Shown here: piece after piece, positions 1 through 64,000 of the stretch | How positions within the stretch are numbered: position 1 is the stretch's first letter | How the letters are laid out: the number at the start of each line of letters is the position of its first letter | Origin: a bacterium | Lineage (GTDB): Bacteria > SAR324 > NAC60-12 | Assembly: GCA_965205865.1 (NCBI GenBank) | Contig: CBDBHR010000017.1 | Span: 1 to 64,000, forward strand | Length of the DNA: 64,000 nucleotides | Direction: 5' to 3' | Made by a program: the position numbers and the translations under genes | The notes under the pieces: generated by a model | Database searches by the model: none | Told to the model about the DNA's origin: nothing | What the model saw: only the letters and a program-made list of their open reading frames with translations

Positions 1-22
1 TCGGATCAAGTCCGGGATGACA
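1..22. repeat. Partial REP-like palindromic element (window edge)
   Basis: tcggatcaagtccgggatgaca ends in the GGATGACA tag shared with elements at 6025, 24496, 57464 and 59798; its hairpin core also occurs at 3586-3609. Confidence 0.6.
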
Positions 23-121
23 CAGAAAGGGTTAATTACCTCGTAACTCCTGTACTACTAGGTTGAGGACTGAAATTTAGACTGATACCCTAACAGTCTT
101 CTACCTTCAGCCTAATCCCCT

Positions 122-1078
122 TTATTCATACCGCACCCTCGGGTCCAGATAGGGATAAATCAGGTCGATGAGGAGATTGAGCAGCACCACCCCGGTGGCG
201 AAAAACAGGTTGACTCCGGAGACCATCGGGTAGTCCCGGTTATTGAGGGCACTCAGCAAGAGACGTCCGAGCCCCGGCAGGTTAAAGATGTTCTCCATGA
301 TCACCGCGCCCCCGACCAGGATCGGCAACTGCAGGCCGATCAGGGTGATAACCGGGATGAGGGCATTTTTGAGGGTGTGTCGGATAATCACGCCCCGCTC
401 CCTGAGCCCCTTGGACCAAGCGGTGCGGATATAGTCCTGCCGGAGCACCTCCAGCATCATGGTGCGGGTCATCCGCATGGTAGCGGCCGCTGAGGCCGTT
501 CCCAGAATCACGCTGGGAATGAGGAACATCGCTAAATTCCCCAGCGGGTCTTCTCTGAAAGCAATCAGCTCCAGCGGGGGCGTCCAGCCCCACCAGATTG
601 ACGGGTAGATCATGACCATGATTCCCAGCCAGAAGTTCGGCGTGGCCAGGCCGATAATGGCCAGGGAGCGCCCCAGGTAGTCGGCGGCGGTATCCTGGCG
701 GATCGCCGAGTAGATGCCCACGGGCAGCGCGATCACGAGCCCGATGACGATTGCCATGACCCCGAGTTCAAGGGTGACCGGCAGTCTACCTATGATCTTC
801 TCCGCCACTGCCCCATGGCCCATCAGGGATTCGCCCAGGCTGCCGTGCCGGAAAATCCCTCCTATCCAGCGTGCATACTGCACGTAGACAGGCACGTCTA
901 GTCCCAGCTGACGCTCAAGCGCTTCACGGTCGACATCTGTAGCTTCAAATCCCATCCTGCCCACTATAAAGTCTATCACATCTCCCGGGATGAAGCGCAC
1001 CGAGAGAAAGACCAGGATGCTCAAGATAAACAGGGTGGGGATGATCAGCAATAACCGCCTGATGATATAGGCTCTCAT
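122..1078 (-). CDS. Peptide/nickel ABC transporter permease (DppB/OppB family)
   Basis: N-terminal MRAYIIRRLL; EAA-loop-like QDYIRTAWSKGL; ENIFNLPGLG; C-terminal YLDPRVRYE. Confidence 0.93.
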   Translation of the reverse strand: MRAYIIRRLLLIIPTLFILSILVFLSVRFIPGDVIDFIVGRMGFEATDVDREALERQLGLDVPVYVQYARWIGGIFRHGSLGESLMGHGAVAEKIIGRLPVTLELGVMAIVIGLVIALPVGIYSAIRQDTAADYLGRSLAIIGLATPNFWLGIMVMIYPSIWWGWTPPLELIAFREDPLGNLAMFLIPSVILGTASAAATMRMTRTMMLEVLRQDYIRTAWSKGLRERGVIIRHTLKNALIPVITLIGLQLPILVGGAVIMENIFNLPGLGRLLLSALNNRDYPMVSGVNLFFATGVVLLNLLIDLIYPYLDPRVRYE

Positions 1079-1085
1079 GGAACCC

Positions 1086-2864
1086 TTAATACCCCATTTC
1101 TTTCTTCAGCGCACTATCAATCCAGAGGCGGGCGAAGACTTGAAATTGATCAATCGCAGTCAACCGGGTTTCACCGTTGTAACCTTTGACCCACGGCTGG
1201 ATCGCGTTAAATAATGGATTCGCAGGACCCCATACAAACCAGTGCCTCTCCATCGGGTATATATCTGCCTCTTTAACCAGCCTCTGCTGCTCCTCGATGG
1301 TGGTAGCGGATCCGGCGGCGTCATACAAGGCGTCATAATCCGGGTCTTCTACTGCAGCGGTGTTATAGGGACCGGTAGAGAGAAAGCGGCTTGGCCCAAG
1401 GAGGGGACTGGACGTAGTCCCATAGCCCGCTTCGTGTGAGATCATTTCGAAAGTACGGTCTTTTCTTATCGCGGCAAATGCAGCTATTGGCTGTACCTGA
1501 ATCTCGACATCAACGCCAATCTTCTTCCAGTAGGAAGCGATTAACTCTACATAGTTCAAATCGTACCGTTTGAGGAGGGTATAGGTGGTCTTGAATCCCT
1601 TGGGATAGCTCGCTTCTGCCAGAAGCTTTTTCGCTCCTTCCGGGTCATAGTCAAAGACTTTCTTCAGCTCGGCGGGCCACTCTTCAAAGGGGATGAAATA
1701 CCCAGTGCCACCATCCCCTATCTGCCCGTGAGGTGTGGTATCTCCATGACCCTTGAAGTAGGCATTGTTAATGGTCTCAAGGTCCAGTGCCATCTGCATG
1801 GCCTGGCGCACCCGGATGTCGTCAAAGGGCGGCTTATTCACGTTAAGACCAGTTGAGGTGCCACCCGACACAGTGGCACTCACCCACTGCACGATTTCGG
1901 GGTTGGTCCGCTTGAGGCTCTCTGCCTGGTCAACAGACCTTATTGCCGTGACGTTACCGATGTAATCAACCTTACCCGAGCGCAGTGCCGCCAGATAGGT
2001 TGCCGGTTCCGGTATAAGCGGACCCCTGATCTCGTCAACGTAGGGCAGCCGGTTCTGTGGGTATTTTTCGTCAAAGCCCCAGTAGTCCGGATTCTTGGTA
2101 AAGGTGATAGAGCTGCCTTCGACCAAGTCCGTCAGCATAAAGGGTCCGGTGCCGACCAGGTTCCTCCAGTCGGTCGCGTCGCCGTGTTCCTTGATGACCT
2201 CGGGGGGGTAGATATAAGCAGCATAGTCGTCCAGGATAGCCAGCATCGCACCGAGTTTTGGCGCCTTCAGCTTAAAAACCACCGTCCCTTGGTCAGTGGC
2301 CGTGATCGATTCGAATGGCACATGCACCAGAACCCGAGTATAGGCGGATGGTTCGGCTTCACTGAACTCGGTCCCTGTCAATTTATTTCCCAACAGGCGG
2401 TGATAGTTGAACTCGATATCCTGGGCTGTCAAGGCTCGACCGTTCATGGGGGCTTTCTTGTGCCAGTGCACGCCCTGGCGGACTTTGATGATATAAGTCA
2501 GGGGGTCGGGCTGCGACCAGCTTTCCGCCAGTGCCCCTTCTAAGGCAAATAGAGGCGCGGCGTAACCGATGAAGTTAAATTCGGCCCTATCTATTCCCCA
2601 GTTCGCTTCGGTTGGCTTCTCCAAAACACCTCTGATTCCCCCCACCCATCGCGTAAACATGAGGTCAGGATTCGTACCCTCTTCCTTACGGGGGATGGTC
2701 AATTTCCCGCCATACTCTGGTGCGGTCACCATTTTGCCAGTGCTGGGGTCCGTCACCATCTTTTTATCAGCCGCGACGGCTGCAGGGCTGACCCAGAGGG
2801 CGGCCACCATCAGGATGAATGTTAGTAACAATGATTGCATTTTTCTGGTTTTACTTTTTTCCAT
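1086..2864 (-). CDS. Peptide ABC transporter substrate-binding protein (family 5)
   Basis: Signal peptide after MEKSK with AGGAGG RBS at about 2869-2874; LAESW, GVHWH, GTGPF and PFDDIRVRQA motifs. The ORF is open to an upstream ATG at 2999 that also has an RBS. Confidence 0.9.
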   Translation of the reverse strand: MEKSKTRKMQSLLLTFILMVAALWVSPAAVAADKKMVTDPSTGKMVTAPEYGGKLTIPRKEEGTNPDLMFTRWVGGIRGVLEKPTEANWGIDRAEFNFIGYAAPLFALEGALAESWSQPDPLTYIIKVRQGVHWHKKAPMNGRALTAQDIEFNYHRLLGNKLTGTEFSEAEPSAYTRVLVHVPFESITATDQGTVVFKLKAPKLGAMLAILDDYAAYIYPPEVIKEHGDATDWRNLVGTGPFMLTDLVEGSSITFTKNPDYWGFDEKYPQNRLPYVDEIRGPLIPEPATYLAALRSGKVDYIGNVTAIRSVDQAESLKRTNPEIVQWVSATVSGGTSTGLNVNKPPFDDIRVRQAMQMALDLETINNAYFKGHGDTTPHGQIGDGGTGYFIPFEEWPAELKKVFDYDPEGAKKLLAEASYPKGFKTTYTLLKRYDLNYVELIASYWKKIGVDVEIQVQPIAAFAAIRKDRTFEMISHEAGYGTTSSPLLGPSRFLSTGPYNTAAVEDPDYDALYDAAGSATTIEEQQRLVKEADIYPMERHWFVWGPANPLFNAIQPWVKGYNGETRLTAIDQFQVFARLWIDSALKKEMGY

Positions 2865-3354
2865 GATTCCTCCTACACTTGAGGTGAAATAAGAAGATTC
2901 GCTATACCATCGAGCGAATCGGATTTTCGCAGCAGACCAGATGCCTGCCGGGTTCAGCCCCACGAGAGGGGCAAAAAGTTGCTTGAAATACATATCCATA
3001 AGAACTCCTTATACAAGAGATTGACGTAATTATTCAGGTCTCTGAAAAACCCGTTTAGTTAAATATCATGTAACTATTTAGGTCTCTGAAAAACCCGTTT
3101 AGTTAAATATCGTTAAAAAAGATTCCCGGAGAGGATCGATCGTTTTCAAGTCCTCCCACAATATTGTTCAATCGATCGGAAACCCTCTTCTTTCATGACA
3201 ACAACTTAACGAAGGCTTTACTATAACACAAAATAACACAATGTCAACCCCCTGACATAAAATAAATGCGGGATTCGCAAAAAAAAATAAAAAATCAATA
3301 AATCTGCTCAAATCCGGGGACAGTCAGAAGCCGTTCTGTCTTCGGCATGAGCCA

Positions 3355-3500
3355 AAAAGCGAATGTTCGCTCCACAATCCAGCGTTTTTTCCAACGGTGA
3401 TAATGATCGTAAACGCTTTGCCAGGAAGGTAAATCATGGACAAGCATGCTCCACTGACAACCCGTTTTCACGACATACAAAATCGCATTGACGATGCTAT
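3355..3500 (-). pseudogene. IS5-family transposase remnant nested in the IS66
   Basis: IVNAILYVVKTGCQW...WQSVYDHYHRWKK joined directly to RWIVERTFA; both motifs match the intact IS5 transposase at 60465-61250. Confidence 0.8.
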
Positions 3501-3599
3501 GTTTGCTATGAATACTTTTAGCCACGCAGGGGGCGGAACGTTTAAAAAAAAGGAGAGTTTCAGTAACAAGGAGGAGCATGTATAGCCTGTCCCGGACTT

Positions 3600-4742
3600 G
3601 ATCCGGGGGATGCAAAGCCTGAGTGAGCAACTCGAGGATGGATTTCCCCTGTTTTCTGGTAGTGGAAATGGGCTCGGATACAAAAAGCCTGCGTTCCTTC
3701 AGCAGTTCGCAAGCCGCCTGATATTTTCTGTTTCAATTTGACCATGCGGATATCTCTCTCGGCTTGGTTGTTGTCAAAAGGAACTTGAAAGTCTTGCATG
3801 AATAACAAGCTTTCCTTCATTCCCGCTTTGCCGCGTTTGTCATGGAAAAAATAAAAAGTCATCTGTTCTGTGGAGGCCGAGTGAAGCCAGCGACGTTTTT
3901 TGTTTTCAAACAGAGAGGTTTCATCAAAATGAACGAGCGGGGATTGAATCAAAGCTTGAGCCACTTGTTGTTGCAAGGGATGCAGCAAATGGGCTGCTTG
4001 CCGGAGGCTTTCATGAATCGTGGCTACGCTGGGAGACTGACCGAAAAGATCTTCAAAGCATTGACGGCATCGCTCAAAGGGGAGGAATTGATAGTGGTGC
4101 AGGTAAACGGCTAAGCCTTTGATTCTCGCACCATATTGAGTCGGTGCTGACACCCCTGCCGGAAACGTCGAGTGATTCAGATGCTCGCAGCAGGGACAAA
4201 TTTTTTGTTCCACTTGGTGTTCGGTAACCTCTCATTGCAGAGAGGGGAGATCAAACACCTGACGTTTGAGCGTGGCCTCAACCGTCACCTTGGATAAATC
4301 TTCTCCACAGGCTTCACAGGTGTTGACAAAATGAGGCTCCACATGATCTGGCGATTCACTGAAAGCCACATGATGGCCTTGATGACCGGGTTGACCTCCC
4401 ACGATATTGTTTAATCGATCGTGTGGGAACCCTCCGCGAGAGCGACCCCTGCTTTTACGTAAGCTCTTGCTCTTGCGACTTGCATCGCTGGATGGTGGCT
4501 TGCTCGAGTTTTGGCTGTTGAGAGCCAACTGATCCCGAAGTTGCTTATTTTCTGCTTCTAGAGCTTCAATACGCTTATTTTCTGTCTCGAGAACTTCAAT
4601 ACGTTTGAGGAGTTCTAAGTGCTCTTGCTTCCATTGCTCACGTTCTTTTTCAGAGAGTAGACAGGCTTCTTGAACTTGAAGAGCCTCGAACTGGGGAGTC
4701 GATGAAATGGAAGCAATATATTTTTGAACTTTCGAAAGCATA
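3600..4742 (-). pseudogene. IS66-family transposase pseudogene
   Basis: NSQNSSKPPSSD, GGQPGHQG, CEAC and CPCC zinc motifs, HFDET, VPFDNNQAERDIR. In-frame TGA at 4232-4234 and an apparent internal deletion between KRGKAGM and KESLLFM. Confidence 0.88.
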
Positions 4743-4878
4743 AAATCCTTTCTGAATCTTATGCAATGCAAAATCCGTGATTAAATCGAAGAGGTCTCTA
4801 AAGAAACCTGAATAGTTACATAAAAACAATGATTACCTTGGAAAAGGGAACAAGCGAAAAAAGGATGAATGAGGAAAG

Positions 4879-5562
4879 CTAAGCGTCCCGCTGTTTTCGG
4901 AGCCGCTCCAATTCTTCCTGAAGTTCTTGGATGGTTTGCTCTGCCTGATCGGCACGTTGGGCTTCTTGTTTAGCGCGTTGCTCTGCCTGGTCGGCACGTT
5001 GTGCTTCTTGTTCGGCCGTGGTGAGGATCGGAAAGCCTTCAGCATCGAATAAGCGCAGGGTATTGGGCACTTCCAATCCAACCTGAATTCCCAGGAGGGA
5101 CATTTCCCAATGTCCCTGGGCATTGGATTCGATCAAATGATAACCATCGTCTCTCAGTTCGAAGAAGTGGAGATACATCGCATGGGGATCAAAAATCAAG
5201 TAGTAGGGAACTTTTAAAATGTTGGCATAGATTTGTTTCTTTTTATGATGGTCTTCTCGCTTGGTATTGCTCGAACTGAACTCCATGACCAAATCCAATT
5301 GACTATTCGGTTCCCAGGCGTGATATACCCGTTTTTTTGCTTTGGACTGAGTCTGGCAGAGGAGGGTATCAGGCGAGGTCATCTTGCGGGGATTGCCTTC
5401 TTCATAATAGAGACAAATGTTCCCGGAAACATAAGCTTGCGGAAAAGCATTCTGTAGTAAGTGGACCATCCGCGTTATGAGGTCACGGTGGGTATCAGTT
5501 TCCGCCATCGGTTTTCCATCGGATTCAGGGTAAAAGATCGCTTCTTTTTGAGGGGCTAACAT
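4879..5562 (-). CDS. Uma2-family (DUF820) PD-(D/E)xK-like endonuclease with C-terminal coiled-coil repeats
   Basis: YPESDGKPMAE, SPD, VMEFSS..T...D...K, VPYY..FDP; 14-aa repeat AEQEAQRADQAEQR. Start moved to the ATG at 5562, which has a GGAG RBS. Confidence 0.88.
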   Translation of the reverse strand: MLAPQKEAIFYPESDGKPMAETDTHRDLITRMVHLLQNAFPQAYVSGNICLYYEEGNPRKMTSPDTLLCQTQSKAKKRVYHAWEPNSQLDLVMEFSSSNTKREDHHKKKQIYANILKVPYYLIFDPHAMYLHFFELRDDGYHLIESNAQGHWEMSLLGIQVGLEVPNTLRLFDAEGFPILTTAEQEAQRADQAEQRAKQEAQRADQAEQTIQELQEELERLRKQRDA

Positions 5563-5746
5563 GGGAGATTCTCCGTTTCGGTAGAAGACTAAGGTTTGAG
5601 GATGTCTCTTCCTTATATGCTGTTTTCTGCTGAAATTCAAGAAGAGCTCGTTTATGGCTTTGCAGTGTAGGGTCCTCCTTTTGGCAAGGCCCCCAGCTCT
5701 TGCAAAAACATCTAATCTTTCTGCGGTGATGGGACTTAAATACTGC

Positions 5747-5833
5747 TCAAACGCCATCGACGCTGATCATTTCACTGGTGATAAAGCGCGACTCATCAGA
5801 AGCCAAAAAGAGGACGAGATTGGCCACATCTTG
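5747..5833 (-). pseudogene. C-terminal remnant of a short-chain dehydrogenase/reductase
   Basis: Manual translation QDVANLVLFLASDESRFITSEMISVDGV* resembles the SDR C-terminal consensus; no upstream frame. Confidence 0.7.
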
Positions 5834-5953
5834 ATCAGGATAACCCCAAACCAGATTGGGTTGTAACCCAATGCCACCACGGCAGGCAGGGTCACCGGCA
5901 GGGTGAGACGCGAACTTCACAAAAGCTAAGTTTTTGAATGGGTTACGGGCTAG

Positions 5954-6175
5954 TTAACCTGAGTTCGAGATAAGAATTTAATAAATTCAATATGTTATGG
6001 AATCTTCATATCTTAGAGAAACCTTGTCATTCCTGCGAAAGCAGGAATCCGGAGGTATGCAGCCAGACTGAAATCCGGATCCCCGCTCCCCGCTTTCACG
6101 GGGACAAGTTTCGCGAGGATGACATATACACTAATATACTAATATTATTGAAGATTTATGTCTAACTCAGGTTAA
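5954..6175. mobile_element. MITE-like element carrying REP-like hairpins
   Basis: Terminal inverted repeats ttaacctgagttcgagataa / ttatgtctaactcaggttaa; internal TGTCATTCCTGCGAAAGCAGGAATCC ... GGATGACA. Confidence 0.7.
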
Positions 6176-6248
6176 ATACAAATTAAAAATTAAATATTGT
6201 ACATAATTCAGTCAATAAGAAGGGATTTTAAATATAATTCAACTGATA

Positions 6249-7944
6249 CCTAAATCCTGCAATTAGATGACAATCAAACATGGAAATGGTAATATACTCA
6301 AATAGTTAACACCAGAATCAACATTTTAAGAGATCACCATTACCATGAAAAACAAACGTAGCGCAAGATCGGCAAGAACGACAGCAAAAAACATCCATAT
6401 CAGCCAGGGAGGCAGAGACCTGACCGCGCAAGCAGGCTTGATTCCGGTTGTCAAATTTTTTCACAAAGAAGGGATTGTTTCAAAGACAGAGCAGACCGTA
6501 GATCATCGGCGTGGCGCCACGGGTCTTTATGACGCGGTGGACATGGTCATTTTGTCGGTGGTCGGCATTGTTGGTGGCGCCCGTTCGATTCGTTCGATTG
6601 TGACAGTTTGGAACGACCGTGTTTTGAGTCGTGTGGCCGGTTGGCTGAGGATTCCGGATGAAACCACATTCGGCCGGATACTGCGTACTTTCACACAGAA
6701 AAACATCAATGAGATGGAGAGCTTGAACCATCGGATTCGAGCCGGTATCTGGCGTAAGGCGCTTCGAAGTGGGACAAGCATCGTTGGGGTGTTACACTGT
6801 CTTGTGATTGACGTGGACTCCACTGTGAAAACGGCCTACGGCAAGCAGCAAGGAGTGTCTGTCGGATATAATCCCCACAAACGCGGTGCAGCTTCGTATC
6901 ATCCTCTGCTGGCATTTTGCGCAGAGACAAAGGAGATTCTTCAGGGTTGGCTTCGTGATGGGAGTGCCTATACCAGCAATGGAGTCGTTGAATTCATGCG
7001 GCAACTTCTCGCTCACCTTCCAAATCGGACTCGCACTCTGTTTCGTGGAGACAGTGGTTTTTTTGTGGGGGATTTGCTGGATTTCCTCGAAGAACGAGGC
7101 CATGGCTATCTGATCAAGGTCAAACTCAAGGGGCTTGTCTCGTTGTTGGAAACCCAAAAATGGCAAAAAGTGAAGGGGCAGCCCGCTTGGGAAGGGTGTG
7201 AGTTTTCCCACCAATGTGAAACTTGGAGGAGGTCAAGAAAATTCATGGCCGTACGCAGGGAGAAAGAGGAGGAACTCAAAGGGATGGCCACCCTCTTTGA
7301 GATGAAGGAGTACGATTATTTTTGTTATGTTCTCACTGACGCGCTCACTCCCTGGCAGGCTCACAAAGAGTATGGCCAAAGGGCGGTCGCTGAGACATGG
7401 ATTGAGGAAGCAAAAAATCAAACTGCGCTGGCTCAGATTAAAACCGACGATTTTTGGGCCAACAGTGCCTTGTTCCAATGCGCGATACTCGCTTACAACA
7501 CGCTGCGCTGGATGGCCCTTTGTAGTGGTAACGCAATACTGCGCCGTTGGGAACCGGCCACCATGCGCACCTATCTTGTCCGAATGGCAGGAAAATGGAC
7601 GAGTGGCGCTCGTCAACAAAAACTGAGAGTTCCGGAAAGAACACTTTACAATGCTCAATGGGATGCATGGGTCGCTGTTGGAGAGACCTGGAACCTTTGT
7701 TTCACTCCAGTGGATACATTTTGCTGAGATGTAGATTCCCAAATCCAGGGAGAAGTACGTCTTGAATCTTGTGCCCGCGAAAGCGGGTATCAGATCATCA
7801 CAAAATATGACGATCTAATGGAGGGCGGAAAAACCTTTATGAGCAAGGACTGATGGAAATTCAACTCTCAAATCCTTTTTTTTAAAAAAACCTCTCAAAG
7901 AGTGGGGGGAAACTCAATCAAAATATTCAATTGCAGGATTTAGG
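6249..7944 (+). mobile_element. IS1380-family insertion sequence, copy 1 (1,696 bp)
   Basis: 16-bp TIR cctaaatcctgcaatt / aattgcaggatttagg; 5-bp TSD TGATA at 6244-6248 and 7945-7949. Confidence 0.93.
6345..7727 (+). CDS. IS1380-family DDE transposase
   Basis: IDVDST, GYNP..YHPL, FRGDSGFF, YGQRAVAETWIEEAK, WANSA motifs. Confidence 0.92.
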   Translation: MKNKRSARSARTTAKNIHISQGGRDLTAQAGLIPVVKFFHKEGIVSKTEQTVDHRRGATGLYDAVDMVILSVVGIVGGARSIRSIVTVWNDRVLSRVAGWLRIPDETTFGRILRTFTQKNINEMESLNHRIRAGIWRKALRSGTSIVGVLHCLVIDVDSTVKTAYGKQQGVSVGYNPHKRGAASYHPLLAFCAETKEILQGWLRDGSAYTSNGVVEFMRQLLAHLPNRTRTLFRGDSGFFVGDLLDFLEERGHGYLIKVKLKGLVSLLETQKWQKVKGQPAWEGCEFSHQCETWRRSRKFMAVRREKEEELKGMATLFEMKEYDYFCYVLTDALTPWQAHKEYGQRAVAETWIEEAKNQTALAQIKTDDFWANSALFQCAILAYNTLRWMALCSGNAILRRWEPATMRTYLVRMAGKWTSGARQQKLRVPERTLYNAQWDAWVAVGETWNLCFTPVDTFC

Positions 7945-8085
7945 TGATAGATAAAATGGGGGTGCAGGGGGTTGTTAACCCCTTGCCGGTCGAAAGCAAT
8001 TATAGCGGCTAAGATATTGCCTCAAGGTTTCATTTTGACCTATAGACAGTGATAAACAACCTTTTTGGTTCTGGCTAGGGTTGGG

Positions 8086-8799
8086 TTAGGAAGAATGAGA
8101 ATTGGTCTTCCGTTTGCGCGATATGAAATCGACCACTTTTTTTAGAACGAGCGGTAGAATGCCGAGCAAAGCAAAAGAAATCAATAAACTGGGAGAGGCA
8201 ATGTCTTCCAAGGAATCGAGTTTACCTAATTCTGATCCTGCGTTCACGTATACGACGGTTCCTGCCAACATCCCAATTTGACTGACCCAGGCAAAAGTAA
8301 AAACTCGCATCGGGGTCAAGCCCATGACGAGATTGATCACAAAAAATGGGAAAACCGGTACTAACCTCAAAGCAAACAAATAAAAGGCGCCCTCTTTTTC
8401 AATTTTTTCATTGATGGTTTTGATCTGATCTTTAAATTTTTGTTGGACATAATTTCTCAATAGAGTACGTGCCACCAACATGGCAATGGTCGCCCCAAGG
8501 GTGCTGGCGAATGAGACCACGATTGTTCCCTCAATCACGCCAAAAAAGGTTCCTGCCGCAACTGTCAGAATCGTGGCGCCAGGTAGGGAAAGGATTGCCA
8601 TAGTGATGTAAATCACCATGTAAATACCTACTGTGAGAAAGGGATGCCGGGCATTATAAGTGGCGAATTCGGCCTTGAAATCACGCAAGTATTCCAAGGT
8701 CAAATAATGGTGAATGTCAAAGAGGAAAAATAAAATGATGCTGATCAGAATGATCAGGATAATAAGAATTTTACCGGCATGCTGTTTGAGAAAATCCAT
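8086..8799 (-). CDS. TVP38/TMEM64 (DedA superfamily) membrane protein
   Basis: SLPGATILT..G, LRLVPVFPFFVIN and GMLAGT.VYVNAG motifs; hydrophobic. Confidence 0.88.
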   Translation of the reverse strand: MDFLKQHAGKILIILIILISIILFFLFDIHHYLTLEYLRDFKAEFATYNARHPFLTVGIYMVIYITMAILSLPGATILTVAAGTFFGVIEGTIVVSFASTLGATIAMLVARTLLRNYVQQKFKDQIKTINEKIEKEGAFYLFALRLVPVFPFFVINLVMGLTPMRVFTFAWVSQIGMLAGTVVYVNAGSELGKLDSLEDIASPSLLISFALLGILPLVLKKVVDFISRKRKTNSHSS

Positions 8800-8862
8800 A
8801 TATTGTGAGATGAGGAATGCATAAAATTTAGCTTTACTTGCATTGAAATAGAGTCACGCTTC

Positions 8863-9858
8863 CTAGGACAACACGCCGCCACAACTACTTCCAGCCCCGG
8901 CCGCGCATCCAAAACAATGAGCGCCGGTTGCGATAAATTTTTCTTGATAATGATCAATGCTATCAATATTCCAGATAGTCGTCTGCGTGCCAGGAACTTT
9001 CATTTCAAGCATCTGATTGAAATCACAATCATACAAATTGCCTTGCCATCCTACAGAAATGAGACTGCGACACATCAAATTTTCCAAGTTCGTCGGATTG
9101 AATGCCTCTATCAATAAATTCATGTAGGTTTCCAATTGCGATGAACGCTCCAATTGGTCTGCGAAACGGCTGATTGGCATATTGACAATTGTGAACAAAT
9201 TGTTGAATTCGATATTAAAGTGAGTTTTCAATTGTTTTTTGTAATCGGCTTCCAAGGTCGCTTGTGGAGGGGGCAGCGTGTTGCCTACAGGATTGTATAC
9301 TAAATTCAGTACCAAACTGTTTCCGGATTTACCGTATCCTAGTTGATTCAATCTCCGGAGGGCAGTAATACTTTTTTTGAAAACCCCACGCCCTCTTTGG
9401 GAATCCACATTTTTTGATGAATAACAAGGCAATGACGCAACAATTTCGACTTCGTTGTCTGCTAAAAATTCGGCCAGGGTTTGCTGTCCTTCTTCCAGCA
9501 ATATCGTCAGATTGCATCGATCCATGACGTGACATTTCAATCGTTTGGCTTCTTCCACCAAATGTCGGAAATGTGGATTCAATTCAGGGGCTCCTCCCGT
9601 AATATCGACAACACTTACGGAGGGAGAGTTTTCTAGAAGGGTAATGATCCTGTCCACAGTATTGAGCGTCATTTGTTCGGTACGTTTGGGACTTGCATCG
9701 ACATGACAATGGTGACATGCTTGATTGCACTTTTTTCCCACATTGATCTGCAAAGTCATAGGGTTGTCCCGAATGAGGGACAATCCGTAATGTTGCAAGT
9801 GCTTGTTGAAGTTGAACTTCTTCAACATTTCGATATGGAGGGGCATGTAATTTTTCAT
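8863..9858 (-). CDS. arsS: ArsS-family (DUF3641) radical SAM protein
   Basis: LQINVGKKCNQACHHCHVDA (CxxxCxxC), DITGGAPE, ASLPCY, YDCDFNQ and C-terminal HCFGCAAGAGSSCGG. Confidence 0.85.
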   Translation of the reverse strand: MKNYMPLHIEMLKKFNFNKHLQHYGLSLIRDNPMTLQINVGKKCNQACHHCHVDASPKRTEQMTLNTVDRIITLLENSPSVSVVDITGGAPELNPHFRHLVEEAKRLKCHVMDRCNLTILLEEGQQTLAEFLADNEVEIVASLPCYSSKNVDSQRGRGVFKKSITALRRLNQLGYGKSGNSLVLNLVYNPVGNTLPPPQATLEADYKKQLKTHFNIEFNNLFTIVNMPISRFADQLERSSQLETYMNLLIEAFNPTNLENLMCRSLISVGWQGNLYDCDFNQMLEMKVPGTQTTIWNIDSIDHYQEKFIATGAHCFGCAAGAGSSCGGVLS

Positions 9859-10122
9859 AATTATTTTCTCTTATTGAATAGAGCTGGAAAAGTGGTTCAC
9901 TGCTTTATTGTATCCCATTTTTTCAAACTATTACAACCAATGCCTCAAATAGCTTCCTTCGCTTGTAAATTCCGATGAGAATAAATCTTAAGACAAATGA
10001 TCTCGGATCAACTGAATAAACTTGGTTTTAGATTTTTTCCCAAGCCGTTGATTGCTAAAGAACAAACACTCGTCCAAGTTTGAAAATCTTGGTATTTCAT
10101 CTTTTCCAGGAAGTATACAATC

Positions 10123-11178
10123 ATGCCAAATGTAATAAATACCTTTGCAGATTTTTTAAACAAACCCGTAAAAGAAAGGCTTTCTTATTATGAAAAAAAA
10201 GGACGTCTCTACCACATTATGATGTCCCAACAGTTCTCACATGAGTTTCTTGAAAGATTATTCAATACGGCCGATTTGATCAAATATATCACTCAAAAAT
10301 CCGATGGCGTGGAATTTCTGGCTTCCTTGTTGAGACACAAACGGGCGATGCTCTATTTCACACAACCTTCTACGCGAACTTTCCTGTCTTTCTTGAGCGC
10401 CTGTCAAATTGTAGGAATGAATACGGGTGAAGTGCGCGATCCTGCATTATCGTCTGAAATAAAAGGGGAAAGTCAGGAAGACGGATTGCGTACTTTCAGC
10501 AGCTATTTTGATATCATTATCATGCGAGACAGCAAAGCAGGCTTTTGTGAATACATGTCCTATTTGCTGGATCTGACTGGGAGAAGCGTTCCCATTGTTA
10601 ACGGAGGAAGTGGAAAAGATCAACATCCAACCCAAGCTTTACTAGACGTTTATACGTTGCATCGTTCTTTCCAAGATCAAGGGGGTATTCCTGGAAAAGT
10701 CTACGGATTTGTTGGAGATTTGTTGCGGGGTCGTGCGGTTCGTTCTGTTATTTATTTATTGACGCGATACAAGGATCTGGAGATGTACATGGTGGCTCCT
10801 GCCGGTCTGCAAATTGCTCCGGATTTGGAAGAGTATTTAGAAGAAAACAATGTCAAAGTTCGCATAAGCGAGTGTTTGGAAGAGGTACTCCCTCATGTGG
10901 ATAGTCTCTATATGACTCGAATCCAGGATGAGTATGATCTTTCAGGGGAATCATCTCTCATCGATTATTCCAAATTCCATCTGACACCGAAAAATATCAA
11001 TCTCATGAAACCGAAAGCCATCATTTTGCATCCTTTACCCCGGCGAGATGAAATTGATCCCGTACTCGATTCGGACCCAAGGGCGATGTACTGGCGGCAG
11101 CTCCGCAATGGGATGTACATTCGTGCTGCTTTGCTGCTATATTTGTTCGAAATGGAACATCGTCTGATTGACTACTGA
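10123..11178 (+). CDS. pyrB: Aspartate carbamoyltransferase catalytic subunit
   Basis: PSTRT, KGES, HPTQALLD, VGDL, YMTRIQ, HPLPR motifs. Confidence 0.92.
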   Translation: MPNVINTFADFLNKPVKERLSYYEKKGRLYHIMMSQQFSHEFLERLFNTADLIKYITQKSDGVEFLASLLRHKRAMLYFTQPSTRTFLSFLSACQIVGMNTGEVRDPALSSEIKGESQEDGLRTFSSYFDIIIMRDSKAGFCEYMSYLLDLTGRSVPIVNGGSGKDQHPTQALLDVYTLHRSFQDQGGIPGKVYGFVGDLLRGRAVRSVIYLLTRYKDLEMYMVAPAGLQIAPDLEEYLEENNVKVRISECLEEVLPHVDSLYMTRIQDEYDLSGESSLIDYSKFHLTPKNINLMKPKAIILHPLPRRDEIDPVLDSDPRAMYWRQLRNGMYIRAALLLYLFEMEHRLIDY

Positions 11179-11243
11179 AGTCTGATTTAAGGAGGACAGT
11201 CCGCTGAAGCGGGCATGTCGAATCGGTTTGATGAAGGGTTCTC

Positions 11244-12749
11244 ATGAAAGAATCTCAGATTCCCCCCAAACAATTCATTTCCCGTAATTTCGCTATCATT
11301 CTCGTTTATGGCAGGCCACCTCTGGTTTTTGTTGGAATGCTCTGTGCGATCACAGTCATGCTCACAAAAAATCCGGCCGTCTATACATTCGGGGTGGTTT
11401 GTTTATTTGGGGCGATGTCTTTTGATCTGGTCGATGGCTGGTTTGCCGCAAGATTCCATCCTCATTCCAAACTGGCGCATTTGGCAGACCGCATCATGGA
11501 TAAGATCGTCTATTCGATCATCTTCCCTTTACTCACACTGGGCATGATGTGGCGATTTCATTTCATTGAATCAGAGAATTCCAATCAGGCGTTTTTGCAT
11601 GTCATTTTCGTACTCATTTTATGTGTGAGTGTGCTCATTCGTGACAATTTTGCCCATTTCATGCGTAATTTTGCTCTGCGCAAAGGTGAAGATGAAGAAA
11701 TGACGGAAATCACCAGGCTCCGCACCATTGTTGCCGCACCAGTCGCCGCCCTGCTCTATGCTCATGCTTTTTATGTACCCGTAAGGCCTCCCTCCGCAAT
11801 TTATTTCTGGATTTCATGGTTGGGAAATATTCCTCTTCGTTTTTTATTTTTTTTTGAAATTCTTTTTTTAATTATTAATTTTGGTTCCGTTGCATTGTAT
11901 TGCCGAAAATATGGCGCCTATTGTCTGGACGACTTATGTCTGGGGGATGAAATCCTCAGGCGGCGCATCCTATCTTTGTTTCCTAATGCCCTCACGGTAA
12001 TGAATGCCATGATGGGGATATTGGCGATTTTTTTTGCGTATCAGGAACGGATTTTGGAGGCATATTTGATTCTCTTGGGAGCTGCCATGTTTGATAAGCT
12101 TGATGGCGCAGTGGCGAGGAAATTGGGCTTGAATGACCCTCAACCCAATGCAGAAAGTCCTCAACACATTACCTTTGGCGGCATATTGGATGATATTTCA
12201 GATGGAGTCAGTTTTTGCTTGGCACCAGCAGTAATCTTTTATGTCGTCCTGCAAAATATTCCTAATGAACTCATTCAACACTTGCCGTTTGGATGGGTGG
12301 CTCTATTGTATGCTTCTTTAGGCATAGCCAGGCTTATTTATTTTACCATCGACCGCGATCCAATTCCGGGCTTTTTTAAGGGGCTGCCAACACCAGGTGC
12401 GGCACTTTGGGTGACGGCTCCTTTGATCATGCTAAACGAAGCAGTAACCACTTCATATAACCAAGTCTGGTTTTGGGGGATTCTCAGTTTTGGCTTAATG
12501 ATTATTGCTTCGGTTTTGATGAATTTTTATCCGGTCCGTTATATCCATTTGGGACGGTTGATGAGTCGACAACCCTGGTTTTTTCGATTCACTATTTTGA
12601 TTATCGCGCTCTTTGTCTTCACTCCCTATTTTGGGCATCTGGCATTTCTTTGCATGACCTTCTATGCCATCTCTCCTCTTTTAACCTGGCGTGTTTCTCC
12701 TGAAATCGCAGAGAGAGAAACGGTTAATAAACCTTTCACAAATCCCTGA
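11244..12749 (+). CDS. Two-domain CDP-alcohol phosphatidyltransferase (PgsA-like plus PssA-like)
   Basis: Two CDP-OH motifs: [10 protein letters not shown]...ADRIMD and DKLDGAVAR...[18 protein letters not shown] and FFKGLPTP are typical of PssA. Confidence 0.82.
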
Positions 12750-12754
12750 ATAAC

Positions 12755-13774
12755 ATGGAAGAAACACGAGTCGTCAATCCGGAAGTACAGATCGGCGAAC
12801 AATATGATCTGTCATTGAGACCAACCAAGTTGAGCGAATATATAGGGCAAACGGAAGTCAAGGGGAACATGCAGGTTTTTATTGAAGCCACTAAAAAACG
12901 AAGGCAGGCCTTGGATCATGTCCTCTTAAGCGGTCCTCCCGGCTTGGGAAAAACCACCCTGGCAACTATCTTATCCCATGAATTGGAGGTGCCCCTCCAT
13001 GCCACTTCAGGACCTGTAATTGAACGCCAGGGAGACCTTGCCGCAATTCTGACTAATCTGGAATCCGGTGCTATATTGTTCATTGATGAGATTCATCGGA
13101 TAAATCGGGTTGTAGAGGAAGTGCTTTATTCAGCAATGGAAGATTTTACGTTGGACATAATGATTGGTCAGGGACCCGCTGCCCGGACCATCAAATTGGA
13201 TTTGTCTCATTTTACGCTGGTGGGAGCAACCACAAGGTCCGGCTTGCTTTCCAATCCACTGCGAGAACGCTTTGGGATTCACAGTCGACTGAATTTTTAT
13301 GCGCCTGAAGAATTAAAGATCATCCTCCTCCGTTCCGCCGCAATTCTGGGAATTGAGATCACGGAGGAAGCGGCGTTGGAACTTGCCAGATGTTCTCGAG
13401 GCACTCCCCGCATTGCCAATCGTCTCTTGAGACGTTGTCGTGACTTTGCCGATCTGCAAACCTCCGGTGTGATCACCGACTCATTGGTGAAGAGTAGTCT
13501 TGCCCGATTGGGAGTGGATGTATTGGGATTGGATTCCATGGATCGTCTCATATTGGAAGTGATTATCGATAAATTCGGAGGAGGGCCTGTGGGTCTGAAT
13601 ACTTTATCTGCTGCCGTTTCTGAGGAACAAGACACCTTGGAAGATGTTTATGAACCATACTTGCTCTTGCAGGGCTTTTTGCAGCGTACCCCACGTGGTC
13701 GGATGGTCACTGCAAAAGCCTATCAGCATCTGGGATTGCAAGATCAATCCCCGGATCAGATGAAATTGTTTTGA
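12755..13774 (+). CDS. ruvB: Holliday junction branch migration helicase RuvB
   Basis: [42 protein letters not shown]. Confidence 0.97.
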
Positions 13775-13788
13775 ATTTCAGGGATTTG

Positions 13789-14136
13789 TTATTTCACTAC
13801 AAGCAAAGAATTCACTTCCATTACACCTTTCACTTCTTGAGCAATCTCCACGGCACGGTCGGCAATTAGCTGATCAGAAAGTGTCCCGGTCAAGGTAACC
13901 AAACCCCGATAAGTGTTCACATCGATATCGAATATGTTGATTTGCTCATCCGCAAGATAGAGTGTATTGATTTCCGTGGTGATTGCGGTATCCTTGAAAA
14001 TCCTTTTTGCAGTTCTTTCATCTTTGCCTACTAGATAGCCTCCTACCGCAGTGCCTCCTATGAGGACAACAGGATGGCATCCCGCCAGAAAGATCATGAT
14101 TAGGATAACAAAAAATAAATTACTATACTGCTTCAT
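13789..14136 (-). CDS. BON-domain lipoprotein
   Basis: Lipobox LAGC; DTAIT...IDVNT..G.VTLTG...A..IA..V.GV..V. Confidence 0.85.
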   Translation of the reverse strand: MKQYSNLFFVILIMIFLAGCHPVVLIGGTAVGGYLVGKDERTAKRIFKDTAITTEINTLYLADEQINIFDIDVNTYRGLVTLTGTLSDQLIADRAVEIAQEVKGVMEVNSLLVVK

Positions 14137-14478
14137 ATCATTGCTCCTTTAAAAATAATGTTCCCGTTGTCGTAAACAACGGATCAGATCGCCGGACTTA
14201 TTCAAGGTACTCTTGCCCGACCACAGTCTCCACTGACACGATTGGATATATAACTTGTATGCAAAAGTCGGGCACACTTGCCAAAACACAAATGACAAAA
14301 TGTTAATAAAAGACTATGGATTGAATTCTTTCCGTATAAAAATACCATTTTTAGTTTGTTGCGCTTAAAGTTACGCTTTATTCGGCGAGAGCTCAGGAAA
14401 ATTGGGGACAAGGGAATATTGAATATGATAGAGTATCTCACTTGTATTAACGTTCAGCAAAAAAGATGAAAGGAACAT

Positions 14479-15213
14479 ATGTCCACGATTCGCGTACTCG
14501 TCAATGGTGCTCAAGGAAAAATGGGTCAGGAAGCTAGTAGGGCGGTGGAAGCAGAAGAAGGATTGACACTAGTTGCCCAAACAGACCTGGAAGATGATTT
14601 AGGCCAGTGCATTTTGGATTCGAAAGCGCAGGTCGTGGTGGATTTCACAACAGCGACCGCTGTTTTTGAGAATACAAAAACAATCATTGCATCATGCGCT
14701 TGTCCGGTGATTGGTACCAGTGGACTATTGCCGGCACAGGTGAAGGAGTTGCAAGAACTCTCTAGTACTAGATCCTTAGGAGGTTTGATCGCTCCCAATT
14801 TTGCGATCGGTGCAGTTTTAATGATGAAATTTGCCAGGGAGGCGGTTCGCTATTTACCGAATGTCGAGATAATTGAACTGCACCATGATGGCAAGGCTGA
14901 TGCTCCTTCAGGGACAGCGCTCAAGACCCTGGATATGCTGGCGGAAGCTCGGGAAAAAATCCCGGCTCCACGACAAGAAAAAGAAATTCTTCCAGGCGCC
15001 CGAGGGGCGAGCCAACATGAAATTCATATTCATTCCGTTCGCTTACCGGGATTGGTGGCCCATCAGGAAATCTTGTTCGGTGGAAACAGTGAAACCTTGA
15101 TCATCCGCCATGACTCCATTCATCGAGCATCCTTCATGACAGGGGTATGTTTTAGTTGTAGAAAAGTAACTGAGTTGAACGAACTCATATACGGGCTGGA
15201 ATACATCTTGTGA
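14479..15213 (+). CDS. dapB: 4-hydroxy-tetrahydrodipicolinate reductase
   Basis: GAQGKMG, DFT, IGTSG, APNFAIG, ELHHDGKADAPSGTA. Confidence 0.96.
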   Translation: MSTIRVLVNGAQGKMGQEASRAVEAEEGLTLVAQTDLEDDLGQCILDSKAQVVVDFTTATAVFENTKTIIASCACPVIGTSGLLPAQVKELQELSSTRSLGGLIAPNFAIGAVLMMKFAREAVRYLPNVEIIELHHDGKADAPSGTALKTLDMLAEAREKIPAPRQEKEILPGARGASQHEIHIHSVRLPGLVAHQEILFGGNSETLIIRHDSIHRASFMTGVCFSCRKVTELNELIYGLEYIL

Positions 15214-15261
15214 AAGCAATTATTCTATTTCTTATTTGACCATTCAGGGTTTGAAATTGGT

Positions 15262-17934
15262 ATGAGTCAACCTATTGCAAAAGCTTACAATCCACAAGAT
15301 TTCGAAGATCGAATTTACCAAAGATGGGAAAAGCACGGTGCTTTCAATGCGGATGTCCACTCTGCAAAAAAACCTTTCACAATATCCCTACCTCCTCCTA
15401 ATGTAACGGGGCAACTGCATGTAGGCCATGCAGTAGGAGTGGCAATTGAGGATGTCTTAATCCGTTGGCACCGGATGCTTGGGGATGAAGCATTGTGGAT
15501 TCCCGGAACTGATCATGCTGCTATTGCAACAGAAAATTTGGTGATTAATAAAATTCAGACCGAGGAAGGGATCGACGATCCTCGCAAAGCACTGGGACGA
15601 GAAAAACTTTTAGCAAGGATTGCTCGGTATGCTCACGAATCGCGAGAGACAATCCGAAGTCAAATCCGTGAAATGGGCGCCAGCTGTGATTGGTCCCGCG
15701 AACGATACACCATGGACCCGCAACTCAATCGTTGTGTCAATCATATTTTTATCCGTATGTTTGAGGAAGGGTTGATTTATCGTGGCTATCGCATAGTCAA
15801 TTGGGACCATGTTCTACAAACCACTATCTCTGATGATGAAATTGAATACAAAACCATTCCTGCTACGCTTTATTATATAAAATATGGGCCTTTTGTCATC
15901 GCCACAAGCCGACCTGAAACAAAGCTTGGAGATACAGGGGTCGCCGTTCATCCCACAGATATGCGTTATCAGCGATATTTAGGACAAACGATTGCGGTGG
16001 AATGGCCCAAGGGTCCTGTCATTCGGGTTAAAGTATTTGCTGATGAGCAGGTTGATCCTGATTTTGGTTCCGGAGTGGTCGGCGTCACACCCGGCCACAG
16101 CCAGGTCGATTTTCAAATGTCAAAAAACCATGATTTGGCGGTTGTTCAAGTGATTGATGAAGATGGGAAAATGCTGGAGACGGCCGGTGCTTATCAAGGA
16201 ATGACAGTAAAGGAATGCAGAGAGGCATTTGTGAAAGATTTGGAAGCGTATGGTTTGATTGAAAAAAAAGAAAGTTATGATCAACCACTGTCCATTTGTT
16301 ACCGTTCGAAACAGCCTATTGAACCTCTTCCCAAAGAACAGTGGTTCATTGATGTGAACCGGGCTGTCATAGAATGGAAAGGAAAAAAGCAGAGTTTAAA
16401 AGAAATTTTACTGGAGGTCATCCAATCAGGACAGATCCGTATTGTGCCGGAACGCTTTGAAAATACGTATTTCCATTGGATTGAAAATTTGCAGGATTGG
16501 TGTATTTCTCGGCAAATTTGGTGGGGACACCGAGTGCCGATATGGTACAGTGATTCCGAAATGCGTCCCTTCCTCCAAACGCCCGAAGAAGATGGTTGGA
16601 GTCAAGATCCTGATACCTTGGACACCTGGTTCTCTTCTGCATTATGGACATGGAGCACTTTGATCGACCCGCAAACAGCTCAAAATTATTCTTTTTCTTT
16701 TGAGGAAATGTTGGAGCATAGTGCAGACTTTCAGAAATTCCATCCGACCCAAGTGATGGAAACCGGATACGACATTTTATTTTTTTGGGTTGCGCGAATG
16801 ATCTTAATGACCGTATACATGATTAGAGATGTTCCTTTTGAAACGGTTTATCTCCACGGGTTGGTCCGAACTCGGGAAGGCAAAAAAATGTCGAAATCCG
16901 ATCCTGCCACCTGTATTGATCCTCTGGAATGTATTGAATTGTATGGAGCAGACGCGCTGAGGATTGCTTTGATCAGTGATACGGCACCGGGGACGGATTT
17001 GAGAATTTATCCGGAAAAATTGGAAAGTTGCCGACGTTTTGTAAATAAAATTTGGAATGCGGCACGTTTTGTTTTGCTTTCCATTCCACCGCAAACATCA
17101 ATCGAGCCCCCATTGGATGTGAAAAGGCCCGTTTCTCAATGGATCCTGCACCGGCTCAATGAGCTCATTTTTTCTGTGCAAAAAAGTCTGGAAAGTTTTC
17201 GTCTTTCCGGTGTTATCGAAAAATTACGTACCTTTTTATGGGGAGATTTTTGCGATTGGTATTTGGAAATGTCGAAAAAAGAGCAACGTACGGATGAAGA
17301 CAACCAAGTACTTGCTTACACCTATACCACCTTGCTGAAACTCTTTCACCCCTACATGCCATTTGTCACTGAAGCCCTGTGGGAAGAATTCAACGCTTCG
17401 GAGATGTTGATTCGCAGCCAATGGCCCCAACCAGTGAAAGCCCATCATTTCCCGGAGAGTGTTACCCGGATTTCGCTGGTGCAGCAAGTAATTATTCAAA
17501 TCCGGATGTTGCGAGATAAAGCCAACATTGGCCTTAATTTAAAAAACAATGCTCGTATAAATTCAGAAAAACATGCGTTGCTCTTCCAGGAACATGAGGC
17601 GATTATCAAACAATTGGCACGTCTGGAAAATTTGTACATTGAATCCCACAAACCGGAAATGACCCATGAATCTTTAAGTTCCTATTTTGAAGACACTCTG
17701 GTGCAAATAGAAGCTTCAGCCGTGGATTGGCAGGAAGAAATTGTAAAATTGAACAAAAAATTACAAAAAGAAGAAAACTTTCTGTCACGAAGTCTTAAGA
17801 AACTAAAAAACGATCAATTTTTATCGAAAGCCCCAGTACATATTGTTGCTGAACTGCGAAACAAGGTCAATTCCAAAGAAAAATTGATCAGTGTCCTGGA
17901 GCAGCAAATTTCGGAATTAGAGAGTCGGAATTGA
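15262..17934 (+). CDS. valS: Valine--tRNA ligase
   Basis: PPPNVTGQLHVGH, DWCISRQIWWGH, LDTWFSS, KMSKS, C-terminal coiled coil with KAP. Confidence 0.96.
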   Translation: MSQPIAKAYNPQDFEDRIYQRWEKHGAFNADVHSAKKPFTISLPPPNVTGQLHVGHAVGVAIEDVLIRWHRMLGDEALWIPGTDHAAIATENLVINKIQTEEGIDDPRKALGREKLLARIARYAHESRETIRSQIREMGASCDWSRERYTMDPQLNRCVNHIFIRMFEEGLIYRGYRIVNWDHVLQTTISDDEIEYKTIPATLYYIKYGPFVIATSRPETKLGDTGVAVHPTDMRYQRYLGQTIAVEWPKGPVIRVKVFADEQVDPDFGSGVVGVTPGHSQVDFQMSKNHDLAVVQVIDEDGKMLETAGAYQGMTVKECREAFVKDLEAYGLIEKKESYDQPLSICYRSKQPIEPLPKEQWFIDVNRAVIEWKGKKQSLKEILLEVIQSGQIRIVPERFENTYFHWIENLQDWCISRQIWWGHRVPIWYSDSEMRPFLQTPEEDGWSQDPDTLDTWFSSALWTWSTLIDPQTAQNYSFSFEEMLEHSADFQKFHPTQVMETGYDILFFWVARMILMTVYMIRDVPFETVYLHGLVRTREGKKMSKSDPATCIDPLECIELYGADALRIALISDTAPGTDLRIYPEKLESCRRFVNKIWNAARFVLLSIPPQTSIEPPLDVKRPVSQWILHRLNELIFSVQKSLESFRLSGVIEKLRTFLWGDFCDWYLEMSKKEQRTDEDNQVLAYTYTTLLKLFHPYMPFVTEALWEEFNASEMLIRSQWPQPVKAHHFPESVTRISLVQQVIIQIRMLRDKANIGLNLKNNARINSEKHALLFQEHEAIIKQLARLENLYIESHKPEMTHESLSSYFEDTLVQIEASAVDWQEEIVKLNKKLQKEENFLSRSLKKLKNDQFLSKAPVHIVAELRNKVNSKEKLISVLEQQISELESRN

Positions 17935-18878
17935 TGATGCCCGGACTCATTCGTACAGCCGTTATCGGGGTGGGACATCTAGGGTGGTTCCATGCGCAAA
18001 AATATGCCCAACTGGAAGGTTGCGATTTAATCGGAGTGGTGGATAAAAATTTGGCAAGAGCCCAATTTGTAGGAAAAGAATTAGCAGTGCCCTTCTATCA
18101 GAATTATAATGCGTTGCTGGACCAGGTGGACGCAGTCAGCGTAGTTGTCCCAACAAAGGATCATTATCAGTTGGCGAAAATCTTCATTGAGCATGGAATT
18201 CATGTTTTGGTAGAAAAACCGTTTACGGCTACACTGGCGCAGGCAAAAGAATTGATCGCTCTGTCCCAATTGTATCATGTTCATCTTCAGGTTGGACATT
18301 TGGAGCGATTCAATGTCGTTTTTTCAAAGTTCCAAAAACTGATCGACTGTCCTCAATATATTGAATGCGTCCGCATTTCCAAGTTCCCAAAACGAGGAAC
18401 CGATATTGATGTTATTCTGGATCTAATGATTCATGATATCGACCTCGTGCTCACTCTGCTCAATCAATCGCCTGTTTCTATAGACAGCGTGGGAACTGCC
18501 GTTTTGACAACCAAAGTCGATCTGGCCAATGCAAGATTGAAATTCGCCAATGGATGTGTGACTAATTTCGTAGCTAGCCGTGTCTCGGATAAATCTGAAC
18601 GGAAGATGCGAATTTTCCAAAAAGGGTTGTATCTGTCATTAGACTATGGAACCGGAAATGTCCGAAAATTGGAATTAGACCCTGAGGAGCGGTTGCAGGA
18701 CGAAGATTTGAAGCCGATGGTATTTCAAATGGAAAAAAACGATGCCTTGCTGGAGGAAATTCGCAGTTTTCTCCATTCAATACAGCACCAAACTCCGCCT
18801 TTGGTCCCCGCAGAGGCAGGATTGAAAGCAATGGAAGTGGCATGGAAAATAAAAGCGCAAATGAAGCACTCGTCTTAA
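17934..18878 (+). CDS. Gfo/Idh/MocA-family oxidoreductase (GnnA-like)
   Basis: GVGHLG, VEKP, VGHLERFN, DLMIHDID; start overlaps the valS stop. Confidence 0.87.
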   Translation: MMPGLIRTAVIGVGHLGWFHAQKYAQLEGCDLIGVVDKNLARAQFVGKELAVPFYQNYNALLDQVDAVSVVVPTKDHYQLAKIFIEHGIHVLVEKPFTATLAQAKELIALSQLYHVHLQVGHLERFNVVFSKFQKLIDCPQYIECVRISKFPKRGTDIDVILDLMIHDIDLVLTLLNQSPVSIDSVGTAVLTTKVDLANARLKFANGCVTNFVASRVSDKSERKMRIFQKGLYLSLDYGTGNVRKLELDPEERLQDEDLKPMVFQMEKNDALLEEIRSFLHSIQHQTPPLVPAEAGLKAMEVAWKIKAQMKHSS

Positions 18879-18904
18879 ACATTGATTTTCAGCAGTTATT
18901 TATC

Positions 18905-19561
18905 ATGAAGATTCCCTATTGTGTACTGATGGTTTTTTGGATTGGGATACAAGGAGGATTCCTTGTCCATGCAACAGAAACTGATATTTTAGAGCGCATT
19001 CAACAACGCTATCAGACAATTTCCAGTTTTCAAGGAAATTTTGTACAGAGCAACTATATTGCCCAACGCGAAAAACCTCGTAAAGCTTCTGGCGTGGTTA
19101 CCTATGCCCGTCCCGGCAAAATGCGGTGGAATTATCACAAACCGGATGAGCAACTGTTAGTCACCAATGGTGAGACTTTGTGGCTTTATGATCCATTATT
19201 GGAAAATGTTACGGTTCAATCCCTGAAAGAGGTCACCCCCGGTACGACTCTTTCCTTTTTACTGGGAGCAGGGAATCTGAAAAATGACTTTGATCATCGC
19301 GCTTTGACCCGGAAATTGATTGACGCTGCTGATATGCTCATAGTGGAACTCAAACCAAAAAACAGCATTGCTGCTTTGGACTTTATTCAACTGGCGATAG
19401 ATCCTGTCACGTTCGACTTTAAACAAATTGCTCTGATAGACATGCAAGGCAATTACCGATTGATCGCCTTTCAGGACATGCAGTACAATCTCTCTTTGGA
19501 TATGAACCAATTCAATTTTGATATCAAAGAAGGAATAGAAGTCATTGATGCCAACCAGTAA
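18905..19561 (+). CDS. lolA: Outer-membrane lipoprotein carrier protein LolA
   Basis: Signal peptide; F.Q, RPGKMRWNY, NGETLWLYDP. Confidence 0.88.
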   Translation: MKIPYCVLMVFWIGIQGGFLVHATETDILERIQQRYQTISSFQGNFVQSNYIAQREKPRKASGVVTYARPGKMRWNYHKPDEQLLVTNGETLWLYDPLLENVTVQSLKEVTPGTTLSFLLGAGNLKNDFDHRALTRKLIDAADMLIVELKPKNSIAALDFIQLAIDPVTFDFKQIALIDMQGNYRLIAFQDMQYNLSLDMNQFNFDIKEGIEVIDANQ

Positions 19562-19582
19562 CTCCCTACGGGCTAAAAAACC

Positions 19583-20377
19583 ATGAGTCTTTTAAGATCT
19601 TCTTTAGGCGAGAATGAAGAATTGCAAAAGATTATGGAAACCGGGCCGCGAAGCGATGGGCGCAGTTTTGATGAACCACGTCCTATTCGCATCGTTTCGG
19701 ATTTCACTATACATGCGCAAGGGTCCGTGCTTGTTGAAACGGGAAACACCAAAGTGATTTGCACCGCATGCCTGGAAGAGGGCGTGCCTGGTTTTATGCG
19801 AGGGAGCGGAAGGGGATGGCTGACTTCAGAGTATAGGATGCTTCCGAGTTCGACCTTGACCCGGAAAAAACGAGATACTTCAGCAAAAACTGATGGTCGT
19901 AACCAGGAAATCCAAAGGTTTATTGGCCGTTCTTTACGTTCAATTGTGAATATGAATTTTATAGGGGAACGAACCATATGGATTGATTGTGACGTGATTC
20001 AAGCGGATGGTGGAACCCGAACGGCTTCGATCACGGGAGGGTTTGTGGCCTTGGTGCTCGCATTGCGGCGTCTATTTGGGGAAAAGAAAATCAATGGAAT
20101 CCCCATCACGCGGTATTTGTCCGCGATCAGTGTCGGAATTGTCAAAGGACGTCCTCTGCTGGATTTGAACTACGAAGAGGACAGCCAAGCAGATGTTGAT
20201 TTGAATGTGGTGATGCTCGAGGACCACTCCCTCATTGAAGTCCAAGGGACAGCCGAAGGTAAACCCTTTTCTCGACAAGAAATCAATACGATGTTGGACT
20301 ATGCGGAAAAAGGATTGATGCAAAATTTTGCCACTCAAAAAAAAGTTCTGGATGGCTTTTTGATCATAGAGGATTGA
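19583..20377 (+). CDS. rph: Ribonuclease PH
   Basis: RSDGR, GNTKVICTA, EIQRFIGRSLR, CDVIQADGGTRTASITG, EVQGTAE. Confidence 0.96.
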   Translation: MSLLRSSLGENEELQKIMETGPRSDGRSFDEPRPIRIVSDFTIHAQGSVLVETGNTKVICTACLEEGVPGFMRGSGRGWLTSEYRMLPSSTLTRKKRDTSAKTDGRNQEIQRFIGRSLRSIVNMNFIGERTIWIDCDVIQADGGTRTASITGGFVALVLALRRLFGEKKINGIPITRYLSAISVGIVKGRPLLDLNYEEDSQADVDLNVVMLEDHSLIEVQGTAEGKPFSRQEINTMLDYAEKGLMQNFATQKKVLDGFLIIED

Positions 20378-20400
20378 ATATCAAACCAGAATATAAATAA

Positions 20401-21273
20401 ATGTTGTTTTCTCCCCTATTGACACTTGAAACCTACCGCCCTTATATTTTTTCTCTGGAAATTCCAGGCATTGGACTCACTCTGGAACCGCGATTTTATG
20501 GGTTGTTTTATGCCTTTGCCATCATTGCCGGGTATAAGGTTCTGATATCAGAAGCAATTCGACGTGAGTTGCCTTTGAACGCGGACCAAGCGATGAACTG
20601 CGTGTTGTTTCTATTCTTGGGAGGGTTGTTGGGAGGACGAATTTATGAAGTGATTTTTGAATGGAATGCCTATTACGCAATCAGGCCATGGTGGGAAGTC
20701 TTTGCCATTTGGCATGGAGGGTTGGCAATTCACGGAGGCATTTTGGGGGGTTTACTTGCTGTATATCTCTATACAAGTGTCAGAAACCTGCGTTTCCTGG
20801 AAATTGCCGATATAGGCGCATTGGGTATAATTTTGGGACAAGCGATTGGAAGGTGGGGCAATTTTACCAATGGTGAAGCTGCAGGCCCAGTTACCAATTC
20901 TTGGACCGGAATTGTTTTTCCTCCCGGGTCTCCCATTGACCTTTATGCCCATGGAGAACCTGTACATCCGACCATGATTTATGAATCGATTGGCAACTTG
21001 ATCATTTTTGCAATTTTATGGAGGGTGCGACTGAAAAATTTTCGTCCTGGAATGTTGTTGTCCCTTCATTTTATTCTCTATTCTATTTTACGCGCACTTC
21101 TCACACCGTTACGTTTGGACAATCAATATTTAACACTGATGGGAATCAAATTATTGGCTCCTTATACAACGGGTGGAATCCTCATTCTTGCTGCTATTTT
21201 CCTGATTTGGAGAGGGCGGCTTTGGCAACATGAAAACCCTGTTGCCCCAGTGAAAACTTCCTCACTCAGATAA
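20401..21273 (+). CDS. lgt: Prolipoprotein diacylglyceryl transferase
   Basis: GGRIY.V, IWHGGLAIHGG, GRWGNF.NGE, HPTMIYES. Confidence 0.94.
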   Translation: MLFSPLLTLETYRPYIFSLEIPGIGLTLEPRFYGLFYAFAIIAGYKVLISEAIRRELPLNADQAMNCVLFLFLGGLLGGRIYEVIFEWNAYYAIRPWWEVFAIWHGGLAIHGGILGGLLAVYLYTSVRNLRFLEIADIGALGIILGQAIGRWGNFTNGEAAGPVTNSWTGIVFPPGSPIDLYAHGEPVHPTMIYESIGNLIIFAILWRVRLKNFRPGMLLSLHFILYSILRALLTPLRLDNQYLTLMGIKLLAPYTTGGILILAAIFLIWRGRLWQHENPVAPVKTSSLR

Positions 21274-21307
21274 TCTTCCGCTGAAAAATTCGTAACTTGT
21301 AAGATTT

Positions 21308-22666
21308 TTAATCCGACTGCAAAGTCAGATGAAAGTGTAAAGGTGGGAATTTTTGTTCATCTTGGTAAAAAGCCTTGCTACGAAAATATGGATAAATAGC
21401 AAGAATTTGATTTTGATGGCAGATTAAGGGGAGTCTATTCCTTTGATGTAAAGGGAAGTTTTGATCTCTCAAAAAGTCTTTCAATTTCAATGGATTGGTC
21501 CTCCAGTGAGGATGGAATCGGTCTCCGGCTTCCCGATATCGCACTATCAAGTGACTTTGAGGCGCAACATTGAAAATCACGAGTCCTTTCAACGGAAAAC
21601 CCTGGCCGGATTTCAAAAACTGACAGTGAACTTGCTGACCGGAGTCTAAATGATTTCTGATTTCGATAGTATCAAATCGCCAAGTCGAAAAATTTGAAAC
21701 TTTTTCGGAGCATACCGAAATGATTTCTCCTTCACGTTTGCAAATTTTTTTCCCAGGTAGGTGGAATTCCCACTGATTTTTACCAAATAAAAGTAGGTCA
21801 AGAATTTGCCGGATGTGAATGTAGTTCAAATTGCAGACTCCTTGAGCACTTAAATATTGATATAAGTAAGTGCTTTGCATGATGGTCGATTTTTCCTGCA
21901 AATTCTTGATCAAAAGCATGCCCTGATGCCTCCCCTGTTTCCAGGGGGTATCACATCCACTTTGTCGGATCCATTGTTTGAGTTGTGCGCTTTGTTCTGA
22001 AAGATCTTCGATCCGAGAGACAATTTCTCCCCGAGCCAATACATTCATCAAAGGAATGAGTTCCAGCCGGATACGATTCCTCAGGTATCGGGAAGACTGA
22101 TTAGAGCGATCTTCCATCCAGGTCTGCGAAATACTCCGGAGATATTGCTGGAGTTCTAGTTTAGTGCAATTGAGCAGAGGACGAATATGGAAACCATTTT
22201 TCCATTCCATACCTCGTAAATTGGAGAGATGGCAACCTCTTAACATTTTGAATAAAAACGTTTCTGTCTGATCATCGGCATGGTGTGCGGTCACAATACA
22301 AGCTGCATTGATTTCAGCACGAATTTTTTCGGACAACTGTATGCGCCAATGTCGAGATTTTTCCTGTACGCCGGTAAATTCCCGGGCTGGCGACTGTGAT
22401 ATGAACGTATAACAGGGAAGGTTATATTGCTGTGCCAGTGCTTCGACAAAATGACGTTCCGCTAGAGACTCTGGCCGAAGCTCATGATCGAAATGGACAA
22501 TATGTAATTGGTGTTTCCACTTCTTCTGTAACTCTAATAAGATATGCAAAAGTGCTACAGAATCACTTCCTCCGCTAACACAGACCACGAGAGCGCTTTC
22601 TTGTTCAAATAGTTGATGCCCTGAAATATTGTCCGAGATTTTTTTTGCAAAAGAAGAGATCGCCAT
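21308..22666 (-). CDS. tilS: tRNA(Ile)-lysidine synthase
   Basis: SGGSDS, TAHHADDQ.ET, IRPLL, D.SN...YLRNRIR, C-terminal domain with LKDF. Confidence 0.94.
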   Translation of the reverse strand: MAISSFAKKISDNISGHQLFEQESALVVCVSGGSDSVALLHILLELQKKWKHQLHIVHFDHELRPESLAERHFVEALAQQYNLPCYTFISQSPAREFTGVQEKSRHWRIQLSEKIRAEINAACIVTAHHADDQTETFLFKMLRGCHLSNLRGMEWKNGFHIRPLLNCTKLELQQYLRSISQTWMEDRSNQSSRYLRNRIRLELIPLMNVLARGEIVSRIEDLSEQSAQLKQWIRQSGCDTPWKQGRHQGMLLIKNLQEKSTIMQSTYLYQYLSAQGVCNLNYIHIRQILDLLLFGKNQWEFHLPGKKICKREGEIISVCSEKVSNFSTWRFDTIEIRNHLDSGQQVHCQFLKSGQGFPLKGLVIFNVAPQSHLIVRYREAGDRFHPHWRTNPLKLKDFLRDQNFPLHQRNRLPLICHQNQILAIYPYFRSKAFYQDEQKFPPLHFHLTLQSD

Positions 22667-22759
22667 AAGTATAAATTGAAATAAGGCAAAATGTGTTTCA
22701 GTAAACCTTCTTCCTGACAGTGTAAATAACTCAAAGGCATTTAGTCAATCTACATATAC

Positions 22760-24455
22760 CCTAAATCCTGCAATTAGATGACAATCAAACATGGAAATGG
22801 TAATATACTCAAATAGTTAACACCAGAATCAACATTTTAAGAGATCACCATTACCATGAAAAACAAAGGTAGCGCAAGATCGGCAAGAACGACAGCAAAA
22901 AACATCCATATCAGCCAGGGAGGCAGAGACCTGACCGCGCAAGCAGGCTTGATTCCGGTTGTCAAATTTTTTCACAAAGAAGGGATTGTTTCAAAGACAG
23001 AGCAGACCGTAGATCATCGGCGTGGCGCCACGGGTCTTTATGACGCGGTGGACATGGTCATTTTGTCGGTGGTCGGCATTGTTGGTGGCGCCCGTTCGAT
23101 TCGTTCGATTGTGACAGTTTGGAACGACCGTGTTTTGAGTCGTGTGGCCGGTTGGCTGAGGATTCCGGATGAAACCACATTCGGCCGGATACTGCGTACT
23201 TTCACACAGAAAAACATCAATGAGATGGAGAGCTTGAACCATCGGATTCGAGCCGGTATCTGGCGTAAGGCGCTTCGAAGTGGGACAAGCATCGTTGGGG
23301 TGTTACACTGTCTTGTGATTGACGTGGACTCCACTGTGAAAACGGCCTACGGCAAGCAGCAAGGAGTGTCTGTCGGATATAATCCCCACAAACGCGGTGC
23401 AGCTTCGTATCATCCTCTGCTGGCATTTTGCGCAGAGACAAAGGAGATTCTTCAGGGTTGGCTTCGTGATGGGAGTGCCTATACCAGCAATGGAGTCGTT
23501 GAATTCATGCGGCAACTTCTCGCTCACCTTCCAAATCGGACTCGCACTCTGTTTCGTGGAGACAGTGGTTTTTTTGTGGGGGATTTGCTGGATTTCCTCG
23601 AAGAACGAGGCCATGGCTATCTGATCAAGGTCAAACTCAAGGGGCTTGTCTCGTTGTTGGAAACCCAAAAATGGCAAAAAGTGAAGGGGCAGCCCGCTTG
23701 GGAAGGGTGTGAGTTTTCCCACCAATGTGAAACTTGGAGGAGGTCAAGAAAATTCATGGCCGTACGCAGGGAGAAAGAGGAGGAACTCAAAGGGATGGCC
23801 ACCCTCTTTGAGATGAAGGAGTACGATTATTTTTGTTATGTTCTCACTGACGCGCTCACTCCCTGGCAGGCTCACAAAGAGTATGGCCAAAGGGCGGTCG
23901 CTGAGACATGGATTGAGGAAGCAAAAAATCAAACTGCGCTGGCTCAGATTAAAACCGACGATTTTTGGGCCAACAGTGCCTTGTTCCAATGCGCGATACT
24001 CGCTTACAACACGCTGCGCTGGATGGCCCTTTGTAGTGGTAACGCAATACTGCGCCGTTGGGAACCGGCCACCATGCGCACCTATCTTGTCCGAATGGCA
24101 GGAAAATGGACGAGTGGCGCTCGTCAACAAAAACTGAGAGTTCCGGAAAGAACACTTTACAATGCTCAATGGGATGCATGGGTCGCTGTTGGAGAGACCT
24201 GGATCCTTTGTTTCACTCCAGTGGATACATTTTGCTGAGATGTAGATTCCCAAATCCAGGGAGAAGTACGTCTTGAATCTTGTGCCCGCGAAAGCGGGTA
24301 TCAGATCATCACAAAATATGACGATCTAATGGAGGGCGGAAAAACCTTTATGAGCAAGGACTGATGGAAATTCAACTCTCAAATCCTTTTTTTTAAAAAA
24401 ACCTCTCAAAGAGTGGGGGGAAACTCAATCAAAATATTCAATTGCAGGATTTAGG
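22760..24455 (+). mobile_element. IS1380-family insertion sequence, copy 2 (1,696 bp)
   Basis: Same TIRs as copy 1; 5-bp TSD TATAC at 22755-22759 and 24456-24460. Confidence 0.93.
22856..24238 (+). CDS. IS1380-family DDE transposase
   Basis: Identical to 6345-7727 except R5G and one N-to-I change near the C-terminus. Confidence 0.92.
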   Translation: MKNKGSARSARTTAKNIHISQGGRDLTAQAGLIPVVKFFHKEGIVSKTEQTVDHRRGATGLYDAVDMVILSVVGIVGGARSIRSIVTVWNDRVLSRVAGWLRIPDETTFGRILRTFTQKNINEMESLNHRIRAGIWRKALRSGTSIVGVLHCLVIDVDSTVKTAYGKQQGVSVGYNPHKRGAASYHPLLAFCAETKEILQGWLRDGSAYTSNGVVEFMRQLLAHLPNRTRTLFRGDSGFFVGDLLDFLEERGHGYLIKVKLKGLVSLLETQKWQKVKGQPAWEGCEFSHQCETWRRSRKFMAVRREKEEELKGMATLFEMKEYDYFCYVLTDALTPWQAHKEYGQRAVAETWIEEAKNQTALAQIKTDDFWANSALFQCAILAYNTLRWMALCSGNAILRRWEPATMRTYLVRMAGKWTSGARQQKLRVPERTLYNAQWDAWVAVGETWILCFTPVDTFC

Positions 24456-24606
24456 TATACTCTAAACGGGTTTAAATTTCACTTTTCAAAAGAACTGTCA
24501 TTCCGAGCTAAGGGGGCTGCCTAAGCAAGAATCTCATGGGAATCAAGAAGATCCTTTGGTTCCCTCAGGATGACAAAAAATGAAGAAATCATCCGTTCAC
24601 AGTATA
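24456..24606. mobile_element. MITE-like element with internal REP-like dimer
   Basis: Imperfect TIR tatactctaaacgg / ccgttcacagtata; internal TGTCATTCCGAG...GGATGACA at 24496-24575. Confidence 0.6.
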
Positions 24607-24759
24607 TCGTCGCTGTGAGAGAAAAAAAGTCTGGTGAAATGCCGGTACATTTTTGAACGAGACTTTGCCAGTAATGACAAGAAAGAAATACTAAATTCCA
24701 GGAATATTGGGAGAAGATCCGCTTTTAAGCATCCTCTTTTTCCCGGAGAAAGGCTGTGT

Positions 24760-25413
24760 TTGGCAAACATAGGTATTATCTGTTCTTTATGGGCAGAAGC
24801 AAAACCCTTGCTCTCCTGGCATTCTCAGCCTCGGATTTTCCAGTTCAAGCAGCATACTTGGATTGAAATGAAGTTACAGGAACATCTACTGAGGGTCTTG
24901 GTCAGTAAAGTGGGAAAATCCAATAGTATGCGTGCAACGAAGCTGATCATTCAAGAACATATTCCTAAATTGATCGTCAATTTTGGCAGTGCCGGCGCTA
25001 TAGCGCCCACCGTGAAAATAGGGGATGTTATCGTTGCTACCGCCACGGCAGAATATTTGCAACCTCCTCCTTTTTGCGATCTCTTATTCGCAGATCCCAA
25101 AGTTCTTGCCATTGCCCGAGCCATTCCTCAAATCCGACTGGGACCCATTGTTTCAGGGGAACAGAATATTGAGAATGAAAAGTTGAAACATGATTTGTTT
25201 GTGCGCTACAAAGCATTCTGTGGAGACTGGGAAAGTGCTGTCGTAATGAGAATTTGCCGGGAACTTCAAACAGATGCTTTTGCATTTCGCGTAGTTACGG
25301 ATTTGGCAAATAAACAAGCAATTGCAGATTTTGAACGGCATCATGCAATAGTTTTGCAGAAAGCAGCTCAGTTGCTGAAGCAGTACTTAAACCGTTGGAA
25401 CCCTACTGGCTGA
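24760..25413 (+). CDS. MTA/SAH nucleosidase-like protein (PNP/UDP phosphorylase family)
   Basis: IGIICSLWAEA, VGK, NFGSAGA, GDVIVA, DWESA, FRVVTDLA; start uncertain (TTG 24760 or GTG 24634). Confidence 0.78.
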   Translation: MANIGIICSLWAEAKPLLSWHSQPRIFQFKQHTWIEMKLQEHLLRVLVSKVGKSNSMRATKLIIQEHIPKLIVNFGSAGAIAPTVKIGDVIVATATAEYLQPPPFCDLLFADPKVLAIARAIPQIRLGPIVSGEQNIENEKLKHDLFVRYKAFCGDWESAVVMRICRELQTDAFAFRVVTDLANKQAIADFERHHAIVLQKAAQLLKQYLNRWNPTG

Positions 25414-26546
25414 AAGAGCATCTTGGATTTCTTGAATTACATCAATGTGACGTTCTTGTTTGTATGACTCCTTCAAAGTTTTTCTGGCATCAGGATGATC
25501 GATTTGTCCCAAAGCCCATGCAGAATGAGACCGAATGAGCGGTTCTTCTTCCTGCAAACCGTGTTTCAGAGCCAGAATAGCCAGAGGACTGCCCCAGTTA
25601 CCCAAGGCAATGGCCACATTGCGTAAGAATCCTTTCCGTTTTGCCCGTTTGACTGGACTGTTTTTGAATCGTTTGCTGAATTCTTCCTGGGTCAAAAACA
25701 TCAATGAAATCAGATTCGGCATGATGTTTTCGGCTCTTGGTCGGAATCCGGGTTCCAGTGAGATAGGAGCATTTCTGTTCCAAGGACACACTTCCTGACA
25801 AATATCGCAACCAAAAACCATATTTCCCATGGTAGACCTGAATTGTTGAGGAACGCTCCCTTTCAATTCAATGGTGAGATATGAAATACAGCGTCTGGCA
25901 TCAATTTGTCGTTCGTTTAATATAGCATCAGTGGGGCAGGCTTCCAGGCACTTGGTGCAGTTTCCACAATCTCCCCAAGGGGTCACAACATCATATTTCA
26001 GCTTTATGTCCAGCAGGATTTCCGCTAAAAAAAACCAAGATCCCTTTTTCCAGTTGATCAGCATCGAGTTTTTACCCAGCCATCCCAGACCGGCTCGATG
26101 GGCGTATTCACGCTCTAGGATAGGACCGGTGTCCACGTAGACACGACTGTATTTTTGATGAGGAATCGTTGTTTCGATATAGTGGCGGAGTGCTTCCAAT
26201 TTTTCCCGTACCACCTGATGATAGTCCGTCCCCCAAGCATAAGAACTAATTCTTCCCTTGGAAGATTCGTTTTTTTCTGATTCAGGAATGGAGGCAGTGT
26301 GATAATTGATACCCAAAGAAATCAAAGAAAGGGTTTCCGGCATCACCTTGCGAAGATCTCGCTTTTTTTCATAGTGTTGATCTAGATATTCCATTTCTCC
26401 TGAATATCCCATAGTAAGCCATTGTCCGTAAATGTTAATACTTTGGCTTGGTGAGACAGGTATCACATGGACTAAATCAAAGCCGAGTTCTCGGGCTTTT
26501 TTTTTATTTCAACAGTGATTTCGACGTTGTTGGATATAGTTTCCAC
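25387..26546 (-). CDS. queG: Epoxyqueuosine reductase QueG (frameshift in an A9 tract near the 5' end)
   Basis: GEMEYL, YAWG.DYH, VDTGPILER, CGNCTKCLEACPT, DARRCISY, GCDICQEVCPWN, HEAT-repeat tail. GTG start at 26546 with GAGGAG RBS is one base out of frame. Confidence 0.9.
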
Positions 26547-26680
26547 GGCACTCCTCAGGTAATGAAAGTTTAACGAAAATCATTGTGCCTAATGTTGGAT
26601 TTGTCGTGACCAAGGGTCCGTTAATTGTTTCGATACGCTGGTATGGAAAACCCGGGATATTGAGACTATTCAGTTCGAAC

Positions 26681-29600
26681 TCACTGACTCTCTTTTAAAC
26701 TCTTCAAATAAACTGCAATTATGTTGGATCGTTCCCGGGCAAATTGCCCGTATTTTTTATGTTCGGAAGTCTTTGTTTTGATAACCCGGTCGTAGTGAAG
26801 TTTTGCTTTTCGCCACTGTTCCTGTTGCTCGTATAAAATGCCCAATTTCAGGTTAACTGTAATATACCATTCGAGGTTTTTTGAAATTGGACGGAATGCC
26901 ATTTTTGCAAGTATCTTGATGGTTTTGACAGGGTCGGATTCCAGTTCCGCCAATTGCCAGGCAGCACTCAATTCTTCTTCTTGGATTCCTCCCTTGTCTG
27001 CTTCGGCAAACCATTTTCGCGCCTGAGTTTTATCGTTCAAAGGACTCAAATAGAAACTTCCCAGTTTGTAGGCAAAATGAATTTGATCATCCGTGTCTCT
27101 CAATAAAGGATAGGTTTGTTCATAGACGTCTACTACTTTTCTATAATTTTTTTCGTGCTCATAGATGACGGACAAACTCTTAGTCAAAAAGATCAGAGTT
27201 GCCTGATCTTCGATCGAGACAATTTTGAGGGCATTGCTATAAAACTTTTCAGCAAGCTGATTGTCAGATAATTTAAGGGCCGCCTCTCCTCGAGTAAGCA
27301 AAGCTTCCAGGGATTCTGCTTTAGAGGCATCCAGCTTTCCCCAATCCTGATATGCGTCCAAAATGCCTTGCCAATTTTTTTGATGACGCTCGGCATAAAC
27401 CAGGACCTCATAAAGTTCATGGCTTGGAGTAAAATTTTGTAGGCTGAATCCATTTCGAATGCGCAAGGCCACGTCTTGCCATGATTTGTTTTTAATCAAT
27501 TGATCCAACTCTTGAATGGCATTGTTTTTTTCAATCTCTTGAATCCGTTTTTCCGCGTATTCTTGAAGTTCCAAATCTTCCTTTTTCGTGATTGCTTTAT
27601 CGCCAGCCATCACACGGTATTTTTTCAGAGCTTCTGGTAAAAGTTGATGTTTTTCATATAAAATTGCCAGACGATAATTAACATTTAATGCCCACTCGGG
27701 TTTCAATGAGCGTTCGGTGAGGTTGTTCAAAAGTTGAATTGCCTGATCCATTTCTCCCAACTCTTCGGCAATGTCACTCAGCAACAGAATTGCGCGCACC
27801 TCTAAGTCAGTCGCTTGACCCCGGTCCACTTTTTGGAGCCATTGCCTTGCCTTATCGTACTCTTGGAGAGAATCGTAGTATATTTGCCCTATCACAAGAG
27901 CATACTTTTGTTGAGCTGTCGTTTCGCTGAGATGGGGAATCAGGTCTTGTTCATATATTTGTACCACACTTATATAGTCTTCATCATTGAGGTATGAATC
28001 CGCCAATTGAAAGACAATCCCTTCTCTCAACTCCAGGTCGATTTCCGGAAGGGATAGGATTTTTTTGTAAAGGTCTCTACTCTTTTCAAGGCGATTTAAT
28101 TTTTCTTCCGTCTCTGCCCAATCGATTAAAAATTCTGATTTTTGAACTTCTTTTGGAAAAACAGATTCCCAGCGTATATAAGTCGCTGCAACATTTTTCA
28201 AATCCTCGAGTTGGTGATAAGCATCCAGCAATATTTGAAAGTGGTCGGGGAGCAATGGAAAGTTTTTTCTTTTTAAAAATTCTTCGATATGCGTCGCCAT
28301 GCTATTCCAGTCTTTAGTTTCCTGGTATATTTCTATCAATTTTTCGAAAGCGAATGTTTCATAATTTGGATTATGTTTGATAGCGTGCAAATCAACTACC
28401 GCCTGCTTCCATTGTTTAGTCTGGTGGAAACAGACACTCCTGGCATAGAGTACAAATTGCCGGTCTGCTGGTTTCAAGGTAGAAAAGACCTCTCTGCTTT
28501 CTTTAAGAATCTTTTCGCATTGATTGTTCTTTAGAGCTATATCGATGTCCTTCATCCAAAAGTAGTTTCTGTGTTGATCACTCAACGTCGAGTTGTTTCT
28601 CGCCTCTGCCAGCAGGTTTTGCAATTCTCGATGACGATTCTCTCTCTCAAGAAGCTGTGATAATTGCAGGATCAATTCCACATCATTTTGATATTCTTTG
28701 CTTTTTCTAGCAAACTCGAGTTCTCTAATTGCCTGTACATTATCCTCTTGATTGATAAAAAGCTGTCCCAGTTCATAGTGAACGCCAGCTACATGAGTAC
28801 TATCCCCAGTTTTTAAGTATTGCATATAATATGAAATCGTTTCCAGTGGTTCATTTAATTCGAGAAAAAGTTTGCCTATACGTCGAAGAGCGCGAGCATG
28901 ATATTGTTTGTCTTCCGTCTGCAGATAATTCTGGTAGAGTTCGACAATGCCTTCCAAGTGAGCTCTTTTTTGCTGAGACTCAGGTTGGCTGAGCAAGATT
29001 TGATACTCCCCTTCGGCTTTGAAAAACAGGGTGGATTGACGTAGGGGAAATCGAGGAAATTGCTCTAATTTATCAAAAAAAGCGACGGCCTCTTTGTAAT
29101 TTTGCTTCTCCCACTCCTGCTGCCCAAGCTGATAGTAAAGCGCAGCGATCCTTGCATTGGCATCGCCTTGATACTGGTTGTCTTCCGTTAACAAATAATT
29201 TTGGTAAAGTTGCGCGATTGCTTCCAGGCGAGTTCGTTCATACTTTGACTTTGGTTCAATCAACAAGATTTGATACTCACCTTCAGCTTTGAGATAGAGG
29301 ACCGGGTGACGCAAGGGAAATTGAGGAAATTGCTCGAGTTCGTCAAAAAATGCGAGGGCCTCTTTGTAGTTTTGCTTCTTCCATTCATTTTGACCGAGCT
29401 GGTAGTAAAGCGAAGCGATTCTCGCATTAGCGTCACTTTGATATTGGCTGTCTCCCGTCTCCAAATAGTTTTGGTAGAGTTGCACGATTGCTTCCAGACG
29501 AGTTCGTTCATGCTTTGACTTTGGTTCGCTCAACAACATTTGATACTCCCCTTCGGCTTTGAGAAAAAGGGTGGGATGGCGTAGAGGGAACTGCGGGAAT

Positions 29601-32600
29601 TGCTTGAGTTCGTCAAAAAAAGTGAGGGCCTCTTTGTAGTTTTGCTTCTTCCATTCGTTCTGGCCGAGTTGAAAGTAAAGCGAAGCGATCCTCGCTCTGG
29701 CATCGCTTCGATACTGTTCGTCCTGGGTTACCAAATAGTTTTGGTAGAGTTGCGCAATGGCTTCCAATCGAGCTCGTTCGTGCTGTGATTCAGGCTGATT
29801 GAGTAGAATTTGATATTCCCCTTCAGCTTTGAGAAAAAGGGCGGGGTGACGCAGGGCGAATTGAGGGAATTGTTCCAGTTCGTCAAAAAAAGTGATGGCC
29901 TCTCTGTAGTTTTGCTTTTCCCATTCATTCTGCCCGAGTTGATAGTAAAGTGAAGCGACCCTCGCTCCGGCATCGCTTCGATACTGTTCGTCCCGGGTCA
30001 CCAAATAGTTTTTGTAGAGTTGCGCAATAGCTTCCAATCGAGCTCTTTCGTGCTGTGATTCAGGCTGACTGAGAAAAATTTGATATTCCCCTTCGGCTGT
30101 GAGAAAGAGGGTAGGGTGACGTAGAGAGAACTGGGGGAATTGCTCTAATTCATTAAAAAAAGCAACGGCTTCTTTGTAGTTTTGCTTTTCCCATTCATTC
30201 TGTCCGAGTTGATAGTAAAGCGAAGCGATCCTCGCATTGGCATCGCTTTGGAACTCATTGTCCTCGGTTTTGAGATAATTCTGGTAGAGTTGCGCAATGG
30301 CTTCCAGGCGAGCTCGTTTGCGCAGCGTTTGAGGCTCGCTGAGCAGAATTTGATACTGTCCTTCGGCTTTGAGAAAGAGGGCCAGATGCCGTTGAGAGAA
30401 CTGAGGGAATTGCTCGACTTTCTCAAAAAAAACAACGGCTTCTTTGTAGTTTTGTTTTTCCCACTCTAACTGACCAATCTGGTAGTAAAGCAAGGCAATC
30501 CTCGCTCTGGCATCGCCTTCGTACTTGCTGTCCTGGCTCTTTAAATAGTTCTGGAAGAATTTCACGATGGTTTCCAAGTGAATTCTTTTATGCTGAGACT
30601 CTGGCTGGCTGAGCAGAATTTGATATTCCCCTTCGGCTTTGAGAAAGAGAGTGGAGTGACGTAAGGGGAATTGAGGAAATTGCTCGAGTTCGTCAAAAAA
30701 AGCGATCGCTTCTTTGTAGTTTCGCTTTTCCCACTCCAACTGACCGAGCTGATAGTAAAGTGAAGCAATCCTCGCATTGGCATCGTTTTGGTACTGACGG
30801 TCCTCAGTTTTAAGGTAGTTTTGATAGAGTTGAATGATACTTTCCATTCGTGCTCGTTTATGTTGGGACTCAGGTTCACCGAGCAGGATTTGATACTCCC
30901 CTTCAGCTTTGAGAAAGAGAGTGGGGTGACGTAAGGGGAATTGAGGGAATTGATCGAGTTCGTAAAAAAAAGCGATCGCTTCTTTGTAATTTTGCTTTTC
31001 CCATTCCTCCTGTCCGAGCTGGTAATAAAGCGAAGCGACCCTCGCTTTAGCATCGTCTTGGAACTTGCTGTCCTCGGTTTTGAGGTAGTTCTGATAGAGC
31101 TGAATTATGGCTTCCTTGCGAGCACCCGTTTGCTTGGACTGAGGCTCGCTCTGCAGGATTTGATACTGCCCTTCGGCTTTGAGAAAAAGGGTGGAGTGGC
31201 TCTGACGAAATTGAGGGAATTGCTCGAGTTCGTCAAAAAAGGCAAGGGCTTCATGATAGTTTTGCTTCTCCCATTCCTCCAGTCCGAGCTGATAGTAAAG
31301 CAAAGCGACCCTCGTATTGGCATCGTCTTTGTATTGGCTGTCCTCGGTTTTCAAATAGTTTTGATAGAGCTGAATGATGGCTTCCTTGCGAGCACCCGTT
31401 TGCTTGGACTGAGGTTCGCTCTGCAGGATTTGATATTCTCCTTCGGCTTTGAGAAAAAGAGCGGGGTGGCGCAGAGGGAATTGAGGGAATTGCTCGAGTT
31501 CGTCAAAATAAGCAATCGCTTCTCTATAGTTTTGCTTTTCCCATTCATTCTTACCAAGTTGGTAGTAAAGCGAAGCGATCTTCGCCCGGGCATCGGCTTG
31601 GTATTGGCTGTCTTCAGTCTCTAAATAGTCTTGGTAGAGCCGAACGATGGCTTCCAAACGAGCCCCTTTGTGCTCAGACTCAGACTGGCTCAATAAGATT
31701 AGGTACTCCCCTTCTGCTTTAAGAAAGAGGGTGGGATGGCGAAGAGGAAATTGAGGGAATTGTTCCAGTTTGTCAAAAAAAGTGATGGCTTCTTTGTAGT
31801 TTTGTTTTTCCCATTCATTCTGACCGAGCTGATAGTAAAGCGAAGCAATTCTAGCTCGTGCATCGGCTTGGTATTGGCTGTCCTCCGTCTCCAAATAGGT
31901 CAGGTAGAGCAACACGATGGTTTCCAGGCGAGTTTGATTGAGTTGCGATTCAGGCTGGCTCTGTAAAATTTGATACTCCCCTTCGGCTTTGAGAAAAAGG
32001 GTTGGATGACGTAAGGGGAACTGAGGGAATTGTTCTAGTATATCAAAAAATGCGATGGCTTCTTTATAGTTCTGTTTCTCCCATTCCTGCTGACCGATTT
32101 GGTAGTAAAGGGAAGCAATTCTCGCTTTTGCTTCTCCTTGATACTGGTTTTTCTCGGTTTTGAGATAATTCTGATAAAGCAACACAATGGCTTCCATCCG
32201 AGATCGATTCTGCTCAGGCTCAGGCCGATTGAGCAAGATTTGGTACTCCCCTTCGGCTTTGAGAAAAAGGGTGGAGTCGAGCAGAGGGAACTGAGGGAAT
32301 TGTTCCAGTTCGTCAAAAAAAGCGATCGCTTCTTTATAGTTTTGTTTTTCCCATTCCTGCTGACCGATTTGATAGTAAAGCGAAGCAATTCTCGCTCGAG
32401 CATCAGCGCGGTATTGGCTGTCTTCTGTTTCTAAATAGGTCTGATAGAGCGCAACGATGGTTTCCAGGTGAACCCGTTCGTGTTGTGATTCAGGCTGACC
32501 GAGTAAAATTTGATATTCCCCTTCGGCTTTGAGAAAAAGGGTTGGGTGACGTAAGGGGAATTGAGGAAATTGTTCCAGTTTGTCAAAAAACACGACGGCT

Positions 32601-35600
32601 TCTTTGTAGTTTTGTTTTTCCCATTCCTGTTGACCGATTTGATAGTACAGCGAAGCAATCCTCGAATTGGCATCGTCTTGATACTGACTGTCCTGGGTCT
32701 CCAAATAGTTTTGGTAGAGCTGTACAATGGCTTCCGGACGAACTGGTTTATACCGGGACTCAGGCTGGCTCTGTAAGATTTGATACTCCCCTTCGGCTTT
32801 CAGAAAAAGTGCTTGATGGCGTAAGGAAAACTGAGGAAATTGTTCCAATTCGTCAAAAAAGCTGATCGCCTCTTTGTAGTTTTTCTTTTCCCATTCCTGC
32901 TGACCGATTTGGTAGTAAAGCGAAGCAATTCTTGCTTTCGCTTCTCCTTGATACTGGCTATCCTCCGTTTTAAGATAATTCTGATAAAGCAGCACGATGG
33001 TTTCCATTTGTACTCGATTATGCTGCGACTCGGGTTGACTCATTAAGATTTGATATTCCCCTTCGGCTTTGAGAAAAAGGGCCGGATGGCGTAAGGGGAA
33101 TTGAGGGAATTGCTCCAGTTCATCAAAAAATGCGATGGCCTCTTTGTAGTTTTGCTGTTCCCATTCATTCTGACCGAGTTGATAATACAGGGAAGCAATC
33201 CTCGCTTTGGCATCATCTTGGAACTGGACATCCTCGGTTTTGAGATAATTCTGATAAAGCTGCGCAATGGCTTCCAGGCGAGCTCGTTCGTGTTGTGATT
33301 CAGACTGACTGAGTAATATTTGATATTCCCCTTCGGCTTTGAGAAAGAGGGTGGGATGACGTAAGGGGAACTGAGGAAATTGTTCCAGTTTGTCAAAATA
33401 CGTGATGGCTTCTTTGTAGTTTTGTTTTTCCCATTCCTGCTGACCGAGTTGATAGTAAAGGGAAGCAATCCTCGCTTTGGCATCGTCTTGATACTGACTG
33501 TCCTGGGTCTCCAAATAGTTTTGGTAGAGCTTTACAATGGCTTCCGGACGAACTCGTTTATACCGGGACTCAGGCTGGCTCTGTAAGATTTGATACTCCC
33601 CTTCGGCTTTCAGAAAAAGTGTCTGATGGCGTAAGGGGAACTGAGGAAATTGTTCCAATTCGTCAAAAAATGCGATGGCCTCTTTGTAGTTTTGCTGTTC
33701 CCATTCATTCTGACCAAGTTGGTAGTAAAGGGAAGCGATTCTTGCTTTCGCTTCTCCTTGATACTGGCTATCTTCCGTTTTAAGATAATTCTGATAAAGC
33801 AGCACGATGGTTTCCATTTGTACTCGATTATGCTGTGACTCGGGTTGACTCAGTAAGATTTGATATTCCCCTTCGGCTTTCAGAAAAAGGGTCGGATGGC
33901 GTAAGGAGAATTGAGGGAATTGCTCCAGTTCATCAAAAAATGCGATGGCCTCTTTGTAGTTTTGCTGTTCCCATTCCTGCTGACCGAGTTGATAGTAAAG
34001 GGAAGCAATCCTCGCTTTGGCATCATCTTGGTACTGGATGTCCTCGGTTTCGAGATAATTCTGATAAAGCTGCGCAATGGCTTCCAGGCGAGTTCGTTCG
34101 TGCTGCGACTTTGGTAGGTTTCGCAGGATTTGATACTCCCCTTCGGCTTTGAGAAAGAGGGTGGGGTGACGTAAGGGGAACTGAGGGAATTGTTCCAGTT
34201 TGTCGAAAAACGCGATGGCTTCTTTATAGTTTTGTTTTTCCCATTCCTGCTGACCGATTTGATAGTAAAGCGAAGCAATCCTCGAATTGGCATCGTCTTG
34301 ATACTGACCATCCTGGGTCTCCAAATAGTTTTGGTAGAGTTGTACAATGGCTTCCTGACGAGTTCGATTGCGCTGCGACTCAGGCTGACTGAGTAAGATT
34401 TGATATCCTCCTTCAGCTATGAGAAAGAGGGCGGAGTGGCGTAAAGGAAATAAAGGGAATTGCTTGAGTTCGTTAAAAAAAACGATCGCTTCCTTATAGT
34501 TTTGTTTTTCCCATTCACTTTGACCGAGCTGATAATACAGAGAAGCGATCCTTCCTCTGGCATCGCTTCGGAATTGGTTGTCCTCGGTTTTCAAATAGTT
34601 TTGATAGAGCTGAATGATGGCTTCCATGCGCACTCGATTATTCTGAAACTCAGGCTGGTTGAGCAAAATTTTATACTCTCCTTCAGCTTTGAGAAAGAGG
34701 GTGGATTGGCGCAGAGGGAATTGAGGGAATTGCTCGAGTTCGTCAAAATAAGCAATCGCTTCTCTATAGTTTTGCTTTTCCCATTCATTCTGCCCGAGTT
34801 GGTAGTAAAGGGAAGCAATCCTCGCTCTGGCATCGTTTCGGTATTGGCTGTCCTGAGTTTCCAAATAGTTTTGGTAGATCTGCGCAAGGGCTTCCAAATG
34901 AGCTCGTTCGTGCTCTGATTTCGGTTGGCTGAGCATGATCTGATATTCCCCTTCGGCCTTGAGAAAGAGGGCAGGGTGGCGTAGCGGGAATTGAGGGAAT
35001 TGTTCCAGTTTGTCAAAAAACGCGATGGCTTCTTTGTAGTTTTGTTTTTCCCATTCCTGCTGACCGATTTGGTAGTAAAGCGAAGCAATCCTCGAATTTG
35101 CATCGCCTTGATATTGACTGTCCTGGGTCTCCAAATAGTTTTGGTAGAGTTGTACAATGGTTTCCAGGTGAACTCGTTTTTGCTCGGATTCAGGTTGGCT
35201 GAGCAAGATTTGATACTCTCCTTCGGCTTTGAGAAAGAGAGTGGGGTGGCGCAGAGGGAATTGGGGAAACTGCTCGAGTTCGTCAAAATAAGCAATCGCT
35301 TCTTTGTAGTTTTGCTTTTCCCATTCATTCTGGCCGAGTTGATAGTAAAGGGAAGCAACCCTCGCTCCGGCATCGCTTTTGTATTGGTTGTCCCCGGTTT
35401 TGAGATAGTTCTGATAGAGTTGAATGATGCCTTCCAGGCGAACCCGATTGCGTTGAGGTTCAGGCTGGCTGAGCAAGATCTGATATTCCCCTTCGGCCTT
35501 GAGAAAAAGAGTGGTGTGGCGCAGAGGGAATTGGGGAAAATGCTCGAGTTCGTCAAAATAAGCAATCGCTTCTTTATAGTTTTGCTTTTCCCATTCATTC

Positions 35601-38600
35601 TGGCCAATTTGATAGTAAAGGGAAGCAATCCTCGCTCTGGCATCGTTACGGTATTGGCTGTCCCGAGTCTCCAAATAGTTTTGGTAGAGTCTCACGATGG
35701 CTTCCAGGCGAACCCGATTGTGTTGAGGCTCAGGCTGGCTGAGCAAGATTTGATACTCCCCTTCGGCTTTGAGGAAGAGGGTGGGATGACGTAAGGGGAA
35801 TTGAGGGAATTGTTCCAATTCGTCAAAAAAGCTGATCGCCTCTTTGTAGTTTTTCTTTTCCCATTCCTGCTGACCGATTTGGTAGTAAAGCGAAGCAATT
35901 CTTGCTTTCGCTTCTCCTTGATACTGGCTATCCTCCGTTTTAAGATAATTCTGATAAAGCAGCACGATGGTTTCCATTTGTACTCGATTATGCTGCGACT
36001 CGGGTTGACTCATTAAGATTTGATATTCCCCTTCGGCTTTGAGAAAAAGGGTCGGATGGCGTAAGGGGAATTGAGGGAATTGCTCCAGTTCATCAAAAAA
36101 TGCGATGGCCTCTTTGTAATTTTGCTTTTTCCATTCTTGCTGACCGAGTTGATAATACAGGGAAGCAATCCTCGCTTTGGCATCATCTTGGAACTGGACA
36201 TCCTCGGTTTTGAGATAATTCCGATAAAGCTGCGCAATGGCTTCCAGGCGAGCTCGTTCGTGTTGTGATTCAGGCTGACCGAGTAAAATTTGATATTCCC
36301 CTTCGGCTTTGAGAAAAAGGGTTGGGTGACGTAAGGGGAATTGAGGAAATTGTTCCAGTTTGTCAAAAAACGCGACGGCTTCTTTGTAGTTTTGTTTTTC
36401 CCATTCCTGTTGACCGATTTGATAGTACAGCGAAGCAATCCTCGAATTGGCATCGTCTTGATACTGACTGTCCTGGGTCTCCAAATAGTTTTGGTAGAGC
36501 TGTACAATGGCTTCCGGACGAACTGGTTTATACCGGGACTCAGGCTGGCTCTGTAAGATTTGATACTCCCCTTCGGCTTTCAGAAAAAGTGCTTGATGGC
36601 GTAAGGAAAACTGAGGAAATTGTTCCAATTCGTCAAAAAAGCTGATCGCCTCTTTGTAGTTTTTCTTTTCCCATTCCTGCTGACCGATTTGGTAGTAAAG
36701 CGAAGCAATTCTTGCTTTCGCTTCTCCTTGATACTGGCTATCCTCCGTTTTAAGATAATTCTGATAAAGCAGCACGATGGTTTCCATTTGTACTCGATTA
36801 TGCTGCGACTCGGGTTGACTCATTAAGATTTGATATTCCCCTTCGGCTTTGAGAAAAAGGGCCGGATGGCGTAAGGGGAATTGAGGGAATTGCTCCAGTT
36901 CATCAAAAAATGCGATGGCCTCTTTGTAGTTTTGCTGTTCCCATTCATTCTGACCGAGTTGATAATACAGGGAAGCAATCCTCGCTTTGGCATCATCTTG
37001 GAACTGGACATCCTCGGTTTTGAGATAATTCTGATAAAGCTGCGCAATGGCTTCCAGGCGAGCTCGTTCGTGTTGTGATTCAGACTGACTGAGTAATATT
37101 TGATATTCCCCTTCGGCTTTGAGAAAGAGGGTGGGATGACGTAAGGGGAACTGAGGAAATTGTTCCAGTTTGTCAAAATACGTGATGGCTTCTTTGTAGT
37201 TTTGTTTTTCCCATTCCTGCTGACCGAGTTGATAGTAAAGGGAAGCAATCCTCGCTTTGGCATCGTCTTGATACTGACTGTCCTGGGTCTCCAAATAGTT
37301 TTGGTAGAGCTTTACAATGGCTTCCGGACGAACTCGTTTATACCGGGACTCAGGCTGGCTCTGTAAGATTTGATACTCCCCTTCGGCTTTCAGAAAAAGT
37401 GTCTGATGGCGTAAGGGGAACTGAGGAAATTGTTCCAATTCGTCAAAAAATGCGATGGCCTCTTTGTAGTTTTGCTGTTCCCATTCATTCTGACCAAGTT
37501 GGTAGTAAAGGGAAGCGATTCTTGCTTTCGCTTCTCCTTGATACTGGCTATCTTCCGTTTTAAGATAATTCTGATAAAGCAGCACGATGGTTTCCATTTG
37601 TACTCGATTATGCTGTGACTCGGGTTGACTCAGTAAGATTTGATATTCCCCTTCGGCTTTCAGAAAAAGGGTCGGATGGCGTAAGGAGAATTGAGGGAAT
37701 TGCTCCAGTTCATCAAAAAATGCGATGGCCTCTTTGTAGTTTTGCTGTTCCCATTCCTGCTGACCGAGTTGATAGTAAAGGGAAGCAATCCTCGCTTTGG
37801 CATCATCTTGGTACTGGATGTCCTCGGTTTCGAGATAATTCTGATAAAGCTGCGCAATGGCTTCCAGGCGAGTTCGTTCGTGCTGCGACTTTGGTAGGTT
37901 TCGCAGGATTTGATACTCCCCTTCGGCTTTGAGAAAGAGGGTGGGGTGACGTAAGGGGAACTGAGGGAATTGTTCCAGTTTGTCGAAAAACGCGATGGCT
38001 TCTTTATAGTTTTGTTTTTCCCATTCCTGCTGACCGATTTGATAGTAAAGCGAAGCAATCCTCGAATTGGCATCGTCTTGATACTGACCATCCTGGGTCT
38101 CCAAATAGTTTTGGTAGAGTTGTACAATGGCTTCCTGACGAGTTCGATTGCGCTGCGACTCAGGCTGACTGAGTAAGATTTGATATCCTCCTTCAGCTAT
38201 GAGAAAGAGGGCGGAGTGGCGTAAAGGAAATAAAGGGAATTGCTTGAGTTCGTTAAAAAAAACGATCGCTTCCTTATAGTTTTGTTTTTCCCATTCACTT
38301 TGACCGAGCTGATAATACAGAGAAGCGATCCTTCCTCTGGCATCGCTTCGGAATTGGTTGTCCTCGGTTTTCAAATAGTTTTGATAGAGCTGAATGATGG
38401 CTTCCATGCGCACTCGATTATTCTGAAACTCAGGCTGGTTGAGCAAAATTTTATACTCTCCTTCAGCTTTGAGAAAGAGGGTGGATTGGCGCAGAGGGAA
38501 TTGAGGGAATTGCTCGAGTTCGTCAAAATAAGCAATCGCTTCTCTATAGTTTTGCTTTTCCCATTCATTCTGCCCGAGTTGGTAGTAAAGGGAAGCAATC

Positions 38601-41600
38601 CTCGCTCTGGCATCGTTTCGGTATTGGCTGTCCTGAGTTTCCAAATAGTTTTGGTAGATCTGCGCAAGGGCTTCCAAATGAGCTCGTTCGTGCTCTGATT
38701 TCGGTTGGCTGAGCATGATCTGATATTCCCCTTCGGCCTTGAGAAAGAGGGCAGGGTGGCGTAGCGGGAATTGAGGGAATTGTTCCAGTTTGTCAAAAAA
38801 CGCGATGGCTTCTTTGTAGTTTTGTTTTTCCCATTCCTGCTGACCGATTTGGTAGTAAAGCGAAGCAATCCTCGAATTTGCATCGCCTTGATATTGACTG
38901 TCCTGGGTCTCCAAATAGTTTTGGTAGAGTTGTACAATGGTTTCCAGGTGAACTCGTTTTTGCTCGGATTCAGGTTGGCTGAGCAAGATTTGATACTCTC
39001 CTTCGGCTTTGAGAAAGAGAGTGGGGTGGCGCAGAGGGAATTGGGGAAACTGCTCGAGTTCGTCAAAATAAGCAATCGCTTCTTTGTAGTTTTGCTTTTC
39101 CCATTCATTCTGGCCGAGTTGATAGTAAAGGGAAGCAACCCTCGCTCCGGCATCGCTTTTGTATTGGTTGTCCCCGGTTTTGAGATAGTTCTGATAGAGT
39201 TGAATGATGCCTTCCAGGCGAACCCGATTGCGTTGAGGTTCAGGCTGGCTGAGCAAGATCTGATATTCCCCTTCGGCCTTGAGAAAAAGAGTGGTGTGGC
39301 GCAGAGGGAATTGGGGAAAATGCTCGAGTTCGTCAAAATAAGCAATCGCTTCTTTATAGTTTTGCTTTTCCCATTCATTCTGGCCAATTTGATAGTAAAG
39401 GGAAGCAATCCTCGCTCTGGCATCGTTACGGTATTGGCTGTCCCGAGTCTCCAAATAGTTTTGGTAGAGTCTCACGATGGCTTCCAGGCGAACCCGATTG
39501 TGTTGAGGCTCAGGCTGGCTGAGCAAGATTTGATACTCCCCTTCGGCTTTGAGGAAGAGGGTGGGATGACGTAAGGGGAATTGAGGGAATTGTTCCAGTT
39601 CATCAAAAAAAGCGATGGCCTCTTTGTAGTTTTGTTTTTCCCATTCCTGCTGACCGAGCTGATAGTAAAGCGAAGCAATCCTCGCTCTGGCATCGTTCCG
39701 GTACTGATGGTCCTGGGTCTCCAAATAGTTTTGGTAAAGCCTCACAATAGCTTCCAGGCGAGTTCGTTCGTGCTGCGACTCAGGCTGGTTGAGCAAGATT
39801 TGATACTCTCCTTCCGCTTTGAGAAAGAGAGCAGGGTGGCGCAGAGGGAATTGGGGAAATTGCTCGAGCTCGTCAAAAAAAGCAATGGCTTCCTTGTAAT
39901 TTTCTTGTTCCCACTCATTCTGACCAAGTTGGTAGTAAAGAGACGCGATCCTTGCTCGGGAATCGTCTTGGTACCGATTGTCCTCGGTTTTGAGATAGTT
40001 CTGATAAAGATATATAACTTTTTCCATACCTGCCCGATCGTGCTGCGATTCAGGCTCGCTGAGCAGGATTTGATACTCCCCTTCGGCTTTCAGAAAAAGG
40101 GTGGAATGGAGCAGGGGAAATTGGGGGAATTGCTCGAGTTCGTTAAAAAATGCGATGGCTTCTTTGTAGTTTTGCTTTTCCCACTCTTGTTGACCAAGTT
40201 GATAGTATAGCAACGCGACTCGAGATCTGGCATCATCTTGATACTGGTCGTCCTCGGTTTTGAGATAGTTCTGATAGAGTTGAATAATGTCCTCTACGCG
40301 AACTCGTTTATTCCGGGACTCAGGTTGACTGAGCAGGATTTGATACTCCCCCTCGGCTTTCAGAAAAAGGATGGAGTGACGCAGAGGAAACTGAGGGAAT
40401 TGCTCCAATTCGTCAAAAAAAGCGATGGCTTCTTCAAAGTTTTTCTCATGCCATTCATACTGCCCGAGTTGATAGTAAAGCGAAGCGACCCGGGCTTCAG
40501 CATCACTTCGGTATTGGCTACTTTCGGTTTGGAGATAGTTTAGATAGAGCTGTATGATGTTTTCTATGCGAGCTTTGTTGTGCGGGGAATCCGGCTCGCT
40601 GAGCAGGATTTGATACTCCCCTTCGGCTTTCAGAAAAAGGATGGAGATGCGTTGGGGGAACTGTGGGAATTGCTCGAGTTCGTCAAAAAAAGCAATCGCT
40701 TCTTTGTATTTTTGCTTATCCCACTCACTCAGCCCGAGCTGGTAGTAAAGCGAAGCGATCCTTGCGCTGGCATCGCTTTGATACTGGCTGTCCCCGGTTT
40801 TGAGATAGTTTTTATAAAGCTGCGCAATAGTTTCCAGGTGAGCTCGTTTTTGCTCGGATTCAGGCCGACCGAGTGAGATTTGATACTCCCCTTCGGCTTT
40901 CAGAAAAAGGGTGGGGTGGCGCAGTGGAAACTGAGGAAATTGCTCGAGTTCGTCAAAAAAAGCAATCGCTTCTTTGTAGTTTTTCTCTTCCCATTCATTC
41001 TGCCCGAGTTGGTAGAATAGTGAAGCGATCCTCGCTCTGGCATCGGTTTCGTACTTGCTGTCCTCGGTTCCCAGATAATTTTTAAAGAGTTGTACAATGC
41101 CTTCCATGCGAACTCGATTGTGCTGCGATTTAGGCTGGTTCATCAAGATTTGGTATTCCCCTTCGGCTTTCAGAAAAAGGGCGGGGTGGCGCAGTGGAAA
41201 CTGAGGAAATTGCTCGAGTTTATCAAAAAAAGTGATCGCTTCTTTGAAATTTTGCTTTTCCCATTCCTCCTGTCCGAGCTGGTAATAAAGCGAGGCGACC
41301 CTCGCCCTGGCATCGGCTTGGTACTGATCGTCCTCCGTTATGAGATAGTTCTGATAGAGCTGAATGATGGCTTCCAGGCGAACTCGTTTATGCTGCAACT
41401 CGGGCTGGGTCAGCAGGATTTGATATTCCCCTTCTGCCTTGAGAAAAAGGGTGGGGTGACGCAAGGGGAATTGAGGAAATTGTTCCAGTTCGTCAAAAAA
41501 AGCAATCGCCTCTTTGAAGTTTTGCCTTTTCCACTGCAGTTGAGCAAGTTGATAGTAAAGCAAAGCAATCCTCGCATTGGCATCGTCCACGTACTGGCTG

Positions 41601-44600
41601 TCCTCGGTATTGAGATAGTTCTGATAGAGTATCACGATTGTTTCCATGCGAGCCCCTTTGTGCTGGGACTGAGGCTCGCTCAGCAGAATTTGATACTCCC
41701 CTTCGGCTTTCAGAAAAAGAGCCGGGTGGCGCAGGGGAAACTGAGGAAATTGCTCGAGTTCGTCAAAAAACGCGATGGCCTCTTTGTAGTTTTGCTTGTC
41801 CCATTCAATTTGACCGAGTTGGTAGTAAAGCGAAGCGATCCTCCCTCTGGCGTCGTCTTGGTACTCGCTGTCCTCGGTATCGAGATAGTTCTGATAAAGT
41901 TGAATGATGCCTTCCAGGCGAGTTCGTTTGCGCTGGGACTCAGGCTGATTGAGCAGGATTTGATACTCCCCTTCGGCTTTCAGAAAAAGGGTGGGATGGC
42001 GCAAATGGAATTGAGGAAATTGTTCTAATTCATCAAAAAAGGCGATGGCCTCTTCGTAGTTTTGCTTGTCCCATTCAATTTGACCGAGCTGGTAGTATAG
42101 CGAAGCGATCCTCGCTCTGGCATCCCCTTCGTATCGGCTATCTCCGGTTTTGAGATAGTTCTGATAGAGCTGAATGATGGCTTCCAGGCTAACTCGTTTG
42201 TGCTGGGTCTCGGGCTGACTCAGCAGGATTTGATATTCCCCTTCGGCTTTCAGAAAGAGTGCCGGGTGGCGTAGATGAAAAAGAGGGAATTGCTCTAGTT
42301 CGTCAAAAAAAGCAATCGCTTCTTTGTAGTTTTGCTTTTTCCACTGCAGTTGACCAAGTTGATAGTAAAGCAAAGCAATCCTCGCATTAGCATCGTCTTC
42401 GTACTGGCTGTCCTTGGTATTGAGATAGTTCTGATAGAGTTTCACGATGGCTTCCAAATGAGCCACTTTGTGCTGGGACTGAGGCTCGCTCATCAGTATT
42501 TGATACTCCCCTTCGGCTTTCAGAAAGAGAGCCGGGTGGCGCAGGGGAAACTGAGGGAATTGCTCGAGTTCGTCAAAAAACGCGATGGCCTCTTGGTAGT
42601 TTTGCCTGTCCCATTCAATTTGACCGAGTTGGTAGTATAGCGAAGCGATCCTCGCTCTGGCGTCGTCTTGGTACTTGCTGTCCTCGGTTTTGAGATAGTT
42701 CTGATAGAGCTGAATAATGCCTTCCAGGCGAGTTCGTTTGTGCTGGGACTCAGGCTGATTGAGCAGGATTTGATACTCCCCTTCGGCTTTCAGAAAAATG
42801 GTGGGATGGCGCAACGGGAATTGGGGAAATTGTTCCAATTCATCAAAAAACGCGATGGCCTCTTCGTAGTTTTGCTTGTCCCATTCAAATTGACCGAGTT
42901 GGTAGTAAAGCGAAGCGATCCTCGCTCTGGCATCGTTCCGGAACTGCTTGTCCTTTGTCTCCAAATAGTTTTGGTAGAGTCGCACGATGGTTTCCAAGCG
43001 CACTCGTGACTGCTGGGTCTGAGGCTGGCTGAGCAAGATCTGATACTCTCCTTCGGCTTTCAGAAAAAGGGTGGGGTGACGCAAAGGGAATTGTGGGAAT
43101 TGCTCCAGCTTGTCGAAAAAAGCGATCGCATCTTTGTAGTTTTGCTTCTCCCATTCAATTTGACCGATCTGGTAGTAAAGCAATGCGATCCTCGCTCTGG
43201 CGTCGTCTTGGTATTGGTCGTCTTGAGTCTCTAAATAGTTTTGGTAGAGTAGCACGATGGCTTCCAAACGAGTCCGTTTCTGTTGGGATTCGGGCAGGCC
43301 GAACAAGATTTGATATTCTCCTTCTGCTTTGAGAAAGAGAGTGGGGTGACGCAGGGGGAATTGGGGGAATTGCTCCAATTTATCAAAAAAACCGATAGCT
43401 TCCTTGTAATTTTGCTTTTTCCATTCATTCTGACCAAGCCGATAATAAAGCACGGCAATCCTTGCATTGGCATCACTTTGATACTGGATGTTCCCGGTTT
43501 TAAGATAATTCTGAAAGAGAAGTACGATGGCTTCCAGGCGAACTCGTTTGTGCTCAGATTCTGGCAGGCTGAGCAGGATCTGATACTCCCCTTCGGCTTT
43601 GAGAAAGAGAGCCGGGTGGCGTAAAGGGAATCCCGGAAATTGTTCCAACTCATCAAAAAAAGTGATGGCTTCCCTGTAATTATGCCGTTGCCACTCCTGC
43701 TGACCCAGTTGATAATAAAGCAAAGCAACCCTCGCCTTAGCATCGTCTTGGTACTGATTGTCCTTGGTTTTCAAATAGTTCTGATAGAGTTGGACAATAG
43801 CTTCCAGGCGAGCTCGTTTGTGCTGTGATTTAGGCCGCTTGAGCAAGATTTGATACTCGCCTTCGGCTCTGAGAAAAAGAGTCGGGTGGCGGTGGGGAAA
43901 TTGAGGAAATTGCTCGAGTTTCTCAAAAAATGCGATGGCCTCTTTGTAGTTTTGCTTTCCCCATTCATTCTGACCGAGTTGATAGTAAAGCAAAGCGATC
44001 CTCGCTCTGGCGTCGTCTTGGTACTCGCTGTCCTCGGTTTTGAGATAGTTCTGATAGAGCTGTACAATGGCTTCCAGGCGAGATCTTTTTTGCCGTAACT
44101 CAGCCAGACTGAGCATGATTTGATACTCTCCTTCGGCTTTGAGAAAGAGTGCCGGATAGCGTAATGGAAATTGAGGAAATTGCTCCAATTTCTCAAAAAA
44201 AGTAATGGCCTCTTTGTAATTTTGCTTTTTCCATTCAATTTGACCGAGTTGGTAGTAAAGCGATGCAATCCTCGCGTTTGCTTCTCTTTGGTACTGGTCG
44301 TCCTGGGTCTCCAAGTAGTTTTGATAGAGTTGCGCGATGGTTTCCATTTCAACTCGACTATGCCGGGACTCAGGCCGACTGAGAAAGATTTGATACTTCC
44401 CTTCGGCTTTGAGAAAAAGGGTGGGTTGACGCAGAGGGAAATGAGGGAATTGCTCGAGTTCGTCAAAAAAAACGATGGCCTCTTTGTAGTTTTGCTTCTC
44501 CCATTCCATTTGACCGAGTTGGTAATAAAGCGAAGCAATCCTCGCTTTGGCATAGTCTTGGTACTGGCTGTCCTCGGTTTTGAGATAGTTCTGATAGAGC

Positions 44601-46315
44601 TGTACAATAGCTTCCATACGAGCTCCTTTTTGCTGCAATTCAAGCTGACTGAACAGGATTTGATACTCGCCTTCGGCTTTAAGAAAGAGGGTGGAGTGAC
44701 GCAGGGGAAACTTTGGGAATTGCTCCAATTTTTCAAATAAAGCGATCGCTTCTTCGTAGTTTTGCTTTTCCCACTCCCTTTGACCAAGCTGGTAATAAAG
44801 CGAAGCAATTCTCGCTTTAGCCTCGTCTTGGTACTGACGGTCCTTGGTTTTGAGGTAATTTTGATAGAGCAGAATGATGGTTTCCATGAGAGCCCCTTTG
44901 TGCTGGGACTCAGGTACGCGCAGCAAGATTAGATATTCCCCTTCGGCTTTGAGAAACAAAGCGGGATTCCTTAGAGGGAACCGCGGGAATTGCTCGAGTT
45001 CGTCAAAAAAAGCGATCGCTTCTTTATAGTTTTGCTGTTTCCACTCTTTCTGCCCGAGCTGATAGTAAAGCGTGGCAATCCTCGCTTTACTATCTTCCAG
45101 GTACTGGTTGTCCGTGGTTTTAAGATAATTCTGAAAGAGAAGTACGATGGCTTCCAGACGAGCCTTATTGTGCTGCGACTCAGGTTGGCTGAGCAATATT
45201 TGATACTCCCCTTCGGCTTTGAGAAAAAGAGTGGGATGGCGTAAGGGAAATTGAGGGAATTGCTCGAGTTCGTCAAAAAAAGCGATTGCTTTTTTGTAAT
45301 TTTTTCGTTTCCACTCACTCTGGCCGAGTTGGTAGTAAAGCGTTGCGATCCTCTCATTAGCAATTTTTTGATATTGGTTGTCCCCGGTTTTGAGGTAGTT
45401 TTGATAGAGCCCTGCGATAGCTTCCATACGAGCCCCTTTTTTGCGGGTCTCAGACTCACCCAGCAATATTTGATACTCCCCTTCAGCTTTGAGAAAGAGA
45501 GTGGAATCGCGCAGGGGGAACTGAGGGAATTGCTCCAATTTGTCAAAAAAAGCAATCGCTTCTTTGAAGTTTTTTTGCCCCCACTCATTTAAGGCGAGTT
45601 GGTAATAAATTTTGGCCTGACGGTCTTCGTCTTGAATATGGTTTACATATTCCTGCAACCATTTTTTCGCTTTCTGAAATTCTTGTTGATGCTGATAGGC
45701 CAATCCCAACAGATGGAGCCACTCAATTTTCATCTCCTTGGTCAGGTGTTCTTTGGTTGTTATTTTGGAAAGTGTATTACTGGCTTTCTGATAAAGAGGA
45801 ATCGCTTCTGAAGATTGATTTTGACGGGATAATTCCGCTGCATAAAAAAAAGAGTTTCCTAACCAATAGAGGGCAATTTCCCGATTACGACTTTCTGGAA
45901 ATTTTTTTGTGAACTCCCCTAAAATTGAAATGCTTCGCTCGTATTGCAACAAGCTTGCTCTCAATAGACCTTCCCGAAACATCGCATCTTCAGTCCATTG
46001 ACCCGTTGGATATTCTTGACGATAATTTTGGTATTCGTCCGCAACCCCTGACTTGTCTTCCGAACTCAATTCTCCGGACCGTATTTTCAAGAAAATAACT
46101 GCCTCTCGAAATTGACCCTCAGGAAATTTATTGAGGTATTCTTCTGCTTCCTCTTGAGCAAGTTCATGAAATCCGTCCTTGAAAAATCCCTGAATTATTT
46201 GAAACTGTTCTTCCTCAGTTAAAGAAGCCAATGTATTGATAGGAAAAAATAACCCCATGAGGAGTAGTAAGAAGATTATGAAATCCACAAAATAATATTT
46301 ATTTAAAGAGGCCAT
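26681..46315 (-). CDS. Giant exported TPR/alpha-solenoid repeat protein (about 6,544 aa)
   Basis: Open frame of 19.6 kb. Likely start MASLNKYY followed by a hydrophobic signal (..FPINTLA-S); non-repetitive TPR-like N- and C-terminal regions; 62 central 90-aa units. Confidence 0.9.
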   Translation of the reverse strand: MASLNKYYFVDFIIFLLLLMGLFFPINTLASLTEEEQFQIIQGFFKDGFHELAQEEAEEYLNKFPEGQFREAVIFLKIRSGELSSEDKSGVADEYQNYRQEYPTGQWTEDAMFREGLLRASLLQYERSISILGEFTKKFPESRNREIALYWLGNSFFYAAELSRQNQSSEAIPLYQKASNTLSKITTKEHLTKEMKIEWLHLLGLAYQHQQEFQKAKKWLQEYVNHIQDEDRQAKIYYQLALNEWGQKNFKEAIAFFDKLEQFPQFPLRDSTLFLKAEGEYQILLGESETRKKGARMEAIAGLYQNYLKTGDNQYQKIANERIATLYYQLGQSEWKRKNYKKAIAFFDELEQFPQFPLRHPTLFLKAEGEYQILLSQPESQHNKARLEAIVLLFQNYLKTTDNQYLEDSKARIATLYYQLGQKEWKQQNYKEAIAFFDELEQFPRFPLRNPALFLKAEGEYLILLRVPESQHKGALMETIILLYQNYLKTKDRQYQDEAKARIASLYYQLGQREWEKQNYEEAIALFEKLEQFPKFPLRHSTLFLKAEGEYQILFSQLELQQKGARMEAIVQLYQNYLKTEDSQYQDYAKARIASLYYQLGQMEWEKQNYKEAIVFFDELEQFPHFPLRQPTLFLKAEGKYQIFLSRPESRHSRVEMETIAQLYQNYLETQDDQYQREANARIASLYYQLGQIEWKKQNYKEAITFFEKLEQFPQFPLRYPALFLKAEGEYQIMLSLAELRQKRSRLEAIVQLYQNYLKTEDSEYQDDARARIALLYYQLGQNEWGKQNYKEAIAFFEKLEQFPQFPHRHPTLFLRAEGEYQILLKRPKSQHKRARLEAIVQLYQNYLKTKDNQYQDDAKARVALLYYQLGQQEWQRHNYREAITFFDELEQFPGFPLRHPALFLKAEGEYQILLSLPESEHKRVRLEAIVLLFQNYLKTGNIQYQSDANARIAVLYYRLGQNEWKKQNYKEAIGFFDKLEQFPQFPLRHPTLFLKAEGEYQILFGLPESQQKRTRLEAIVLLYQNYLETQDDQYQDDARARIALLYYQIGQIEWEKQNYKDAIAFFDKLEQFPQFPLRHPTLFLKAEGEYQILLSQPQTQQSRVRLETIVRLYQNYLETKDKQFRNDARARIASLYYQLGQFEWDKQNYEEAIAFFDELEQFPQFPLRHPTIFLKAEGEYQILLNQPESQHKRTRLEGIIQLYQNYLKTEDSKYQDDARARIASLYYQLGQIEWDRQNYQEAIAFFDELEQFPQFPLRHPALFLKAEGEYQILMSEPQSQHKVAHLEAIVKLYQNYLNTKDSQYEDDANARIALLYYQLGQLQWKKQNYKEAIAFFDELEQFPLFHLRHPALFLKAEGEYQILLSQPETQHKRVSLEAIIQLYQNYLKTGDSRYEGDARARIASLYYQLGQIEWDKQNYEEAIAFFDELEQFPQFHLRHPTLFLKAEGEYQILLNQPESQRKRTRLEGIIQLYQNYLDTEDSEYQDDARGRIASLYYQLGQIEWDKQNYKEAIAFFDELEQFPQFPLRHPALFLKAEGEYQILLSEPQSQHKGARMETIVILYQNYLNTEDSQYVDDANARIALLYYQLAQLQWKRQNFKEAIAFFDELEQFPQFPLRHPTLFLKAEGEYQILLTQPELQHKRVRLEAIIQLYQNYLITEDDQYQADARARVASLYYQLGQEEWEKQNFKEAITFFDKLEQFPQFPLRHPALFLKAEGEYQILMNQPKSQHNRVRMEGIVQLFKNYLGTEDSKYETDARARIASLFYQLGQNEWEEKNYKEAIAFFDELEQFPQFPLRHPTLFLKAEGEYQISLGRPESEQKRAHLETIAQLYKNYLKTGDSQYQSDASARIASLYYQLGLSEWDKQKYKEAIAFFDELEQFPQFPQRISILFLKAEGEYQILLSEPDSPHNKARIENIIQLYLNYLQTESSQYRSDAEARVASLYYQLGQYEWHEKNFEEAIAFFDELEQFPQFPLRHSILFLKAEGEYQILLSQPESRNKRVRVEDIIQLYQNYLKTEDDQYQDDARSRVALLYYQLGQQEWEKQNYKEAIAFFNELEQFPQFPLLHSTLFLKAEGEYQILLSEPESQHDRAGMEKVIYLYQNYLKTEDNRYQDDSRARIASLYYQLGQNEWEQENYKEAIAFFDELEQFPQFPLRHPALFLKAEGEYQILLNQPESQHERTRLEAIVRLYQNYLETQDHQYRNDARARIASLYYQLGQQEWEKQNYKEAIAFFDELEQFPQFPLRHPTLFLKAEGEYQILLSQPEPQHNRVRLEAIVRLYQNYLETRDSQYRNDARARIASLYYQIGQNEWEKQNYKEAIAYFDELEHFPQFPLRHTTLFLKAEGEYQILLSQPEPQRNRVRLEGIIQLYQNYLKTGDNQYKSDAGARVASLYYQLGQNEWEKQNYKEAIAYFDELEQFPQFPLRHPTLFLKAEGEYQILLSQPESEQKRVHLETIVQLYQNYLETQDSQYQGDANSRIASLYYQIGQQEWEKQNYKEAIAFFDKLEQFPQFPLRHPALFLKAEGEYQIMLSQPKSEHERAHLEALAQIYQNYLETQDSQYRNDARARIASLYYQLGQNEWEKQNYREAIAYFDELEQFPQFPLRQSTLFLKAEGEYKILLNQPEFQNNRVRMEAIIQLYQNYLKTEDNQFRSDARGRIASLYYQLGQSEWEKQNYKEAIVFFNELKQFPLFPLRHSALFLIAEGGYQILLSQPESQRNRTRQEAIVQLYQNYLETQDGQYQDDANSRIASLYYQIGQQEWEKQNYKEAIAFFDKLEQFPQFPLRHPTLFLKAEGEYQILRNLPKSQHERTRLEAIAQLYQNYLETEDIQYQDDAKARIASLYYQLGQQEWEQQNYKEAIAFFDELEQFPQFSLRHPTLFLKAEGEYQILLSQPESQHNRVQMETIVLLYQNYLKTEDSQYQGEAKARIASLYYQLGQNEWEQQNYKEAIAFFDELEQFPQFPLRHQTLFLKAEGEYQILQSQPESRYKRVRPEAIVKLYQNYLETQDSQYQDDAKARIASLYYQLGQQEWEKQNYKEAITYFDKLEQFPQFPLRHPTLFLKAEGEYQILLSQSESQHERARLEAIAQLYQNYLKTEDVQFQDDAKARIASLYYQLGQNEWEQQNYKEAIAFFDELEQFPQFPLRHPALFLKAEGEYQILMSQPESQHNRVQMETIVLLYQNYLKTEDSQYQGEAKARIASLYYQIGQQEWEKKNYKEAISFFDELEQFPQFSLRHQALFLKAEGEYQILQSQPESRYKPVRPEAIVQLYQNYLETQDSQYQDDANSRIASLYYQIGQQEWEKQNYKEAVAFFDKLEQFPQFPLRHPTLFLKAEGEYQILLGQPESQHERARLEAIAQLYRNYLKTEDVQFQDDAKARIASLYYQLGQQEWKKQNYKEAIAFFDELEQFPQFPLRHPTLFLKAEGEYQILMSQPESQHNRVQMETIVLLYQNYLKTEDSQYQGEAKARIASLYYQIGQQEWEKKNYKEAISFFDELEQFPQFPLRHPTLFLKAEGEYQILLSQPEPQHNRVRLEAIVRLYQNYLETRDSQYRNDARARIASLYYQIGQNEWEKQNYKEAIAYFDELEHFPQFPLRHTTLFLKAEGEYQILLSQPEPQRNRVRLEGIIQLYQNYLKTGDNQYKSDAGARVASLYYQLGQNEWEKQNYKEAIAYFDELEQFPQFPLRHPTLFLKAEGEYQILLSQPESEQKRVHLETIVQLYQNYLETQDSQYQGDANSRIASLYYQIGQQEWEKQNYKEAIAFFDKLEQFPQFPLRHPALFLKAEGEYQIMLSQPKSEHERAHLEALAQIYQNYLETQDSQYRNDARARIASLYYQLGQNEWEKQNYREAIAYFDELEQFPQFPLRQSTLFLKAEGEYKILLNQPEFQNNRVRMEAIIQLYQNYLKTEDNQFRSDARGRIASLYYQLGQSEWEKQNYKEAIVFFNELKQFPLFPLRHSALFLIAEGGYQILLSQPESQRNRTRQEAIVQLYQNYLETQDGQYQDDANSRIASLYYQIGQQEWEKQNYKEAIAFFDKLEQFPQFPLRHPTLFLKAEGEYQILRNLPKSQHERTRLEAIAQLYQNYLETEDIQYQDDAKARIASLYYQLGQQEWEQQNYKEAIAFFDELEQFPQFSLRHPTLFLKAEGEYQILLSQPESQHNRVQMETIVLLYQNYLKTEDSQYQGEAKARIASLYYQLGQNEWEQQNYKEAIAFFDELEQFPQFPLRHQTLFLKAEGEYQILQSQPESRYKRVRPEAIVKLYQNYLETQDSQYQDDAKARIASLYYQLGQQEWEKQNYKEAITYFDKLEQFPQFPLRHPTLFLKAEGEYQILLSQSESQHERARLEAIAQLYQNYLKTEDVQFQDDAKARIASLYYQLGQNEWEQQNYKEAIAFFDELEQFPQFPLRHPALFLKAEGEYQILMSQPESQHNRVQMETIVLLYQNYLKTEDSQYQGEAKARIASLYYQIGQQEWEKKNYKEAISFFDELEQFPQFSLRHQALFLKAEGEYQILQSQPESRYKPVRPEAIVQLYQNYLETQDSQYQDDANSRIASLYYQIGQQEWEKQNYKEAVVFFDKLEQFPQFPLRHPTLFLKAEGEYQILLGQPESQHERVHLETIVALYQTYLETEDSQYRADARARIASLYYQIGQQEWEKQNYKEAIAFFDELEQFPQFPLLDSTLFLKAEGEYQILLNRPEPEQNRSRMEAIVLLYQNYLKTEKNQYQGEAKARIASLYYQIGQQEWEKQNYKEAIAFFDILEQFPQFPLRHPTLFLKAEGEYQILQSQPESQLNQTRLETIVLLYLTYLETEDSQYQADARARIASLYYQLGQNEWEKQNYKEAITFFDKLEQFPQFPLRHPTLFLKAEGEYLILLSQSESEHKGARLEAIVRLYQDYLETEDSQYQADARAKIASLYYQLGKNEWEKQNYREAIAYFDELEQFPQFPLRHPALFLKAEGEYQILQSEPQSKQTGARKEAIIQLYQNYLKTEDSQYKDDANTRVALLYYQLGLEEWEKQNYHEALAFFDELEQFPQFRQSHSTLFLKAEGQYQILQSEPQSKQTGARKEAIIQLYQNYLKTEDSKFQDDAKARVASLYYQLGQEEWEKQNYKEAIAFFYELDQFPQFPLRHPTLFLKAEGEYQILLGEPESQHKRARMESIIQLYQNYLKTEDRQYQNDANARIASLYYQLGQLEWEKRNYKEAIAFFDELEQFPQFPLRHSTLFLKAEGEYQILLSQPESQHKRIHLETIVKFFQNYLKSQDSKYEGDARARIALLYYQIGQLEWEKQNYKEAVVFFEKVEQFPQFSQRHLALFLKAEGQYQILLSEPQTLRKRARLEAIAQLYQNYLKTEDNEFQSDANARIASLYYQLGQNEWEKQNYKEAVAFFNELEQFPQFSLRHPTLFLTAEGEYQIFLSQPESQHERARLEAIAQLYKNYLVTRDEQYRSDAGARVASLYYQLGQNEWEKQNYREAITFFDELEQFPQFALRHPALFLKAEGEYQILLNQPESQHERARLEAIAQLYQNYLVTQDEQYRSDARARIASLYFQLGQNEWKKQNYKEALTFFDELKQFPQFPLRHPTLFLKAEGEYQMLLSEPKSKHERTRLEAIVQLYQNYLETGDSQYQSDANARIASLYYQLGQNEWKKQNYKEALAFFDELEQFPQFPLRHPVLYLKAEGEYQILLIEPKSKYERTRLEAIAQLYQNYLLTEDNQYQGDANARIAALYYQLGQQEWEKQNYKEAVAFFDKLEQFPRFPLRQSTLFFKAEGEYQILLSQPESQQKRAHLEGIVELYQNYLQTEDKQYHARALRRIGKLFLELNEPLETISYYMQYLKTGDSTHVAGVHYELGQLFINQEDNVQAIRELEFARKSKEYQNDVELILQLSQLLERENRHRELQNLLAEARNNSTLSDQHRNYFWMKDIDIALKNNQCEKILKESREVFSTLKPADRQFVLYARSVCFHQTKQWKQAVVDLHAIKHNPNYETFAFEKLIEIYQETKDWNSMATHIEEFLKRKNFPLLPDHFQILLDAYHQLEDLKNVAATYIRWESVFPKEVQKSEFLIDWAETEEKLNRLEKSRDLYKKILSLPEIDLELREGIVFQLADSYLNDEDYISVVQIYEQDLIPHLSETTAQQKYALVIGQIYYDSLQEYDKARQWLQKVDRGQATDLEVRAILLLSDIAEELGEMDQAIQLLNNLTERSLKPEWALNVNYRLAILYEKHQLLPEALKKYRVMAGDKAITKKEDLELQEYAEKRIQEIEKNNAIQELDQLIKNKSWQDVALRIRNGFSLQNFTPSHELYEVLVYAERHQKNWQGILDAYQDWGKLDASKAESLEALLTRGEAALKLSDNQLAEKFYSNALKIVSIEDQATLIFLTKSLSVIYEHEKNYRKVVDVYEQTYPLLRDTDDQIHFAYKLGSFYLSPLNDKTQARKWFAEADKGGIQEEELSAAWQLAELESDPVKTIKILAKMAFRPISKNLEWYITVNLKLGILYEQQEQWRKAKLHYDRVIKTKTSEHKKYGQFARERSNIIAVYLKSLKESQ
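28871..45610 (-). repeat. 62 x 270-bp intragenic tandem repeat array
   Basis: The gatagtaaag/ggtagtaaag marker (LYYQ) recurs every 270 bp from 29131 to 45601 with no phase change. Confidence 0.93.
32475..39597. repeat. Near-identical 3.3-kb direct duplication (32475-35817 and 36255-39597)
   Basis: Sequence lines match at offset 3,780 (14 units), with one mismatch noticed at 32592/36372; the ORF track gives identical translations at this offset. Confidence 0.9.
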
Positions 46316-46341
46316 TTTTAATCTTTTCTGAGATAGTGGTT

Positions 46342-46656
46342 TCAGTGAAATATTTTGATTTGTTGAATTACATTTTCCCAGCAAGCGCTGTTGATGTTGT
46401 CAACACGAACGACCTTATTTCGGTTGTTTACGCCATGCTGGATGGAAATATTGGAATGGGGAACTTTTAGCGCTTTGGCGAGAAAAGAAATGCGCTGTTT
46501 GTTTGCCTGTCTTCCTTTGGGGGCGGCAGTAAGACTTAGTTTGATTTTATTGTCAAAGACACGTCCCCATGACACTTTGGAAGCGCGTGGTTGGACATAT
46601 AAGTAGAGAGTGAGTTGGTTCCCTTCTAATACAAAACCGTTTTCTGCAGACATCAT
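46342..46656 (-). CDS. DUF167 (YggU/UPF0235) family protein
   Basis: LYVQPRAS...IKLSLTA.P....AN....FLAKALKVP.S.I.I..G...RNK. Confidence 0.8.
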   Translation of the reverse strand: MMSAENGFVLEGNQLTLYLYVQPRASKVSWGRVFDNKIKLSLTAAPKGRQANKQRISFLAKALKVPHSNISIQHGVNNRNKVVRVDNINSACWENVIQQIKIFH

Positions 46657-47146
46657 TGCACCTGAAATATGAACCAATCAATTATTCGGAATTTCCCCTT
46701 TGCAATATCTTTGCATGAACTTGACCACTTTGCTGCTTACAAAAAATTTTGTATTGAAAAGCGCTATGAATCAAGAATCTTCAAGTTTCAGCACTTCTTT
46801 CTGGCCGGAGATGTCATCAAGTCTCATTGGAAGGCGTGAATTTATAATTCGACGGATTTCATTCCTTTCTTCAAAATATTCCTCGTTTTGTTCTGCGAAT
46901 TAGGCTCCCTTTTTCAACTTCATAATTGTATGGCTTGATTGGCTGGTCAGGTTTTTTAAACAGTAGTCACTGATTTGCTGAAAAAGGTTCTCTACAGGTG
47001 AACTGGATGATCGTGAGTCAATTGTTGCAAAGGCTAAAAAAATAATGAATACGTTCTCTGTTGAACGATCATACAAACTTCTGTAGACTAATAAGATAAT
47101 TTACAACAATTCAAAAAAATAGTCATCCGGAATTAGAGATAATTGT

Positions 47147-47782
47147 ATGATGGCACAAACGTGTATTAAGGTTTGTGGGCTGACTAACCGTGAGCAGGTC
47201 AAAGCCTGTGTCGTATCAGGTGCGCATTGGTTGGGATTCAATTGCTATCCTCAATCCAAAAGGTATGTTTTTCCTGAAAAAATACGTGAATTGTTGAATG
47301 TTGTACCCGACAATGTGAAAACGGTTGGTGTTTTTGTCAATGAATCTTTACAAAACGTAAATCAGATTATGGAATACACGGGCATGCAACTCGTCCAACT
47401 GCATGGCGACGAGTCTCCTGATTATGCCAAAGCCCTCAATCATCCGTACATCCGTGCTTTCCGTGTCTCTCCCATTTTTCAACCGAATCAGATCAGTCAC
47501 TATCACTTGACCCATTTTTTACTGGATTCTTACCATCCCAATCTTTACGGAGGAACAGGCGAATCTTTCAACTGGGAAATTGCAAAAGAAACAAAAAAGT
47601 TTGGAAGATTGATCTTGGCCGGCGGTTTGCGTTCCGAAAATGTTCAAAAAGCTGTTACCACTGTTCGTCCTTTTGGAGTCGATGTCTGTAGCGGAGTTGA
47701 ATCTGCACCGGGAGTGAAAGATTTGAACCGGGTCGCTACTTTTATTTCGGCGGTAAAAAAAGCAGACTGTTCCTTAATGTAG
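47147..47782 (+). CDS. trpF: Phosphoribosylanthranilate isomerase
   Basis: IKVCGLT, VGVFVN, VQLHGDES, GGTG..F.W, LAGGL..ENV, DVCSGVE..PG.KD. Confidence 0.95.
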   Translation: MMAQTCIKVCGLTNREQVKACVVSGAHWLGFNCYPQSKRYVFPEKIRELLNVVPDNVKTVGVFVNESLQNVNQIMEYTGMQLVQLHGDESPDYAKALNHPYIRAFRVSPIFQPNQISHYHLTHFLLDSYHPNLYGGTGESFNWEIAKETKKFGRLILAGGLRSENVQKAVTTVRPFGVDVCSGVESAPGVKDLNRVATFISAVKKADCSLM

Positions 47783-47816
47783 TGGAGTCATTAGTTAATG
47801 CTTGGACGAATATCGC

Positions 47817-48035
47817 TTATTCTCCCGTTTCATGAGGATTAGAGGTCAAAAATAATTTTGTAGATTTTTGAGCTATCCTGAGATCTTTCAAAATTCTCTC
47901 AATGATATGGCCATTTTGATAATTAGGAAGAGAATACGTTTGATCCCACGTAGAGTGGTTCAGTACCTCCCAAACCATGATTCTTGTAAAATTTCTCAAA
48001 GGCGTTATCATATCGTCTTTGATTGCGGATTCCAT
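47817..48035 (-). CDS. Small hypothetical protein (doubtful)
   Basis: 72-aa ORF fills the trpF-gloB gap on the opposite strand; no recognisable motif. Confidence 0.25.
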   Translation of the reverse strand: MESAIKDDMITPLRNFTRIMVWEVLNHSTWDQTYSLPNYQNGHIIERILKDLRIAQKSTKLFLTSNPHETGE

Positions 48036-48062
48036 TATATCGTATCGTGAAACGAGGTTTTT

Positions 48063-48836
48063 ATGCGAGTCATTCCAATTCTATGTTTGCAAGACAATTA
48101 TGCGTATTTGATCGTTTGTGAAACTACCAATCAGGCAGGAATTGTAGATCCTTCCGAATTCAGACCCGTGTGGCAGGAAATTGAGCGTCAAAAGGTACAA
48201 TTGGTGGCTATTTTGAATACGCACCACCACTGGGATCATGTAGGAGGAAATAAGAAACTGCTGCGAAGAGTCCCCGAATTGAAAGTGTATGGGCATCATT
48301 CGGATCAAGGTCGCATTCCCGGGCAGAATGAGATGTTGGAAGAAACAGACAAATTACGAATCGGGAAACTGGAAGCACGCCTCACCCACAATCCAGGACA
48401 CACCACTGGGGCGATTTCCTTTTATTTCGAGGACGCGGTATTCACTGGAGATACCCTATTTGCTGCAGGCTGTGGGCGGTTGTTTGAGGGAACCCCACAA
48501 GACATGTACTCCTCCCTCAATGAAAAAATTGGAGCCCATGCTCCTGTCACAAAAGTTTATTTCGGTCATGAATACACAGAAAACAATCTGAAATTTGCCC
48601 AATTTTTGGAACCCGACAACGCGTGGGTTCAAAAAAAATTGAAAGAGACCCGACGCTTACGGCAAGCAGGAAAATTCACGACCCCTTCTACCTTGGAGTC
48701 AGAATGGCAGACCAATCCATTCATGCGATGTGACAGTCCTCAAATCCGGGCTGCCGTGAAACGGTACGATCCTCAGAACGACTTGACCCCCGTCTCGGTT
48801 TTACGGGTCGTTCGGCAGCTTAAAGATGATTTTTGA
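48063..48836 (+). CDS. gloB: Hydroxyacylglutathione hydrolase (glyoxalase II)
   Basis: DNYAY, THHHWDHVGG, PGHT.G, FTGDTLF..GCGR.FEG, GHEYT..N, NPFMR. Confidence 0.93.
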   Translation: MRVIPILCLQDNYAYLIVCETTNQAGIVDPSEFRPVWQEIERQKVQLVAILNTHHHWDHVGGNKKLLRRVPELKVYGHHSDQGRIPGQNEMLEETDKLRIGKLEARLTHNPGHTTGAISFYFEDAVFTGDTLFAAGCGRLFEGTPQDMYSSLNEKIGAHAPVTKVYFGHEYTENNLKFAQFLEPDNAWVQKKLKETRRLRQAGKFTTPSTLESEWQTNPFMRCDSPQIRAAVKRYDPQNDLTPVSVLRVVRQLKDDF

Positions 48837-48845
48837 GTAAGATAC

Positions 48846-50057
48846 ATGCTATCCCCCCTCAATAGCTTTGATCGGTTGACGCATATTTCACGTCAACCGC
48901 AACGGCGTATATTGGGGTTGATGTCAGGTACTTCTCTCGATGGAGTGGATCTCGCCCTCACTACGATTTCCACCGTGGATCAAAAACCCAGTCCTCAATT
49001 GGAGCGATTCCTCACCCTCCCTTATCCGGATGCATTAAAAGAGAGAATTCAGACGCAGATGCAGCCTTCTTTTTCCAGTGTTGATCAAATTTGCGCCCTT
49101 CATGTGGATTTGGGACAATTTTTGGCGGAGAGAGTGCTGGAAGCATTGAACCAATGGCGAGTGGAACCTTCTCACATCGATTGTATCGCCAGTCATGGAC
49201 AAACGTTGTTTCACTTGCCGGAAGGCCGTAATTGGCAAGGCAAACCTTTGCATGCGACCCTGCAAATCGGTGATGCGGACCAAATTGCCGCGCAGACAGG
49301 AATTCTGACAATTTCCGATTTTCGTATGAAGGATTTAGCAGTGGGAGGCGCCGGCGCCCCCTTAATCCCTTATGTGGATTTCCTCTTGTTTTGTGAGTTA
49401 GGAAAACACCGGGTGCTGCACAATTTAGGCGGTATTAGCAATCTGACGTACCTGCCGGATACCGGTGATTCTCAAGACCTGATAGCATTCGACACAGGAC
49501 CTGCGAATGTCTTGATCAATTTGGCAGTAGAATCCCTCATCGATCCACAGATGCATTATGACGCGCAGGGACAAATTGCCGCAAAGGGAAAAATCGCAAA
49601 AAATTTGCTGGAGGAGTTGTTGAATCATCCTTATTTTGCGGCAGTTCCCCCCAAATCGACAGGGCTGGAACTCTTCGGGCCGATTTATTTGCAGGAAGTT
49701 TTGAGCAAAGCAGAGAGTTTGAATTTGCTGACTGAAGACCTGGTCGCCACTTTGACCGCACTAACGGCGTATTCTATTCGGAATGCCTACCAGAATTTTC
49801 TGCCCCGCAATCAGCCAATCGAAGTATATTTCAGCGGAGGAGGGGTCCACAATCAGACCTTGATGCAACAAATACAATCCCTCCTTCCCCACTTGAGCAT
49901 CCATCCGTTTTCTGATTTAGGGATGAATGCGGATGCGCGGGAAGCAATCTGTTTTGCAGTGTTGGCGCACGAGTTACTCTCCGGAAGACCAGTGACTCTT
50001 CCAGGAATCACGGGCAGTCGACACATCACGACATTGGGAAAAATTTCGCTACCTTGA
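48846..50057 (+). CDS. anmK: Anhydro-N-acetylmuramic acid kinase
   Basis: GLMSGTSLDGVD, SHGQT, DFR..D.A.GG.GAPL, NLGGISN, FDTGPAN, PKSTG.E.F. Confidence 0.95.
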   Translation: MLSPLNSFDRLTHISRQPQRRILGLMSGTSLDGVDLALTTISTVDQKPSPQLERFLTLPYPDALKERIQTQMQPSFSSVDQICALHVDLGQFLAERVLEALNQWRVEPSHIDCIASHGQTLFHLPEGRNWQGKPLHATLQIGDADQIAAQTGILTISDFRMKDLAVGGAGAPLIPYVDFLLFCELGKHRVLHNLGGISNLTYLPDTGDSQDLIAFDTGPANVLINLAVESLIDPQMHYDAQGQIAAKGKIAKNLLEELLNHPYFAAVPPKSTGLELFGPIYLQEVLSKAESLNLLTEDLVATLTALTAYSIRNAYQNFLPRNQPIEVYFSGGGVHNQTLMQQIQSLLPHLSIHPFSDLGMNADAREAICFAVLAHELLSGRPVTLPGITGSRHITTLGKISLP

Positions 50058-50124
50058 TGACTGTGGATTTCCGATCGGAATTCGAATCGGAGATGTGTGA
50101 AGGAAAGAAAGAGAGCTCAAGACC

Positions 50125-50931
50125 ATGACTATTCCTTCGTGGGTGAAGAATTATTCTCAAAATGCGCTGGATTGCGTGTATGCGGGAATACCCCAGACTT
50201 TTCCTGGTGGAGAAATTTTAAAAAAATGCAAAATCGTTTCACATCGAGGAGAGCACGACAACCAGACTATTTTGGAAAACACATTCCCCGCTTTCGATGC
50301 CGTCTGTTCCAAGGGAGTATGGGGGCTCGAGTTGGACATCCGATGGACTAAAGATTTGCAACCAGTTGTGATTCATGATCCTGATTGTCGCAGAATTTTC
50401 CATACTAACACTTTCATCAATCAAGTTTTATTGAATGCGCTGAAAACGCAGATTCCACTGATTCCCACTTTGGAAGAAACAATTGAAAAATATGGTCAAA
50501 AAATGCATTTGATGGTGGAATTGAAACAAGAACATTATCCGGATCCGCATTACCAAAGCCATCTCCTCAAAAATCTTTTCTCTTCATTGATCCCTACAAA
50601 GAATTTTCATTTCATTTCACTGACCCCTGCCATGTTTCAATTTGTGGAGTTTGTCCCTAAATCGGCGTTGCTGCCAGTTGCAGAATTGAATTTCCGAGAA
50701 CTCAGTGAATTAGCTCTCCGGGAAAAATGGGGAGGACTGACGGGGCATTACTTTTTCATTTCCAAAGAGATGATTCAAAAACACAAGGCAGACCAACAAA
50801 AAATAGGGACCGGTTTTGTGGCCTCAAAACAGAATCTGTTCCGGGAGCTGAATCGAGGGGTGGAGTGGATTTTTTCAAATCATGCCATCAAAATCCAATC
50901 ACTTCGGGAACAACTGCTGCAGAAATATTAA
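50125..50931 (+). CDS. Glycerophosphodiester phosphodiesterase family protein
   Basis: SHRG, ENT..AF, ELDI..TKD...VVIHD, IPTLEE, VELK. Confidence 0.88.
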   Translation: MTIPSWVKNYSQNALDCVYAGIPQTFPGGEILKKCKIVSHRGEHDNQTILENTFPAFDAVCSKGVWGLELDIRWTKDLQPVVIHDPDCRRIFHTNTFINQVLLNALKTQIPLIPTLEETIEKYGQKMHLMVELKQEHYPDPHYQSHLLKNLFSSLIPTKNFHFISLTPAMFQFVEFVPKSALLPVAELNFRELSELALREKWGGLTGHYFFISKEMIQKHKADQQKIGTGFVASKQNLFRELNRGVEWIFSNHAIKIQSLREQLLQKY

Positions 50932-50937
50932 TCGTCG

Positions 50938-51450
50938 GTAACTATTCAGGTTTCTTAAGAACCCGTTTGGTTAAATAACGTTGAAAAAAGATTCCCGGGG
51001 AGAATCCATCGTTTTCACGTCCTCCCACAGTATTGTTCAATCGATCGGGTGGGAACCCTCTCCTTCACAAAACAACTTAATAAATGTATGAATTTAGCGC
51101 TATTATGCAGGGTCGAGCCCAAAATGAAAAAATGCAGGATTCGCAAAAAAATCAAAAAATCAGGGAGATTCGCTCCTTTATGATAGGGAAAAAGCAAAAG
51201 GAGTTATTGGGGAACAAATAGGGAAGATTAAAAAAAATCCTTTAGCAAGTCAGGATCAGCAGGATTGCGCAACAATGGAGGTCAGCTATAAAAATTCTTT
51301 AGCGGTCCATCTTCGGCATGAGCTAAAAAATGATGAAATGGAATTAACATTTTTTTGAACTTTCGAGAGCATAAAATCCTTTCTGGATTTCATGCTACGC
51401 AAAATCCGTGCTTAAATCGAAGATGTCTCTGAAGAAACCCGAATAGTTAC
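50938..51450. mobile_element. Non-autonomous IS66 derivative (513-bp MITE)
   Basis: TIRs gtaactattcagg / cccgaatagttac; perfect 8-bp TSD AATCGTCG at 50930-50937 and 51451-51458; both ends resemble 3070-3290 and 4720-4819. Confidence 0.9.
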
Positions 51451-51489
51451 AATCGTCGTTTAATTATTTGCTGATTGCAGGAGCAAAAT

Positions 51490-52386
51490 ATGTCGGAAAA
51501 AAGATGTGGCCTGATTGGCTTGATTGGTCGTCCCAATGTAGGAAAATCGACGCTGTTCAACTTAATCATCGGACAAAAGATTTCAATAGCCACCCATCGT
51601 CCTCAAACCACCCGCAACCGGATATTGGGGATAAGAACCACTGTAGCTTGTCAAATGATTTTTATTGACACGCCTGGTATTCATCCATCAGAAAAATTGC
51701 TAAACCAAAGAATTGTAAAATATGCCGTGCGAACTTTACGGGAATCCGATCTAAATCTGCTACTGGTGGACCCCGTCCCTTTGGGAGTGAATGCCATTCA
51801 CAAAGATGATGCCAGGATATTGCATTTGTTGGACAATCAATTGACTCGAACGATTTTGCTCATCAATAAAATAGACACTGTCTCTCCTGAAGTGGTGCTC
51901 AGGACGATCTCAATATTTGATCGACAAGGGCCGTTTGCCGAGATTGTACCAATTTCTGCGTTGAAATCCATCAATGTGGACCATCTGGTTGAGATGCTGC
52001 CCTCATATATTCCAGAAAATGCTTTTTATTTTGAAGCAAATCAGATCACAGATATTTCCGAGCGTTTCTTAATCGGAGAGTTGGTACGCGAAGCTGTATT
52101 TCGTGTTCTGCAGCAGGAGTTGCCTTATTCCGTTGCCGTGCAAGTCGATTCTTTTGAAGAGACTCCGGAACTGATTCGCATTCACTGCATAATCTATGTG
52201 GAACGAGAATCTCAGAAAGGAATTGTCATTGGCAAGAAGGGAACTATGCTTAAACAGATTGGAAAAAGCGCCCGTCAGAACATGGAACATTTATTGGGAA
52301 ATAAAGTCTATCTTTTCCTACGGGTCCGCGTATTGAAAAAATGGAGCACAATTCCTCAATACCTCGACCATCTCGGCTTGGAATAA
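51490..52386 (+). CDS. era: GTPase Era
   Basis: GRPNVGKST, PQTTR, DTPG, NKID, ISA, KH domain (ELPYS, SQKGIVIGKKG). Confidence 0.96.
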   Translation: MSEKRCGLIGLIGRPNVGKSTLFNLIIGQKISIATHRPQTTRNRILGIRTTVACQMIFIDTPGIHPSEKLLNQRIVKYAVRTLRESDLNLLLVDPVPLGVNAIHKDDARILHLLDNQLTRTILLINKIDTVSPEVVLRTISIFDRQGPFAEIVPISALKSINVDHLVEMLPSYIPENAFYFEANQITDISERFLIGELVREAVFRVLQQELPYSVAVQVDSFEETPELIRIHCIIYVERESQKGIVIGKKGTMLKQIGKSARQNMEHLLGNKVYLFLRVRVLKKWSTIPQYLDHLGLE

Positions 52387-52833
52387 ATAGAAATTCCAAA
52401 TTAAACGCCTTAGTTCATACCAATGCCCTTATACTCGTCGGAGGAATGAAACACCGGAGAGGCATGAAAGTCATAGATGCCAACTTGATCTCGCGGATCC
52501 GCGCGCAAAAGCTCAATAATTCATCTGGACTTTGAAGATAATTGAACAATTCCTTGAATTCTGTTACTGTCACATCCAATTTTATGGTGCTTTTTCCTGA
52601 TAGTGGGTTCAATTTCCACAACATCAAACCAACTGGGAAAGTCCCATGGATTCATGTCCTTTTCAATTTCACACAATTTAATTTGCACTATCCGGGAACT
52701 CACAATTTCTAACGCAACTTGGCAAAAGTCGGAAAGCAAAGGACATTTTTTTCAATGAAACCGGCAAAGGGACTATCACGGAAAAAGTCTATGAAAAGAC
52801 AATCAATAACGGTTCGTACCTCAGTGTATCACC

Positions 52834-55281
52834 ATGTCGGATAATGAAAAACTCATGGTAGAAAATTCTATTCCTCCTGACAATGAGGAAATGCAATCCA
52901 ATGACAACAAATCCATTGTTCTGGCAACGGATGTCTTACCAGGCTACCTTCCCATCATTCCCATTCACGACCGGCCGATGTTCCCCAAGATGATGGTACC
53001 ACTGATCATTGTTGATCCGATTGTGAAAAAGGAGATGCGCAAACTTCTAAAAGACTCCCAATCCGCTTCCATCTATCTGGGGCTTGTCCTGGCAAGATAT
53101 GTCCCGGAAGAACCCACACAGAAGCCCCAAACCGCCCGCGATCTCTATCGAGTTGGCAGTGTGGGTAGAGTCCTGGAAATGAACCAGTCCGAAAGAAATC
53201 AACCCCTTCATCTTGTCCTGCAAATCCTGGAACGCTTTGAAATCGAGGAAATTGTTCAGGAGAGCCCCATCTTTCAGGCAAAAGTTACATACTGGCCTGA
53301 GGTGCAAATGGAAATCAACGAAGAATTGAAGGCCTATTCAGTATCCCTCTTGGATGCCATGAAGGAGTTGATTCAGAAAAAACCGGCGTTTCGGGAAGAA
53401 TTGAATTTGCTGTTGAACCGTCTCAACATCAATGAGCCCGGCACGCTGGCAGATTTTTCTGCGGCAATGACAACCTCCAGTGGGGAGGAGTTGCAAGAAA
53501 TCCTGGAAACCCGCCAAATTCGACCTCGTATCGAAAAAGCGCTGATCTTGCTCAAAAAAGAACTGGAAATCTCCAAACTGCAGGGACAAATCAACAAGCG
53601 CATCGAAGAACGCCTGACCACGCAACAGCGTGAGTTTTTTCTCAAAGAGCAGCTCAAAGAAATTAAAAAAGAACTGGGTATCACCAAAGAAGATCAGGAA
53701 ACGGAAGCAGACAAGTTTGAAAAGAGACTGAAAAATCTCCAGCTTAGTGAAGAAGCCCAAAATCGGATTGAGGAAGAATTGGAAAAGCTGCATCTGTTGG
53801 AGCCCTCTTCGGCGGAGTTCAATGTCACTCGCAATTACCTGGACTGGTTGACGATTCTCCCTTGGGGACGCCATACCCGGGACAGATATGATTTGAAACG
53901 AGCAAAACGCATCCTGGAAAAAGACCACTTCGGATTGCAGGATGTCAAAGAGCGGATCCTGGAATTCATTTCCGTGGGAAAGCTGAAAGGCAGCCTTTCT
54001 GGTTCTATGATCCTGCTGGTCGGCCCTCCGGGTGTGGGGAAAACCTCCATCGGACAATCAGTGGCCAAAAGTGTGGGACGTAAATTCTACCGTTTTTCGG
54101 TGGGGGGGATACGGGACGAAGCGGAAATCAAAGGCCACCGCCGCACTTATGTCGGTGCCTTACCTGGAAAATTCATCAATGCCATCAAAATTTGCAATAC
54201 TGCCAATCCGGTGATCATGCTCGATGAAATCGATAAAATCGGAGCAAGCTTTCACGGAGATCCTGCGTCTGCGCTTTTAGAAGTGCTGGACCCGGAGCAG
54301 AATAAGGATTTTTTGGATCATTATCTCGATGTGCGATTTGATCTCTCCAAAATGCTCTTTATTTGCACCGCCAATCAAGTGGAAACGATCCCGGCGCCTT
54401 TACTCGATCGTATGGAAGTGATTCGCCTCTCCGGCTACATCTTGGAAGATAAAATTCAGATTGCAAAACGGCATTTGATCCCCAAGCAATTGCAACTGCA
54501 CGGCTTGCAGCGGCAACAGTTGAGCGTTTCGCAATCAGCGATTCGTCAGATCATTGACGGCTATGCCCGTGAAGCTGGCGTGCGGGGGTTGGAAAATCAA
54601 ATCAAAAAAATCTTTCGTAAAGCCGCAAAAAAAATCGTTGAACAAGGCAGTGAAAAAGTCTCGATCCAAAGCGGAGATCTCCCCAAACTGCTGGGACGGA
54701 AAATCTTTCAAAAGGAATCCCTTTATAAAAAACCAAAGATCGGCGTGGTGATGGGTTTGGCCTACACCAGTATGGGAGGCACCACGCTTTATGTCGAGGC
54801 GGCCAAAATCCCTTCAAAAAATCCGGGACTGAAACAAACAGGACAGCTTGGGGAAGTGATGGTAGAGTCTTCCGAAATCGCTTACACCTACGTCCATTCG
54901 TTGCTCAGCGAACATGCCAAAATTCGGGATTTCTTCACAGAGAATTTTGTGCACCTCCATGTCCCGGCAGGGGCCACTCCCAAAGACGGCCCGTCTGCCG
55001 GAATCACAATGGCCTGTGCCTTGTATTCCCTGGCCAGCGAACAGCCGATGAAAATCAATATGGCAATGACCGGCGAGCTCACGCTTACCGGCGCCGTTTT
55101 GCCGATTGGGGGATTGAAAGAAAAAATCATTGCGGCCAAAAGAGCCAATGTGGCTGAAGTCATTTTACCGCAGAACAATCAGGAAGATTTTGAGGAATTG
55201 GAAGCCCACATCAAAGAAGGAATCACTGCCCATTTCGTAAATTCTTTTGAGCAAATACGTGATCTTTGTTTTTCTGTGTGA
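52834..55281 (+). CDS. lon: ATP-dependent Lon protease
   Basis: Lon N-domain, GPPGVGKT, GHRRTYVGA.PG, LDEIDK, PKDGPSAG, GGLKEK. Confidence 0.96.
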   Translation: MSDNEKLMVENSIPPDNEEMQSNDNKSIVLATDVLPGYLPIIPIHDRPMFPKMMVPLIIVDPIVKKEMRKLLKDSQSASIYLGLVLARYVPEEPTQKPQTARDLYRVGSVGRVLEMNQSERNQPLHLVLQILERFEIEEIVQESPIFQAKVTYWPEVQMEINEELKAYSVSLLDAMKELIQKKPAFREELNLLLNRLNINEPGTLADFSAAMTTSSGEELQEILETRQIRPRIEKALILLKKELEISKLQGQINKRIEERLTTQQREFFLKEQLKEIKKELGITKEDQETEADKFEKRLKNLQLSEEAQNRIEEELEKLHLLEPSSAEFNVTRNYLDWLTILPWGRHTRDRYDLKRAKRILEKDHFGLQDVKERILEFISVGKLKGSLSGSMILLVGPPGVGKTSIGQSVAKSVGRKFYRFSVGGIRDEAEIKGHRRTYVGALPGKFINAIKICNTANPVIMLDEIDKIGASFHGDPASALLEVLDPEQNKDFLDHYLDVRFDLSKMLFICTANQVETIPAPLLDRMEVIRLSGYILEDKIQIAKRHLIPKQLQLHGLQRQQLSVSQSAIRQIIDGYAREAGVRGLENQIKKIFRKAAKKIVEQGSEKVSIQSGDLPKLLGRKIFQKESLYKKPKIGVVMGLAYTSMGGTTLYVEAAKIPSKNPGLKQTGQLGEVMVESSEIAYTYVHSLLSEHAKIRDFFTENFVHLHVPAGATPKDGPSAGITMACALYSLASEQPMKINMAMTGELTLTGAVLPIGGLKEKIIAAKRANVAEVILPQNNQEDFEELEAHIKEGITAHFVNSFEQIRDLCFSV

Positions 55282-55543
55282 TTGTCACTTGCAAACTTGG
55301 TAATCAATGGAAAGGGGGCAAGTCATCCAGGGTGAAACGTAAAGGAAAATGAAATTGAAAGAATAAGGGCTTTTCATTCAGAATTTACAAAGAAAATGCG
55401 GCTTACCCCAAAAATATCATCGAGGATGGTGTCCAGATCTTTTTCCTCCTCTTGCCGAATAACCATATTTCCATGAGCCTGATGATTTTGAGAGAAACCA
55501 AAGATCCGTGACATTCGACTCCATTGACGGTGTGGAGCAAATC

Positions 55544-56966
55544 GTGAGCAATAAAATCAAACTGACGAAATACGAGTTGGAAATGTTGGCAGGGAAGCAT
55601 GGCATTCCTCGCCGTTGGGCGATGGAACAGCAAATGCTCGTGGCCGGGTTTTTCGATGCGGAAGACTTTGTCGAAGTCTCGCGGGCGCACATCATGCGTG
55701 ATACCGAATCTCTGGGAGAAGCAGGAATCGAGCAACTGGAGTACCTTGCCAATCAACCGGAAGGGGATAACAAAGTAGTAATTCCAACGGTTACCGACCC
55801 ACGTGGGCTCGACATGAGTATCTATCAAAAACTCAATCAATCCGAAGAGTTTGCGAAACGCGAGCGACGCGCAGCCAAGGCCCTTTGCGCGATGGGCATC
55901 CTGATGACGGACACCTGTATTAATTATCAGACGATATCACCACCGGTTTTTGGGCAGCATCTGGCTTTTGGCGATACTGGCTCCGTCATTTATGCCAATA
56001 GCGTATTTGGAGCCCGCAGCAATTTCGAAGGGGGACCTGCGGCACTGGCTGCAGCTTTCACCGGTCGCGTGCCGAAATACGGACACCTGTATTAATTATC
56101 AGACGATATCACCACCGGTTTTTGGGCAGCATCTGGCTTTTGGCGATACTGGCTCCGTCATTTATGCCAATAGCGTATTTGGAGCCCGCAGCAATTTCGA
56201 AGGGGGACCTGCGGCACTGGCTGCAGCTTTCACCGGTCGCGTGCCGAAATATGGATGCCATCTCTCGAAAAATCGTAAAGCGACCCATCAGTTTCATGTT
56301 GATCATTGCCCAAGAACATTATCAGACTGGGGCGCTTTGGGTGCGGTAATTGGTAAAATGGCCGGATCCTACTGGTCGGTTCCCGCAATCACAGGAATTG
56401 AAAACTGCCCTACGTCGGATGAACTCAAGCACTTCGGGGCGGCTCTGGCGAGTTTCGGTTCCGTCCCCCTCTATCATATGGAGGGCGTGACGCCGGAAGC
56501 CCTGGACATTCGAAACGTTTCGGATTCTGCCGATATTGATCATGCCACCATAAGGGATCGGGACATTCGGGGGTTTTACGCTTCATTTCAGCAATTCGAA
56601 AAGGTCGATGTAGTGGTCTTTGCGGCCCCGCAGTTGTCGCTATTCGAAATTCAACATATCGTCAGCATTATAAACGGACGGCAAATCAGCAACTCGACCG
56701 CTCTTTTGATCGCAACTTCTCCGGAAATCAAGTCCGCGTGCGATAGATTCGGCATAACTGCCGAACTGGAAGATTGGGGAGCAATTGTTCTAACTGGCGT
56801 TTGCTTTTACCAGATGTACGCCCGCGAGCTTCGGGAAGCGAATGGTTGGGATCGTTTGGTGAGCAATTCCGCAAAACTGGTCAACATCATCGCCGGATAT
56901 GGATATGAACCGGTGCTTGCTACCACAGAGCAGTGTGTCGAAGCAGCGATAACAGGAAAGCTGTAA
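55544..56966 (+). pseudogene. Aconitase X large/catalytic subunit (DUF521), frameshifted by a 172-bp tandem duplication
   Basis: DTCINY, YANSVFGARSN, LKHFGAALAS.G, SNSAK. 55907-56078 is repeated at 56079-56250; removing one copy gives a 416-aa frame. Confidence 0.85.
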
Positions 56967-57406
56967 TGGAAACGCATAATATTTACGAATGCCACTTGGG
57001 AATTGGGCGGAAGGTGAGCGGAATGGCAATTGCCGCGGGCGATGATTTCAGCGCGCGTTATGATCTGGACCGTATTCGAGGCGTGTTTTCGCGACCGTCT
57101 CATGGGCTATATGGTAAAAGCTATGTAAACAAGATCCTCGTATTAAATACGGCGAAAGGCGGCGTAGCAACTGCATGGATGCTGCTGGATATGGTATCCC
57201 GCAAAATAGCGCCGACCGCTCTTGTGCTGAATTCGGCGAATCCGATCATGGCGCAAGGCGCCGCTTTTTCGGGTTTGACGCTTGTAGACCGGTTCAATGT
57301 GGATATAACGAGCGAACTGTCTACAGGGGATTTTGTGACCGTCGACCCGCAAGCCGGCCTTGTCATCATAGAAAGGGCAGAGTCGCCTTTTGACCTTTCG
57401 ACTTGA
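56966..57406 (+). CDS. Aconitase X small/swivel subunit (DUF126)
   Basis: H.LYGKS..NKILV...AKGG, APTALV, GDFVTVD; TAATG overlap with the upstream gene. Confidence 0.85.
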   Translation: METHNIYECHLGIGRKVSGMAIAAGDDFSARYDLDRIRGVFSRPSHGLYGKSYVNKILVLNTAKGGVATAWMLLDMVSRKIAPTALVLNSANPIMAQGAAFSGLTLVDRFNVDITSELSTGDFVTVDPQAGLVIIERAESPFDLST

Positions 57407-57463
57407 CTTCTTTCGAAAAAATAAAGTGTATTGCTCCGCTGGCTTTTAGCCCATTCAATGAGG

Positions 57464-57521
57464 TGGTATTCCGAATGAATGTGAGGAATCTTGAAGATCC
57501 CTCCCTCCGGTCGAGATGACA
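57464..57521. repeat. REP-like palindromic dimer
   Basis: tggtattccgaa...gaggaatct ... agatccctcc...gagatgaca; same layout as 24496-24575. Confidence 0.55.
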
Positions 57522-57582
57522 CCTGGGGGTACAACCTGATGAACCATTACAATCAGCTTTACCGTTTCAGGATAAATATTTA

Positions 57583-58686
57583 ATGCCTGCGCTCAATCTC
57601 AAACCGACCCACAAGGTCATCAAAGATTACTATCATTTCCTGCAACAATTTGACAAATTAAGTTTCACCCATGAAAGTTCTGTGCGACCGGCATTCCATT
57701 CCTTGCTCGAAGGGTGTGGAAAACAGTGCGGTTGGAAGCTGATTCCCGAATATTCCATCAACCTCGCTCTAAACAAACGGATTGTCGTCGATGGCGCATT
57801 GATCGACGATTTTAAATTGACGCACGGTTACTGGGAGGCTAAGGACATCCACGACGATTTGCCTGGAGAAGTGCTTCGCAAGTTCGAGGCGGGCTATCCG
57901 CAGACCAACATTCTCTTCCAAACCCCAAAACGAGCTATTATTTGGCAGAACGAACAGCGAGTGCTCGATAATGACCTGAGCGATCCGGAACAATTAATCG
58001 AGACGCTGCAGACCTTTTTTTCATACCGTCCGCAACAATACGCCGAATGGCAGGAGGCAGTTGCGCAGTTCAAAGACAAAGTTCCTGACATCGGAAGTGG
58101 AGTGGCGAAGCTGATTCAGGAGGAACGAAGGAGCAACAGAGTCTTTACCAACGCCTTTAAGGACTTTTTGGAGAAATGTCGCGCCTCGATCAATCCCAAC
58201 CTCTCTGAGGTTGCCGTCGAGGAGATGCTGGTGCAACATCTCCTGACAGAACGGATTTTCCGGAAGGTCTTTGACAACCCCGACTTCACCGACCGTAATG
58301 TCATTGCCAGAGAAATCGAAACGGTGATCCGGGCCCTCACCTCACACGCGTTCAGTCGACGTGATTTCCTTAAAAGCCTGGACCACTTCTATGTCGCAAT
58401 CGGGCGAACGGCGGCAACCATCAACAATTTTTCACAGAAACAGCACTTCCTCAACACGGTCTACGAACAGTTTTTCCAGGGCTTTTCGGTCGAGGTTGCC
58501 GATACGCATGGTATCGTCTACACGCCACAATCCATTGTAGAATTCATAGTGAAGAGCGTAGAGCAGATCCTACGAGAAGAATTTGATTGTTCTCTTTCAG
58601 ACGAGGGAGTGCGCATCATCGACCCGTTCGTCGGCACCGGCAATTTCATCGTCTGCATCATGCAAGAAATCCGCAAAACCGCGCTG
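57583..58686 (+). pseudogene. Truncated type ISP/IIG-like restriction-modification enzyme (N6-adenine methylase region)
   Basis: N-terminal PD-ExK-like VDG...YWEAK; YEQFF, THGIVYTP..IV.FI, IIDPFVGTGNF. The frame runs into IS1-derived sequence before the NPPY motif. Confidence 0.8.
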
Positions 58687-59350
58687 GGGGGCGGGGCTTG
58701 CGAATGCCCCCGGCGCCACAGACTCCCGAAGGCCTCAACGCTCGCCTTGGTCTCGTCTTTCCCGAGGCCCCTGGCGGCCCGCAGCCGGGTGTCGATGTCG
58801 GTCACGGTCGAGCGCCAGAAGGAGCCGCTTGTTTCGGTTTCTCGATAGTTTTTTTTGAACCCTTGTTCTGCACATAAGCCCACAGGCCATCGATTTGAGC
58901 GCGCCGCACCTGGTGCTTGCCGAGCAGGAACTCCTCGACTTCTTCGGCGTGTTCCCCGGCTTCGCGGACCCAAGAGAGGATCGTGTCGGTCTTCACTCCC
59001 TTGGTCCGGGAGACACTGCTGATGCGCGATCCTTCCGCAATCTGCGACAGGGCATCGAGGATCGTCTCCTCGGGACTGCGCTTCCGGTAGAACAGGGTGC
59101 CCTTGGTCTCCGTGAAGCTTGAGCCGCAGACCTTGCAGCGGAACCTTTGACGACCCGATCGGGTCTTGCCGTGCTTGATGATCATGCCAGGGGAGCCTTC
59201 CTCTTCGCATTGGTCGTGGTTGGAGCAAGATGAGTTGGGACAAAAGTCTCCCACTTGGGCCAGTCTTCGCATTGGATACTTTCAGAAACAGGGTGAACAC
59301 AACCCTTAAGAATAACCAAAACCGCAACAACACTCAACAGGGTGACTACC
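58687..59350 (-). mobile_element. Truncated IS1-family element with frameshifted transposase
   Basis: Terminus ggtagtcacc at 59350. Zn ribbon CPN..C...GRQRFRCKVC, HTH and QIDGLW (from 59272); A8C tract at 58849-58856 links to a -1 frame KKNYRET...FWR; second end missing. Confidence 0.82.
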
Positions 59351-59401
59351 AACGGGCGATTTGCTGTTTTAATTCACGGAGTTCTTCTTCTGTAAGATTC
59401 T

Positions 59402-59591
59402 GGACTTTGGACATTCGATTTATTCTTTTAATTTTCATTATTCAATAATATCAATTGGTTGAAATTCTGTAAAAAATTAATACAGGTTACTGTTTTCCAT
59501 TTTTGATGATACGACCTGTATTAATTCCAATACAGATTCGTAAGACATTGATTTTATTAAACTCAAAAGTTAGATAAAATGTTCAAAGTCG
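59402..59591. mobile_element. Possible MITE
   Basis: Imperfect TIR gactttggacatt / aatgttcaaagtc; internal inverted repeat aattaatacagg / cctgtattaatt. Confidence 0.45.
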
Positions 59592-59764
59592 AGTAAGATT
59601 GGTACTGTATAATTTTAATAGTTCCAGCTGCAAATCAGTCAACGGTGTTCGAAACCCTTCTTGAAATTTGGATTTGTTTGGTTGCATAAACCTCCTTCCG
59701 GAAAGTCGTCTCCATATCAGTCTTTCCTACGGATCTTAATTTATGACAAAATCATTGTAAATCT

Positions 59765-59915
59765 TGGCACCTTTCATTTTCCAGTTGACAGTTCCTCTGT
59801 CATCCTCGCGAATGCGGGGATCCATCTTCGTGACTACCACTGGATTCCTGCCTGTACAGGAATGACGACAAAGGCGGCAAACTGTCAACTATTTTTACTA
59901 TTTTTGAAGGGTCCA
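59765..59915. mobile_element. MITE-like element with internal REP-like dimer
   Basis: agttgacagtt / aactgtcaact (11-bp perfect IR) around TGTCATCCTCGCGAATGCGGGGATCC...GGATTCCTGCCTGTACAGGAATGACG. Confidence 0.65.
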
Positions 59916-60050
59916 GAAATCTTTATCAATTTGTTCGTAAACATTATATCAAAGCCCCTATGACAAGCAAGTTATACTACGTTGCGTTTAAAATATGACA
60001 ATTGAGATAGGAGAAGTTGGTCATTTGCCGGAGAGCTTTGGAAACCTGAG

Positions 60051-60446
60051 TTAGAGGGCAAGGGGGCTCCCTCCACCGGGGACACGACGCGCCACCCCTT
60101 TAAAGTTAATACGATTGCGAACCTTGTTGTTCCGCGCGGCAACAGCTTTATCCGCTTCCCTCATGACTCCCGAGGGAGGAGCCGCCCTTTCAAAATGATC
60201 AAAAGTGTCTTCACCAGCCAACAAATGCACCACCCGCTTTTCGCCTGAAACCAATTTCATCTCAGGGGAAATGTAGCGAATCGCCAAACCAATGCGTCGG
60301 TCTGCAGACCGGTTTGCCGGGGAGGCGTGGAACATTCTGCCATGGTGCAGGGACATTTCTCCCGGCTGCAAAACGATGTCGACGGTCTCCCCCTCCCGGA
60401 CCTCTTTGCTGAGCACCTGCCCCCGAGAAAGCATATTGATTTCCTC
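60051..60446 (-). pseudogene. C-terminal fragment of a phytanoyl-CoA dioxygenase (PhyH) family protein
   Basis: NMLSRGQ, LQPGEMSLHHG..FHAS.AN.S..RRIGLAIRY; 5' end cut by IS5. Confidence 0.8.
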
Positions 60447-60449
60447 TAA

Positions 60450-61337
60450 GAACCTGTTTGAAAGTCATTTAATTCTCTTTAACATCAAGCAAATCATAGC
60501 GACATAGATCATGTTTTCAGAGTTTTTTGTTTTTCTTTCATAATCGATGTTGAGTCTTCGATACCATCCAAACCAGGAAAAGGTTCTTTCGACGATCCAC
60601 CTTTTCGGTAGGACCTGAAAGCCCGTTCCTTGGAGGTTTAGAGTGATCTCAAGTTCACATTGAAATCGATTCCATAACCATTGGGCTAATTCCCCTCGAT
60701 AACCTCCGTCGGCCCAAATCATCTGAATCGAAAAGAACCAGCTAAACATCGATTCCAAAAGATCGTAAGCACTTTTGGAATCGGAGGCATTGGCATCAGT
60801 GACTTTAACCATGAGAGGAATTCCCGAGATATCAACAGCTACATGCCTTTTATGCCCTTTGATTCGTTTATTTCCATCAAAACCTCGACTATCAGCCAGT
60901 TCCGTGGTTTTGACGGATTGACTATCAATCATTGCAGCACTGGGTTCGGGAGCTCTGCCCATTTCTATTCGGGTTTGCCGATGGAGAAACTGGTGAATCA
61001 GGAACCAAGTGTCGTTCTTGCACCATTTATTGTAGTGGTAATAAACACTTTGCCAAGGAGGAAAATCTTTGGGAAGCATTCTCCATTGACAACCCGTGGT
61101 CACTACATACAAAATGGCGTTTATGATAACTCGTAGTTCCCATTTACGAAGGTGGGCTCCACGAGTTGAAAGTTCGGGAAGGTACTCTTGAAGTCTTTCC
61201 CATTGTTTATCACTGACATCACTGTTATAACCTGAACGTTCCATGTTCACTCCTTGTTATTAAGGCTTCATTTCTCTCAAAATGAATGTGACATGGAACA
61301 CTTCCAATTGGAAGCTCAACTTATTTCAAACAGGTTC
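60450..61337 (-). mobile_element. IS5-family insertion sequence (888 bp, IS1031-like)
   Basis: Perfect 14-bp TIR gaacctgtttgaaa / tttcaaacaggttc; 3-bp TSD TAA. Confidence 0.92.
60465..61250 (-). CDS. IS5-family transposase (apparently intact)
   Basis: YNSDVSD.QW, GCQWR.LP, IDSQSVK, G.KRH, WADGGY, RWIVERTF. Confidence 0.93.
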   Translation of the reverse strand: MNMERSGYNSDVSDKQWERLQEYLPELSTRGAHLRKWELRVIINAILYVVTTGCQWRMLPKDFPPWQSVYYHYNKWCKNDTWFLIHQFLHRQTRIEMGRAPEPSAAMIDSQSVKTTELADSRGFDGNKRIKGHKRHVAVDISGIPLMVKVTDANASDSKSAYDLLESMFSWFFSIQMIWADGGYRGELAQWLWNRFQCELEITLNLQGTGFQVLPKRWIVERTFSWFGWYRRLNIDYERKTKNSENMIYVAMICLMLKRIK

Positions 61338-61366
61338 TAAGTTCCTGAGCTGGTTCGAATTCCGTA

Positions 61367-61630
61367 CTATTTGATTTTGTTGAAGAGGGTGGCCCGGGAG
61401 ATCCCCAGGGCGGAAGCAGTTTTTACCTTGTGTCCCCGGGAATTTTTCAGGGCGCTGAGAATCGTCGCTTTTTCATAATCCGCGACGGCCTGATCCAGCG
61501 CAATTTTCCTGTGGTTGATGCTATCTCCGAAATTTGAAGTTTCGCTGATTTTAGATTTCATCTGTTCCCCCAGAAAATCAACCTCTCCCAGAGTGACATA
61601 GCGATTCAGGGTGTTTTGCAGCTCCCGTAG
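61367..61630 (-). pseudogene. C-terminal fragment of a sigma-54-dependent activator (Fis-type HTH)
   Basis: RELQN.L.R and YEKATI..AL....G....TA.ALGISRATLFNK; AAA domain absent. Confidence 0.75.
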
Positions 61631-61741
61631 GAATGCCACTTTTTTAAACGCAACTCGGTATAAGGGGTCATAAAGTCAAAATGAGGTTTTAAGGGTCGCT
61701 TCAAATTCCTCAGAAAAAAATATAAGGTATTCTCAATACAT

Positions 61742-61772
61742 TTGTGGTAATTTGTATACAATCGTATCACAA
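61742..61772. promoter_or_regulatory. Putative autoregulatory operator of the TA module
   Basis: Central palindrome TTGTATACAA flanked by ttgtggta / tatcacaa, about 20 bp upstream of the antitoxin start. Confidence 0.5.
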
Positions 61773-61790
61773 TCAATCCAAAGGAGGAAA

Positions 61791-62018
61791 ATGAGAGTTT
61801 CCATTCGTATCAACGATGAAATATATACAGCAGCAAAGATGACAGCCAAGGCCGAATGTAGAAGCATCGCCAATCAAATTGAATTTTGGGCTAAAGTGGG
61901 AAAAGCGGCACTAGAAAACCCCGATCTCCCCATTGATTTTGTTCGAGACATCCTGATTTCTAAAAATCAAGATCCGAGCCTTGCTGAACCTTTTGTTCCA
62001 GAAGGAGCTGATGAATAA
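61791..62018 (+). CDS. ParD-like antitoxin
   Basis: MRVSIRI...AK......RSIANQIEFWAKVG...ENPDLP.DF; AAGGAGG RBS. Confidence 0.85.
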   Translation: MRVSIRINDEIYTAAKMTAKAECRSIANQIEFWAKVGKAALENPDLPIDFVRDILISKNQDPSLAEPFVPEGADE

Positions 62019-62289
62019 GGCTCAAGTTTTTCAAAAACCTCTATTCAAGCGTGCCTATAAAAAACTGCATAAAAATCAAAAAAAGGCGACCGATCAGGCC
62101 ATTCATGAAATCGTTGAAAATCCAATGATAGGCGTCCAAAAGAAAGGGGATTTAGCAGGGGTTTTTGTGCATAAATTTGATTGTGTGAATCAACAGTTCC
62201 TTTTTGCTTACCAGTGGAATCCTGAAAAACGGATTTTGCTCGCTCTTGGAGTTCACGAAAACTTTTACCGAGATTTAAAAAAGGAATAG
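62011..62289 (+). CDS. RelE/ParE-family toxin
   Basis: FKRAYKKL, NP.IG..KKGDL.GV.V.KF, LGVHENFYRDLK; overlaps the antitoxin. Confidence 0.87.
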   Translation: MNKAQVFQKPLFKRAYKKLHKNQKKATDQAIHEIVENPMIGVQKKGDLAGVFVHKFDCVNQQFLFAYQWNPEKRILLALGVHENFYRDLKKE

Positions 62290-62477
62290 CCCAAATCAAA
62301 TAGCCAACAAGCACTTGTCTATTTGTCTTTTATTAATTTATCTAAAATTACAGGTTTCCACTCTGAGTGCCTGACCCAGGAGCCGCAGAGCCACCCCGTA
62401 TCGCTAAGGGAAGCGAGTTGGTACGCAGCACCGATTCGGACCGCCTCGCGCACCCGATTATTTCCCTCGTTTGGGTT

Positions 62478-63395
62478 TTAATGGAGATGAGCAGATACGT
62501 CGCAGGATTCAACCACCATTTTCAGCCGTTCCATATGCTCGTCAGAGGGAGGCTCGAGATGAGATAGTTCATAATGTCGGTCAAGTTTGCTAAATGTATG
62601 GGAACCTAACCGTTCATGAAATTTTTTTTTCACCCCCGATCATGAAAATACTGTATACTTCTATTGATCGGTGTTGAGGTCGTCGCAACTTTGGAGGCAC
62701 ATCATTGACCCCGTAACATAAGCTGACCCAAGCAGCTTCGTTTGAACCCCCGATTGCACATGCGTTTTTGAGCATAGTGCACATAGTAAGATAACCAACT
62801 TTCATGAGGTTATCGAACTGCTGTACCGATCATTCTTGTCCCTTTTTGAAGAGGACGTTATCTTTGCGAATCGGGAACTCAAAGAATATTAGTGTCAAAC
62901 GACACATTTAAATGTTTGAATGATCTTTAAATTGTTATCATTGTCCCGCTGACAATGCTGTTTATGTCATCACGGGTGAAGTGCGCTCTCAAACAAACAT
63001 TATTTTCATAGTAAGTTGTGATAGGGCATCAGCTCAAGGTAGATAAAATCACCCCCTAATTCCGTAGCGAATCTTGCAGCGGCCGCTATGTTCTCCTCGG
63101 AATCATTACACCCTGGAATGACAGGAATGCGGATAATGATTGGACGCAAGGCGGCGGTTTTTCTGGCATTATCCAGGATCAGTTCATTGGGAACACCGGT
63201 GAGTGCTTTGTGGGTGACGGAATTCATGTGCTTTATGTCGAAATGGACGAGGTCGAGATGCTCAAGAATCATCTCTAGATTCTCCCACTTGACATACCCA
63301 CATGTTTCTATCGCCGTGTGTATTTCATGCTCTTTGCACTTTTTGAAGAATGCGGTCAGGAATTCATGCTGCATGGTTGCTTCGCCGCCCCCCAC
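62478..63395 (-). pseudogene. Glycyl-radical enzyme activating protein remnant split by a 405-bp insertion
   Basis: GVTVGGGE, HTAIETCG, FDIKHM..H...TG..N..IL.N, IRIPVIPG.ND, LMPYH to 63018; resumes at 62612 as RLGSHTFSKLDRHYELSHLEPPSDEHMERLK...*. Confidence 0.75.
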
Positions 63396-63540
63396 CGTTA
63401 CACCATGTTTGACCCGGGCATAGGCATCAGCCATATACGCCGCTCCTTTTTCACCACGGTTCTGAACACGCTTGATTCCTAACTTTTCCATTTCCATCAA
63501 GGTTCTCGGGCCGATGTAAGGCATAAAAAAAGCATGGGTG
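63396..63540 (-). pseudogene. Fragment of a thiamine-diphosphate enzyme (acetolactate-synthase-like) N-terminal domain
   Basis: GIKRV..RGEKGAAYMADAYARV matches the E..A..MAD.YAR signature; fused in frame to the activase remnant. Confidence 0.65.
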
Positions 63541-64000
63541 ATGCCGTACCCATGGACGGTTTCTGCTTAAAATTAAGCTCCGGTCATTTTTGGCATTTTG
63601 GTTATCCTGTAAGCAAGGTGTTCTTGATCTCAAAAGAGGGAAACTCCCACCGTCTTGCTTTGAAAAAATGTCAAAATTCAAGACCTGACCCCTTTTCCAT
63701 AGCATGCATGCCTAATTGTCGCGCGCCTTCTTCGCTGCGGAAAGTACCTCTGGTAGACGCGTACCTTCATCATGAGTACGTAAAAAGAGAGGGTCTTGCC
63801 AAGACCGTCTAGATTCAAGCTGTGACAAGCGCCACCCTGTAGAACGTCATCGATATAGTAAAAATCATTAAGTTCCGTACAGTCGAACAATGTCGTCGAT
63901 AGGAGTTTCTGTCGGCTGATAAGTGCGAATTTTTTTGAGGTTTGCGAAGTGTTTTTCAATTGGGTTGAAATCGGGAGAAAAAAAGGAGGAAGAAAGAGTA

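Follow-up and report, generated by a model that had tools for sequence, protein, structure and literature searches.

A giant, putatively exported TPR solenoid in a SAR324 bacterium, expanded from a single 90-residue module

The minus strand of a 64,000-nt stretch of DNA from a SAR324 bacterium (the window) carries a gene for a protein of several thousand residues, which, as far as can be read from the sequence, is a rod made of one native 90-aa module copied about 50 to 60 times within one genus. The preliminary description had presented the gene as a stand-alone undescribed system, while the comparisons below identify it as a conserved TPR protein, uncharacterised and normally about 1,050 aa long, in which one native module has been hyper-expanded in this genus. 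The reading we prefer, with a probability of about 0.5, is that a Sec-exported solenoid of 783 kDa, expanded from this short form, would act as an elongated multivalent envelope scaffold. SAR324 is an uncultured marine lineage, and what is said of the function of the giant protein is inferred. The features of the locus are as follows.

46342..46677, minus strand: DUF167/YggU gene, upstream, with a 26-nt gap to the ATG of the giant gene
26681..46315, minus strand: giant TPR gene from its ATG, 6,544 aa, 783 kDa, pI 5.2
46223..46315, minus strand: signal-peptide-like N-terminus, about 31 aa, predicted from hydropathy and the cleavage-site pattern
45626..46222, minus strand: N-terminal TPR cap, mature part (Pfam TPR_6 36.5 bits, YfiO, PF13525, 32.2 bits)
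28886..45625, minus strand: array of 62 units, 270 nt / 90 aa each, four predicted helices per unit
36255..39597, minus strand: first copy of a perfect duplicate (units 24-34 and parts of the flanking units)
32475..35817, minus strand: second copy of the perfect duplicate (units 38-48 and flanks)
26684..28885, minus strand: C-terminal divergent TPR domain, 734 aa (Pfam TPR_2, TPR_12, TPR_6)
28430..28519, minus strand: two Cys, residues 5933 and 5962 from the ATG, 29 residues apart
25387..26466, minus strand: queG (epoxyqueuosine reductase), downstream, the conserved right-hand synteny anchor

In the list of open frames the gene appears as a minus-strand frame at 26681..46384, 6,567 aa long from a TTG start, and its first ATG at 46315 leaves 6,544 aa. 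The same start methionine occurs in three database alleles of the giant protein, P0156 and P0157 among them. The single open frame claimed beforehand was recovered as one minus-strand frame at 46315..26681; its strand had not been given. Besides this copy, the frame is intact in four more full-length alleles, namely G001 (5,227 aa, from a single-contig genome), P0155 (5,914 aa), and P0156 and P0157 (5,554 aa each), and the family also contains a truncated fragment of 3,137 aa (P0006). Seven short contigs of a metatranscriptome run (X20) matched the part of the gene at 26681-36445 with 95-99% identity, three in the tail and four in the array; since DNA can be present in such RNA libraries, they are at most a weak hint of expression.

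The array is strikingly regular. Tandem Repeats Finder gave one array at 28922-45573 with a period of 270, 61.7 copies, 78% matches, 0% indels and a score of 15257. A short anchor motif was found 62 times in the protein with all 61 spacings being exactly 90 aa, the unit table places units 1-62 at 45625..28886, and a unit HMM matched 62/62 units near full length. The 62 phased 270-bp units reported from the first inspection are thus all present in this assembly, in frame and without indels. The dN/dS ratio was 0.116 among the units here (1,275 pairs), 0.126 among the units of G001 (1,035 pairs) and 0.113 for cross-species pairs (2,346 pairs), with synonymous sites near saturation. A ratio of about 0.12 at saturated synonymous sites argues that the array is translated and selected, and by such substitution patterns the giant TPR gene is a real gene, translated and under selection. 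The unit consensus of the two species is identical at 87/90 positions, and the most variable positions cluster at 55-72 and 79-90, which are loop and helix segments. There is also a higher-order periodicity of three units, the mean identity being 0.804 at lag 3 vs about 0.77 elsewhere. The G001 units have a maximum pairwise nucleotide identity of 0.837 and are all intact, with one 1-aa insertion among the 47. Between the species, only the terminal units are collinear.

An array of near-identical repeats might wholly or partly be an assembly artefact, and one part of this array gives some ground for this concern. Units 38-48 are base-for-base the same as units 24-34, with 3,225 identical bases (32593-35817 = 36373-39597) and 117 more beyond one mismatch. 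Moreover, the conspecific alleles P0156 and P0157, which stand for two clusters with 13 member sequences, lack exactly 11 of the units, namely 37-47. The other 51 units are thus corroborated independently, and the count of 62 is seen in this assembly only. DNA contigs from runs X1, X4 and X5, belonging to three studies, covered all 30 bins of 26681-36445. Inside the array they are broken into pieces of 200-500 bases with no joints or loose ends listed, so they bear neither way on the 11-unit duplicate and its junctions, and their summed depth, which is not a copy number, was about 1.3- to 1.4-fold higher over the duplicate. The extra 11 units thus stem from a duplication of very recent date or from an error of assembly; an artefactual origin of this block is possible, albeit unlikely. 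Inflation of the array at large is a far weaker proposition. Indeed, 51 of the 62 units are collinear one-to-one with those of independent alleles at 91-100% identity, the latter residing on contigs of 268 and 858 kb, and the sister species has 47 well-differentiated units in a single-contig genome. The contigs of the three runs, as said, left no bin uncovered. Furthermore, the same contig keeps apart two copies of a 1.7-kb insertion sequence with 2 differing bases between them, and by resolving them it behaves like a long-read assembly. Taken with these observations, general inflation is highly improbable.

The origin of the array can be followed through the family. The giant gene, its G001 counterpart and the gene of G004 are all flanked by trpF and queG, and these common flanks identify the giant protein, by position, as the orthologue of a TPR protein of about 1,050 aa that is restricted to SAR324. 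The C-terminal domain was matched in 39 of the 41 genomes searched of the SAR324 order; nearly all of the SAR324 genomes searched therefore have a member of this uncharacterised envelope protein family. The family is small, with 35 representatives at E<=1e-30 among 1.84 billion, and most members have about 1,050-1,130 aa and one unit each. Counting the repeats across the family gave a stepwise series: the unit HMM found one copy in the short forms (e.g., P0002, P0003, P0005, P0008), 3 in P0007, 7 in P0004, 32 or more in the P0006 fragment, 47 in G001 and 62 here, and with 51 each in P0156 and P0157 and 55 in P0155 the range in this genus is 47-62. In other lineages of the family, it was different modules that expanded. 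In this genus the module was amplified in tandem by unequal recombination, and the cap and the C-terminal domain were kept. A three-unit query, run against proteins of 474-2000 aa, recovered only three same-genus fragments, P0161 and P0007, a locus scan with a single-protein query found no relative, and the same scan with a two-row alignment found only the G001 record. A literature search on SAR324, sponge symbionts, giant genes and tetratricopeptide gave no description of the giant protein, and in the accessible text of a giant-gene preprint TPR figures solely as an accessory domain and SAR324 is absent (10.1101/2023.11.21.568195).

The giant protein is predicted to be a continuous all-helical TPR solenoid. 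The AlphaFold model of units 2-7 (pLDDT 90.6, pTM 0.66) shows four helices in each 90-aa unit and is free of strands, in line with the two hairpins per unit proposed from the sequence, and the modelled short form is likewise all helical (pLDDT 90.8). Only TPR-type Pfam families were matched in the cap, three units and the tail, all above their cut-offs, which places the protein in the TPR superfamily: TPR_6 in the cap (36.5 bits, cut-off 26.3), TPR_14 (42.5), TPR_2 (40.6) and TPR_12 (38.5) in the three units, and TPR_2 (50.3) and TPR_12 (49.0) in the tail. Foldseek gave at least 424 PDB matches at E<=0.001, those listed being helical-repeat scaffolds, mostly TPR; for both models these were only generic TPR scaffolds such as Ctr9, OGT, SPY, IFT-A and Ski3, and the periplasmic flagellar scaffold 9hmf_K was also matched. 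The matches in the protein Atlas are generic long TPR_6 proteins of Bacteroidota and Spirochaetota.

An important question was whether the giant protein is a BamD or a CpoB, as one orthologue is publicly annotated under the BamD or CpoB/YbgF name and a BamD/CpoB-type pattern had been noticed in the units. The likeness exists at the level of the repeat only, i.e., the solenoid is locally most like BamD, yet is neither BamD nor CpoB. The giant protein scored 33.0 with NCBIfam OM_YfiO (TIGR03302; cut-off 81.4) and 43.6 with tol_pal_ybgF (TIGR02795; 90.1), both in its cap, and 17.1 with CpoB (NF008068; 383). In a genome-wide BamD search the giant locus reached 19.5 bits (26 with neighbouring stretches), and a separate BamD candidate of normal size, a 272-aa frame at G000:C30:443370-443972, scored 80.4 bits, with equivalents in G001 (84.6) and G007 (78.6). 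The 36 window frames scanned contain no Tol or Pal family, which speaks against CpoB/YbgF. BamD (YfiO) and CpoB (YbgF) are periplasmic proteins made up of TPR_6-type repeats that are long, but the giant protein is about 25 times longer and has no lipid anchor. With scores below the cut-offs and a BamD encoded elsewhere, the chance that it serves as the organism's BamD or CpoB/YbgF is close to nil.

At the N-terminus, an n-region with a Lys is followed by a hydrophobic core and then by a Thr-Leu-Ala / Ser site. Its hydropathy (12-residue Kyte-Doolittle windows starting at residues 1-40) has a maximum of 3.16 at residue 12, and 17 of 24 family proteins reach at least 2.0 in the first ~50 residues. 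Several of the remaining members without a signal-like stretch are annotated from a later Met. The signal-peptide-like N-terminus suspected from the beginning is hence predicted by a 12-residue hydrophobic stretch followed by a small-x-small site, and the giant protein is probably Sec-exported. It has no lipobox Cys at the N-terminus, and the first 5,900 residues are free of Cys altogether; its 6,544 residues include just two, which correspond to the nearly invariant Cys pair of the family. As initially described, a TPR-like part of 230 aa with Pfam TPR-type matches precedes unit 1 and some 730 aa of divergent TPRs, in fact a 734-aa tail with TPR families, follow the array. The cap with the first unit is 67% identical to G001. 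The C-terminal domain is the most conserved part of the protein across the SAR324 order, with an identity of 75% to G001 and 42-46% to four other genera.

The giant gene lies in a neighbourhood of trpF, DUF167 and queG, and is probably co-transcribed with the DUF167/YggU gene. The housekeeping context attributed to it is correct for the DUF167 and queG flanks here, but does not extend to the relatives, where an amidase and an S41 protease come after the gene. An Amidase_3 gene adjoins the TPR gene in G004, G007 and G016 and lies about 3 kb away in G008, and in G004 and G007 an S41 protease with a PDZ domain follows the TPR gene. The linked amidase is of the AmiC type with its own YbgF-like TPR N-terminus. 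Linkage to the amidase was found in 4 of the 39 matched genomes, these being 4 of the 5 best-scoring ones outside this genus. This genus has neither the amidase nor the S41 protease as neighbours and no Amidase_3 gene at all, and the linkage therefore speaks to the ancestor and not to the giant form. Among the 36 scanned window frames (12, of which 3 are parts of the giant gene, and 24 others), no secretion gene was found, in agreement with the earlier claim. Since secretin genes are present in the genome, a release of the giant protein to the surface is possible.

Among the closest parallels for the short form are NlpI-Prc of E. coli and LbcA-CtpA of P. aeruginosa, described as periplasmic TPR adaptors which link an S41 C-terminal processing protease to peptidoglycan hydrolases (PMC7049810, PMC10671308, 10.1101/2021.07.29.454410). 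Like them, the family consists of exported TPR proteins, the short form of the closest relatives adjoining an S41/PDZ protease and an amidase. In contrast, NlpI and LbcA are lipoproteins and a few hundred residues long; the giant protein has 6,544 aa and no lipobox, and the protease and amidase neighbours are missing in this genus. No sequence relation beyond the TPR repeats was seen, and neither protein was among the 60 listed PDB profile matches or the structure matches listed, in which generic TPR dominated. By this analogy, the ancestral short form was probably a TPR adaptor for the control of cell-wall hydrolases. As the amidase and protease partners and all Amidase_3 genes have gone from this genus, the expanded protein has probably changed its job.

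Once exported, the protein may form one continuous rod or spring. As estimated from the general geometry of consensus TPRs, about 146 hairpins would extend over the order of 100 nm or more, which is far wider than the periplasm. Such a length argues against a ruler standing across the periplasm; a rod too long to cross the envelope would rather lie along it. With the same strongly conserved surface on each unit it could become a long multivalent scaffold. Its conserved ends might dock it, with the array fixing distance or elasticity; alternatively, the units might each take up one copy of a repeated ligand. A more daring version, and a doubtful one, is a single-chain TPR nanospring or rod of more than 100 nm in the periplasm or at the surface, with 50-60 identical faces and its growth tied to the loss of all LytC-type cell-wall amidases. 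If true, each face would bind one repeat of a periodic partner, e.g., glycan strands, a surface layer or host matrix, and the rod may hold unseparated daughter cells, or symbiont and host, together.

The main rival of the envelope scaffold is a host-interaction protein of a host-associated SAR324 bacterium, whose array would be released or displayed on the surface to bind host proteins or matrix, with array length and copy-number variation tuning avidity or evading host recognition. TPR-class eukaryotic-like proteins of sponge symbionts have reportedly been proposed to bind host proteins or matrix. In line with this, single eukaryotic-like proteins are described as altering bacteria-sponge interactions (2026; PMC13747020), the huge expansion is confined to one genus, its copy number varies between species and strains (47, 51, 55, 62), the variable unit positions are clustered in the two segments named above, and the genome has secretins. 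On the other hand, the protein descends from an envelope protein conserved across habitats in 39 of the order's 41 searched genomes, the selection on its units is purifying and not diversifying, and the locus has neither a secretion system nor a C-terminal secretion signal. A role toward a host is therefore, on balance, unlikely, although it deserves more weight than the idea of a runaway expansion of little specific function, i.e., a tolerated spacer inflated by unequal crossing-over with its length being nearly neutral. That the array is recombinationally active is evident from the lag-3 periodicity, the perfect 3.3-kb duplicate and the 11-unit difference between strains; the collinearity limited to terminal units and the expansion of other modules in other lineages fit as well. 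A neutral spacer is nonetheless hard to reconcile with a frame kept without an indel over 62 units and with one 1-aa insertion in the 47 of G001, with dN/dS of about 0.12 and a consensus retained at 87/90 positions after synonymous saturation, with the age of the G001 units, all still intact, and with the cost of making an exported protein of 783 kDa. These observations make a nearly neutral length rather improbable.

The preserved intermediates with 1, 3, 7 and 47-62 copies show how a normal envelope scaffold of about 1,050 aa grew into a 783-kDa protein, with every unit copy under purifying selection during amplification. The loss of the amidase, the protease and all Amidase_3 genes coincides with the growth of the array, which suggests the hypothesis of a part in cell separation or host attachment.

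Other long repeat proteins can be set beside it. The cap, units and tail have TPR families only, confirming that RTX, autotransporter or Ig-like motifs are lacking there, and the window has no secretion genes, which sets the protein apart from giant repeat adhesins (RTX/T1SS, autotransporter, Ig-like). The gliding machinery of Myxococcus xanthus includes GltI/AgmK, a giant TPR protein with 4,132 aa, which is similar in being a bacterial protein of several thousand residues made mostly of TPR-like repeats and thought to be a scaffold (PMC3169522). According to its description, however, GltI has no signal peptide and is limited to Myxococcales (PMC3169522), as opposed to the signal-like N-terminus, the phased near-identical 90-aa units and the SAR324 restriction of the giant protein. 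Designed consensus TPR (CTPR) superhelices, described as nanosprings (PMC8944806), have the same long unbroken stack of near-identical helix-turn-helix repeats, and engineered CTPR chains were the best PDB match of the family profile (9qhb_A, 8.5e-42). The natural unit differs from them in having 90 aa and two unequal hairpins vs 34 aa, and the Foldseek TM to an 8-repeat CTPR was as low as 0.17-0.28, indicating a different superhelix geometry. Such a long and regular natural TPR array offers a ready-made test of solenoids as springs or rulers in cells.

The giant gene is one open frame, as had been claimed, and lies on the minus strand (26681..46384; 6,567 aa counted from TTG). Its first ATG lies at 46315, the end coordinate of the preliminary description, and gives a protein of 6,544 aa, 783 kDa and pI 5.2; the same start methionine is found in three database alleles of the protein. 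Only TPR-type families were detected by Pfam in the cap, units and tail. The neighbours reported earlier are present as well, with a DUF167 gene upstream in the same orientation at a distance of 26 nt and queG downstream, and the 24 further window frames scanned were all housekeeping or insertion-sequence genes.

Parts of the giant protein and its gene
31 residues from the ATG, minus strand: signal-like start
Through residue 230, minus strand: cap (N-terminal TPR part)
45625..28886, minus strand: 62-unit array, from the unit table
734 aa after the array, minus strand: tail (C-terminal TPR domain)

Tandem Repeats Finder returned one array, spanning 28922-45573, with a period of 270, 61.7 copies, 78% matches and 0 indels. 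The protein contains 62 occurrences of a short anchor motif, with 61 of 61 spacings being exactly 90 residues, which bears out the 62 phased 90-aa units for the assembly. Mean pairwise identity of the units is 0.768 for DNA and 0.746 for protein, with a higher-order three-unit periodicity (mean identity 0.804 at lag 3). Variability clusters at position 13 and within the segments 55-72 and 79-90, and one 12-residue helix segment is almost invariant, charged residues included. The median dN/dS among the units was 0.116 (Nei-Gojobori; 1,275 pairs from 51 units, with units 38-48, the second copy of a perfect duplicate, dropped), and synonymous differences were near saturation. The gene is thus real and under selection, and a near-neutral repeat expansion is an improbable account of it.

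The genome of the window comprises 4.74 Mb in 30 contigs. A public annotation of the G007 orthologue gives its source as a SAR324 cluster bacterium. Among 41 genomes of the SAR324 order, the tail was matched in 39; examples with short frames of 1,046-1,130 aa are G007, G016, G009, G008 and G006. The sister species G001, a single 4.26-Mb contig, encodes a 5,227-aa protein of 47 units, of which one has a 1-aa insertion, and its giant gene has the same flanks as in the window (tilS, phosphorylase, queG, giant gene, trpF). Its units (mean DNA identity 0.684, maximum 0.837, dN/dS 0.126) are older than those of the window, and the two unit consensuses are identical at 87 of 90 positions. A search among proteins of 3,611-11,493 aa added further giants, namely P0155 (55 units, 77% identity) and the conspecific alleles P0156 and P0157 (51 units, 96-97% identity), while a three-unit query against proteins of 474-2000 aa returned only fragments and two few-unit forms.

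Unit copies in family members, counted with the unit profile
Short forms: 1, at the equivalent place
P0007: 3
P0004 (from G004): 7
P0006 (truncated protein): at least 32
G001: 47
Giant gene of the window: 62

The giant gene and the short TPR protein of SAR324 are orthologous; the former grew by tandem amplification, its copy number varying. When 1.84 billion representatives were searched with the short form, 326 matched at E<=0.001 and 35 did so at E<=1e-30, so the family is narrow. The module amplified in the array is native to this family and its amplification is specific to the genus, and the proposal of an undescribed stand-alone system was not upheld. Other lineages have enlarged different modules of the same protein to 2,130-2,300 aa (G005, G012 and the genus of G003, G014, G020 and G024); internal amplification is a recurrent tendency in the family. 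The periods of these modules are 354, 108, 219 and 327 nt (including L017 of G005, 7760-8508, and L018 of G012, 8831-9602). Tail residues 445-558 were matched repeatedly in family members (rows examined: G003, G014, G020, G024, G005 and G021).

Whether all 62 units exist is a separate matter. Units 24-34 and 38-48 are base-for-base identical; the identical stretch spans 3,225 bases (32593-35817 = 36373-39597), followed by one mismatch and 117 further identical bases. P0156 and P0157 align unit by unit with units 1-36 and 48-62 (91-100% per unit) and lack exactly units 37-47, so that the extra block (the duplicate's second copy) reflects a very recent duplication specific to this strain or else an error of assembly. 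Judging from the sequence, it may have arisen when look-alike units within the three-unit periodicity recombined. Short-read contigs compared with the array did not bridge the duplicate junctions. The species of the window has a secure count of at least 51 units, and its relatives one of 47-55; the conspecific alleles answer the concern about assembly inflation for the 51, but the extra 11 come from one assembly, and an artefact comprising the whole array is very improbable. Two insertion-sequence copies of 1.7 kb (6249-7945 and 22760-24456; 460-aa DDE_Tnp_1_4 transposase), differing at 2 of 1,697 bases, are kept apart in the contig, which suggests long reads; one copy sits in the tilS-phosphorylase interval, which is uninterrupted in G001. 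A variant strain from a second study (metagenome run X4, 17-kb contig) differs at 18 of 2,335 tail bases (window 26681-29015), so the gene is present in more than one population.

AlphaFold modeling of units 2-7 with an alignment of 87 natural six-unit windows (pLDDT 90.6, pTM 0.66) gave four helices per unit of ~21, 13, 18 and 16 residues, that is, the two hairpins supposed before. The short form P0002 (30 family rows; pLDDT 90.8, pTM 0.45) was modeled with ~55 helices and no strands, and the Foldseek matches listed for the models were only generic long TPR scaffolds at low TM. The giant protein is accordingly predicted to form a continuous TPR solenoid. Consensus TPRs have about eight repeats per turn and a ~7 nm pitch; by analogy, the ~146 hairpins would make a rod of ~100 nm or more, far wider than the periplasm.

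The signal-peptide-like N-terminus was recognized again by three features (a Lys, a 12-mer of strong hydrophobicity and a site of small-x-small type), with no lipobox. A similar start occurs in 17 of 24 family proteins examined, several others being annotated from a later Met. The only two Cys, 29 residues apart in the tail, are the nearly invariant pair of the family. Both features would fit an exported protein with one disulfide, probably a Sec substrate.

The locus of G004 and G007 runs from trpF through an unassigned 590-aa gene, the TPR gene and an Amidase_3 gene (574-585 aa) to the gene of a 530-aa S41 protease with PDZ, followed in G004 by queG. The Amidase_3 gene adjoins the TPR gene in G016 and lies ~3 kb off in G008. 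The linked amidase has a YbgF-like TPR N-terminus: a YbgF/BamD-like region of ~350 aa precedes the Amidase_3 domain (L016:2776-4497 in G007; G004:C27 ~8023-9777), for which Pfam gave no family except Amidase_3. The 590-aa protein is conserved in three genera at 59-68% identity (L016:8083-9852 in G007; G004:C27:965-2710; G008:C69:23642-25387), with no Pfam or NCBIfam match. Neither this gene nor the linked amidase and protease was found in the genus of the window (G000, G001). Amidase_3 (PF01520) was detected in 39 of the order's 41 genomes, the exceptions being precisely G000 and G001 (the latter a single contig); none of the 4 genomes searched for Amidase_2 (PF01510), namely G000, G001, G004 and G007, gave a match. 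Penicillin-binding proteins are present in the genus, hence a cell wall is made. As a single lineage event lies behind it, the coincidence of amidase loss with array expansion serves as a lead, not as a correlation.

The G004/G007 gene order recalls NlpI-Prc and LbcA-CtpA, reported to be TPR adaptors coupling an S41 protease to cell-wall hydrolases. The ancestor of the giant protein may have worked in hydrolase control, and the favoured reading is that the giant protein itself would act as an elongated multivalent envelope scaffold. A role in host interaction, suggested previously, is less likely. Identity with BamD or CpoB can practically be dismissed: the genome has a separate normal BamD candidate (272-aa frame, 80.4 bits), and NCBIfam scores of cap and tail are far under the cut-offs. 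An enlarged TPR scaffold is already known in GltI/AgmK, given as 4,132 aa in PMC3169522; the literature searched described neither this family nor any phased array in which a 90-aa unit recurs 47-62 times.

Elsewhere in the window, the aconitase X large subunit is split into two overlapping frames, 55508-56095 (profile 1-175) and 55950-56966 (profile 112-400), possibly by a frameshift or sequencing error. Mobile and defence gene fragments lie at 3560-4771 and 57583-58848, the former being part of an IS66-family transposase, with DUF6444, and the latter 421 aa of a Type ISP restriction-modification enzyme that take in the coupler and the start of the methylase.
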